This document shows, piece after piece, positions 1-64,000 of a stretch of 64,000 nucleotides of DNA. This DNA comes from Tubiluchus corallicola. Lineage: Eukaryota > Animalia > Priapulida. Numbering within the stretch: the first letter of the stretch is position 1; each line of letters begins with the position of its first letter. The notes under the pieces were generated by a model. The model saw only the letters and a program-made list of their open reading frames with translations. It was not told the origin of the DNA and made no database searches. Made by a program: the position numbers and the translations under genes. Where the stretch lies: the NCBI GenBank assembly GCA_030141605.1, contig JAQGDQ010000850.1, positions 1 to 64,000 on the forward strand. Reading direction: 5' to 3'.

Positions 1-217
1 ATGTGTGCATGGCTGCATGCGCACAACAGCCAAACACCTCGTTGCTAGAGCGCAGTGTGCTGGGCTGTGAAGCAAACAGTACTACCTCCGTGATCTGGTT
101 CCAACAGGTACAAAGAAAGAGCTAAAGAAAAAGACATTATATTGAATATTATCAGTAATATCGAGTGAAAACAGGGGGTGCTGCAGTTCCACTGTACCTA
201 TACACGAGGCACCACTG
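1..217 (-). mobile_element. MITE end, same family as 35705-36165
   Basis: reverse complement matches about 35705-35905; ends ACGAGGCACCACTG. Confidence 0.75.
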
Positions 218-1236
218 AAATCGTCTAATGAAAGACTAAATGACTAATTTGTTTGATGTCACATTTCAATTAAAAAATAAGGAAGAAATACGCTTATAAT
301 AAGTTAATTGTTATCAAATTGCCATGTGCTCACGCATTAGGTCTCCTTTTTTGCGATTCATTTGCAGTATTCTAAGAACTTCTTTAGATTCGACAGCAGA
401 GCAAAATATTTCACGTAATTAATACCTGCTCCAGTGGAGGTAAAAACCACCCCAGCTACTGCTATACAAAAACAATTTCCATTACTTTATTCATGAGATT
501 GGGAAAATTCCAGGCGTATTTAGACTAATGAAAAACCTCATAAGAAACATGATTTTTAATGTACAAAGAGAGGACATGTTCGGAAGAAACGGATGTATGT
601 TTAGCCCACTCATCTTCCCAATTGCCAAAAAGTACCCTTTTTGTTATGAGGGAAATAAAAAATAATGGAAGTAGATTTAATAAAATTGTTTTTAAACTTT
701 AATATATATATATATATATATGTAAGAATATCTAAATATATATATATATTTATATATATCCGCTTGGAAATAACATTGAGTGATGAACTTGGTATCAAAA
801 TGATCTTCATGAAATGGAGATTCAGGATATGTGAATAACTAGAATAGTTTAATTGCCGAGGTATAGACGATTTTGGTATGCAAACACACACATGTGATTG
901 CATAATATAACTATTTCTGCTTGACATTCCACAGTAGCAGATATATATATATATATATGTAAGAATATCTAAAAATAAGACGCTTGCGTGTGGCCATAGA
1001 GCTTTTGCTGCTTTTACATCATCTTTACGTCAATTTTGTGCACTATAATAAATGTAGAAACAGTCTGTTTAACACAACTAAACATTTATCATATGCGCTA
1101 AAATGTTAGCATAGCAGTTTTGCTTTAAATCTGTCACCCGCTGTAATTAATCTCATTGTTTCTGGATCCCAAACATTTAATGACTTGCCCGGTGGTTTGA
1201 AGTTCCCGCTACTTTTCACAATGTCATCACCAACTG

Positions 1237-2272
1237 TATAAGTATAAGTATATTTATTTCCACTCTGCATCTAACAGTTATAAAAATACAGATAATTTCA
1301 CTGAAGTAAATATAAATATAAATGCAATGTTATCCAGAAATTACAAGAGATTCTTATGCAGCATATACATGTGCAAATTACATTACAGAGTAATTTTGAT
1401 GCATGCAGTTTGAGCCTAAAAGCATAGCTTGACAGGCCAAACTGTACGTGGAAATCATAAAGAAATGATTAATAATTGAAATAATAATAATATATATATA
1501 AAAGTGGAGGGGGAGTAGTGAATGAAAGATGAAATGGAGCGAGAACTTAGAAAAACTGTGATCATGATTATAAAGTGTTCAGTAACCTGTTGAGCATAGT
1601 CACGTTTTATTAAGATTACTGTGGAAAAAGAATGCAGGTGATTACCATTATCAAACTGTGTTACTCTCAATACTTTTGAAATATTTCTTTTCTGACGGTT
1701 TTTTTAAAAGTTGAAAGGGAGTGACTACATTTTGAATTGCGGCTTAGTCTATTCCATAGGACTGGTCCCATATAGCTAATGAAATGTTTCGCCATATTTG
1801 TTCTACAACGTCTTGGTATATATTCATTATGTCTGGTATTGTATCTTTTTACATTTATCTTGACTGGATTTTCAAAAAAAGTTGGAAATAAGTTGTTGTT
1901 GGTTCTATACATGTATATACATCCATTAAAATTAATAACATCATCCAGAAGTAATATCTGACATTGCTTAAAATGTGTAGTAGTAATTGTGCTCCTTTTG
2001 TCTAGTTTGAAGATGACACGTAAAAATTTTCGCTGTAAAACTCTTAAGCATTCTAAATTTGTAGTATAAGTAAAGCCCCATAATGTTGTGCAGTAATTTA
2101 AATATGATAATATTAAACTGTTATATAAACTATTAATATAATGTTATATAATGTTAGAAGATGTTCGGTGTTCAGAAAGTTTTTAATATATGAGATAATA
2201 CCTATATTTTTTGATATTTTCAATCTGATCATGAATATATGTGGTCGCCAGGCTAGATGCTCATTCAGGATG
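1237..2272 (-). mobile_element. CR1/L2-group LINE 3' remnant
   Basis: minus ORF ...RTNMAKHFISYMGPVLWNRLSRNSKCSHSLSTFKK is typical of the ORF2 C-terminus; degraded upstream. Confidence 0.7.
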
Positions 2273-2758
2273 TAACTCAAGCACTAGGTGACTAGGTGTT
2301 TCACGTGAATATGTACGATACACAGCAACAGATTTTCAATGTTTTTATCAGTATCAGAATTTCATAAACTAACTTCATGAAAAAATGAAGCGACCGAACT
2401 TGCAAGCACTTGTGAATTTTAAACGTAGTAATCAGATTTGCAGTTTTTTTTCTTTTTTTATCAATTCACTTATATAAATTATGCTTCTCAAATAATTACA
2501 CACACTTATATAAATTATGCTTCTCAAATAATTACACGTAGATGACATTAATTCGTTTCTAAAATTTATTTAAAGCCTTTGCAATGCATACTAAAGTGAG
2601 AGTCATGACTCATACTTCCCACACTCAGTAATATACTACACCCATTGGCTGATTGATTTAGTTGGTTAATCGAGTCAAAACACTTCTGTCCCAAAGTGAG
2701 TCTATTAAGCGGTGCCTGCTGTAATAGTTTCTTAACTTTCGTTTGATGCTTCTCTTAG

Positions 2759-2906
2759 GAACTGGAACAGATCGAGGAATCGTGGAAATCTGAAACAGCT
2801 GAACTGATGCAGACAATTCAACTTTTACAAGAGGAAAACAAGAAGTTGTCTAGTGACTTAGCTCTGAAGGAAGGCAGCAATCAGATGTCTTGTTCAATGA
2901 CTGATA
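2759..2906 (+). CDS. RILPL1: RILP-like protein, internal coding exon (first in window; 5' exons lie upstream)
   Basis: tctcttag acceptor; reads ELEQIEESWKSETAELMQTIQLLQEENKKLSSDLALKEGSNQMSCSMTD, a coiled coil resembling RILPL1 after RH1; donor A|gtaagt, phase 1, matches next exon. Confidence 0.85.
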
Positions 2907-4927
2907 GTAAGTCTTTGCTGTAGATGAGCTCAAATGTCTTGTTTAATGACTGATAGTAAGTTGCTGTAGATGACCTCAAATGTCTTGTTTAATGACTGAT
3001 AGTAAGTCTTTGCTGTAGATGACCTCAAATGTCTTGTTTAATGACTGATAGTAAGTCTTTGCTGTAGATGACCTCAAATGTCTTGTTCAATGACTGATAG
3101 TAAGTCTTTGCTGTAGATGACCTCAAATGTCTTGTTCAATGACTGATAGTAAGTCTTTGCTGTAGATGACCTCAAATGTCTTGTTTAATGACTGATAGTA
3201 AGTCTTTGCTGTAGATGACCTCAAATGTCTTGTTCAATGACTGATAGTAAGTCTTTGCTGTAGATGACCTCAAATGTCTTGTTCAATGACTGATAGTAAG
3301 TCTTTGCTGTAGATGACCTCAAATGTCTTGTTTAATGACTGATGGTAAGTCTTTGCTGTAGATGAGCTCAAATGTCTTGTTCAATGACTGATAGTAAGTC
3401 TTTGCTGTAGATGACCTCATGTGTCTTGTTCAATGACTGATAGTAAGTCTTTGCTGTAGATGAGCTCAAGTGTCTTGTTCAATGACTGATAGTAAGTCTT
3501 TGCTGTAGATGAGCTCAAGTGTCTTGTTCAATGACTGATAGTAAGTCTTTGCTGTAGATGACCTCAAATGTCTCTGATAGTAAGTCTTTGCTGTAGATGA
3601 CCTCAAGTGTCTTGTTTAATGACTGATGGTAAGTCTTTGCTGTAGATGAGCTCAAATGTCTTGTTCAATGACTGATAGTAAGTCTTTGCTGTAGATGACC
3701 TCAAATGTCTTGTTCAATGACTGATGGTAAGTCTTTGCTGTAGATGAGCTCAAATGTCTTGTTCAATGACTGATAGTAAGTCTTTGCCGTAGATGACCTC
3801 AAATGTCTTGTTCAATGACTGATAGTAAGTCTTTGCCGTAGATGACCTCAAATGTCTTGTTCAATGACTGATAGTAAGTCTTTGCCGTAGATGAGCTCAA
3901 ATGTCTTGTTCAATGACTGATAGTAAGTCTTTGCCGTAGATGACCTCAAATGTCTTGTTCAATGACTGATAGTAAGTCTTTGCTGTAGATGAGCTCAAAT
4001 GTCTTGTTCAATGACTGATGGTAAGTCTTTGCTGTAGATGACCTCAAATGTCTTGTTCAATGACTGATGGTAAGTCTTTGCTGTAGATGAGCTCAAATGT
4101 CTTGTTTAATGACTGATAGTAAGTCTTTGCCGTAGATGACCTCAAATGTCTTGTTCAATGACTGATGGTAAGTCTTTGCCGTAGATGACCTCAAATGTCT
4201 TGTTCAATGACTGATGGTAAGTCTTTGCCGTAGATGAGCTCAAATGTCTTGTTCAATGACTGATAGTAAGTCTTTGCCGTAGATGACCTCAAATGTCTCG
4301 TTCAATGACTGATAGTAAGTCTTTGCTGTAGATGAGCTCAAATGTCTCGTTCAATGACTGATAGTAAGTCTTTGCTGTAGATGAGCTCAAATGTCTTGTT
4401 CAATGACTGATAGTAAGTCTTTGCTGTAGATGAGCTCAAATGTCTTGTTCAATGACTGATAGTAAGTCTTTGCTGTAGATGACCTCAAGTGTCTTGTTTA
4501 ATGACTGATAGTAAGTCTTTGCTGTAGATGAGCTCAAATGTCTCGTTCAATGACTGATAGTAAGTCTTTGCCGTAGATGAGCTCAAATGTCCCGTTCAAT
4601 GACTGATAGTAAGTCTTTGCTGTAGATGAGCTCAAATGTCTTGTTCAATGACTGATAGTAAGTCTTTGCCGTAGATGACCTCAAATGTCTCGTTCAATGA
4701 CTGATAGTAAGTCTTTGCTGTAGATGAGCTCAAATGTCTCGTTCAATGACTGGTAGTAAGTCTTTGCCGTAGATGAGCTCAAATGTCTCGTTCAATGACT
4801 GATAGTAAGTCTTTGCTGTAGATGAGCTCAAATGTCTTGTTCAATGACTGATAGTAAGTCTTTGCTGTAGATGACCTCAAATGTCTTGTTCAATGACTGA
4901 TAGTAAGTCTTTGCTGTAGATGAGCTC
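2881..4927 (+). repeat. 49-bp tandem array (about 42 copies) spanning an exon end and 5' splice site
   Basis: unit ATGTCTTGTTCAATGACTGATA|GTAAGTCTTTGCTGTAGATGACCTCAA. Confidence 0.97.
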
Positions 4928-5672
4928 CACATACATAAAATTTTTCACAGTTTATAGTTATAAAGGCTGAAGAAATGGAAAAGCACGAAGAAAATTAAAA
5001 CAATCATCTTGTGTTACATCAGGCGGCATATTTTTCATATTTTCATATAAATATAAAATTTGTGAGAGCTTCGCGAAGACATACACTTTATAATTGTGTG
5101 CTAATGCACCAGAAATTTGGTCAACAATCGTGTTTTCTATAAAACCCAATGTTAGATGTAATGAACTTTTATTATCTAGCATGAAATTATCGAGAAAGTG
5201 CTCGAAAGTTACTAAAAATTTAATTTTGTATATCAAGTTTTCTGGCTAGAAACTAGTATTGCAATTGCAAAAAACTCGTGTTTTCACCCACCCCCCATTC
5301 CTCTCGGTGGCCCCGATTCAAAAAGTAAACCATCAATGAGACGACACTAGATCGAGACCTTTCATTTGATATATAGATTGCCGAAAATGGTGCCGCCATT
5401 GGAGCTGTAGCCTTAAATCATGTTTATATATAAAAACCCCATACCACCAAAATTATTACTATTACTAAAATATTACCTATAATTATTATTATATGTAATA
5501 TTTGATTAATAATTGATCGATATATAATTGATTAAAATTTGTTCTTTATTCAGAACTAAAAGAGTTCTCTTATTCATTGTTTTGACACGGTTTTACAGTT
5601 CCTTTCGATGTTTTTCTTATACGTGGATTCGTTACTAAACCACCTTAATTAATAAAATGTTCTCATGAACAG

Positions 5673-5794
5673 GTATGTTAGCCGATACGGACTTTGCAAT
5701 GGTAGCGAAGTTGAAGGAAACCATTGACAAGCAGCGCGAACAGCTCCGGTCTTCCGACAGATCCCTGAGTCAGAAAAACGTGGATCTGGACGCT
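5673..5794 (+). CDS. RILPL1: RILP-like protein, coding exon
   Basis: aacag acceptor; (S)MLADTDFAMVAKLKETIDKQREQLRSSDRSLSQKNVDLDA (LKE.IDKQR motif); gtaagt donor, phase 0. Confidence 0.9.
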
Positions 5795-6211
5795 GTAAGT
5801 ATAACCGCACGTGCGATTCTTAAATTCCGGGAAGCACTTGAATTCCGGAGGATTAATTTCAAATTTAAAGGAGGAATTTCTCCCGGGGGAGTGGAGATTA
5901 ACGTTTAATTACCCGAAGAGTGTTAATTTATTTTCAAGAATTTGCAGGATTTCTATTAAAATCTTTGGAAATCCTACGATAGTATCGCTTAGTTTTTTAT
6001 GCCGCCATGCTGTACCACATGCATTGCCAGTAATCTTCATGTTGTGGTGCCTTGCAACAAGTAGCACGCAAAGGTTAGCGCTACTGCCACAAAAGTGTCT
6101 TAGTGCCGTCTATTTCCACAGCTCGGCAGTTTCTTAGTTCAAACCTAACAAACAGAGATTATGCTATGTGTAAAAATGAACTGAAGCATGGATCATGTGC
6201 CCAAAATAACA

Positions 6212-6666
6212 GTGCAAATTGCGGCCCGCAAAGAGATTTGTCAAACGTAATGAAAGTGCGGCCCAGGCGATTAATTGAGTGTATCCAGCTGAAGTCCGCG
6301 CCACGATCCCAAAGATAGTGCGGGTAGTTTTTTCTACTAGATCGGATGCCATTAACCCTTACAAGACGGTTGTAGCTTAATGTCACTGTACTACACTGAT
6401 TGTGTGATACACATTACTAATATGTATTGTAATGAAATTACCACTATCTGTCCTGAAAGTGGAAATATATGGTTTGTAATATAAATTTTAATAACTTCTA
6501 AAATAGTTTCTTGAGTGTAGTAGTAATGATGTACGCAGGTCGGATGCAAAAAAAATCATTATTAGGCCTTTCTGTGCTTGGCTCCTTGATCAAACTACCT
6601 GTGGCCCACAGGAATTGCGGGAAAGTTTAATGTGGCCCGGCTAGTCAGATAATTTGCACACCCCTG
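6212..6666 (+). mobile_element. hAT-type MITE, 5'-truncated
   Basis: near-identical to 14505-14985 and 58004-58479; ends TTTGCACACCCCTG. Confidence 0.85.
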
Positions 6667-6931
6667 CAGTACATTAACTTTGAAGAAAGATTTGCAGTTT
6701 TTCTACTTAAAGTTACTCAGTGACTCTAAAAATGAACAGACAATGCAGAGACATAAGCAACAGGCTAAAAATGAAATTCATTTACAGTCATTTATAGATC
6801 CAGATCTGGCACATAGAGATCTGGATCGGATCAGGAACCAGCAAAATTGAATCAGATGTATCCCTGCTAAAATGCCACAAATGACACCTTGATCAAAGTG
6901 TTAATACTAACGAATTGCACCTGTGTTGCAG

Positions 6932-7108
6932 TTGGAGTCTCAGGTAGAAGTGTTAACGAAGGTGTGTCGGGATCTGCGCAGGAAGAATCGGTTGATCCAG
7001 AAGCACGGTCGCATGGCGGTGGAGGAGAAAGCGGAACTGCAGACTCAGTTACAGGACAAGAATCAGCAGATCAAGCGTTTGAAACAGAAACTTGGCTTCA
7101 GTGACAAG
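6932..7108 (+). CDS. RILPL1: RILP-like protein, coding exon
   Basis: gttgcag acceptor; LESQVEVLTKVCRDLRRKNRLIQKHGRMAVEEKAELQTQLQDKNQQIKRLKQKLGFSDK; AAG|gtgagt donor. Confidence 0.9.
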
Positions 7109-7536
7109 GTGAGTTTACAAAGCGTTTGAAACAGAAACTTGGCTTCAGTGACAAGGTGAGTTTACAAAACGTTTGAAACAGAAACTTGGCTTCAGTGACA
7201 AGGTGAGTTTACAAAGCGTTTGAAACAGAAACTTGGCTTCAGTGACAAGGTGAGTTTACAAAACGTTTGAAACAGAAACTTGGCTTCAGTGACAAGGTGA
7301 GTTTACAAAGCGTTTGAAGCAGAAACTTGGCTTCAGTGACAAGGTGAGTTTACAAAGCGTTTGAAGCAGAAACTTGGCTTCAGTGACAAGGTGAGTTCAC
7401 AAAACATTTGAAACAGAAACTTGGCTTCAGTGACAAGGTGAGTTTACAAAACATTTGAAACAGAAACTTGGCTTCAGTGACAAGGTGAGTTTACAAAACA
7501 TTTGAAACAGAAACTTGGCTTCAGTGATCAAGTGAG
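7073..7536 (+). repeat. 47-bp tandem array (about 10 copies) spanning an exon end and 5' splice site
   Basis: unit AAGCGTTTGAAACAGAAACTTGGCTTCAGTGACAAG|GTGAGTTTACA. Confidence 0.97.
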
Positions 7537-7744
7537 ATTTTTCTAGTTTGCGTTGCATTAAAGGAAAACAGTACAAATTTTTCAGACCAATGTTTGTGAA
7601 ATATTAGATTATATGACTACATATGAAACTGCAATTTATGTAACAGCATAATGTAAATTAGAAACATAATGGTTAGCAAATGCGACTAGCAATGATGTCA
7701 TAATCTTTTAATGGCATAAACTCTGATCATTTGCGAAACTTTGT

Positions 7745-7880
7745 GAAGAGAAAGAGAGAGAGAGAAGAGAGGGAGGAGAAAGAGAGAGGGAAGAGAGAGA
7801 GAGAGAATGAGAGCAGAGACAGGGAGAGGGGAAAGGAGGGAGCAGACAGTGAGTGAGTGAGTGAGTGAATGAGTGAGTGA

Positions 7881-7937
<57 letters not shown>

Positions 7938-8056
7938 AGAAGAGAGAGGGAAGAGAGAGAGAGAGAGCAGAGCAGAGAAAGGAGGAGGGAGAGAGAATGA
8001 GAGCAGAGACAGGGAGAGAGAGGGGAAAGGAGGGAGCAGACAGTGAGTGAGTGAGA

Positions 8057-8087
<31 letters not shown>

Positions 8088-8232
8088 TGTGTGTGCGCGC
8101 ACGCGTGCGTGTGAGAGAGAAAGAGAGAGAGACAGGGAGAGGGGAAAGGAGAGAGCAGACAGTGGGTGAGTGAGCGAGTGAGGGGAGAGAGAGAGAGAGA
8201 GAGAGAGCTGATAGAGGGGAAGAGGAAGAGGG
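7745..8232. repeat. compound (GA)n/(GT)n/(GAGT)n microsatellite
   Basis: seen directly in sequence. Confidence 0.9.
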
Positions 8233-9319
8233 AATCTTATTTTATGCCAGAAATTCTATAAAAAGCCTATACACATAACATACTGTTGCAAGCAGATTAC
8301 TACAAATGCCTGCGCTGCACACAAACTTATGGTATTAAGCTTGTCACTGTGACTGAGTATTTTACCACAGCACAAGATTTTGTGGAAATATTAATACTTT
8401 CCGTAATCCCGAGGATTTTGTTTAAGCCCTGTAATGTTTTCCTTTGCAATCAATAATGCATACCGGTAATATGCTTGCATCTTTCAAAGTACAGTTCAAC
8501 CCGCCCAGTTTGCAAGTAACTTTACATCTTGGTGATTGTGGCAGAACTGGGATCTAAGTAATTATCAAGGATAATACTCTGAAGTGATATTGAACCGGGT
8601 CAATTTGTCGTGTCCTGGCATATGTTCATCTTTAGTCGTCAAGTAAGTAGCCAGTGACAGTGGGACAGATGGCACGGCATTGTTTAAGTACGGCGACGAT
8701 GTCTGCACCGTGACGACTCGGCTATTTTCATTTTGTGTGGACTTGTAAATTCACTTGTAATTTCAGAAAACAGTGAATTGTCATACGTGTGCCTGCAAAC
8801 CAAAACCGCCCATAAGTCGGCATAGTTAAAACTACGTTATGATGCTTCAAAGTAGAAAATTGGGTCAAATGTCAATTTTTTGTTCTTTTATAAAAACAAA
8901 TGCTAAATATATTGGACTTCTATATTCTAGCATCAAATTATCAAGAAAATGTTAAAAAATACTTTGAACCTAATTTTCTAGCATTTTCTAACCCTGTGCC
9001 CACTTCTCTAACTAAAAACTAAAAATTTTTAGGTTTGTGTAAGAATAGTATTTTCTTGTTCTTTATTTTATTAATAAGATAATGATAAAATATTTATTGT
9101 CAAGGACAAAATACTAAAAAAAGCAGTTGATAAGATCTGGCCATTAAAAATCACTGAGAGATCTTAACTACTCTGTAACTAGCAGGAATTTCCATTTTTG
9201 CAAATACAGTAGCACAATGTAGATTATACATGTGTAACTCGTATGTATAATGCAGTCTAGCTAGCATAAAAAGCCTTTTTAGCCTTGGTAACATGTAAGT
9301 GACTTAAATTAGAGATTTG

Positions 9320-9885
9320 CAAAACTGTCTAAAATGCAAAATCGTCCATAAATCGACATAGTTAAAACTACGTTGTGATGCTTCAAAGTAGAATGACCCA
9401 AAAATTTGGTCGAATGTCAATTTTTCGTATTTTGTAAAAACCAGCGCTAAATATATTGGGCTTTTATATTCTAATATTTAATTATCAAGAAAGTGTTCAA
9501 AATATACTAAAAATTTAATTTTATAACTCCTTACCCACTTTCTGCCTAGAAACTAGTGCTGTAATTGTAAAAAACTTGGATTTTCATAAGTAGCTCCTGG
9601 CAGCTGGCATTTACTGTTGCCAAGCCCAGATCTTCGTCAATAAGAGCCATCTACTGGATTTAAACATACGTTCAACATGTTTTATAAAATCCGTAGCAAC
9701 CAACATTTGTGCGGTTGCTATGTATTTCGAAGAAACGCGACAAAAACAATGGCCAACTTTAACAGTGATTTTCTCAAGATTATGTTTTTCAGTGTGCAGC
9801 CTGTACCTCAACTTCAACGTGGATTTTCTCCGCTTAGAAAAGCTTAGTTGCCGATTTATGGATGATTTTGCTATGCAAGCACACG
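9320..9885 (+). mobile_element. dispersed MITE-like family (partial copies also at 760-895 and 8786-8990)
   Basis: matches 17341-17985 (CATAGTTAAAACTACGTT...GATGCTTCAAAGTAGAA). Confidence 0.7.
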
Positions 9886-9972
9886 ATGAAACACTTAAAA
9901 ATATTTTTTAACTCATACTTTCTTATAGAATGAGTCATGGCCTAATAATGTTGAGTTTTCTTCACGTTTCAG

Positions 9973-10142
9973 GAGGGCATGGTTGCCACACCCGACCTAG
10001 AAGGTAAGCTTGTGATAGACGTGAACGACCCAGACAGACCGCGTTTCACCCTGAACGAGCTGAGGCAGATCTTGTGGGAGCGGAACGAACTGAAGAGCAA
10101 ACTGATGGAACTGGAGGAGGAATTGGAGCAGTTTAGACCCTG
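9973..10142 (+). CDS. RILPL1: RILP-like protein, RH2 (Rab-binding) domain exon
   Basis: gtttcag acceptor; DPDRPRFTLNELRQILWERNELKSKLMELEEELEQFR is the RH2 signature; TG|gtatga donor, phase 2. Confidence 0.92.
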
Positions 10143-10184
10143 GTATGAGATGTGGTTTGTTGAATTTGGCAACAGCCTCGTTAA

Positions 10185-10770
10185 CTCCTTCATGACCGCA
10201 CCATTCAAAATAGGTCTTATAAGACCCGTGACTTTTCTGGTACTGTATGAGTACAGACATAACTAAATGATGACAAATTAGGTACTGTTCTGTTCAGGAG
10301 AATCTCGGCTATCGAATCATGCTGTTTGTTTAAACTTTTATAAGTGATTTAATTGGATAAAATTAAGAAAAACATGCCCTTTTCAGGCACTCCAAATTAC
10401 CTACTATATAGCTTAGTCTCGTGTACACATGCATGATCATACACGCTACTTTATTTAATGCCCCTTGCTACAGCCCAAGAGATCTGGCTGATGTACAGAG
10501 TTCCTGTACAAATCAACAGATCAATGAAGGAGAAATTAAGGTCGTTTCATCTTGTAACAGGAATTTCTGCTTAAAAATAGAGTAGACTTGAGGCCAAAGT
10601 CTATCAGAGTGTTGTGTCTGGATAGTTGCCATTTTCTGCATTAGCTGATTTCACACAAGTGATACTGTACATTGTTACAGTGCAAACACTGCAGTTACTT
10701 AAAGCTTTTTTTCAACTTTTTTCATCAAAAATCTGGCTAAGGAAAGCAAATTAATTTCATTAATAGTTAT
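10185..10770 (+). mobile_element. piggyBac-like MITE, 3'-truncated
   Basis: TTAA|CTCCTTCATGACC start; matches about 15622-16200. Confidence 0.7.
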
Positions 10771-11129
10771 CCATTATTTCGCCCATATGGTAAGTCGTCA
10801 CTTTGTTTGCATCCAAGTAACGTGTAACGACACGTGTGCAAGCTTTTACATTGCGAGCGGCCCGTACTAGGCGTTTTTAAGACAATTAGGTGATTGATTC
10901 TACATTACCGGGAGTCTAATACATGGCACCTCCTGTGTTAGCTTAATATCTGTAAATACGGACAATCGGCAAATTCGGACCGACGTCTACCCGCTTTTGT
11001 CCGACAAACCGTGATACGAGTGCAATTATTTTTCATCTTTTTGACACGGTAAAGTAATTTGTACCTAAAAAAGTAGCTAAATTAACGATGAGCGTGCTAA
11101 GCCAAACTATTAAATTGTTTACATTTTAG

Positions 11130-11237
11130 CTCTCTTTCTGACGATATGTATGAGGGAGATGCCCAGGGTCCAATCAACAAAGAACCAGATGAAAAACTTT
11201 ATCCGATGAAGTACCAGAAATCGGGAATCAAGCGATT
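11130..11237 (+). CDS. RILPL1: RILP-like protein, coding exon
   Basis: attttag acceptor; SLSDDMYEGDAQGPINKEPDEKLYPMKYQKSGIKR (QGP..EP.EKL...SGI.R motif); TT|gtaagt donor. Confidence 0.88.
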
Positions 11238-11330
11238 GTAAGTTTGTTTTTGTTGCATTGTACAAAAAAATTCTCTTTTGTAGACGTTTTTACAAAATCT
11301 TATCTAAAATAGCTGGGTATTTGTGTGCTG

Positions 11331-11937
11331 TAAGTCCTCGCTTAACGACTCGCGGTTTAGCGACGTTTCGTTTTAACGACGCTGATCATTTAACCCCTTT
11401 TTTCACTTAACGAGGCACGTCTCGCTTAACGACTCCCGGTTTAGCAACGTTTCGTTTTAACGACGCTAATCATTTAACCCATTTTTTCACTTAACGAGGC
11501 ACGCCTCGCTTAACGACTCCCGGTTTAGCAACGTTTCGTTTTAACGACGCTGATCATTTAACCCCTTCTTTCACTTAACGAGGCATGCCTCACTTAGCGA
11601 CTCCCGGTTTAGCGACGTTTCGTTTTAACGACGATGATCATTTAACCCTTTTTTTCACTTAACGAGGCATGCCTTGCTTAACGACTCCCGGTTTAGCGAC
11701 GTTTCGTTTTAACAACGCTGATCATTTAACCCCTTCTTTCACTTAACGAGGCACGTCTTGCTTAACGACTCCCGGTTTAGCGACGTTTCGTTTTAAAGAC
11801 GCTGATCATTTAACCCCTTTTTTCACTTAACGAGGCATGTCTCGCTTAACGACTCCCGGTTTAACGATGTTTCCTTTTAACAACGCTGATCATTTAACCC
11901 CTTCTTTCAGTTTAATGACGCACGTCTCGCTTAACGA
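11331..11937 (+). repeat. about 85-bp tandem array (7 copies) resembling a pogo/Tigger-type terminal sequence
   Basis: begins GTAAGTCCTCGCTTAACGAC; unit CGCTTAACGACTCCCGGTTTAGCGACGTTTCGTTTTAACGACGCTGATCATTTAACCCC... Confidence 0.9.
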
Positions 11938-12029
11938 TGATTTTTTTACTTTGCTCAATGCAAATTATGAACAAAATTTTTAACCAATCTGATGCAATCT
12001 TGATGGACGAAATGATTTTCCGTTTGCAG

Positions 12030-12282
12030 TTTTCGATTCTTCTTCGGAGACGAGAGCCCGTTCTCCAGCGCACGGAGCAGTCCGGTTCACCAGCGCGCCG
12101 CTAAGCAGAGCGGCGTACGATCCAGTTCGCCTGATCCGAAACGAGCTAGCCGCGCAGAGTCGCCGGACACGAAGTCGCTAGGATCCGCGTCTCCGAGTCC
12201 GGACAAAACCTCGAAGCCGTTTAATGCTAAAACCACAACGACCAAAGCGAATTCCGCAAGCAAGGTTACTCATGAACAGTAA
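12030..12282 (+). CDS. RILPL1: RILP-like protein, terminal coding exon
   Basis: tttgcag acceptor completes SGIKRFFRFFF; Ser/Pro-rich tail ends at TAA 12280-12282. Confidence 0.82.
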
Positions 12283-12441
12283 GCGTAGGAGTAGATTATT
12301 ATTATTATTATTATTGACGGTACTCGTATTGTAAACAATTATGTATCATTCGTTCATTTTATATGTGTATATATATATATATGCAATGCAGACCCACCAA
12401 CCATTTGATGTTAAAATGAGTGTGAAATGTAGAAAGCCCGG

Positions 12442-12742
12442 ATATCATCTTCCCCCTGGCAGGGGTCCAGGAGATCCTCTCCCCCCTGGCAGGGGTCCAG
12501 GAGATCCTCTCCCCCCTGGCAGAGGTCCAGGAGATCCTCTCCCCCCTGGCAGAGGTCCAGGAGATCTTCTCCCCCCTGGCAGGGGTCCCGGAGATCATCT
12601 CCCTCTGGCAGAGGTCCAGGAGATCCTCTCCCCCCTGGCAGGGGTCCAGCAGATCTTCTCCCCCCTGGCAGAGGTCCAGGATATCCTCTCCCCCCTGGCA
12701 GGGGTCCAGCAGATCTTCTCCCCCCTGGCAGGGGTCCAGGAG
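12442..12742 (+). repeat. 29-30-bp GC-rich minisatellite (about 10 copies) just after the RILP-like stop codon
   Basis: unit GAGATCCTCTCCCCCCTGGCAGGGGTCCAG. Confidence 0.95.
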
Positions 12743-14504
12743 GTAAATCATGCTCTAGAAACTTTTGCTTTTTTTAGATATCAAATTATCAATATATTAA
12801 CGCAAAAATACATCAAAAAATTAATGTAATTTTTGAGTACTGCTGATCTTTCTTATGCTGTTATTGCACTTTGCTGTACTTTTGTATATAAAAAGGTTCT
12901 TTTGTAGACGTGGAAGATGTTCAGTAGTACACAAAAGTGCTTAATTTTCAACATTGTAATACCTTTAATATATAGACTCATGATGGCATTAATTAAAGTA
13001 GTGCTACTAATAGTGTTGTGGTTGATAATCATGGGAAACGAATCCAGGTGATTTGCAAACTTGAATGTGAAGTTGCAGAATGCGTAAAAAATGAAATTTG
13101 ATGTAGAAGACTTAAAATACGTGGTGACATACGGTTAAAGCATGAGAGTTGTCAGGTTTCTGTATGCACTTGTACATACACGCGTATTATACATATGTAT
13201 GTAGATTGAAAGAATGCGACAGGTAGATATAGTCTGTAATAATGACGGTCTATATTAGCTGGCGGTACTCCATTGCATAATGTTGAGATAAGTACAGAAA
13301 TAATTTGCATTCTTGTTATGCAGAGCTAAAACCAGGCATGTTAACCGAAGTGAAATTTTCGTTTCCGTTGGCCGATAATTGCACTTTCGCTAAGTTTCGT
13401 TTCGGTTTCGGCGAAATTTATTAAATTTCGTAGCGGAAATTTCGGATAATTTTCAGTAGCATTTTTTTGAGGTTTTTACTAGTATTCATCCAGTTTACCC
13501 TCTCTTTTCTCCTAGATGTCAAAAACTGCTGAAAATTTGGCTAAAATTGTTAAAAAAAGAAGCGAAATTTTCTTTGACATAACAGTTTGTAGAGTGTTTT
13601 TACCAGCAATGTGGCATATCTTCAGTATTTGGCTAAAATAGTTAAAAAAAAGCCAAATTTTCGTTGACATAGCAGTTTGTAAAGCGCTTTTACCAGCAAT
13701 GCGGCAATCCTTCAGTATTGACGACTATGAAGTTTTAGGATCTCCAGGCACAGTCAACCGAAATATCAAACCATGTTTGAATTTACTTGAGCAAAATCAC
13801 TTTTAATCTTATAATTTATGAACTATAGGCAACAAAATGTCTGCAAAATAAAATTTGTTTATTTTTAATGAAGCTTTGTGATCTTTGAATGTAAATTAAT
13901 AAAGATAGTTAAATCCAAAAACATTGTAAAACATTCATTTTTCTCCATCAAACACGAGGTTCTATACTGTAAAACGTCCTTGTTTTTTTTTTATCGGTAA
14001 TTTTGCATCACAGCAAATGGAAACAAAAACAAACGAAAAACAAAATATTTTACTTATTTTAGAATTTTCTTTTCTTCAGTTTTGATCCTAGTTGGTTTCG
14101 CAAAAAATGTTTCTGTTCGGTTTCGTTTCGCTATCAGTTTGTCGGGTTTGATAAATTTCGGTTTCTGAATTCAGTTTCGGGTTTTAAGAGAATTCAAATT
14201 AGGTTACGATAAATTTTCCTTTTCGAGTTCTCCTCATTAAATCATTCGATTTTAAAGGTGTTTCATGTCAGATCTTCCTGGATTATGAACTGTAGATGTC
14301 TGATTGGCTAATCCTAGTTTGAATTTACCCGGGAATACTTTGTGTTAATAAGCGTATAATATGCACAAAGCGTAATTGAAATATCGTATATTGCATGCTG
14401 CGGTTATATTGTGTATGCATTGTCTGAAATTTGTGGTATTGACATTTTGTACGTTTTGGATTCAAAGAAGCCATGTTACAAAAAGACAGTACATAAGTTT
14501 AAAA

Positions 14505-14985
14505 CAGGGGTGTGCAAATTGCGGCCGCCGGGACAATTTGTGCGGCCCGCGAAGAGATTTGTCAACCTAATGAACGTGCGGCCCGGGCGATTAATTGAGT
14601 GTATCCAGCTAAAGCCCGTGCCACGATCCCAATGATAGTGCGGGTAGTTTTTTCTACTAGATCTGATGCCATTAACCCTTACAAGACGGTTGTAGCTTAA
14701 TGTCACTGTACTACACAGACTGTGTGATACACATTACTAATATGCATTGTAATGAAATTACTACTATTTGTCCTGAAAGTAGAAATATATGGTTTGTAAT
14801 ATAAATTTTAATAACTTCTAAAATAGTTCTTTGAGTGTAGTGGTAATGATGTACGCAGGTCGGATGCAAAAAAATCGTTATTAGGCCTTTCTGTACTTGG
14901 CTCCTTGATCAAACTGCCTGTGGCCCGCAGGAATTGTGGGAAAGTTTAATGTGGCCTGGCTAGTCAGATAATTTGCACACCCCTG
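14505..14985 (+). mobile_element. hAT-type MITE
   Basis: TIR CAGGGGTGTGCAAATT / AATTTGCACACCCCTG. Confidence 0.88.
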
Positions 14986-15077
14986 ATTTAGACCATAGTC
15001 ATTATTAATCCAAAACGTTTTAATTTATGCTAAAGTATCGTCACCTTAGAACTGTTATTTGTTTTGCACTCGCGGAT

Positions 15078-15099
15078 AGGGGTGAGCATCGAATGTTGA

Positions 15100-15149
<50 letters not shown>

Positions 15150-15184
15150 GAGAGCTAGCGAGGGGGGTGAGCATCCAACGTTCA

Positions 15185-15268
<84 letters not shown>

Positions 15269-15308
15269 GAGCGAGAGAGAGAGAGACGAGGGGGTGAGCA
15301 TCGAACGT
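15078..15308. repeat. (GA)n tracts bracketed by three copies of GGGGTGAGCATCGAACGTT
   Basis: seen directly in sequence. Confidence 0.85.
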
Positions 15309-15621
15309 TCTAGTAGAGTGAACATTTGTCATTCAGGAGTTAACCTAGTCAATTCATTCCACCGTTTGTGATTGTTTAATGCCCTTTATTTGTAATTATT
15401 TATTTAAATCAATCAAGATTTTAATTAAAAACCTTTTATTGTTTGATCGTTAAAGTTAGTGCTAATTTAAATAGCGAATTGTGATAGAGACTGTGTAATT
15501 GAACTGGGAACATTGAAAATTTACACATTTTAGGTTTGACTCTGTGTATTTGTAATGAATTTTGTCATAGTATCATCTAGTCACGTTTTTGTTGATAGAT
15601 GATGCAACCATACCATATTAA

Positions 15622-16341
15622 CTCGTTCAGGACCGCACTATTCAAAATATGTCTTATAAGACCTATGACTTTTCTGCTACTGTATGAGTACAGACATAGC
15701 TAAATGATTATAAATTAGGTACTGTTCCATTCAGGAATTTCGGCTATGCAATCATGCTGTTTGTTTAAGCATTTATAAGTGATTTAATCGAATAAAGTTA
15801 AGAAAAACACGCCCTTTTCAGGCACTCCAACTAAGCCTATCGAGTTGTTTAGTCTGGTGTAATCGCGTGATCGTACACACTATTTTATTGATCGCCTGAT
15901 GGATGCAACTCAAGCTGTGCAGTGTTCTGGTGCTATTCCAGGAAAAAACAACTGAGCCAAGGAGAAATTAAGGTCGTTTCATCTTTTAACAGGAAATTCT
16001 CCTTAAAAATAGAGTAGACTTGAGGCCAAGGTGTATCGGAGTGTTGTGTCTGGATAGTTGAAATTTTCTGCATTAGCTGATTTCACACAAGTGATACTGT
16101 ACATTGTTGCAGTTTAAGCAATGCAGTTACTGAAAGATTTTTTTAATTTGTTCATCAAAAATCAATTTTTAATTTGCTTTAGGTAAGCAAATGCATTTCG
16201 TATATAAATGTGCATAAAAATCTATTGTGTGAGGAGTAGAAACCAACAAAAATTGTCAAATATAACCTAATTGCTGTTTAGTGAGAGCAGTTTTTCATGA
16301 ACCCCTGCAAAATGCAGCAAAAGCTTAGGGTCCTGAAGGAG
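15622..16341 (+). mobile_element. piggyBac-like MITE
   Basis: TTAA|CTCGTTCAGGACC...GGTCCTGAAGGAG|TTAA. Confidence 0.8.
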
Positions 16342-16439
16342 TTAATGTACAAACTGATCATATTTGTACAGGCAGATCTAATCGAAATGCATGCGTTGTA
16401 TATTGCTTCACACTTACAGCTAGATTTGTTCATTTTTAA

Positions 16440-17093
16440 AGGTCACATTTAGTGTAAAAACAAGAAGTTTTCTTTAATAAAAGGAGTTAATCGTAAATTA
16501 AAATTTGATACTAATTTTAATAAATTTCATGGCTTCCTTCCTAATGAAATCCAAGTTACATTTTCCTCTAACATTTTGTTCGGTTTTGCTCATGAAAATT
16601 TGGAAAATCTCGGGTTAAACAAATGTCCTAGCAACGGTTTCCTTGGATACCGCGTCGTTTCTGTGATGCTGAATTTGTAAACAATGCTACACAGTGTCAT
16701 GTGACATGTGGGTAACTAAAACTTACATTTTCCCCCAAAGTATTTTGTTCGATTTTGCTCATGAAACTTTTGAAAATCTCAGGCTAAACAAATGTCCTAG
16801 CAACGGTTTCCTTGGATACCACGTCATTTCTATGATGCTGAATTTGTACACAATCCCACACAGTGTCACGTGACGTGGTAACTAAACGCAAACTGCCGTA
16901 ACTAAGGACAGGCGTCATTTAAGAAGCAAAATGGGCGAAAATCAAATTCCAGATTTTTTCTTCGGAAATGACAGCTTCACATTAGATTTCCTCATATAAA
17001 CCACCAAGAAAAAGTTAAAAGTCTCAGACAACAGCATCTTCTTCCTGTTTTTGTGTAAACCTGGAACTTCATATAGTACGCTATATTTGACCT
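16440..17093. mobile_element. Kolobok-like MITE with internal duplication of about 170 bp
   Basis: TTAA|AGGTCA...TGACCT|TTAA. Confidence 0.65.
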
Positions 17094-17340
17094 TTAAATT
17101 ACGTTTTTTGGTTTATTTCGATTTTTTATCATGTCCAATTTTTCGTTTGTGATTTTTTAACATTCCAATAATTTCTTATATGATTTTACTGATTCTACGG
17201 ATGGTGTATTTTTTTAATAAGCGTTTTACAATAACGTGCTGTAGTGATTTGTAATGCTGCACATTAAAGTTGTTTAATTAGTAGCACTTGTCCTACTGTG
17301 ATTATAAGCGAATATGTACAATTACATTAATGTGTGTAGA

Positions 17341-17985
17341 TATGTGTGCTTGCAAACTAAAATCGTGCATAAGTCGGCATAGTTAAAACTACGTTATGAT
17401 GCTTCAAAGTAGAATGCATCAAAAATTTGGTCAAAAATTAATGTTAATTTTTGCTTTTTTATAAAAACAAATGCTAAATATATTGGACTTCTATATTCTA
17501 TTATCAAATTATCAAGAAAGTGTTCAAAAATACTTAATGTTTGATTTTATAACTCCTTACCCACTTTTCTGATTAGAAACTAGTACTGCTATTGTTAAAA
17601 AACTCCTATTTTTAAACTCCGATTGTAGACGCAAGCCCTGTTGACAAGCTCAGATCTTCGTCAGGAAGAGCCATCTACTGGATTTAAACATAACTTCAAT
17701 GTGTTCTTGCAAAGTCTGTAGCAACTAACATTTGTACGGTTACTAAGTGTTTTGTAGAAACGCAACAAAAAACAATGGCTAACTTTAACAGTGATTTTCT
17801 CAAGATTATGTTATTCAGTGCGCAGCCTGCACCTCAACTTCAACAATGATTATCTCAGCTTAGAAATAACATAGAGCGATGAACTTGGTATCAAAATGAT
17901 CCTCATGAAATGGAGATTCAGGATATGTGAATAACTAGAAAAGCTTAGACGACTTATTGACGATTTTTGCTATGCAATCACATAC
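17341..17985 (+). mobile_element. MITE-like element with imperfect TIRs
   Basis: TGTGTGCTTGCAAACTAAAATCGT...ACGATTTTTGCTATGCAATCACATA; several copies in window. Confidence 0.7.
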
Positions 17986-20190
17986 GTTAGTACTTAATAT
18001 ATTTATCGGTTTCCAAAGATAGTAAGTAAGGTACAAATTTGGTAAAAGTTAATTATGCTATTAATTTATAGATACACATAAAGTCTGCCTTAGTGCGTTA
18101 GTATTTTATCGTATTATATAAGAAACACTAATAGTACATGTATTTGTAGAAAAGAAATAGTTATTCTTACATTTAAAACTACGATATGAAGATGTATGTA
18201 TGCAATCACGAGACATCTAGAATACTTATTAAATATGTGAAACATTGAACTGTAATGAGGATGTGTTGTTTCCAGATCTTCTTGTAGTCATCAGTCAGTG
18301 TTGTACATAGGTAAGCAAATTACATACATGAATAAGTAATCTGAAATTGTAAGTTTCTCGAAAAAATATTATGTTTGTCATAACTAGAGCTTATAATTCA
18401 AATTAGTGATAAATAATATTGTACTTTTGCTGTCCTGATTACAAAATCTTTTTAAGCAGTTCGTTATAGTTGATCCGCAATGTTGGGAACTATGCATTTA
18501 AAAATTTTAAGAACAAATATAAATGCTAGCCTAGCAATACAGTAATTATGCTTAGCCATCAGTTTGGCTGCTTATACTGTAGACTTCTTCAAGTTAAGTG
18601 ACCTTCTTAATGCCAAAAAATACTCTTTGTGCCATATTTTGCTAGCACCATTGGCTGTGATTGACCTTTGACCTAGTCACGGAGATTATTTATATTTACA
18701 AAATCAAAATTATTGTGATTTCCTGTACGTGTGCACTTTGTGTTCAATAAAAATGCATGAAATTGCATACTGTGTTCGTTTTCTTGTTTATTCTGAGATG
18801 CATAGCTGAGTGGTCATGTGGTGTAGTTGACTAGCTGTGGTTAGTTTCGCTCTCAATACTGATCCAGTCCGTTTACCTAATTGAGCAAGAATGCATTCAT
18901 GGCCAAACGTGGTTAAGACAACTCAGTGAAGCCGCTGTGGGCAAAAGTTTGTATTATTTGACCTTGTGACCTTCACCTTTGACCTTTGAACTAAAAAGCA
19001 GTGGATTGTCAAGTCCTTCCTTTCCTATCCATAGCCAAATTTGGCGATTATAACGTCATCTTTTTTCATTTCATTGCATAGTTGACCTTGTGACCTTGAC
19101 TTTTGAACTTTTGAACCCAAAACAACAGATTTCCTGGCCTTGCACAAACCTATCGGTTTTTGATTTTATTGCACAGACAGACACACACACAAAGAGAGAG
19201 AGAGAGAGACCGTGAGAGATACGACTAAATAGTTGGAGCGGGCAATAAACAAACAAACAACAAAACTAGTGTTGATTTCGTTTCGCTTTTGTTGCTTCTC
19301 TCTTGTTTAAAATTTTCCCCTTAAATAAACCTTTGCAAATACTAGTACTACTATTTAAAACACTGTGCAATTACACCATGCATCATATACCGATTAAAAC
19401 AATTTAATAACATGCTTTTCAAGATTTAAAAAACCAGCTAATTTAATTTTCTTCCTTGTCAAAAGATGGCACCACAAGTTTTGGTTGCTTCACATAATAT
19501 AACATGAAACAAAGTTGATATTGTTACAGCCAATGTTGCAATACACCAAGGCTCTACATTCAATATTAAAATGTTAGCTTTTCAAAATGAGTAGAACAGT
19601 TTCAATAAAGTTATCGTTAAAGTTTTGACAGTTCTACCTTTTAACAAAAACAACAAACAATGATAAATCATTCAAAACAATAACAACAACAAAAATAACA
19701 ATTATTCTTAATAGGCAATAACAGAAAACAAACAAAATTACGAGAAGACGCGAGAAGCTGCCAACGGTAAAAAAATATAATTTTCTATCGTAAAAATCTA
19801 TAACATTATCCGTAACCTGCACGATTATATATATATTACCTAAATAATTAAATCACTAACTAAACCGTCACATTCTAGCGCCAACTATAGAAAGTCGTCT
19901 TATATAGTTACATAGGCCACATTAAATAAACTAATATAGACAATCTGTTACCCTTTCTATATGCCCTAAACACTACAGTCTGCTGTTTAAAATACTTAAT
20001 ACTCATTATAGAATTAGATGATTTAATGTTAGATTATGTTAAAGTGTAAATCTACAGTTAGAAATTAGAGATTGCAAACCTATTGTTGTTATAATAACTG
20101 ATAATCTAGATCTACTGAGATTATGCCTGCCATGTTGATCACTAAGAAAACGTTGGGTCACGTGACATGTCATGTGACGTACACGTGCGC

Positions 20191-20400
20191 CTATCGAGAC
20201 AAAGCGCACGCCATAAATGCAGCTAACAATGAGAAAATCACCGAGTATTGAACTTTATTGCCTTCTCCTCTGGTATCGAGGAAACTGGACAAGATGACGC
20301 GGTCGTTCCGAGCTTGGATGGGACGGTAGTTGTTTACTAATGGTTTGCCTTTGCTTCTGACGGTGGAGGAAGTCGAAAGGACGCTCCTAAACGCTTTAAG
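20191..20400 (-). CDS. alpha-carbonic anhydrase terminal exon with GPI-signal-like hydrophobic tail (CA IV-like)
   Basis: ttttgcag acceptor; LKAFRS...LVNNYRPIQARNDRVILSS (N-x-RP-x-Q motif), then VIFSLLAAFMACALSR-stop. Confidence 0.9.
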   Translation of the reverse strand, partial: LKAFRSVLSTSSTVRSKGKPLVNNYRPIQARNDRVILSSFLDTRGEGNKVQYSVIFSLLAAFMACALSR

Positions 20401-20601
20401 CTGCAAAATAGAAAAGTGATTGAATTAACTGTGGTTTCTAGGACACTCAGACTGTAGGATGCCAAAGTGTTGAACGTCAGCTTTTTTTTGACTAGGTATT
20501 TGATAGTCTTGTCTGTCAAGAAACTAGTTGTTTCTTGTAGTATCTTATTAATAACCGATGAACATGAGTTCCACGTGCAATGAAGAACTGCAGGGCGTTC
20601 A

Positions 20602-21135
20602 ATGTCAGGCCAGAACAGGGGTGGAGTACAAGGACCAGTTGGTCTGTCGATATGTGAAGTGCCTCCTAGCAAGAAAGAGAATTACAATACTGCTTTAGAT
20701 TCAAGTATGATAAGCAGGAAAGACAGAGGAGATAGCGATGCAAATTGTAAAGAGACGCACGTTGTGAAGTCGCCAACTCCATTAAAAATGGATATTCCAA
20801 ATCGTTGTTCTCTAGAAAACTGCAACTTTTTATCTTCAGTGAAGCAGTTACATGAAGGTAATGCGCTAAAGGACAAAGATAGTGACAGACTATTGCAAGC
20901 TGATGTTGCTGTGAATAAAGTGAGCGATAAAAAACTGCAAGATACACTTCACAACAGATTATCATCTGTAACATTGGCAAAATCTTTTGATCAGGCAACT
21001 GACAAGAAAAAAGTTGATTCAGACGAGAAAATTAGAGTAACAGAAAACCTAGAATCGCAAACAGTAAAAGATAGTCTTGGTAACTCAGCACCTTTAGTAA
21101 TTGATATGACGATACCTTTGATAAGATTTGATTAA
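20602..21135 (+). CDS. orphan 177-aa ORF antisense within the last CA intron (possible nested exon)
   Basis: 534-nt non-repetitive ORF in AT-rich DNA, rich in K/D/S; no recognisable domain and only a weak acceptor. Confidence 0.3.
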   Translation: MSGQNRGGVQGPVGLSICEVPPSKKENYNTALDSSMISRKDRGDSDANCKETHVVKSPTPLKMDIPNRCSLENCNFLSSVKQLHEGNALKDKDSDRLLQADVAVNKVSDKKLQDTLHNRLSSVTLAKSFDQATDKKKVDSDEKIRVTENLESQTVKDSLGNSAPLVIDMTIPLIRFD

Positions 21136-21837
21136 TTTTGAATTATAAGAATCTTCAACGATTGAAATATAAATAAGTAAATGCAGACAAATTGAACCTA
21201 CTTGCGTTTTAAATTGAAATTATTAATTACACGAGGCGCTTATCACAGTTTCATTGCTGAAACTTTCTAACATTTTCCTCAAATATTAGAATAAGTTCAA
21301 CTTCCCGAGAGACTTGACTTTTGCTTTAAATCCACCTCAGCACAACTACTGCAGTGACTCTAAAGTCTTGTTAATTTAAACCAAAATCCAACGTAAATCT
21401 GGGGCTACGTTCTGCCGTACAATGACATCGTCCATGAAATTATTAATGATAACGTTTGCTAAAATGCGCCGGCCAAGCATGACGCCTTGGGGGCAACTAT
21501 CACGTGATAATGCCGATTTTCAGGTATCCATTCGATGTACGTATCTTCTGCTTTAGAATTCCTTCACGTTCATTAACAAGATGCCGTAGGGTTCGCATTG
21601 ACTTCTGAATCTTAATTACGGAGTCATAAACAAAAAGAAGTAGAACGGGGAGTAGGTTAAAGCCAAAGGGGAAAATGTTTACAGCTCTTTCGGAAACAGC
21701 CTGTTAGAACTCGAAAAGTTACACGATTATCTTCCGTGAGTTTGATTAAACTTTTTATTTGCTATAAAATGCACGTGTGACAATAAAAAAATCAATAATC
21801 TTGTTGCGGAGATCGCTGGCGTCTGTTAGAATTGCAT

Positions 21838-21931
21838 AGAACATTGTAGAATGTTCCGTTGGAATGACCGCCTTGCCGTCTGGAATGTTCTGGAACATTA
21901 CTTCTGGAAGTTTCTTCAGCGCGCTATATAA
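21838..21931 (+). promoter_or_regulatory. cluster of heat-shock elements plus TATA box (LTR U3)
   Basis: alternating nGAAn pentamers: AGAACATTGTAGAATGTTCC, GGAATGTTCTGGAAC, CTTCTGGAAGTTTCT, then TATATAA. Confidence 0.7.
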
Positions 21932-22097
21932 GGCGAAGCAGGCCAGACCTCACACGGACATACACTTGTATACTTACATTTTCAGATATACTTAAACGTT
22001 TTCCAGATTTTCACGTTTACAGTAATTGTTTTTTTTTTAATTCCTTCATACTTTTGTGTTGTAGAATTCTCGCTAAATAAAGTAGTATTATTTGACG

Positions 22098-22217
22098 GTC
22101 TACGGCCATATCACGTTGAAAACACCGGTTCTCGTCTGATCACCGAAGTTAAGCAACGTAGAGCCTGGTTAGTACTCGGATGGGTGACCGCCTAGGAATA
22201 CCAGGTGCTGTAGGCTT
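22098..22217 (+). rRNA. 5S rRNA: 5S rRNA sequence (full length), forming the head of a retroposed element rather than a normal 5S gene
   Basis: GTCTACGGCCATATCACGTTGAAAACACCGG...GTTAAGC...GGATGGGTGACCGCC...GGTGCTGTAGGCTT; box A/IE/box C present; no T4 terminator follows. Confidence 0.9.
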
Positions 22218-22636
22218 GCGGGATGCCCACACTGTATCTCGACACTAGGCGGAGGAGCAGTCAACGGCTAGAGGGCGGAGGAGGTCAAGTGAACCAACGG
22301 CCATGTGTAGAGGAGTAAACCTTCCAAATCAGGAGTGGAGCCCCGAAGGTGGACCAGTGCAGGATGCTCACTGACTCCGGCAGCTCCTGCAGCCAACCTG
22401 GTGCCAAACGTATCACTCCGCTTTCCTTTGGACTACACCGGGGAGGAAGAGAGGGGGTTCCTGTTGTCTGGGCAACTCAGGATCTCCATACACCTTGCCC
22501 AGGCGTGCGCCCTGGAGACGTTCAAGGATCGGACTGCTCAGCCACAGTCGACGCTGCAGGTCCATCAATGTGATCAATAACTGACTCTCTTGGCGCGCAC
22601 TCCATTGTCTTCCGAGACAGAAGGATGCCAACAACA
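22098..22636 (+). mobile_element. 5S-derived SINE (SINE3-like) with RTE-derived tail
   Basis: 5S head; GC-rich body; SRIGLLSHSRRC (RTE ORF C-terminus) from 22522; CAACAACA tail; direct repeat ATTTGACG at 22090-22097 and 22637-22644. Confidence 0.85.
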
Positions 22637-23883
22637 ATTTGACGGCGTGTTTTCTGGTTTTCTCTACGAGCCTTCCGAGAGAAATAAAACACAACAAATA
22701 TGTTTTACACATGCTCTAGTTTTGGACATGAAAATGGAGCAAACTAATGAAGGGCAAATATTCATAGGAAATTAAAAATGCTAATGAATGTAAAGCCAAA
22801 GTGGAAAATCTTTTAAACTCTTTTGGGATCAGCCTGGTACATCTTGAACAGGCTACACGTTGAAAAACCTTGTGCCTGAACTGCGAAGCGTCAAATTTTA
22901 CACAAATTGGCCAGAATACAAGCAAATAACGAAAAACCTTTCAATTATGGTTTTCGAAACAAGCAAATCAAAAGGAGAATTAAAATTCGAAACAGCACTA
23001 TAAAATAAGCTAAATCCTTAAACAAGAGAAAGTTTAAAACTGTTTAATCCTGCTTTTTTAATTAACCGGACATGTTGGCCCTTGTACTTTGGGGAATCTT
23101 CCCAACAAAGTTGAGAAGTTTGTTGTCAGAGGCTCTTGATGGTTCCGATATTGTAGATGGTAGAACTTCCAAACCTTTCAAAACATTTTTGATGAGAACT
23201 TGTCAGCCATTAATGATGTGGTAAACTGACGTTTTATTCAAAATTGCAGCCGAAATTTCAGTTTCTCAATACGATTTTCATAATCCCAGGTCTTTTTCAG
23301 TCCTTGTGGTTCCTGATTTCTTTCCCTCCCCCCCCGCCCCACGCTCAATTTCGTCTAATAATTTTTTTAACTTTTTATTGTGCTGAGGTGGAAAATATTA
23401 AAATAAGTAATCAAGCTAATTTATTTTTATTACAGGCACATGGAAACATTTGTAGTTAAAAACAACACAACTTTATTAAAAACTTTTACATTAAAAAGTT
23501 AAAAGCTAAAATCATGCCAAACATTTCGACTAGCTGTTGCTGATGATGATGATGATGATGACAGCTAGTTTTTCATACTTACTTTTTCTCATAAATTTTT
23601 CTATATTACACTTTTTGGTGCTTTTTTTCTTTCCATACTCTCAGTTTTTTAACTTTACTCACTAACCTTGGTCAAATTCCCCAGTTAATAAGACCCCATT
23701 TGAAACTACTACATATAATATTCCTAATTACTGAATAATTTATTGTTTTGTTTAGATTTAGGTATCTAGCTTTATTATTTTTTGTTTTCAGTTCTCTTTG
23801 GATAAGTAGTATCATTTATACTTTTTTATTATCCTTTTTTTCTTATTTGCTTTTATTATCTGCAGCATCACCGCTAATTTTTC

Positions 23884-24740
23884 ATATACTAATCTATTTA
23901 TAAGAAAGGGCAGGAGACTAGATGACCCTATGGTCCTTCCCTGCCCTACTCCATGATTATAATTACTTAATATACTAATCTATTTATAAGAAAGGGCAGG
24001 AGACTAGATGACCCTATGGTCCTTCCCTGCCCTACTCCATGATTATAATTACTTAATATACTAATCTATTTATAAGAAAGGGTAGGAGACTAGATGACCC
24101 CATGGTCCTTCCCTGCCCTACTCCATGATTATAATTACTTAATATACTAATCTATTTATAAGAAAGGGTAGGAGACTAGATGACCCCATGGTCCTTCCCT
24201 GCCCTACTCCATGATTATAATTACTTAATATACTAATCTATTTATAAGAAAGGGCAGGAGACTAGATGACCCTATGGTCCTTCCCTGCCCTACTCCATGA
24301 TTATAATTACTTAATATACTAATCTATTTATAAGAAAGGGCAGGAGACTAGATGACCCTATGGTCCTTCCCTGCCCTACTCCATGATTATAATTACTTAA
24401 TATACTAATCTATTTATAAGAAAGGGCAGGAGACTAGATGACCCTATGGTCCTTCCCTGCCCTACTCCATGATTATAATTACTTAATATACTAATCTATT
24501 TATAAGAAAGGGCAGGAGACTAGATGACCCTATGGTCCTTCCCTGCCCTACTCCATGATTATAATTACTTAATATACTAATCTATTTATAAGAAAGGGCA
24601 GGAGACTAGATGACCCTATGGTCCTTCCCTGCCCTACTCCATGATTATAATTACTTAATATACTAATCTATTTATAAGAAAGGGCAGGAGACTAGATGAC
24701 CCTATGGTCCTTCCCTGCCCTGCTCCATGATTATAATTAC
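23884..24740 (+). repeat. 86-bp tandem array (10 copies) with an internal stem-loop
   Basis: unit contains AGGGCAGG-AGACTAGATGACCCTATGGTCCTTC-CCTGCCCT. Confidence 0.95.
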
Positions 24741-25463
24741 ATAATATTTAAAAAATATTATATAATATTATATTTTATAATATGATGATGAGTTTTAATA
24801 AAGTTATGTTGTTTCTAACTACAGATAATTGTAAAAAATGGTTATTTCAATGTATGATGAAACTTCTAGTTGATACAATAGCTAATATGTTGCCCAAATC
24901 CAATTTGTGGTTATACTCAGGTATTTCATTTTATATCATACACGTTTCCTTGCAGTTTAAATAAAGTTGGTTATCTGATTTTAAAATTCTCCTTCCGTGG
25001 CAAAATTTCTTCCCCGTGAATTTAAAATCCCTCCCCGGAAACCAGGGGCGGAACTAGATGTGGCAAGCAGGGGGGATGGCGCAAAAAATTTTTGGGAGGG
25101 CGAGGTATCCGAAGTGGTTAAATAATGGTTAAGCCAATTTTTAACCCCATTTATACTGCATGCAGGCCTATAATTAGCGTGTGTGTAGGACGGCATAGCG
25201 GACAGAGCAATAATGAGAAAATTAACTCTCAGTTAACCTAACGTTATTAATGCGCCTCTAACTAAATTGTTATTTACAGAAATTTATCATACACAAATTT
25301 TAAGAAAATAATACGCAGGAAATAATGTCCAAATGAAATGTGGAATGATACGTCATTCAAAAAGTCACACCAGCTTTGTTACGACAAGTTTATTGTGTCA
25401 TAATTTCCTAGTTCCGCCCCTGCCGGAAACCACGTGCTTCCCGTCTGATAATCTCTCCCTTAC

Positions 25464-25691
25464 CTGTTCCGCAGTGAGATATTGTCTTTTGTTAAAGACC
25501 GTCCAGGTCACAGATTGCTCACACGGTGGCGTTGTTAGCGAACCATCATACCGATAGAATTCTTTCAGGTTCTTTGGAAACAGTCCATAGAGACCGAAAG
25601 GTTGTAGATTGATTTTCCCTGAGTCTGAGTATTTAATCTTACTCAAATTGTCGGTGATGCGAGACATAGCTTTATTTTTTGTTTTTCCAAC
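25464..25691 (-). CDS. alpha-carbonic anhydrase exon 6
   Basis: ...FYRYDGSLTTPPCEQSVTWTVF...; ttctcag acceptor, gtaagg donor. Confidence 0.95.
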
Positions 25692-25819
25692 CTGAGAAAA
25701 TAAAAACAGTCGCTGTAACAAGGTCAAAAATTTGCACTTGAAGGCCAATGGCTTGTTTTGAAAACAAGGACAATGGTCACTCCAGGTAAGAGGCTACAGT
25801 AAAACCAGAGAGATAGTCT

Positions 25820-26336
25820 TTATATCGAGTGGCACAGAAAAAATGTGTCGAGGTTTAAACAGCAATAATATTAGAAATGACTGTCCTACAAGGACGAAAT
25901 TTTATGTCATTGGTATTACAACACATTAGCTTTGGGCTGTGAATGTAACAAGTTTATAGTTATAGTAGTTTTCAAGTTTTGGCCAAAAACATTTGCATGT
26001 TAAAACACTAAATGCTGGAATAACTTCAGCTAATCGTTAATTGACCAGACGGTTTAGTCTAGTGGTAATGCGTCCGCTTTCCGTCTGGGAAGTTATGAGT
26101 TCGAACCAGCAGCCGCGTAATACCAAAGACTTTAAAAATGGTACCTGCTGTTGCCCTGCCTGACGCGTGTTATTTAGGTTAAAAGTGGGGTAATAATAGT
26201 CTCTGTTATGTAGTTGTAGGTTGTTATTTACAGTCGGCAATAATAGCTCTTTGAGCTAATGTTAATTGTTGATCCAAAAGCCGACTTTAAATAAAGATTA
26301 TTATTATTATTATTGTTGTTGTTGTTGTTGTTGTTG

Positions 26337-26386
<50 letters not shown>

Positions 26387-27111
26387 GAAAAACATTCGTG
26401 TTGATGTGTAAAGCATTCAATAGATGGCAGCGAAACAACAAAGAAATGAACTAGTTTACATCACAAACAGAAAATAAAGCACTTACTAAGTCACACTTTT
26501 CTTGGCAACAAGTTTTAAATCAACAAGTCAAAAAAATAAATAAATGCAAGGAAAAGTGTGACACTATTGTTTAAAATTTACAGCAAGTGTTCGATGTGCC
26601 CAACCATTTTTGCTGCAAACTAGACGAAGACACTTCTTCCAACAGCTGACACAGTTTCTCATTTCTTTAAAGGGATTTGGTCCCAGTTTTTTGCTTTAGT
26701 TCCTCTGCTTCGAACGATTCTGTGCATTTTCTCTTTAAGGGAAATCCAGATTCCGTCATCCAGAGGATTAAATCTCATTTTTTTCTTGCTAACGAACTTT
26801 TATGAGTGCTTTATTTTCCGCGGCAAAGACCACGTGTAAACTGATCGATATCTTTATTGTTTTGCCGCCATCTATTGAGTGCTTTACACGTCAACATGGC
26901 TGTTTTTCTGTTGATTATGGGCGACATTGTAAAGGAACTTAATCTTTTAACATGCAAAAGTTTTTAACCATTCGTTAAAACCTCTAAAACTACAAACTTA
27001 TAACTTTTATAGTGAAAAGTTAGTATATTATAATATCAAGCTGTGAAATTTCGACTTTATAGGGCACTTGTAGTCTAAATTTCGACACATTTTTTCTGCG
27101 CCACCCCATAT
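25820..27111 (-). mobile_element. non-autonomous Tc1/mariner element with long TIRs and a transposase C-terminal remnant
   Basis: ends TATATCGAGTGGCACAGAAAAAATGTGTCG / CGACACATTTTTTCTGCGCCACCCCATATA; minus 26775-26578 reads FNPLDDGIWISLKEKM...WDQIPLKEMRNCVSCWKKCLRLVCSKNG/GHIEHLL. Confidence 0.75.
26043..26386 (+). mobile_element. tRNA-derived SINE with (ATT)n tail; central motif resembles the MetaSINE core
   Basis: A box TAGTCTAGTGG; B box GAGTTCGAACC; CCAAAGACTTTAAAAATGGTACCTGCTG core. Confidence 0.75.
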
Positions 27112-27954
27112 AAACAGTGCATTAAGCCACGGTGATAATAACAAAGCTCTTGCAAGATAATTGGCACGAGTGTGAAAATGTTGAAAGGTGAGTGAGAAGA
27201 CTTTCAAAAGGTGCAAATGACATTGAAACATGTACGAAACAATTTGTTGTAAAAGTTGCATAAAGTGGCGTTTATGTAGCGTGCGGATGCGGATGCGTTT
27301 TCTACCGCGGAATAATGTGAGAAAAAACTCAATAGGAATAACTTCAGAAAAAGAATAATGCATACGCAGTTCTGCATAAACGGATCCGCTGAAAACAATA
27401 TAAATCGATATTATATATGAAAGCACACACACCCCCCACCCCCACCCCCGAAACATATCCGCATCCGCATCAATATAAGGGCATAGTTATTTTACATGAA
27501 CAACACTGTCAGTCCTTTGTAATAATTTGTTTCAACTGTGTGTTTCATTCAAAACTATATAAAAATAGTTAAATCTATAGTTTGTAAATTTTATGTAAAT
27601 AATAATTGTGTTATCTGAATTTGTTTTAAACGACAAAGTAATTGTGCTAAACAGTCATAGCGGGAATTTGAAATTATGATTTTTATGCGGTGTTACTGCT
27701 AAAGCTCTGTATGCAATAAGATAGTAGCAGTAAGTGATAAAATTTCAAAATGAATTTTTTAAGCTTTATTTATGAAGATTTTCTGTGCGTTAAAAGCATC
27801 ATTCTAACTTACTAATTGCGCAAAACAGCGTTTAGTGATTAATCTGCTATGGTTTCAGTTGATACTAATGGCAGCTCAGCAAATTCAAGTGAATTGATGG
27901 CTTCACAGAACAGGAGAGCTGTTGTTCGGAGGAGATAAAAATAGCGTGTCTTAC

Positions 27955-28047
27955 CTCAAACCATACGCCTAGAACAGCCAGACCGTTGTCCTTATCCATT
28001 GCATCTTTGAGGTTTGAGTATCGTTCGTTATAGTGGACCATGTGCAA
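27955..28047 (-). CDS. alpha-carbonic anhydrase exon 5
   Basis: LHMVHYNERYSNLKDAMDKDNGLAVLGVWFE (third zinc His, GLAVLG); tttcag acceptor, gtaaga donor. Confidence 0.95.
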
Positions 28048-28203
28048 CTGAAAGAGACAAGTCAACTTCTGAACGAATGATGGATAATCATCTTTTTACG
28101 TATTAAAAGGCAGCAAAGGTATAGGATTGTAATCAACAATGCGCGAACATTCCACGCAAGCTTTGTTCCATTGCTCATTCAAGTTGCCTGATAGATAGAA
28201 CTA

Positions 28204-28253
<50 letters not shown>

Positions 28254-28320
28254 AATGATGATGATGATAATATTGATAATGATAATGATGGTGATGATAA
28301 TAATGATGGTGATGATAATA

Positions 28321-28370
<50 letters not shown>

Positions 28371-28598
28371 AATGATGATGATGATAATATTGATAATGAT
28401 AATGATGGTGATGATAATAATGATGATGATGATGATGATGACGATGTTATGATAATGATGATGATGATGATGAAGATTGTGATGATGGTAATGAAGATGC
28501 TGATAATGATGATGATGACGATGATGTTGATGATGACGACGATGATGTTGATGTTGATGATGATGCTTACGACGACGATGATGATGATGATGATAAAT
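28204..28598. repeat. (ATG)n microsatellite
   Basis: seen directly in sequence. Confidence 0.95.
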
Positions 28599-30267
28599 AT
28601 GTTATTACGCCTCTGTTTACAGACTCAATACATCAGTATTAAAAACGAAACCATGCGCAGATATTAATGACCCTTAAACACATAAATACAATTACATAAA
28701 AATAAAAGCAACTATATAAATTATATACAGATAAACAAATACGTTAAAATGTACAAAATACATACAAAATGTTTAGGTATTGTAAAGTTTTACCAAGTTG
28801 TTGTAATGATCAGATCCGAATTATAATTAAGTTATTACACCACTATTGTTGTTCAATAGATCTCTATAAATATAGTACTTTTAGAGCACTTATAAATATA
28901 GTCGCTGCTTTTTTTCAAACTATGAATGACGTCACTGGTGGAAGAAGGAGTGTTCAAAATGGAAGTGTTTGAAATTATCGCGGTTTTAATGTGATTTTGT
29001 CACTTACACGAGGCGCTTATCATAGTTTCATTACCAAACCGTTTAATAGTATTCCTGAACATTGAACTTACCAAACTTCCCAAAAAGGTTAACTTTTCCT
29101 TTAAAAGTGGATTTGCTTTAATCCTAGACACTCAGCATCTGTAAGTGACAACCCGCGAGAATTTTCCTTTCTCCTAAAGTGGTGAGCATTGAGCACAGAT
29201 TCTGCTTAACCTAATCGATATTTCTATGATGGTGACCATAGCGGAAACGGAAATATGGATTTTTCCTGTTTATTCGTCCAGCTGACATAACGAATTCATA
29301 TTTGAAGAGGCTATCGACTTGCCAGGATGACATGCTTATTAATATAGATTTCAGTTTGAGCCTCTTGATTCTAAATCATGATTGATGAAGAATACGATTC
29401 TAGCTACTACGACCACTGGCACCTAAAAATCACGAACCACCTATAAGATCTATTACCTAAGAGAAAATCTATGACCTAACTACAATGAAAAGTAGTATAA
29501 CTTTTGCTTATAGTAGCAAAGCTTTTAAATATTACTTTTGTACTACTTTTCACTATAATTACGTCATAGATATTCTCCCTTTTACTTCGTAAAAGTAGTT
29601 CGTAATTTTTTTAGGGGCCAGTGGTCATAGTACTTACAATTGTATTCTTTTCCACTGTTTGGAATCAAGTGCCTCACACGAAAATCTAAATCTACAATTT
29701 CAAAACAAGCGATCGTTATGAGTCGTTATGGACAAAAACCAGGCCACCATCGAACCAATGGAACATGACAAAAATGATCTTGCCCACATTCTTTCCAAGT
29801 CACTCTAAAACTGCGAGTCATGAGCCCTGAAGAGGGTCGTAAGCCCTTTTCTTAGGGTCATGGAAGGTCCAACTGTATGTACATTGAATTTTCAGTCTCG
29901 GCGCTGGCTCGAACACATGCGCGCACAGCTAGTGCATTGTGGGTAGCATCAGCCATTGTTGTTTATCGTTTCGTACGAAGACCTCTCGTTGTCTTTGAAG
30001 CAGGTATAACGGCATATTCCTCATCGTTAATTATGAATTGTGAATTTATTCCACAGCAACTCAAACATACATACAAGTTGATATTACATTGAAAAAAAAT
30101 AAACTATGTGAGTTACTGTGAGGAGGGGGAAGGAGCATTGAGCTTTCGAGTCCTCCAGATAAGTGAAACAATTGACAATTAACATTACATTTTCATCAGT
30201 TATAACGTACATTAGAACAAAATAAGTTTTGTTAGTAACTTAAGATCAGGATGAGTAAAATTGCGAG

Positions 30268-30700
30268 TTAATTATACCGTTGTAATAGGTAATTCTTTGA
30301 TGCTTTTTTAAATTGATAAAGATTAAGAGTTTTCATTTCACGCGGAATTGATGACCATATTTTAATAGCATTATATTTTGATGACTGTTTCATTATATTT
30401 GTTTTTGGAAGGGGGAGTACATAGTTTCCAACTGAATGTCTTGTGTAGTGATCATGTTGATTTGAAACATGTTCACTTGTTTTGTCTACACTCTCAGACA
30501 CAAATCAAAAATCAACATATTTTAATAGCATTATATTTTGATGACTGTTTCATTATATTTGTTTTTGGAAGGGGGAGTACATAGTTTCCGACTGAATATC
30601 TTGTGCAATGATCATGTTGATTTGAAACTGGACTAAAGTATGACTGAAAAGCTGGTAGAAGTAGTGAATTACGATACTGATGGCTAATGGCGGTCACACA
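30268..30700 (-). mobile_element. CR1/L2-group LINE 3' remnant with internal duplication
   Basis: HDHYTRHSVGNYVLPLPKTNIMKQSSKYNAIKIW present twice. Confidence 0.7.
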
Positions 30701-31459
30701 AGAATGACAAGATAGTTTCATAATAAACATGTGTGAATTTAAACAGGAACCCACTGGATTCGGCTTACATTTTAAAATCGTTTAGTGTTTTGTGCCCATT
30801 TTTTGCGTCTGCGATATAAAAAATTGGGACGTTTTCAGTAGTCTTATAAAGGTGATTTGAAAGATTTGTGTTCTCGTGTGTCAAGTGGTATTAAAACACA
30901 CATACGGCATTAGACTGAATTATAAGAAATCACATTCTAACGCAAAATAATTTTTTACTCGTGAAAATAACTAAATGTGGCATTTTTATTATTTATCGCC
31001 ACGTGCAGATTTCTTCTTCTGCGATTCCATTAATCTAACTCTTGCAAAAAACTTAAAGTTGAAATTCAATTCAAATATCAACGGCGAGTTCCTCCGAACT
31101 CCGCGATAGGCGGATGTCGTGGTAGGTTTGGTACTACAGAAAGGGGTCACGTACTGGGAAACATTGCTCTGAAACCTACGATGCACCAGAGCATCCAACG
31201 TCTGGCATCTGGCTGTCAGTTTCCAGCGTTTTTTGCTGGAAAACAGAAAATAGAAATGTATTTTTGCAATGTTTTCGTTCTTTCATTGCTGATTAGCATA
31301 ATAATGTACCGGCGAGAGAACGTGAACACAAACCGAGTGGCCATTGGCTAGTGTTTAACTGACGCTGGACATCAAACTAAAAATTAGGAATGTTCCTGTT
31401 TCCCAGCGGTTGAGTTCCACCGTCTATTGCCAAAATCTCTGGTTTCGTCAGTTATTGAC

Positions 31460-31640
31460 CATATACAGACAATGCAATGTACTTCACTGTTACTGACAAT
31501 ATACAGACAATGCAATGTACTTCACTGTTACTGACAATATACAGACAATGCAATGTACTTCACTGTTACTGACTATATACAGACAATGCAATGTACTTCA
31601 CTGTTACTGACAATATACAGACAATGCAATGTACTTCACT
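31460..31640. repeat. 38-bp tandem repeat (about 5 copies)
   Basis: unit ATATACAGACAATGCAATGTACTTCACTGTTACTGACA. Confidence 0.9.
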
Positions 31641-31971
31641 GAGACAGAAAATGTTAGCTTTGTCATATCTCACAAGAGTTGTAGAAAACAACAACTTTCG
31701 ATTGAAGTTAAACTTCTGATCTTGTCTGCTTCGAACCCATAGTATTTTTTTACAATGCTGAACCAAGGGCAATAGAAGTTAAATAACAAAAGCCAATCGA
31801 TCCTTTTTATTTTTCAAAGACGTCTTCAAAAACAGAAGCTATTAGGTAGCAACTGACCTGATAGAATATATGTTGACGTTGTATAATTATGATCTGATGA
31901 AGAAAGACACTTGAAGGAAACAATTCCAGATATGAAGACCACACTACAAAAGGATCAAGCAAGTACAACTG

Positions 31972-32562
<591 letters not shown>

Positions 32563-33044
32563 CAACAAATAAAACGTGCTGTGTTTTAGAACACTCAAGC
32601 AACCTGGGCAACCAATAAATTAGAAGATTTCTAGGACAACCTGACAATTCGAGTAAAAAATGCCTGAGGTATTTCAACAGGTATGTTGTTCAGTGCTGGT
32701 GAATGTAAATGTTGTTTACACTATCCGGTCCTTGTATGGTCTCACATGGCCATCAGTAAACAACTTTAAGCAACTCAGTAGTAATCTTAGCACATACAAA
32801 GTACAAGACGAACATCCTATGCAAATAATTGTCAAGGACACTTGTACAACTGTAAGTCAAATGTTATACCATCTTACAAGCTTAACCTAACCTGCAAGTT
32901 AGCCCTGGACTTAAAATGACCTGCACTTTTGAGTCACAATAGGAGAAGCAACTGTTTGAATTAGTAGGAACGAACAGTAACTAAAGCCAGCAGTAACTGG
33001 AAAGAAAATAAGAAACAACAATAAAATGTTGAAAAGATCATGCA

Positions 33045-33700
33045 TAATGATGATAATAGTGACGGCGATGATTGATGATGATGAGGAGGAGGAGGACAAA
33101 GAGGAAGAGAATGACAATGATGATAATGATGATGATGATGAGGAGGAGGAGGAGGAGGAGGAGGATGAGAAAGAGGAAGAGAATGACGATGATGATGATA
33201 ATTATGATGAAGATGATGATGATGACGCTGTTGATGATGATGATGATGAGGAAGAGGATGAGAAGGAAGAGAATGATGATGAGGAGGAGGAAGAAGAGGA
33301 TGAGGATGACGATGATGATGATGATGATATGCTAGTGATGATGAGGAGGAGGAGGAGAAAGAGGAAGAGATTGACGATGATGATGATGATGATGATGCTG
33401 ATGATGATGATGATGACGCTGTTGATGATGATGATGATGAGGAAGAGGATGACGATGATGATGATGATGATGATGATATGCTAGTGATGATGAGGAGGAG
33501 GAGGAGAAAGAGGAAGAGATTGACGATGATGATGATGATGATGATGATGATGCTGATGATGATGATGATGACGCTGTTGATGATGATGATGATGAGGAAG
33601 AGGATGAGAAGGAAGAAAATGATGATGACGACGAGGAAGAAGAGGAAGAGGGTGACGATGATGATGATGATGATGACGATTATCATGACGATGACTATGA
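33045..33700. repeat. (GAT/GAG)n compound microsatellite with higher-order duplication
   Basis: seen directly in sequence. Confidence 0.9.
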
Positions 33701-33738
33701 TGGCATGTAACTAATCTATATAATGACAACGAACTCAC

Positions 33739-33890
33739 CTCTATAGGATAAGCAGAACCTTCAAACGTGTGCTCAGATCCCACATTGTCAGTACTTCCCC
33801 AGTGAAAATGAAAACTGTGCAGCCTGTATGTTCCTGGTAGAGATCCACCAGAAACTGTTACCCTGTCTTTCGGGTTGATGGTAATTACAA
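33739..33890 (-). CDS. alpha-carbonic anhydrase exon 4
   Basis: SGGSLPGTYRLHSFHFHWGSTDNVGSEHTFEGSAYPIE (zinc ligands HFH, GSEH); atttag acceptor, gtgagt donor. Confidence 0.95.
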
Positions 33891-33930
33891 CTAAATGCAA
33901 AGAAATTGTAATAATAAAGATTTAAAAATG

Positions 33931-34995
33931 TAGCGAGTTTGTTACTATGATGTAACCATGTAAACGAGTTTGTTACAATGATGTAACCATGTAAAAGAGT
34001 TTGTTACAAGGATGTAACAATATAAACGAGTTTGTTACAAGGATGTAACAATGTAATAGAGTTTGTTATAAGGATGTAACAATGTAAACAAGTTTGTTAC
34101 AAGGATGTAATAATATAAACAAGTTTGTTACAAGGATGTAACAATGTAAGAGAGTTTGTTACAAGGATGTAACAATGTGAACAAGTTTGTTACAAGGATG
34201 TAACAATGTGAACAAGTTTGTTACAAGGATGTAACAATGTAAAAGAGTTTGTTACAAGGATGTAACAATGTAAAAGAGTTTGTTACAAGGATGTAACAAT
34301 GTGAACAAGTTTGTTACAAGGATGTAACAATGTAAAAGAGTTTGTTACAAGGATGTAACAATGTAAAAAAGTTTGTTGCAAGGATGTAACGATGTAAAAG
34401 AGTTTGTTACAAGGATGTAACAATGTAAAAGATGTAACAATGTAAACGAGTTTGCTACAATGATGTGACAATGTAAACGAGTTTGCTACAAGGATATAAC
34501 AATGTAAACAAGTTTGTTACAAGGATTTAACCATGTGAAAGAGTTTGCAACAAGGCTGTAGCCATGCAAAAGAGTTTGTTACAAGGATTTAAACAATATA
34601 AAGAGTTTGTTACAAGGATTTAAACAATGTAAAATAGTTTGTTACAAGGATTTAAACAATGTAAAAGAGTTTGTTACAAGGATTTAAACAATGTAAAAGA
34701 GTTTGTTACAAGGATTAAACAATGTAAAAGAGTTTGTTACAAGGATTTAAACAATGTAAAAGAGTTTGTTACAAGGATTTAAACAATGTAAAAGAGTTTG
34801 TTACAAGGATTTAAACAATGTAAAAGAGTTTGTTACAAGGATTTAAACAATGTAAAAGAGTTTGTTACAAGGATGTAACCATGTAAAAGAGTTTGTTACA
34901 ATGATGTAACCATGTAAAAGAGTTTGTTACAAGGATGTAACAATGTAAACAAGTTTGTTACAAGGACGTAACTACTTAACTGAGTTTGTTACAAA
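33931..34995. repeat. 28-29-bp minisatellite
   Basis: unit GAGTTTGTTACAAGGATGTAACAATGTAAAA-like. Confidence 0.92.
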
Positions 34996-35374
34996 TGTGA
35001 AACCATGCAAACTAGTTTGTTCATCTTACTACTTCGTTAGTTAGTCACACAGTTTTCCTTTTATTCGTTTGTTCTTGTTTTTGCCATTCAGCTGATCGGG
35101 AATTTTGGCATGTTTCTTTAGCATAAGAATTCACTCAGTATGAAAAGTTATAGCTGTGTTTTCAATTCTGATTTATTATTTCAGAGTAATGCCATTTTTA
35201 CTCTTTAATACAAGTAGTTAAAATGTTCATCATTGTCGACCATCACAATGTATTTACAAGGAATATAATATGGTTATAATTTAATCTGCTAAATACATTT
35301 ACAGTCATTTGCAAAAGCTTAAGACCAAGCCCGAGTTTTCGGGATTTTCATCATACTGTACCCTGATTGCGTCC

Positions 35375-35530
35375 GACAGGCAGCCATCAAGTGCTGAAGA
35401 CTTGCGAAGAGTTATCAAGGACGTTTGGGTTAAAGAAATTACTTCCGAGTACTGCCAAAACCTAATTTCCAGTATGCCTCTTAGAATGAAGGCAGTGATT
35501 GACAACTTCGGCGGCCATACAAAGTACTAA
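35375..35530 (+). mobile_element. Tc1 transposase C-terminal fragment
   Basis: QPSSAEDLRRVIKDVWVKEITSEYCQNLISSMPLRMKAVIDNFGGHTKY-stop. Confidence 0.85.
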
Positions 35531-35704
35531 AATGTTCAAGACAGTGACTATTTTTGGATAAAAACATACAAACTATGCTGTAGTATACTTTCCTAGAAGA
35601 ATAAATGAATAGTTTTTAGATGGAACCGTGTTAAACGATGGTTTTGTCAATTTCCATGAAAAAATCACTTTGGTTTTAAACTTTTGCAAATGACTGAATA
35701 CCCG

Positions 35705-36165
35705 CAGTGGCGGCTCGTGTATGGGGACAGTGGTACTGCAGCACCCCTTGTTTTCGTTCATTATCATTGATAATATTCAATATAATAAGTCTTTTTTAGT
35801 TCTTTCTTTATACTTGTACGGAACCAGAGCCCGTGAGGGAAGTACTGTTTGCTTCACAGTCCAGCACAGTGGTGTGTTTGGCTGTTGTGCGGCCATGCAT
35901 ACATGTCTGAGATAAGACGCAGCCTTTTAGGTAGAAACAGTACTGTCACTCACGCAGTAGTGAGTGAACTGCGACAATTTAGGCTATTCGTAAGAAAACA
36001 ATACTTTTTGTTAAAGATTTTATCAGGTTTATGTATAAATTTGTTTGTTTAAAGTTACAATTACAACATTAAAATTACATATGTTTGTTTCGTAGTATTA
36101 AAACAATCGCTAATTTTTTTTTATTTTGCAGTACCCCAACTAATTTTAACTACGAGCCGCCACTG
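35705..36165 (+). mobile_element. MITE with 14-bp TIRs (hAT-like CAG termini)
   Basis: CAGTGGCGGCTCGT...ACGAGCCGCCACTG. Confidence 0.8.
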
Positions 36166-36224
36166 CTTCTGAAACAAGGAAATATTTAACTGCCTGTATT
36201 AAAATAGAATTTTGAAGTTTTTAC

Positions 36225-36386
36225 CTGTATGTCCATTGTTTCGTATACTCATTGGGTTTGAAACCTTTTCATAACCTGTCATAATCAGCCCGCCTAAATC
36301 AGAGTCGTACTTTGCATTGTCAATATCAATGGGTGATTGCCTTTTTAATGCACACTTGGGATTATCATTAACCCATTTTCTTGTAT
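36225..36386 (-). CDS. alpha-carbonic anhydrase exon 3
   Basis: DTRKWVNDNPKCALKRQSPIDI...NNGHT (QSPIDI motif, His64-equivalent); tttcag acceptor, gtaaaa donor. Confidence 0.93.
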
Positions 36387-36439
36387 CTGAAAGATAAAGT
36401 TAAATTATAATTATTAATAATAATTAAACAATAATTATT

Positions 36440-37204
<765 letters not shown>

Positions 37205-37499
37205 TAAGTCTTTTATTTGCACACAAATACAAATTATAATACAATATGTACAAATGCTGCCCTCTATTTGTAGGACAAATGTACTTAACGGTTAGTACAA
37301 TGGAACCGGGAGTTAATTATATATATATAAGTTGATATTACATTTACTTTTTAAATTATTTACAATATATTTCTCTTTCCTTACATAAATGAATTTATGT
37401 AATTTTATCTAACAATTTTCTGAGAATGTTCTCACTTGAAACTGAAGCACCACATATTTTTATCGTACCATATATATATATATAAGATTAGGTATTACT

Positions 37500-37550
<51 letters not shown>

Positions 37551-37954
37551 GCGTGTGCGTGTGCGTGTGCGTGTGTATGTACAAATAGAATTATTTATAG
37601 CTATAATTTCACAAGTAAATAGCAAATGGTTGGATACACTTAATTATAAGTAACACATCTATATTAGCACAAAAATTTGTTTTTGTTATTTTGATAGAAT
37701 TATTTAAAAAGTTTGACATTAGACTAACCAGAAAGTCAGGCTTTTACGGTATACCGCCTGACTATAAAGTCCAAGCCATTTATATGTTGATACATTTATA
37801 TGCTATATCTTGGTGTTGACTATATACAGAGATGTAACGTAATTTAAAAATTAAGTTGTGTATGTTATATTGAGTCATGTTATATCATTTGAATTTTCGT
37901 TATGCTTAATTAAACAAAAAATCAATAAACGTCGTAGCTATAACCTAGACACAA

Positions 37955-38190
37955 GCGCTATAGTCTAATGGCAACGCATCCGTTTTCCGACTGGGAGGTC
38001 GTGAGTTCGATACCAGGCTATAACAACCACTTTGAAAGTGGTACCTGTCGTTACCTGGCATTACCTAGCGCGTGGTATTATTATATATTATTAATTACTA
38101 ACAATCACCTCTATTATGTAGTATGGCATAGTTATATACAGCTGGCGAAAGTTCTTTGATTCTACGTTTAGTTAATCCAAAGGCTGATTT
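37955..38190 (+). mobile_element. diverged copy of the tRNA-derived SINE
   Basis: TAGTCTAATGG...GAGTTCGATACC...AAGTGGTACCTG...TCCAAAGGCTGATTTTAAA. Confidence 0.65.
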
Positions 38191-38193
38191 TAA

Positions 38194-39301
38194 AGGAAGA
38201 CCAGACCCAGGCTTAAACTACAGCTTAAAACAATCTAATCTATGAGATTTTGAAAGGGAACATACTATTTTTTCAAGAATGGATTTCGTGAAAGAATTAT
38301 AACCACAGAAACACGATTGCACGTGTTGTTGGCATCCTTCTGTCTCGGAAGACAATGCAGTGTGCGCCAAGAGAGTCAGTTATTGATCACATTGATGGAG
38401 CTGCAGCATCGACTGTGGCTGAGCAGTGCGATCCTTGTACGTCTCCAAGGCGCACGTCTGGGCAAAGTGTATGGAGATCCTGAGTTGCCCAGACAACAGG
38501 AACCCCCTCTCTTCCTCGCTGGTGTAGTCCAAAGGAAAGCGGAGCGATACGTTTGGCACCAGGTTGGCTGTAGGAGCTGCCGGAGTCATTGAGCATGCTG
38601 CACTGGTCCGCCTTCGGGGCTCCGCTCCTGATTTGGAAGGTTTACTCCTCTACACATGGCCGTTGGGTCACTTGACCTCCTCCGCCCTCTAGCCGTTGGC
38701 TGCTTGTACAGCTCCTCCGCCTAGTGTCGAGGAGTATAATTCTTCCCGTATAATTCTTCCCTATTGCCTGTTTTTGCCTGGTTAGACGGGCACTAGCACC
38801 TGCATCTCGGAAATGCGTTGCACAAAAAACAGCTGCTATACCTCTCAGATTAGAGGTATGTTCATTTGTGACGCAGTGCACACGTTGGAGAAATCAGTGT
38901 GAGCTAAGCCGTAAACTTGAAATTTGAATTTTAAAGTTAAAATTTGCCGAGTTTTAGTACATCACGCTGAATGTTGCACAGTAGCACTGCACTGAATGTT
39001 GCACAGTAGCACTGCATTGAATGTTGCACAGTAGCACTGCACTGAATGTTGCACAGTAGCAGTGCACTGAATGTTGCGCAGTAGCACTGTACTTCAATTT
39101 TCGTTTTCACAAACACCTGCAACACGCTCGTGGAATGTTTTCGATGTTGAAAATTATGTTAGTTTGTGATGTCATCACTTGTTAGGCTCGCCCGCCGTTA
39201 ATTAAGATTTTAGTCTATTGTTAATTTGGCATTAATATAGTTTTGAAATGTTTCAAGTACTTCAAAATGGGACAGGATATGAAAAATCATCCGGTCTTCC
39301 T
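38194..39301 (+). mobile_element. Kolobok-like MITE (family E) hosting the SINE copy and a 26-bp tandem repeat
   Basis: TTAA|AGGAAGACCAG...CCGGTCTTCCT; homologous to copies at 49680, 56846 and 59652. Confidence 0.75.
38324..38731 (-). mobile_element. second copy of the same element, lacking the 5S head (5'-truncated or headless)
   Basis: reverse complement closely matches 22238-22636 and has the same CAACAACA end; interrupts a Kolobok-like MITE. Confidence 0.88.
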
Positions 39302-40088
39302 TATTATAGGAAACCTTCATTTATGCAAAGTGAATAATTAATGATTTATTCTTCGAATGCCTGACGTCACAAATGTGCCCTAAAGAATTACAGACATTTT
39401 GCTACGCACTCACGTCTCGACAGTTGGGCAATTTTTTAAGATACTTGACCTTGAAAATGACAACAGAAAATTGTCAGAATGCCGACAGCTTGTAATAAAA
39501 AGTGTCTTATAGTAAGTTACTTTAAGCGTTTCCCTATATTTCCCCCGTGGCTTTATTTCTATAAAAGGCTCTAAACTTTGGTAATCGGTGATAAAGTCAC
39601 AGGAAAAAAACCACCGGAAACGTCAAAATTTTGGCTAGTAAAAGAGTTACAGGAAAATACGCAATTAAATTTGGCTAATAATAAAAATAAAATAATAAAA
39701 TAAAATTTTGGCTCAAGGATTACACGCCAACCCTAGACCTGCTATTATTTGCAAGGAAGCGTTTCATAAACTCAGATCAGGTCATCCATCCAGCGCCATT
39801 CTCTTCAAATTGTTGCAGAACTACGTAAAGTCTACTAAACGTTTTGCTAATTGATTGTACGTGTAATTGTATATTGAATTGTAACCTGAATTATTTTGAA
39901 TTTTATGCTTTTGAATTAAACATCAGTTATTGAGCAATCATACTTTTGTATAACTAATGGGATGATGTACATTGATAATTGTTTCTGATAATTGATGATA
40001 ATTCAATTTTAAGTGTTAACTAATGAATTACTTGTACTTTTGAACTAACTATCTATGTAACTATTTTCTTGATGACCAGTTGTATATA

Positions 40089-40517
40089 CAGGGGCGTGTT
40101 AACCAATAGGCTGACTAGGCTACAGCCTGGGGTGCCAAAGTTTGAGGGGAGCCACTTTGTAGGCGCCCAATTTTAAAAAAATTCTTATTCTCCTTCCTCA
40201 AAAAATGTGTATCCGTTGATAATCATGTAAAAGAAGCAGTAACCCACCACAGGCAGTTATCGAAAACTGTTACTATATAAGTGCTACATAATCAGCCACC
40301 ACAAGCTACTACACAACAAGCAGTTGCCCAGCCTTCTTATATATAAGCACTGTTTATATACACGTAATTAACAATGGCCATGTAGAAATTAGGTTAATAG
40401 TATTACTAATACACCACAAGTAATTGCTTAATCTGCTCAGTACATAAGCAATAATAAATATACAATACAGATGGGCGGGGCAGATCTATCAGCCTAGGGT
40501 GTCGTGATACGCCCCTG
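40089..40517. mobile_element. hAT-type MITE
   Basis: CAGGGGCGT...ACGCCCCTG; TSD TGTATATA/TGTATATC. Confidence 0.8.
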
Positions 40518-40901
40518 TGTATATCTCTGTTCTCAACTAAAACGTATTTGTTGCACAGTGGAAAACTCCGATCAGTAATATTACTGTATGTCAATCCACT
40601 TAGAATAAATAAAGTTTATATATAAATTTGGCTAGGATTAAGGTTTGGAGTTAGGACTAGATTTTTTTCTTATGACTCTTTTCCTCTAACTTTTCCTGTG
40701 ACTTTATTACCTGGATTCCAAACTGTAAGTTACAGAGATATATTAATTCTGTTTGAGATATTTGTCGATAGTTTTGTGTTCAAATTCACACGTATTGTAT
40801 ATGGCAACAGATAACCGGAAACGGAAGTAACAGTAATGCGCGCCACCTAGGCCCAGTTTGAAGAAGCTTATAAAAACAAAAATAAGTTTCAAAATTCTTA
40901 C

Positions 40902-40934
40902 CTGCGTATCCCCACGGCGAGTGACCTTTCTCCT
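40902..40934 (-). CDS. alpha-carbonic anhydrase exon 2 (33 nt)
   Basis: ttttctttcag acceptor; EEKGHSPWGYA (W-x-Y start of the CA domain); G|gtaaga donor. Confidence 0.85.
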
Positions 40935-41477
40935 CTGAAAGAAAAAAATGCGAAGTTTTAACACTGCAAATAATTTCATAATATTTTGTACTATCAGGTG
41001 CCAATAACAGCAAGTACCGCACGTCAAGCGCACCTTTTCCCGCTGGTCCATTGTTTCTTTACGTAGGTTTTTTTATAACTCGGCTGCATAACCGTTCTAT
41101 TACTTTTCTATTTCTACAATTATTTAAGTTTTAGTTTAAATAAATTTGAAATTGAATTGAATTAAACTCTACATGTGTAACTCCATTACAGACTTGTCTG
41201 TAACTGTACTAGCCAAACGATATTGTTTTTATTTACAAAAATGCAGTAACTTATTGTTTTTCGTTTGACATGCGAGGATCGATAGATTTCCAAATTTCTA
41301 AGCTGATTAATCTTCCTTTTTCTCTGCATTTAAATAAGATGCGATTACGTCCAGAAATAATTCGCCCGAAATGCCAAAAATAATCATAATTAATAATACG
41401 CATCTAAGTGACTGGCAAAAAAGTTACACGAAAAAAGTCACAATTATTTTGGCTAGGGTTAGGGATACGGTTGTTTC

Positions 41478-42008
41478 TTTTTTCCTGTAACTTCTGTGAA
41501 TTTTTTTCCTGTAACTTCTGTGACTTTTCTCCTGTAACTTCTGTGAATTTTTTTCCTGTAACTTCTGTGACTTTTCTCTTCTGACTTCTGTGACTTTTCC
41601 TGTAACTTCTGTGACTTTTTTTGTAACTTCTGTCTGTGACTTTTCTCCTGTAATTTCTGTGACTTTTTTCCTGTAACTTCTGTGAATTTTTTCCTGTGGC
41701 TTCTGTGACTTTTCTTGTAACTTCTGTGACTTTTCTCTTCTGACTTCTGTGACTTTTCTCCTGTAACTTCTGTGACTTTTCCTGTAACTACTGGGACTTT
41801 TCTCCTGTAACTTCTGTGACTTTTCTCTTCTGACTTCTGTGACTTTTCCTGTAACTTCTGTGACTTTTTTTATAACTTCTGTCTGTGACCTTTCTCCTGT
41901 AATTTCTGTGACTTTTTTCCTGTAACTTCTGTGAATTTTTTCCTGTAGCTTCTGTGACTTTTCCTGTAACTTCTGTGACTTTGTTTCCTGTAACTTCTGT
42001 GACTTTTT
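41478..42008. repeat. about 20-bp minisatellite (TTTTCCTGTAACTTCTGTGAC) next to a GGCTAGGGTTAGGG motif; Helitron/HINE-like context
   Basis: seen directly; related motifs at 39585-39660 and 40625-40720. Confidence 0.85.
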
Positions 42009-42440
42009 ACGTGGAATCGCGTCTAAAACGCTTGTACCAAAATAATCGCTGTTTAGTATTCAATTGTAATTTGTTTGAGAATCATAAGGAAAAATCTTCA
42101 GAACTAAAAATGCAGCAGCAAAATGCTGCTAATCTGAGTCATTTGCTGACGTATTTCTCCAGCAGTTTTGAGATCAAATTTTAAAAGAACCAACTATACT
42201 AACATCTACGGCACATAGCATAATCTGAAATTGATAACGATTAAAAGAGATCACTTTTGTTTCGTGATTCGTTTAGCATTCCATGTCAATATAAATCAGG
42301 ATTTCAAAACCCCGCGCAGCACATTTTCTACCTTTTGAAACGATTTCTTGTTGTTGTGTTGCTTTTAAAATACGTCAAAACAAATTACAGTGGCAAGTAA
42401 GCATCTAAGTGTAGCATTTGTAAGCATTTTTCAAGTTTAA

Positions 42441-42935
42441 AGGACAAGAATAGGGGCACCTGAAGTAGGTTTCCGAAAAGTCGCCTAGAAAATTTGTGTT
42501 ACTTTACAGCAATTTTATGCACATATCGTATTCGCGTTGGAAGGAATTTTTGTTTGTTTTCATTTTAAATCTCCCGCGATACTGTTCCGACCACGCCATT
42601 ACATGACGTCACTTACGTAAATGTAAATCAGGGGAAGAAAAGGAAATGTTATGTTATGTCCCAAAAACTTTCCATGCAAATCTATATTACTTAGCATTTC
42701 TCGCTTACCAGCTGGAAAGACTTATGTAACTAGAAATAATAATTTAAAATGTTCGTGCCAATTGGTAAAATGTCGCCGATTCACCCTGCAGGGTGCGCCA
42801 CTCGCTAACCCAAAAACGCATTTTTAATCTTATTGACAAGATACAGTAATTTAAAATTTTACTTTTGTGACGTGTGCGCTACGAATGCTTTTTTCAATCT
42901 TCACGCATTGTTATCTAAACTTGTTTCAAACGACC
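42441..42935 (+). mobile_element. Kolobok-like element (family F), partial
   Basis: TTAA|AGGACAAGAATAGGGGCACCTGAAGTAGG start; multi-copy. Confidence 0.7.
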
Positions 42936-43012
42936 TGCCATTAGGCTGGCTGGTTTATGTAAGTGGAGAGTGTTGTTGTGCTTTAATACTGCTGGACAAT
43001 GTCCACGCTTAC

Positions 43013-43253
43013 CGATGTTAGGAAATGAATAAGCAACCGGCTCATATGGAATTTTCAGCAGCTTAAAGAGGCGCTCGAACTCATCGTTACCGCTTCTCTT
43101 CCGAAGTACCTCTTCATGTGAAACGTCCGCAATGTGGCGTTGATGGCCGTCGCGTCTCCAGTTTCGAACTTTATGTTCCCTAATTTGTCTGCGTCCGATT
43201 GTAACACAGGGTAGGAGGATAACAAAGAATATTTCAAAATTTACTAAGCGCAT
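43013..43253 (-). CDS. alpha-carbonic anhydrase exon 1 (signal peptide plus N-terminal extension)
   Basis: ATG; hydrophobic MRLVNFEIFFVILLPCVTIG; G|gtaagc donor, phase 1, compatible with exon 2. Confidence 0.7.
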
Positions 43254-43682
43254 CTTTTGTGATAGTTGTCACTTTCTTAGCTGCATTAGCCTATCGTGTT
43301 TCTATGCGCTGGTTGTAAACACAGCGTGGTTACCATGACACTATGACGCTACAGCGTGGTTACCATGACATTATGACGCTAAGCGTTTGTATTTGTATCA
43401 TAATTGAATCGTGAATTAATTGAGTTGAACTAATTTTAGAGGCATTTTTAACGTACATCCCGAGAAATTTCTACACAAAGTTATATTACTTAGTATTACC
43501 CCTTATTTGCTAGAAAAATTAGAGTAATTAAAAGACAAGAAAAGGGGGGTACCTAAGTAGGTTTCAGAAATTTACATTTTTGCTTAGATGACGAAAAGTG
43601 TTTTGCGAATGCTCTGATCATTTTTTCAAACTTTACACAGTGACTATACCGCTTTAGTGCTGTATGGAAGAGGGAGACTTAA

Positions 43683-44410
43683 AAGACAAGAAAAGGGGGT
43701 ACCGGAAGTAGGTTTCAGAAAATTCGCCTTAAAAAATTAAATTACTTTATAGCAATTTTATACATATATCCTGCTCGCACTGAAAGGAATTTTTATTTGT
43801 TTTCCTTTTAAATCTCCCGCCATACTGTTCCGACGACGCCATTACGTGACGTCACTACGACACGTAAATCAGGGGAAGAAAAGGAAATGTTAAACTATGT
43901 CCCAAAAAACTTTCCGTGCAAAGTTATATTATTTAGCATTTCACGTACCTGCTTAAAAGACTAAAAAAGTAAATTATTAATTATTTAAAATGTTTGCACC
44001 AGCTGGTAAAATGTCACTGACTCACCCGCCAGAGTGCACCACTGATTCACCAAAACGTATTTTTAATCTTATTGACAAGATACAGTAATTTATACCTTTG
44101 CTTACTTAACGAAGAATGTGCTACGAATGCTATAATAAATTTTTCAAATTTGAGTCAATGTTGTTTAAACTTGTGTTAAACGACCTACGGTTGAAATGGC
44201 TCGCTTAGTGATCATTTCAGGAGTTTAGATTTACAGCGTTACTACTAACGCGAGCTCTGTGTGCAATAAGACTGGTACGAAATTTCAACACGAATTTTTA
44301 ATCTTGGTTTGTCAAGAGTATTTTCTTGTGCTTTAAATATTATTGAATCACTAGCGAGAAATAATTAGTTTTTTTTATTTTAATATCAAGATTATTATCA
44401 ACGAGCTTAA
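43683..44410 (+). mobile_element. Kolobok-like element (family F)
   Basis: TTAA|AAGACAAGAAAAGGGGGTACC start; homologous to the other family F copies. Confidence 0.7.
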
Positions 44411-45225
44411 AAACCTACAATTAATTTAATTAGTTAGAATCACTCTAGTGTGAGAAATCTCATATTAGAAGTGCTGAATTCGGTTGACCAGCTATAGGGG
44501 ACGGACTGCCTTGACCACTAGTAGATGTGCTGGGCTAGTGGTATAAGGTGTCCACAATGTAAGCAGAAGGTTCATTTTCTTAGCATTTATATATGTTCAT
44601 TAAAAAAATAAAGGTGCCTGCTTATGGCAGGGTCGGAACCTATCCAGTTATGAAAGTTGATTTTACAATTGAAAATTCTTAATTATCAAGTTTTGGTAAT
44701 CCACCAATCATCTCAGCTCGACACTGAATCAGTTCAGAGCTGCCTTTAAAAAGAAATTTAGCCCACTAACCGGGCTCGGCGATGCTTAACTTCCGTTCCC
44801 AAGCGCATACCGTGACCACTCAGCTGTGTTCAACGCCCGAAATGTAATTGATCGATCAAAATGTCTGTGTAATTGTTTTGTAAATGCATAAAGTCCTTTA
44901 AACGATTCTAAATTCGTGCTGATGGTCGATTTGATCTTCAAATAAACTTCTCGCAGCTTTTTGTGAAAACGGATTGACCCTCAATCGTCCTTCAAGGAGA
45001 AAGGAAGCGGAACTGATGCGCCAAATCGAAAGATGCGCATTCATTGAATGCAAAGAGAATTACTTGTTTTACGTACAGAGATGATTAAAGTGTAAACCAC
45101 GCATGCGTAAAAGGTGGCGATAAATTAAGTTTATGTTTAGTTTATAAAGCAGAGCAGCTGGCTTGCTTATTTTAGTGAATCTCAGTCATCCGCGCTCACT
45201 GGTATAGGAGTGTCTGTTAGCCATT

Positions 45226-45786
45226 GCCTTCATCATTATTGTCATCATCATCATCGTCACCACCACCATCACCGTCATCATCATCGTCGTCGTCACCACC
45301 ATCGTCACCGTCGTCGTCTTCATCATCATCACCACCATCATCACCGTCGTCGTCGTCATCATCATCATCGTCGTCGTCACCACCATCTTCACCGTCATCG
45401 TCGTCATCACCGTCGTCGTCGTCATCATCGTCGTCGTCATCATCACCATCGTCGCCGTCGTCGTCGTCATCATCATTATCATCATCGTCATGGTCATCAA
45501 TACCACCGTCATCATCATTCTTGTCATTACTGTCATGTTCATCGTTGTCATCATCATCATCATCGTCATTATCATCATCGTCATTAACATCAGTACCAGC
45601 ATCATCATCATTCTTGTCATTACTGTCATCATCATCGCTGTCATCATCATCATCGTCGTCATTGTCATCATCGTCATTGTCATCAGTACCACCATCATCA
45701 TCATTCTTGTCATTACAGTCATCGTCATCGTTGTCATCATCATCGTCATCGTCATCGTCATTATAATCGACATCATAATCATCATT
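45226..45786. repeat. (CAT/CGT)n compound microsatellite
   Basis: seen directly in sequence. Confidence 0.9.
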
Positions 45787-47032
45787 TCCTCAGCACCATC
45801 CACGCTTTTGTTGTCATTGAAACAAAGCAGTCAATACAATTTTTTTCCGGATGTAACTGACACAAATGAAATACAAGTATTAAAATGAAATAAAATACAA
45901 TGAAATAAAATTACAATATTAAAATGTAAATACAGGGTTGTAAATTAAGAGCTAAATAGATTTTAGAAACTAATTATATAATATTTTCAGTAGCACTAGA
46001 TATGATAACATTTCCATTTTAGGGACCTGAATGATTTCAATTTTATCAGCTGATAAAATAGACGAGAAAAAGTTTGAGGGGTTTTTTATCTGTGCTTGCT
46101 AACACGCCACAAACAATTTCTTTAGGCAGTAATGTTTGTTTTTGTCTAAATTAAGTCGAATAAAAAAATATTCGACGACTCGAACTCCTGACCGTAATTC
46201 GGTCTCTTGGTTTGTTTGCGTGGGCGTGATAGGGCTAGAAAAAGAATGGCCTGCAAGTTTTGGGCCTGACAAAACGATTTCTACAATTTTGGCTAACTAC
46301 AATGCTTTTACATAAATTTAGGTAACAAATCGCACAAAATATGTAACAAATAACAAATATTTAGCTATTGTATTTGACTGCTTTACCTTACTGTGTAAGA
46401 ACTGGGAAAGATTTACCCTGAGGGGTGAAATTGTCTGCAAAGAATAATAAGTAAGTTCTCCTTCTCTAGATGAGTTCGTTACTCTTCCTCATCTTACATC
46501 ATGTCTAAAAGCTCCTACGAATGTTTTTTCTACCCTATTGTGTGAAAACTTGAACACAATCAGAAAATTTTGCTCCAAACGTTTAGCCCAAAGCCTTCTC
46601 CTGCAGATAAGCTAATTGTTTTAACAGTTCTGGTTTGGGCTCTTGATTTATTGTCGACTCGTAAACGACCATGAGAGAAATACCAGGTTAAAAAAACGTG
46701 TTTGGTTATAATTTTGTTAAAGAAGACAGGTTCTAGCTGCAGTCAATAACAGCTTGTTGAAATCTGGTAAACAAAATCAGCTTTAGGGCGATTTTTGACC
46801 TAAAAACAGGCTCTCGAAATTAGCATACAGCCAACAGGTGAAGTGAAGTGGAACGTCCGCGCATTGTTGATATCATTGATAGCACGGTAGGTGTAAAGGC
46901 CGGCTCTATTACTAAACAAGTCAGGCAGTCGCCTAGGTCGGAAAATTTTTGGGTCGCCAAATTCTGGAAGCATTTCTTCAATTTTTAAGTTTAGTATAAA
47001 CAATAGCATATAATGTAAGTGTAATTCCTTAA

Positions 47033-47576
47033 AGGAAAACCGGACGATTGTGTAAACATGAGTTTAGAATAAAGAATGCTCCAAAATATTGAAAACTACA
47101 ATAGCTTATTTTAAATCAAAGCTTAGATTAAATAATAATTACCTCGGATACTCAAATTTCATTAAACTTTCAAAGCTACGCGCGGCTCAGTGAATTTACT
47201 AAGATTGGCAGCGGCGCCTTTTTGTCACGTTTGCATGGCCGAGCAAATAGAAGGCGGTACCGTGATAAGCATGATCATGAACAGCAGTGTTAGTTTCTGA
47301 CGTCATATGACGTAGAGCCCGTTTTCGTGACATCACGCGTTTAAACAGTAACACTTACGGAAACTTGCTTGACGCGCAAGGGAAGATGCCTGCGATTGCA
47401 CAAACTGTGGTTAGTTTCTGACGTAAGCAATAGCTGTGTTCGGTTGGCGTTAATTAACTTTCTAAGCTAATTATTCAAATATAAGAAACAATTGCTAACT
47501 TTTATAGACAAGAAAATGTATATTTTAAACAGTAAATTAACATGAGATTGAGTCTAAACAATCATCAGGTTTTCCT
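47033..47576. mobile_element. Kolobok-like MITE
   Basis: TTAA|AGGAAAACCGGACGATTG...CAATCATCAGGTTTTCCT|TTAA. Confidence 0.8.
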
Positions 47577-48289
47577 TTAAGTCTACCGTATTAATTAAAT
47601 TGGATTATTTCCCGTCAAAATGTACGGTTCCTCGATACCAGCAAGTACATTAGACAGCAAAACACTCTATTTTCGTTTTATCTGGCTTCATAATTATCTG
47701 GCTTCATTTCATGCAGACATTACTGATTCGTTATGTTGCTTTTGGCCGTAGCTTCTACGAGTGCCAACAGAACGACCCCCCCCTCCCGTTAATAAAACAA
47801 ATACTTTCTTACAATAGAATTTTTCTAACTATGGCAGATAAACTTGTAAGAATCGAAATCTTCGGGATGGAATACAGGAAGCGGAAAGTAAAAATCCTGG
47901 CGAGTCATATATATCTTTTTTTTATTCGTACTCGTGGTACAATCACATGAAGTAAACAAACAGATAAACAAGCAAAATAACATTGATTAACAAGATTAGT
48001 AAACAATGTGAATATGTACAATAAGCCTTTTCATACTTCCAGCAAGTGATGATGATCGTGAAAAGGTCAAAGTTCATACGTGTACCAGGCAACACATTAA
48101 CAAGGTCAGTAAGCAACGTGAATATATACAATTAAGTGAGAGTAAGACACGGCGTACAACTCATTCCTGTCAAAAAAATCAAAACAATTACGTTCTAGAA
48201 CCCATGTAACTTCTTTAATGAAATTTACAATCCGTATTTGTTCATCGCTAGCATTATTTCTTATATATATATTATAAGATTATTATATA

Positions 48290-48708
48290 TATATATAATA
48301 ATCTTTATTTGCCATAAAAATCGATATTCATAACTATAAAAGCATAAAAGAACATCGCAGCATGTTAAAGGCAAATGCGTCCAGTGCAAACTAAAAACTG
48401 CTGTGCCAAAAATTTAAAACAAAAATATACATTATAATATTACACGGAAATTATAATAGACTATATACCATATATACGTATAATTTAAAATGGACGTGGG
48501 TAAATAAAATTTCTGGATGAATATATATTATCGTTTATGTATGTTGGGTTTTCAAAACGATTTAATGTATGTATTTTTAATTTTGATTTGAATTCGTCAA
48601 AGGAACTTGATTTGTTTTAAATTTGATGGCAGGGTATTCCAAAGTTGAACTCCTTGCTTAGTGATAGAACAAGGAGTTCAACTTTGGAATACCCTGCTAT
48701 CAAATTTA
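48290..48708 (-). mobile_element. CR1/L2-group LINE 3' fragment with fold-back at its 5' junction
   Basis: minus strand reads SITKQGVQLWNTLPSNLKQIKFLDEFKSKLKIHTL. Confidence 0.7.
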
Positions 48709-49679
48709 ATGTACAAGATATCTAATGTACAAGAAAAAATTTTAGAAAGAAAATTCTCATTTGTGTAAAAAGTTTTGTACTCGTTAAAAATAGATAACAA
48801 ATTACAACCCGTTATAGAAGAGGCATGAAATCGAGAATTATGTGCAAAGAAACTGGCTATATGATTTTCACTATATAAGCAACTATGGTAAAATTTAACA
48901 AATCGTTGTAAGTGGGGGGAACAATATCACATATCACAATCTGTGTGATTTAGATCTGTGTGATATATAGTACAATGTAGTCATCAATTCAATTTCAGGG
49001 CCTGCAGATAGGTAATTAACTACAATTTATAGTACAGTATAATACACGCATAAGTTTACTACACAAGTACCATTATACTTTAATATGCTATTATATCAGA
49101 AAGATTCAATATTGATAGCGTGGCAAGGGTCTGTTGGGAAGGAGGTTGACCAGTAAGGAGGAGGGGGGCTGAGAATACTTTTGCGTAGGGCGTCAAATTA
49201 CCTAGAGCTGCCCATGAATGGTGTACAGACAATATGGTGATAATACGATAGAAATCCTAGCGCTCGTACGAACCCTAGGAAATGCTAACACAATTTATTA
49301 ATTTAGAATTGTGGATTTCATTCTCCTATTTAATGGATTACTTATTCAAATTTTATCGATATCGACATTTTCATTTCTCTCAGTTTAACTCTGCAACCTC
49401 GATAATATTCATTGAAAGGATTTTTTTAAAAGTCGCCAAACATTTTGAAAATGACGATTTTATCGGTTAGTTAAGTCAGTCTGCAAGCTGTAAAATGAAC
49501 ATTTTTACTGTAGATTTTAAATGAGGGATTTATACACTAACTGTCTGGTTTACACATTTATTTTGTGCCACAAGCTAAAGTGAGTTTATACAGTATGAAC
49601 TCGTAGACAGATGCTCCCAAATTATTGATTTTTACACGACATTAAAACGACTTTCAACTGTTTAAACTATTTGTTTTAA

Positions 49680-50299
49680 AGCAAAACAGACCCAATCTTA
49701 AACTGCAGGTCGAAACAATCTACTCTTTAAATTGTTGAAAGGAAACATAATATTTTTTTTCAAAAATGACTTACGTGAAAGAATTATTACCACACAAACA
49801 CAATTTCACGTTCGCGCCACTAGTTGTTCGCTGTTACATGCATTTCGCCATTCGCTAGTTAGACGGGCACTAGCGCTTGTATCTCAGAAACGCATTGCAC
49901 AAAAAACAGGCTCTGTATCTCTCAGTTCAGATGTGTTAGTTTGTGACGAACTGCACACGTTCGATAGCTCATGCGTGAGCACAGCGGTAAACTTGAAATT
50001 TGAATTTTTATCTTAAAATTTGCCTAGTTTTAGTACAACACACTGAATATCTCACAGTAGCACTGCACTTCAATTTTCGCTTTCGCAAACACGTGCAACA
50101 CGCTCGTAGAATGTTTTTGCTGTTGAAAATTATGTTAGTTTGTGATGCCATCAATAGTTGAGCTCACACGACGCTAATTAAGTTTTTAATCTATTATTTA
50201 ATTATCAGAAAGGCTTTTGCAGTATTAATTGTGTTAAAATGTATACTTTTTAGAGGACTTGAAAACGGGATAGGGTATGAAAAATCATCCTGTCCTCCT
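49680..50299 (+). mobile_element. Kolobok-like MITE (family E)
   Basis: TTAA|AGCAAAACAG...CTGTCCTCCT|TTAA. Confidence 0.78.
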
Positions 50300-50350
50300 T
50301 TAAGTTAGGGTTGTTATAAGTCAGACATTGTTATTTCAGGCTAAACTATC

Positions 50351-51061
50351 GGGACGTTCAGACTAGCAAATTTTCTGTCGAGAGTTTTCTCTCTGACAGC
50401 AAACTCATTAATGAGAACTGTTTTCAAGTTACTGTCGGTAGAAATTGCAAACTCTCGTACGGTTGCTGCGAGTTGATTTACTGTCTAGTGTGAACGCCTC
50501 AGCGTAATATGAACACATCTGCGAGTTACTTGGCAAGTTACTCTAGACACTTCTCGCAGTGAATAGAGAAGTGAGTGGCAGCTCACAATTACTGGCGGAG
50601 AGCAGCTCACAGCATGTTTTGCTCTGTAATATGAACACATCTGCGAGTTACTTGGCGAGTTACTCTGGACACTTCTCGCAGTGAATAGAGAAGTGAGTGT
50701 CAGCTCACAATTACTGTCAGAGAGTAACTCACAGCATGTTTTGCTCTGTAATATGAACACATCTGCGAGTTACTCGGCGAGTTACTCTCGACACTTCTCG
50801 CAGTGAATAGAGAAGTGAGTGTCAGCTCAAAATTACTGTCAGAGAGTAGCTTGCAGCAAGTTTTGCACACTAAACTGAACACGTTTGCAAGTTACTTAAA
50901 AGTTACTCTCGACACTTCTCGCAGTGAACAGAGATGAGAGTGTCAGCTCACAATTACTGGCGGAGAGTAACTCACAGCATGTTTTGCTGTGTAATATGAA
51001 CACATCTGCGAGTTACTTGGCAAGTTAATTTTACCAGAAAACTTGCTAGTGTGAACGCGCC
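50351..51061. mobile_element. PIF/Harbinger-like MITE with an internal tandem repeat of about 123 bp
   Basis: GGGACGTTCAGACTAGCAAATTTTCTG...CAGAAAACTTGCTAGTGTGAACGCGCC. Confidence 0.65.
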
Positions 51062-51349
51062 GTATCATTGTAGAGAAGCTCTGCAGTTTGATGCAAAATA
51101 ATTCCGTCTTAATGGCAGATCTATCCGTCCTGCTATCACAATATCTTCTTCAATGTGCTGTCTGGTCTAGAGCTTGAAACGTCAGAATTATCACGAAAAG
51201 TTGCTTGGTTCAAGACCAGAGTCAGTTCAGGCGTTTTCGCATTCTTTTCATTCCGACCAAATTTAATTTTTATTTTATTTGGTTCCATAAGTTTCATATT
51301 TTATTGTCAAGTTAATATGATCATATGTTAATACTCTCCAAAATTAAAT

Positions 51350-51843
51350 TACGTAATATCATTACTTACATTATGACCGTGATTGGCAGAACGTTCATTA
51401 ACCAATGCATTTTATTCCACGACTGTTCTCACCCATTACGAGTAATGAGTTGAAGAAAGAAAGCAGAAAAAGCAGGCGCTGAAAAATCTTAAACCAACCG
51501 GGTTTTGAACCCGAGACCTGGAGCAGTACGCGCATACTCTGTCAACTGAGTTACCAGCTGAACATGACAGAGCAGGCCCGAGTCACTGTGGCGATGTTGG
51601 ATTGTGTGCTCCAAGGAGGAAATCTTGGGCCTACTCTGTCATCCTGTACTGGTAGCAGCTTATGTGCTGAACATGGCAGTTTTAATACCAGGGTCTCGGG
51701 TTCAATTCCCGCCTGGTTCATCATTTTTCAGGCTCTCCTTTCTCCAACTCTTTACGCAATGCGTAATAATTGTGAAATAAACCACAATGGTTTATGAACA
51801 TTCGGACATTCACAGTCAGAATCTATGTAATTAATGATATCGT
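51350..51843. mobile_element. palindromic element with two divergent tRNA-like heads
   Basis: B boxes GGTTCAAAACC (-) and GGTTCAATTCC (+), each followed by TTTTTCAG; arms are imperfect inverted repeats. Confidence 0.6.
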
Positions 51844-52145
51844 TAATTGTCAGCTAATTTGAAAAAAGACAGTGAGGTAATGTCTTCACGTTGTATGTTC
51901 TAAGCTTCTAAGGACCGTGGCAGGCTACACACGATCAACTTTGGGCGATCAACTTAAATATAACTTGGAAGTCTACTTCTGGTCAACTAGTCTTCCTGAC
52001 TTTTTATCTATAGGTCCAAATACCAGAATAAGAATACTTTTTGTTAAATTTTTTATCGTGTAATTCGCGAGATTTACAATGAACGTAAAAACCTTGCACA
52101 TTTGTGATGACCGTATCTCAAAAATATTCTAGGAAGGAGTTTGTT

Positions 52146-52950
52146 CTAACCCTAACCCTGCTCTAACCCTAACCCTGTTCTAACCCTAGGTCTGCTCTAA
52201 CCCTAACCCTGCTGTAACCCTAAACATGCTCTAACCCTAACCTTGCTCTAACCCTAACCCTGCTCTAACCCTAACCCTGCTGTAACCCTAAACATGCTCT
52301 AACCCTAACCTTGCTCTAACCCTAACCCTGCTCTAACCCTGCTCTAACTCTAACCCTGCTCTAACCCTAACCCTGCTGTAACCCTAAACATGCTCTAACC
52401 CTAACCTTGCTCTAACCCTAACCCTGCTCTAACCCTAACCCTGCTCTAACCCTAACCTTGCTCTAACCCTAACCCTGCTCTAACCCTAACCTTGCTCTAA
52501 CCCTAACCCTGCTCTAACCCTAACCCTGCTCTAACCCTAACCCTGCTCTAACCCTAACCCTGCTCTAACCCTAACCCTGCTCTAACCCTAACCTTGCTCT
52601 AACCCTAACCCTGCTCTAACCCTAACCTTGCTCTAACCCTAACCCTGCTCTAACCCTAACATTGCTCTAACCCTAACCCTGCTCTAACCCTAACCTTGCT
52701 CTAACCCTAACCTTGCTCTAACCCTAACCCTGCTCTAACCCTAACATTGCTCTAACCCTAACCCTGCTCTAACCCTAACCTTGCTCTAACCCTAACATTG
52801 CTCTAACCCTAACCCTAGCTCTGCTCTAACCCTGCTCTAACCCTAACCCTGCTGTAACCCTGAACATGCTCTAACCCTAACCCTGCTCTAACCCTAACCC
52901 TAACCCTAACCTAAACCCTAACCTTGCTCTAACCCCAACCCAAATCCTAA
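52146..52950. repeat. telomere-like 17-bp minisatellite (CTAACCCTAACCCTGCT)n
   Basis: seen directly in sequence. Confidence 0.95.
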
Positions 52951-53622
52951 TCCGCTTCAAGAACTAATTTCTTGTGTGTGGGGAATTGTAAACATTAGCC
53001 AAATTCTGAAATGGAGCTTACCCAAATGTAGATGGCAATTATAATTTCAGAACTTGAAACAGCAGTCCAATGCCTCTTTTAAGTCACTCTCTCGTCTACG
53101 AATTTCTAACAATTCGTACCATTTATCGACATAAATGAGTTATTTTTCTCCGTTAGAGTTTCTTCTGGTCAGTAAAAGTTGAGTTTAATTATTCTAGACC
53201 GTCTCTTAGGCCACGAATCGCTCAGAAAAGTGAACGACCTCTTTCCAGTTTCGATCTCTGTAATTTTCATTCCAATTTGTAAAACTTAACTCCTTGCGTC
53301 AAAAGAGATACCTTTACATTCCTCCTTAAGCAGGTGAATTCTTTTCACTGGACTTTACCGAGGTCACAGTGGTTAGACGCTCTTTTAACTACGCGGAAGT
53401 TAAAAAATTGACCCGCGGTCAGCAATGGCCGAACCCTTTCATCATAGCTACCGGCAGGTACTAATTACTTTCAAGTATTTTGCTTTACCGTCTAATGGAG
53501 TTAAGATTAAAATTGAGCGAAACTTGAGCGTTGTACCGTAAGAATGTGACAGAGTTCATTGATCAGTTTTTAGCTACAAAACTACGCTGATGACGTCACG
53601 CAAACAGCATAAGATTTCAGAA

Positions 53623-54820
53623 CCTCGGTTCCCAACCTGGGGTATACTAGTACCTCTTGGGGGTACCAGCGAACACCACAAGGGGTACCTGAGAAGCCTC
53701 TTAGACAATTTTAAAAAAGTGTTTTATAATACTCAGCGGGTGATTCAGACATCTCTGTTGACTGGGCTACACAATCTGCGGTTTTTGGCCGAGGTCTTGA
53801 CCCCTGTCCACTGTAAAGCTTTCAGTAAACTTCTGTGTGTTTCCTGTGTGAAGCAGGCTTTTCAACGATAGTGACAATCAAGACGAAGGCCCGAAATCGC
53901 CTTGACATCTGCGGAGACATGAGAGTCAGTCTGTCGAAAAGCGATTCAAAAAGTTGGTTTCTGCCACGCAACAGCAGCCATCTCATTGAACTTTCATTTA
54001 ATGCACTTGATTGGAGCAATACGTATATTTTTTATTTAAAAATGTTTATAAAATACATTTTTATAAAAGAAAATGGCAGCAGGCAAATGCCACTTATGCT
54101 AGTACACTACCCATAGGCGCCGCTTATTAGACTCACGGTTAATAGACTCAGTCGCTCAATTGACTCAAAAACGCCTGGAATGGGCCGCTTCTATTTAAAT
54201 ATACACAAAAACTATCGGTAATTGACTCAAATAACTCCGCCTAATTGACTCAATATTTTTCCTTCACGTACTTAATATAAGATATTTGTATGTGCCCAAA
54301 AGAGCCTTTCCTACTTTTATGTCATCCTTACTTCCCTTTTGTGCACAATGTATGCAGAAACAATCATGTTAAGTACCGTTTTGTTTGTAAGCAGGTACGT
54401 TTATCATGCACTAATACGCTACCGTAGCGGTTTCGCTTTGAATCTAGTGTATAAAGTAATTTGCCACATACTTACAATCACATTTATAAAACAACCACAT
54501 GAGCAGTAAAAGTTTTATCAAAAAACGAGAAAAAACTTAAAAACCTAAAAAACTTAAAAAAAACTTAAAACGGAGAAACACTACATACAGTAAAGAAAAA
54601 ATAACTTACATAAAACGATTAAAATGGCAGTAGCTTAAAATGTTGCAGCCTGTTACTCTACTGTTGAAAATGACAATATATTTATAATATCTATAATAAA
54701 AATATTCATGACACTAGATCAATGTTGCTTCTTTATTTTACTTATGGCGGGCGAAAGGGCGCCAGGAGAAAGTGTAAAAAAATTAGGGGTACGTGGAGTC
54801 CAATGGATTGGGAACCGGGG
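53623..54820 (+). mobile_element. non-autonomous hAT (Buster/Charlie-type) element with transposase dimerisation-domain remnant
   Basis: TIR CCTCGGTTCCCAA/TTGGGAACCGGGG; FLCEAGFSTIVTIKTKARNRLDICGDMRVSLS; degenerate 8-bp TSD TTTCAGAA/GTTAAGAA. Confidence 0.82.
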
Positions 54821-55294
54821 GTTAAGAAGAATGTAAAAGAGTTCACGTTTAATTACCGGGCGTAATTAAACGACCATCATTATCTAAGCTAAATGTAGCC
54901 TTTGAGATAAACACGACAAGTACCCCAGGGTACGTTGTACATAAACGTGGAAAATTTTCAAAAGTTCGTCAGCAGAAAGTTCGAGTATGCAAAGCATTGA
55001 ACTCAAACTTTATTCGAGTTTAAACCGTGTAAGAATTCCTTCGAAATACCTCGCTGTGAGCTGTCATTATCTCTGCAACACGAAGATTTAATTTTTAAAA
55101 CCGCCTTAGGAACCGAGTACAACAATTGTCAAAAGTAGGAACCTCACTGGAGACAAGTTTAGGACATTTTAAAAAACAACTCCTCGCATGTCTAGGTCAT
55201 CATAAAAACGTGAGAATAGTTTGTCGTAAAACATGTGCACAAAATATTTCCAGAAACTTATATTACCAAATTTTTATGATGTTACATTAATTAA

Positions 55295-55750
55295 CCCTTT
55301 CAGTCCCAAATTGTTTTTTTAATAAGAAAATTTTTTTTTGATTTGGTACTTTTGTTCAGTCTATCTTGTTTACACATAATAATTATTTTTTTCTACCTGT
55401 GCCCGCGTGCTAAATATCGGCTTTATCCCACGGGATACAGTAGGATTCAATGGAAGCATAAAATGTGCTTCATTTTGCAACTGCTGATAATTTTTTAAAG
55501 TATTTAAGACATTTAGTATTCATGTTATGCTGATCTGTACAAAGTCGTCTCTAAAGTACTGTACCTTGCGCAGTTTTTTATGCTATGTAGATTTTCTAGT
55601 TTATCATTTTATCACCATTTTTAGTCTATTGTTATTGGCTTAAATCAAAATAACTATTAACAGATCAAATAACTGTCAGTTTTAAAATTTTATTAATTTT
55701 AATCCAGAAAATATTCTCGTATCCCACGGGCTACAACGGGCATGAAAGGG
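55295..55750. mobile_element. piggyBac-like MITE
   Basis: TTAA|CCCTTTCA...TGAAAGGG|TTAA. Confidence 0.8.
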
Positions 55751-56279
55751 TTAATTTAAACTCACCCAATATTTAGGTTATAACAAAAATCGTGAGAATA
55801 TCATAAACTCAGAGCTAACATTTGAGCACAATCTTTTAAAGAAATTTATGTCGTTGATTTTTTCATATTTTATATCATAAAAGTGATGAAAAATTCAGAG
55901 GAAATTCAGAGCATCATTTGGACTGCACTTTTCTCTCACTAAGATGCAGCCTTTCCTCACCACGCATGCGCTGTGAGACGCAGCCTTTCCTCATCACGCA
56001 TGCGCTGTGAGACGCAGCCTTTCCTCATCACGCATGCGCTGTGAGACACTTTCTCAATGCAAGGTGCCTGACTTGTCATTGAATTCGTCTCTAAAACTCT
56101 CGAGGTCCCTTGAAGAAGGTAGTGAAAATAGCAAAACCTATTGGTGCAGTAGCTCTTTTCAGACTTTCGTCTAATTTGACTAAAATAATTGCCAAAGTCT
56201 TTAGTTCATCTGGGCAAATTTGCAACCAGTTTGCTTTGTTTGTTAATAAAATACAGAAAATGTAAAATGTTTAGTGACC

Positions 56280-56566
56280 AACCCTAATCCTAATCAAAAC
56301 CTAATTCTAACCCCAATCCTAATCAAAACCTAATCCTAACCCTAATCCTAACCTTAACTCTAATCCTAACCCGAATCCTAAGAAAAACCCTAATCCTAAC
56401 CTCAACCCTAACCCTAACCCTAACCCTAATCTCTAACGTTAATCCCTAATCCTAATCATAATCATAATCCTAACCCCATTCCTAACCTTAACCTTAATCC
56501 TAATCCTGATCCTAATCCCTAACCCTAATCCCTTACCTTAATCTCTAATCCTAACCATAACCCTAA
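56280..56566. repeat. degenerate (CCCTAA/TCCTAA)n tract
   Basis: seen directly in sequence. Confidence 0.85.
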
Positions 56567-56845
56567 TAATGCAAAAACGGGGCAACAATTCCACGAGATA
56601 AAATTCTGATTTTTAGTTGCCAAAAGGACCTTTAACACCTCTAAAATGTAGAAAACGAGCGGGTACCCGACTACTTGTAGGACTTGCAGACTCCCTAGTT
56701 GCTTATCCGCCAAGCTGAATAGGCCCTCTGTTTAGAAACTTGACAACTGGCTTATACCGCGTCATGTAAATAGAGAAGTAGTACCACAAGGTAAGACCTT
56801 TCATCCAGAAAACGCTGCCAAAGTTCCCTATTATGTTTGCTTTAA

Positions 56846-57431
56846 AGCAAAACTGGACCAAATCTTAAACTGTAGGTCAGAACAATCTACTCCTTGAAAT
56901 ATTGAAAGGAAACACTATTTTTTCAAAAATAACTTCCGTGATAGAATTATTACTAGCTCTTCCTTGTTACATGTCTTTCGCCGTTCGCTAGTTAGACGGG
57001 CACTAGCGCTAGCATTTCGGAAATGCATTGCACCAAAAACAAGTGCTGTACCTCTCAGTTCAGATGTGTTAATTTGTGACGAACTGCACACGTTCGACCG
57101 CTCATGCGTGAGCACAGCGGTAAACTAGAAATTTGAATTTTTATCTTAAAACTTGACTAATTTTAGTACAACACACTGAATATCTTACAGTAGCACTGTA
57201 CTTCAATTTTCGCTTTAGCAAACACGTGCAACACGCTCGTGGAATGTTTTTGCTTTTGAAAATTATGTTAGTTTGTGATGTCATCAATAGTTGGGCTCGT
57301 CCGCAGTTAATTTAGTTTTTAATCTATTATTTAATTATCAGAAACGCATTTGCAGTATTAATTGTTTTAAAATGTATACTTTTATCCAACTTAAAAATTG
57401 GGTAGTATGTGAAAAATCATCTTGTCTTCCT
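56846..57431 (+). mobile_element. Kolobok-like MITE (family E)
   Basis: TTAA|AGCAAAACTGG...TGTCTTCCT|TTAA. Confidence 0.78.
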
Positions 57432-58003
57432 TTAAGCGCAGCAGAATAAAAATATATTCTTTCCTAAAATATATAATTCGCGTTTTCTCACTCTTGTTGC
57501 TCGTGCCTGGTTTTCCTGTAAAAACGCCTCTTTCTACATTTTTTCTCCAAATTGATGCAGACTTTAGCCTAATTGCGTCTTTCTCAGGGACGTTTGTGAC
57601 GATTTCTTCACAAGAACTGCCCCAAGCTAGACCAGGGTGCTGATGCTAGGTAGCTAAAAACTGGAAAAGTGTCCAACGAAATGATTAATTAACAGGTAAT
57701 GGTTGGCCTAGAGAGGCAGGGAGCCCGGAGCGAAATAAAGGAAAAGTATAGGCATCGGCGAATGTTTTTTAAGTTAAAAGCAGTCACGGATTCGTTAACA
57801 ATGTCACCAGTTCGCGACTTCTTGCTAGAAAATTCACCCATTTGATAAATTTACAGGCAAAATTGCGTGGAACTTTTTAGTAGTTATTCTATTACTAAAC
57901 TGGTTTTATTAAAATTTATTAGTCGAATTCTCGCACGACACTTTTTACGAGTAATCTGTGATGAATTAAAGTAAAATATTTGTTGTACAGGTTTCTGTTA
58001 GAT

Positions 58004-58479
58004 CAGGGGTGTACAAATTGCGGCCCGCCGGGAGAATTTGTGCGGCCCGCGAAGAGATTTGTCAACCTAATGAAAGTGCGGCCCGGGCAATTAATTGAGT
58101 GTATCCAGTTGAAGTCCGGAATCCCAAAGACAGTGCAGGTAGTTTTTTCAACTAGATCGGATGCCATTAACCCTTACAAGACGGTTGTAGCTTAATATCA
58201 CTGTACTACACAGACTGTGTGATACACATTACTAATATGCATTGTAATGAAATTACCACTATCTGTCCTGAAAGTAAAAATATATGGTTTGTAATATAAA
58301 TTTTAATAACTTCTAAAATAGTTTCTTGAGTGCAGTAGTAATGATGTACGCAGGTCGGATGCAAAAAATCCTTATTAGGCCTTTCTGTACTTGGCTCCTT
58401 GATCAAACTGCCTGTGGCCTGCATGAATGGCAGGAAAGTTTAATGTGGCCCGGCTAGTCAGATAGTTTGCACACCCCTG
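58004..58479 (+). mobile_element. hAT-type MITE
   Basis: same TIRs; 8-bp TSD TGTTAGAT/TGTTAAAT. Confidence 0.9.
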
Positions 58480-58820
58480 TGTTAAATGGAAAGAAAAGAC
58501 TATCCCAAAAAAATTCCTACACAAAGTTATATGACTTAGCATTGCGCTTACCTATTTAGAGGACCTATGTAAATTGAAAAGAGAATTCTTAGTACATAAT
58601 TTAAAACGTTGGCGCTAAACTGGTAAAACGTAACGGACTCGCCTTCCCAGCGTGCACTACTGGCTCACCAAAAGCGTATTTTTAATCTTATTGACAAGAC
58701 AAGGTAATTTATGTTTTTGCTTAGATGACGAAAAATGTTTTACGAATGCTCTGATCATTTTTTTCAAACTTTACACAGTGACTATACCGCTTTAGTGCTG
58801 TATGGAAGAGGGAGACTTAA

Positions 58821-59450
58821 AAGACAAGAAAAGGGGTACCTGAAGTAGGTTTCAGAAAAATTCGCCTTAAAAAATTAAATTACTTTATAGCAATTTTATG
58901 CATATATCGTGCTCGCACTGAAAGGAATTTTTGTTTGTTTTCATTTTAAATCTCCCGCCATACTGTTCCGACGACGCCATTACGTGACGTCACAACGACA
59001 CGTAAATCAGGGAAAGAAAAGGAAATGTTAAATTATGTCCCAAAAAACTTTCCGTGCAAAGTTATATTATTTAGCTTTTCTCTTACCTGCTTAAAAGACT
59101 TACATAACTAAAAAAGTCAATTATTAATTATTTAAAATGAATTGATAAAATATTGTTGACTCACCTCCAGGGTGCGCCACTCACTAACCAAAAACGTATT
59201 TTTGATCTTATTGATAAGATACAGTAATTTAAAATTTTACTTAGTGATGTGTGTGCTACGAATGCTCTGATTATTTTTTACACTTTACACAATGTTATCT
59301 AAACTTATTTCAAATGACTTTCTGCTAAAATAGTCATCGCAGGAGTTTAAATTTACAAGTTTTATACAGCGTTACTCTAAAACAAGCTCTATATGCAATA
59401 AGTAAGTACGCAAGTGACACAAGACGAATTTTTAGGTTTATGTAGCTAAA
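58821..59450 (+). mobile_element. Kolobok-like element (family F)
   Basis: same start; closely similar to the 43683 copy, including the upstream flank. Confidence 0.7.
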
Positions 59451-59651
59451 AGGCATCCTTGTGCTTTAGTGATTTTGTGAAGTGGTGTAGGAAATAACGC
59501 AAATGAGAATTTGTGTTCTGTTTTATTCTACGAGTAGCAGCGGTTTGCATGTTCTTTGCAACAATGCATCTGTGCAACTGCAAGCAAAAACAACAAAAAT
59601 GCAACGAAAACAAGATGCATCGCCGAAATTTTAACACTTCTTTCTACTTAA

Positions 59652-60250
59652 AGCAAAACCGGGCTCAATCTTAAACTGTAGGTCAAAATAATCTAGTCTT
59701 GAAAATATTGAAAGTAAACATACAATATTTTCAAAAATGACTTACGTGAAAGAATTATTACCACACAAATATAACTTCACGGTCGCACTACTAGTTCTCC
59801 ACTGTTACCTGCATTTCGCCATTCGCTAGTCAGGCGGGCACTAGCGCCTGCATTTCGGAAAGGGTTGCACAAAAACAGGTGTTGTACCTCTCAGTTCACA
59901 TGTGTCAGTTTGTGACGAGCTGCACACGTTCGACAGCTCATGCGTGAGCACAGCGTTAAATTTGAAATTTGAATTTTTATCTTAAAACTTGCCTAATTAC
60001 TACAACACACTGAATATCTTACAGTAGCACTGTACTTCAATTTTCGCTTTCACAAACACGTGCAACGCGCTCGTGGAATATTTTTTGCTGTTGAATATTA
60101 TGTTAGTTTGTGATGTCATCAATAGTTGGTTAAGTTTTTAATCTATCAATCAATTATCAGAAACGCTTTTGCAATATTAATTGTGTTAAAATGTATACTT
60201 TTTATCGGACTTGAAAAGGGGTAGTATATGAAAAATCATCCCGTCTTCCT
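59652..60250 (+). mobile_element. Kolobok-like MITE (family E)
   Basis: TTAA|AGCAAAACCGGG...CCCGTCTTCCT|TTAA. Confidence 0.8.
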
Positions 60251-60649
60251 TTAAATACAACAAAGTACAAATTCTTCACAAATTATAGATGCGTTTGTCC
60301 CACATTTCTAGTGGATACCGCTACTTGCACTTTAACAATATTTTTTGACGATTTCACTTCCAGATAACAGAACTGGTTTCTACACCCACTTTAAGTTATC
60401 TGAGTTCAAATCGTTTTCACGCGTGAAGCGGCGTGAAGTGAAAACTTAACGCGTTAACGCGGCTGGTGTTGACAGCTTTAAGGCTCGAACTCACGCCTCG
60501 CAGCCTATCTATAGCTTACAGCCCACGGACAACGACCCCAGGTCAACAATATCGGTCGCAATGCCCACCAAAAATATTACAGTTCTGAGTTTCGTGGAAC
60601 AAGCGAAGCTGAGGTACAAAGCACAAGAAAACCCTCCACTTACGTAAAT

Positions 60650-61302
60650 CCTAAAAAATTCGTCTTGAAATTTTATACCACTTACTTATTGCCTTTTTGC
60701 ATATTAGACTTGCGTCGGCAGTAACGTTGTATAAAACATGCAAATTTAAACTCCCGCGATGACCGTTCGACGCAGCCATTTTGACTATAAGTCATTTGAA
60801 ACAAGTTTAGATAACATTGTGTAAAGTTTGAAAAAATAATCAGAGCATGCGTAACGCACAGGTCACAAAATAAATAAAATTTAAAATTACTGTATCTTGT
60901 AAAAAAGATTAAAAATATGTTTTTGGTTAGTGGATGGCGCACCCTAGCGGCTGAGTCAACGACATTTTACCAATTGGTGAAAACATTTTAAATAATTAAT
61001 AATTTTCTTTTCTAGTTACATAAGTCTCTCAAGCAGGTAAGCAAAACGCTAAGCAACATAACTTTGCATGGAGAGTTTTCTTGGGACATAGTTTAACATT
61101 TCGTTTTCTTTCCCTGATTTACGTGGCGTAGTGACGTCATGTAATGGCGGCGTCGGAACAGCATCGCGGGAGATTTAAAATGAAAACAAACAAAAAATCC
61201 TTTCAACGCGAATACGACATGCGCATAAAATTCCTGTAAAGTAATATAATCTTTTAAGGCGATTTTTCTGAAACCTACTTCAGGTGCCCCTTTTCTTGTC
61301 CT
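60650..61302 (-). mobile_element. Kolobok-like element (family F)
   Basis: reverse-orientation copy ending CTTGTCCT|TTAA. Confidence 0.7.
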
Positions 61303-61705
61303 TTAACTATCAGGTTAGCTGTGTGAGTACATCACATATCAGTTCCCACTGCATATCTTCACGTACAATGTAGAATACGGCTCGTACAGACGCTCAAAAC
61401 ACGCTAGTAGAACTCTTTAACCAAATCATTTCAAATCATTTTCAGATAATAATAATAAACGCTTTCTTTCACAAACATAAACACAAGTACAATTAACAAA
61501 TCTCAAACTTAAATAAACAACGGATACAGGAACACGTCCCTACAAATACAGGGCTCTTTTTAAGCGAAGTTGATTAACAAATACCGCAATTTATAACAAA
61601 CACATCTACATATACATGACAGTGCTGATTGAAATCATTAATTCTTAGCAAAATTAATTCGTACCTCTTAATTTAGAGTCACGTGATGTTGAAATTTTAT
61701 GCACG

Positions 61706-62757
61706 TAGTTAATCAACAATTTCTTATCTTCCACATCTCCACTTTTACATAGTTAATCAACAATTTCTTAACTTCCACATCTCCACTTTTACATAGTTAA
61801 TCAACAATTTCTTATCTTCCACATCTTCACTTTTACATAGTTAATCAACAATTTCTTAACTTCCACATCTTCACTTTTACATAGTTAATCAACAATTTCT
61901 TATCTTCCACATCTTCACTTTTACATAGTTAATCAACAATTTCTTGTCTTCCACATCTTCACTTTTACATAGTTAATCAACAATTTCTTAACTTCCACAT
62001 CTCCACTTTTACATAGTTAATCAACAATTTCTTAACTTCCACATCTGCACTTTTACATAGCTAATCAACAATTTCTTAAGTTCCACATCTCCACTTTTAC
62101 ATAGTTAATCAACAATTTCTTAACTTCCACGCCTCCACTTTTACATAGCTAATCAACAATTTCTTAACTTCCACATCTCCACTTTTACATAGCTAATCAA
62201 CAATTTCTTAACTTCCACATCTCCACTTTTACATAGTTAATCAACAATTTCTTAACTTCCACATCTGCACTTTTACATAGTTAATCAACAATTTCTTAAC
62301 TTCCACATCTCCACTTTTACATAGTTAATCAGCAATTTCTTATCTTCTACATCTCCACTTTTACATAGTTAATCAACAATTTCTTAACTTCCACATCTCC
62401 ACTTTTACATAGTTAATCAACAATTTCTTAACTTCCACATCTCCACTTTTACATAGTTAATCAACAATTTCTTAACTTCCACATCTCCACTTTTACATAC
62501 TTAATCAACAATTGCTTAACTTCCACATTTCCACTTTTACATAGTTAATGAACAATTTCTTAACTTCCACATCTCCACTTTTACATAGTTAATCAGCAAT
62601 TTCTTATCTTCCACATCTCCACTTTTACATAGTTAATCAACAATTGCTTAACTTCCACATCTCCACTTTTACATGGGTAATCAACAATTTCTTAACTTCC
62701 ACATCTCCACTTTTACATAGTCAATCAACAATTTCTTAACTTCCACATTTCCACTTC
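61706..62757 (-). repeat. 44-bp tandem array (about 24 copies) spanning a putative exon end and donor
   Basis: minus-strand unit GTGGAGATGTGGAAGTTAAGAAATTGTTGATTAACTAT|GTAAAA. Confidence 0.95.
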
Positions 62758-63040
62758 TGTTTAAAAACATAAACTTATCAATATCACACATGGAAGGGAA
62801 ATCCGGAAAACTTATTCTAGTTGTAATGAGTCCAATTGAGAAAGAATGAGTCGTTGTGAGTCTTTGCTCATCTGATAGGAAAACCAACTCTGAGCCCATG
62901 ATGGTCCTCAATCCCATGTTGAAAGTTTTCCAGTAGTGCTCAGCGTTTGGATTGTAAATAAAATGCATTAATTCGAATGTTTTCTCCCACCATTTAAGGT
63001 TGCACATTTTGCAGTGGACTGTTCGCTCTTTGTTGAACAA
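62717..63040 (-). CDS. internal coding exon of an unidentified gene
   Basis: ttctgtag acceptor; 108 open codons (LFNKERTVHCKMCNLKWWEKTFELMHF...VKKLLIDY); TAT|gtaaaa donor, the same donor type as CA exon 3. Confidence 0.55.
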
Positions 63041-63044
63041 CTAC

Positions 63045-63500
63045 AGAAATGTATTTCTGCATAACTCTGAGCTCTAGACATTAAAAGCAAATCATAAAGC
63101 TGAAATCGATGCGTTTCAAAAGCGAAATTACAGAAACATTTTGGGTATTAGATGACCAAGGAAAATTTCAAACAAGGATCTATATGAAAAACTAAAAGAA
63201 GAACCTTGGACAAGAAAAATAAAAAGACGATGTTTAAGATTGATTAGGCATATGCTTAGATTACCTGATGATATTCCAGTAAAGATAGCTCTTCAACAAG
63301 CCATAGAACCAGCCAAAAAACCTGCAGGAGGACAAATGTTAACATATTTAGAATTTGCACAGAAAGATTTAAACACTTCAGCTTTGATCCTTAGAAATAA
63401 ATCCACTTGGGGCATTGCGGCGAGCAGGGAGTCCTGGCGTAGGGAGGTGAGCAGAATCATGTCCCTGGACGTGTGATTCATTGAAGAAGAAAAGAAGAAG
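63045..63500 (+). mobile_element. RTE-type LINE 3' fragment with (GAA)n tail
   Basis: FLHNSEL*TL..IDAFQKRNYRNILGIR*PRKISNKDLYEK...HMLRLPDDIPVKIAL...AASRESWR. Confidence 0.8.
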
Positions 63501-63884
63501 TTGAACGACTAAAGATGGGACATGTTAGGTTCTGAAACGTCTAGTTTATTTTTGCATTAATAAAGTAATAAGAAGAATTCACTATTTTTATTTCTTCTAT
63601 TTTTTATGATTCATCATAATAGCAGATAAGCAAAAAATCCAAAAAGAAAGTCAAAATGAGTTTTGCCAAAGTCATCAATACTTCTGTACAACGCTAATAC
63701 ACTTATTATAGGAATGCTTCTATAATACAGGTGGCTGACCTCGATAACTTATAGTTCTTTTGCCACCCTTTCACCACTAATCAATAATTACTTTTGCACT
63801 TTGTAATATTATTGTATGTTGTATAGATTTATAAATCTCTTAGTTATGTATTTTGCTATTTTAAAAATGGCGATAAACTAATAA

Positions 63885-63939
<55 letters not shown>

Positions 63940-64000
63940 GACTGACTGACTGACTGACTGACTGACTGACTGACTGACTGACTGACTGACTGACTGACTG
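63885..64000. repeat. (ACTT)n then (ACTG)n tetranucleotide microsatellite
   Basis: seen directly in sequence. Confidence 0.95.

What the first reader, a model, noticed from the sequence alone, without database searches (positions are those of the whole stretch)
2881..62757. Recurrent architecture: unrelated tandem arrays that amplify an exon end plus its 5' splice site
Seen: three arrays with no shared sequence (49 bp x about 42 at 2881-4927; 47 bp x about 10 at 7073-7536; 44 bp x about 24 at 61706-62757). Each begins inside a coding exon and repeats the last 22-38 exonic nt plus the GT donor into the intron. All three are on the donor side, and no array in the window spans an acceptor. Unit sizes are similar and none is a multiple of 3. 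Reading past the first donor meets a stop within one unit. That is 3 of about 12 donors in the window. Inference: either a donor-targeted duplication process, or selected multi-U1 landing pads (protection from premature cleavage in repeat-rich introns, decoy donors feeding NMD, recursive splicing). I do not know of a named system with this layout. The null is a genome-wide tendency to tandem duplication, which is also visible here.
Basis: partly seen in the sequence, partly recalled or inferred. Interest (0 to 1): 0.85.

Follow-up and report, generated by a model that had tools for sequence, protein, structure and literature searches.

The report
Splice-donor minisatellites in RILPL1 introns
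In the RILPL1 trafficking gene of a likely priapulid worm, two exon ends with their splice signal stand 42 and 10 times head-to-tail at the start of the next intron, likely a harmless repeat type already known from human, lancelet and chicken genes, while the third array reported lies in a dispersed repeat and is likely not at an exon at all.

Summary
All three arrays exist at the stated places. Arrays 1 (49 bp x 42) and 2 (47 bp x 10) start at true donors of a RILPL1 gene whose best match is Priapulus caudatus. Array 3 (44 bp x 24) is a stretch of a dispersed repeat, and its supposed exon found no homolog, so the count is 2 of 11 donors, not 3 of 12. Two is above a uniform null (expected 0.18, P 0.014) but comes from a picked window. 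Donor versus acceptor (2/11 vs 0/12, P 0.22) and non-3n unit length (14 of 19 arrays in the window) are not significant. The layout is a named kind: human F7, 6-16, CBS, lamin B2 and PDGF minisatellites, lancelet 'mirages' (both boundaries) and chicken 'exon stuttering'. This scan has noted it many times in other genomes, on donors and acceptors. Likely mechanism: local duplication, array growth, and tolerance because the first donor would be used; no RNA junction could be seen. One lead remains: a P. caudatus isoform carries a 30-residue decayed copy of the same exon end as array 2.

The parts
2759..2906 (+). RILPL1 exon a (first exon modelled in the window; the upstream exons were not found in it); its last 26 bases are the exonic part of array 1's first unit
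   Evidence: tblastn of P. caudatus RILPL1, 72% over 39 aa; AG and GTAAGT ends, phase 1
2881..4927 (+). Array 1: 49 bp x 42; first unit spans the donor at 2907; 41 pseudo-donors; read-through stop 17 bases into the intron; each unit also holds an acceptor-like TAG
   Evidence: mean pairwise identity 0.954 over 40 full-length copies
5673..5794 (+). RILPL1 exon b; no array at either end
   Evidence: one contig of run X6 (RNA is a guess) begins to match exactly at 5673 (table 8)
6932..7108 (+). RILPL1 exon c; its last 33 bases are the exonic part of array 2's first unit
   Evidence: 67-72% to P. caudatus; junction SDK|EG matches DDK|EG in homolog P0003; 7109 is the only in-phase GT in the last 70 bases of the exon and the 2 after it
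7073..7536 (+). Array 2: 47 bp x about 10; first unit spans the donor at 7109; last copy diverged; read-through stop 21 bases into the intron
   Evidence: mean pairwise identity 0.967 over 9 copies; contig depth shows no dispersed family
9973..10142 (+). RILPL1 exon d (RILP/RH2 domain start)
   Evidence: PF11461 E 2.9e-11; 85% to P. caudatus
11130..11237 (+). RILPL1 exon e
   Evidence: 86% to P. caudatus
12030..12282 (+). RILPL1 last coding exon, stop TAA at 12280-12282
61706..62757 (-). Array 3: 44 bp x 24, an amplified inner segment of a dispersed repeat; not shown to contain a splice donor
61670..62810 (.). Fragment of the dispersed repeat that holds array 3; right edge at 62810 seen, left edge not mapped (reaches at least about 61673)
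   Evidence: depth and loose ends in runs X1, X4, X5 (tables 2, 7, 8)
62717..63040 (-).
   Evidence: 4 of 5 differences in other contigs change the residue
20191..43253 (-). Alpha carbonic anhydrase gene, 7 modelled exons, 6 donors and 6 acceptors, none inside an array (control set); first exon rests on sequence only
   Evidence: PF00194 in 5 of 6 exon pieces scanned

Best explanation
Arrays 1 and 2 are minisatellites whose first unit spans a real splice donor of RILPL1, likely born by a short local duplication and likely tolerated because the first donor would still be the one used. Shown: unit make-up, intact exons, 95-97% identical copies, 2-3 base overlaps at the unit joints (TC, AAG), a diverged end copy in array 2, and a stop before the second donor. 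Inferred: a 47-49 base slip or repair duplication across the exon end, then growth and homogenisation by unequal exchange; upstream-first donor choice as shown for human F7; any slip to a later donor would give a premature stop and be cleared by nonsense-mediated decay, so the cost is low. Survival is filtered: the same duplication wholly inside an exon would shift the frame, while one that runs over the donor leaves the mRNA unchanged. Array 3 is an ordinary tandem expansion inside a dispersed repeat.
For: Gene model and first-donor position. Copy structure. The window is full of tandem arrays: 19 with period 22 or more, plus 13 simple-repeat tracts, and 17 of the 19 touch no splice site. Donor columns are no more conserved than chance and the first donor is no more open in predicted folds than later ones. 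Same layout with first-donor use in F7, lamin B2, PDGF (PMC1557585); lancelet mirages do not disturb splicing, show concerted evolution with end copies left out and occur at both boundaries (PMC3087553); chicken exon stuttering has median exon part 36 bp and 1-44 copies (PMC12954441). Array 3 in a dispersed repeat.
Against: No RNA junction across either array was seen, so first-donor use is inferred from other species; in 6-16 and CBS the next two pseudo-donors are used too. Two of five donors in one gene carry arrays, more than a uniform null gives (P 0.014 whole window, 0.008 gene spans). Seven copies of array 1 have ATG|GTAAGT, a better consensus match than the real donor. Both arrays have a stop within one unit against 2 of the 9 other donors (Fisher P about 0.11 by hand). 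A contig from a run 8% different in this region runs from exon c through the donor 13 bases into the second unit (X5 record 17, depth 8), a hint that array 2 is old. P. caudatus isoform X1 holds a decayed copy of the same exon end.
Confidence: 0.75

Rival explanations
1. Exon ends are mutational hot spots for short duplication in this lineage (for example through polymerase pausing or RNA-DNA hybrids at the donor), so arrays arise at donors more often than elsewhere; they are still functionless.
For: 2 of 5 RILPL1 donors, expected 0.14-0.18 arrays on donors; near-equal unit sizes (47, 49); the same exon end duplicated in P. caudatus isoform X1 (26 of 5000 shuffles reach the score against isoform X2, 0 of 5000 against exon c of the window).
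Against: One picked window: over the 29 noted windows of this genome a P of 0.014 has about a one-in-three chance of turning up once (by hand; windows differ). 0 of 6 carbonic anhydrase donors. Counting any boundary gives P 0.055. Acceptor-side mirages are published.
Confidence: 0.14
2. The extra donors are kept by selection, as U1 landing pads that guard against premature cleavage or as a copy-number dial that sends part of the RILPL1 transcripts to nonsense-mediated decay.
For: 42 of 42 copies keep GTAAGT and 9 of 10 keep AAG|GTGAGT; 7 copies improve the -1 position; early stops in both arrays; hint of array 2 in a diverged run.
Against: With 9 of 49 and 4 of 47 variable columns, invariant donor columns are expected by chance (P 0.27, 0.41). 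Concerted evolution alone keeps copies alike. The two introns are only about 2.8 kb. The last copy of array 2 has a weakened donor. The known cases show no such role in the passages read.
Confidence: 0.07
3. Array 3 is a third true case: a lineage-specific gene has taken a piece of a dispersed repeat into an exon and uses TAT|GTAAAA at 62716 as donor, joining a phase-0 exon at 57645-57391.
For: Open frame of 108 codons behind a plausible acceptor at 63041; a phase-compatible 84-codon frame with acceptor and stop lies downstream; GTAAAA serves as donor in the carbonic anhydrase gene, though after CAG.
Against: No homolog for either frame; 4 of 5 differences change the residue against 1 of 6 in RILPL1 exons (small numbers, only rows shown by the tool); weakest donor of 12; the end copy reads TAC|GTGCAT like the dispersed family's flank; about one stop-free frame of this length is expected by chance in a 64-kb window of this base content (hand estimate).
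Confidence: 0.15
4. The arrays are assembly artefacts.
Against: Copies differ in patterned ways; contigs of three runs lie on array 2 and on the unit of array 3.
Confidence: 0.02

Closest known systems
Human exon-boundary minisatellites: F7 IVS7 (37 bp, 5-9 copies), 6-16/IFI6, CBS IVS13, lamin B2 (100 bp), PDGF intron 4 (81 bp). PMC1557585; seen: abstract, synopsis, Introduction, Discussion, further passages. The other four genes are known to me only through its Introduction.
   Same: First unit spans an exon-intron boundary, donor repeated into the intron, unit 30-100 bp, exon left intact.
   Different: More exonic sequence per unit here (26 and 33 bases versus 4 in F7), 42 copies in array 1, two cases in one gene, AT-rich invertebrate; donor use not measured here.
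Lancelet 'mirage' minisatellites (Adh3, globins BflGb6 and BflGb9, troponin C, PGBD5). PMC3087553 and PMC3902484; seen: matching passages only. The Adh3 paper itself was not seen.
   Same: Tandem copies of an exon-intron boundary in a marine invertebrate; several per gene; concerted evolution with end copies left out; units 10-160 bp; proposed route to new exons or introns.
   Different: Mirages occur at both 5' and 3' boundaries; here only donors (2 of 11 versus 0 of 12, not significant). Likely a priapulid, a group for which my one search found no such report. Length instability not tested here.
Chicken 'exon stuttering' on dot chromosomes. PMC12954441; seen: abstract, passages, second part of the results section on repeat expansion, Discussion. 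Its supplementary Fig. S5, which may allow a donor/acceptor count, was not read.
   Same: Lateral part of an exon with its donor or acceptor copied through the intron; exon part median 36 bp; 1-44 copies; span median 1,751 bp; strictly local.
   Different: Tied to GC-rich dot chromosomes in birds; this window is about 36% GC and its introns are also full of dispersed repeats.
Tandem repeats inside non-autonomous dispersed elements (general knowledge; element family not identified)
   Same: Array 3: an inner 44-base segment of a high-copy element amplified in one copy.
   Different: Element class, ends and target site not determined.

Membership tests
Exon-boundary minisatellite (F7 type / mirage / exon stuttering): arrays 1 and 2 | Head-to-tail repeat whose terminal unit spans a real exon-intron boundary | tested here: met
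   (boundary from protein homology and phase, not from an RNA junction)
Exon-boundary minisatellite: arrays 1 and 2 | Further copies lie in the adjacent intron and the coding exon stays intact | tested here: met
   six-exon model translates to one open protein colinear with homologs
Exon-boundary minisatellite: array 2 | Local origin from single-copy sequence, not a dispersed element | tested here: met
   summed depth 706 and 438 over the array against about 150-200 single copy and 1e4-1e6 for dispersed repeats; unit encodes the conserved exon end
Exon-boundary minisatellite: array 1 | Local origin from single-copy sequence, not a dispersed element | not tested
Exon-boundary minisatellite: arrays 1 and 2 | mRNA uses the first donor only or mainly | tested here: inconclusive
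   no listed holder is on record as RNA; no exon-exon joint among the rows shown
Exon-boundary minisatellite: arrays 1 and 2 | Copy number varies between alleles or cells | not testable with these tools
   only short contigs that break at repeats are held
Exon-boundary minisatellite: arrays 1 and 2 | Concerted evolution, end copies less homogenised | tested here: met
   0.954 and 0.967 mean identity; variants shared in runs of neighbours and a diverged last copy in array 2; array 1's last copy is not diverged
Exon-boundary minisatellite: array 3 | Terminal unit spans a real exon-intron boundary | tested here: inconclusive
   no homolog, weak donor, no contig of the one possible RNA run; leans against
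Exon-boundary minisatellite: array 3 | Local origin from single-copy sequence | tested here: not met
   unit is part of a dispersed repeat
Recursive splicing sites (definition recalled) | Pyrimidine tract and AG directly followed by GT, in a very long intron | tested here: not met
   array 1 has its TAG 32 bases before the next GT; array 2 has AG|GT but exon sequence, no pyrimidine tract, before it; introns about 2.8 kb
Regulated unproductive splicing (alternative donor to NMD; definition recalled) | Alternative donor introduces a premature stop | tested here: met
   stops end 17 and 21 bases into the introns, upstream of further junctions
Regulated unproductive splicing | The unproductive form is made, regulated and conserved | not testable with these tools
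   no RNA reads and no relative's genome held

The most novel reading that the evidence does not exclude
The end of RILPL1 exon c is a recurrent duplication site in priapulids with two fates on view: an in-frame copy that became a 30-residue alternative coding segment in P. caudatus isoform X1, and an out-of-frame copy that grew into the 47-base donor minisatellite here, perhaps from the same ancient duplicate (the intron start reads VSLQ in frame, as does the P. caudatus insert). This would be a natural example of the proposed route from mirage repeats to new exon sequence, in a lineage with donor-prone duplication.
Probability: 0.15. Interest if true: 0.55.

Novelty: new member of a known kind. 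Interest (0 to 1): 0.2.

Why it matters
As it stands it extends a known, likely harmless repeat type to a probable priapulid and gives a tidy test case: 41 spare donors, 7 of them closer to consensus than the real one, behind one exon. RNA-seq of this gene would test whether upstream-first donor choice, shown for human F7, holds in an ecdysozoan. If a genome-wide count showed a real donor excess, or if the P. caudatus insert proved to be an exonised copy of the same duplication, it would bear on how short duplications create new exon sequence. The stronger claim of a recurrent donor-only architecture rests on two arrays in one gene and is not established.

Tried and rejected
No whole genome is held, so the genome-wide intersection could not be run. 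Sequencing runs: no RNA holder listed; this is no evidence on expression. The one run guessed to be RNA (X6) gave 0 contigs on 62520-63095, which is no proof of absence, and no exon-exon joint in the rows shown for 4930-12900 (513 further joint rows not shown). Homolog searches for the frame at 63040-62717: Pfam 0 families; 0 of 46 candidates; ESM Atlas no usable hit; 2 hits among 1.84 billion representatives, both internally repetitive proteins with weak, non-overlapping matches, rejected. For the frame at 57645-57394: one weak Pfam row far under its cut-off, Atlas best score 0.83, 0 of 12 candidates. Non-3n unit length rejected as a signal (14 of 19 arrays). Donor conservation across copies not significant. 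Predicted folding does not single out the first donor (unpaired 0.43 versus 0.30-0.65 in array 1; 0.30 versus 0.24-0.36 in array 2). The 30-bp array at 12437-12742 looked like a repeated acceptor, but lies behind the stop codon of the model, so it was not counted. A copy of the P. caudatus insert was sought in intron 7109-9972 in three + strand frames: best scores 22-26, in or near simple repeats, none credible. Paper searches for a genome-wide donor-versus-acceptor count or for such arrays in priapulids found nothing relevant (strict multi-term searches, so weak blanks).
Full report
Observation. Tandem Repeats Finder lists all three arrays at the stated places: 49 bp x 42.0 (2881-4927), 47 bp x 9.8 (7076-7536) and 44 bp x 23.9 (61706-62756). 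They are three of 19 arrays with period 22 or more that I counted, beside 13 simple-repeat tracts; arrays of period 13-19 were left out of that count. The window is about 36% GC. No genome is held.

The genes. A 55-residue exon at 9976-10140 matches Pfam RILP; its best hits among 82 are RILP-like protein 1 of Priapulus caudatus at 85%, so the source is likely a priapulid, though not that species' sequence (66% identity over 304 aligned residues). tblastn places six exons. With AG and GT ends the model 2759-2906, 5673-5794, 6932-7108, 9973-10142, 11130-11237, 12030-12282 translates as one open protein colinear with homologs. A carbonic anhydrase gene of seven modelled exons lies on the minus strand (PF00194 in 5 of 6 pieces scanned); its first exon rests on sequence alone. 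That gives 11 donors and 12 acceptors.

Arrays 1 and 2. Array 1 repeats the last 26 bases of exon a and the first 23 of the intron; 42 of 42 copies keep GTAAGT, and 7 have G at -1, a better consensus match than the real donor. Of three in-phase GT sites near the end of exon a, 2907 is the only one with a consensus hexamer; the residues there are a variable linker, so homology fixes this donor only to a few codons. Array 2 repeats 33 exonic and 14 intronic bases; the junction SDK|EG matches DDK|EG in homolog P0003, and 7109 is the only in-phase GT in the range checked. Copies are 95.4% and 96.7% alike (two shortened copies of array 1 and the last copy of array 2 left out), joints show 2-3 base overlaps, and the tenth copy of array 2 is diverged. 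Read-through stops end 17 and 21 bases into the introns, before the second donor, so unit length modulo 3 does not matter. Contig depth over array 2 (706, 438) is near single-copy level (about 150-200) and far from the dispersed repeats in the same introns. In run X5, 8% different here, one contig of depth 8 runs from exon c through the donor and 13 bases into the second unit, a thin hint that the array is old.

Array 3. On the minus strand a 108-codon open frame ends in the first unit. It found no credible homolog in Pfam, a word-indexed search, the ESM Atlas or phmmer over 1.84 billion representatives; a possible next exon at 57645-57394 found none either. Laying contigs on 62520-63095 showed that the unit and the stretch to 62810 belong to a dispersed repeat: summed depth of about 1,600-47,000 against 158 in the single-copy part, a shared edge at 62810, and contigs from other sites with one unit that run on into the sequence found after the array here. 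In the single-copy part 4 of 5 listed differences change the residue, against 1 of 6 in RILPL1 exons (only rows the tool showed). The supposed donor matches the consensus at 5 of 9 places, the lowest of 12 scored. A lineage-specific exon built partly from the repeat is not excluded (about 0.15), but the array is not shown to lie at a donor.

Chance. Collapsing arrays and placing 19 units at random, 0.18 are expected on a donor; P for two or more is 0.014 (0.008 within gene spans, 0.055 for any boundary); had array 3 counted, P would be 0.0009. The window was picked for this feature; over the 29 noted windows of this genome a P of 0.014 has about a one-in-three chance of appearing once (hand figure). 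Donors versus acceptors, 2 of 11 against 0 of 12, gives P 0.22, and 14 of 19 arrays have non-3n units. No other exon end or start has a tandem copy. Against my reading, early stops are seen in 2 of 2 arrays but only 2 of 9 other donors.

Mechanism. Shown: structure, intact exons, early stops. Inferred: a short duplication across the exon end, growth and homogenisation by unequal exchange, and tolerance because the most upstream donor is chosen. The last step rests on human F7, where identical and even stronger downstream pseudo-donors stay silent (PMC1557585, Introduction and Discussion); the same Introduction says that 6-16 and CBS also use the next two pseudo-donors, so leakage is possible and would feed nonsense-mediated decay. 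Signs of selection on the extra donors were not found: invariant donor columns are expected by chance (P 0.27, 0.41) and predicted folding does not single out the first donor. No RNA junction could be seen, so donor use is untested.

Known kinds. The layout is described in five human genes (PMC1557585), as 'mirages' in lancelet globin, Adh3, troponin C and PGBD5 genes, where both boundaries are duplicated and splicing is reported as undisturbed (PMC3087553, PMC3902484; passages), and as exon stuttering in 236 chicken introns, donor or acceptor, exon part median 36 bp, 1-44 copies (PMC12954441). I found the F7 paper by my own search; the mirage and stuttering papers came as leads from earlier notes of this scan and I then read the parts named. 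The scan's notes hold 63 findings for donor-type words and 28 for acceptor-type words in other genomes; these are unchecked word hits, not a rate. Supplements of these papers were not read; the chicken Fig. S5 may bear on donor versus acceptor frequency. Five searches found no genome-wide count and no priapulid report.

A lead. P. caudatus isoforms X1 and X2 differ by 30 residues at the junction where array 2 sits. The insert aligns without gaps to the 29 residues before it (26 of 5000 shuffles reach the score) and to the end of exon c of the window (0 of 5000); no other of the proteins held scored as high twice. So the same exon end seems to have been duplicated, in frame, in a relative's predicted isoform. 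Coiled-coil periodicity may inflate such scores, the isoform is a database prediction, and its DNA could not be read. The read-through of the window's intron start, VSLQ, equals residues 4-7 of the insert; VS is forced by the donor consensus, so this may be chance.

Verdict. Partly confirmed: two real donor-spanning minisatellites in one gene, a new member of a known kind, likely neutral; the third case and the donor-only rule are not supported. Interest 0.2.

Noticed in passing
P0001 residues 239-268 (P. caudatus RILPL1 isoform X1), junction equivalent to window 7108/9973: 30-residue insert that looks like a decayed tandem copy of the preceding exon end, at the junction where array 2 lies; possible exonised duplicate.
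   Followed up: partly
window 33919-34994: 31-bp array of about 35 copies ends 29 bases before the acceptor of carbonic anhydrase exon 4 (33890, minus strand), so it reaches the branch-point region without spanning the AG; an acceptor-side near miss.
   Followed up: partly
window 12437-12742: 30-bp array of 10 copies, 155 bases behind the RILPL1 stop codon; each unit holds a pyrimidine run ending in CAG and the last is followed by G|GTAAAT; likely 3' UTR or just downstream.
   Followed up: partly
window 11337-11937: 84-bp array of 7 copies fills most of RILPL1 intron e; contig depth of 3e4-4e4 in run X1 shows a dispersed family, like array 3.
   Followed up: partly
window 28204-28594, 33117-33702, 36441-37204: Long trinucleotide tracts (ATG/CAT, TAG, TTA, TTG) of 400-760 bases lie within 40-160 bases of carbonic anhydrase exon edges; simple repeats seem to crowd near exons here.
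   Followed up: no
window 20191-43253, minus strand: Alpha carbonic anhydrase with a hydrophobic start and a hydrophobic C-terminal end, likely secreted or membrane anchored; the first exon adds an unusually long 80-residue leader with no Pfam match.
   Followed up: partly
window 52145-52950 and 56283-56567: Interstitial telomere-like arrays: a 17-bp unit built on TTAGGG (about 45 copies) and a decayed hexamer tract.
   Followed up: no
window 63093-63476, plus strand: Frame with one internal stop that reads like the C-terminal end of a LINE reverse transcriptase (resemblance recalled, not searched), directly beside the supposed exon of array 3.
   Followed up: no
window 20584-21132, plus strand: 183-codon open frame just outside the last carbonic anhydrase exon on the other strand; only a weak Pfam row far under cut-off; may be an exon of a further gene.
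   Followed up: partly
runs X4, X5: Run X5 bears the same species label as X1 but differs by about 8% in RILPL1 exon c, and X4 by about 3-5%; likely different or cryptic species under one label.
   Followed up: no
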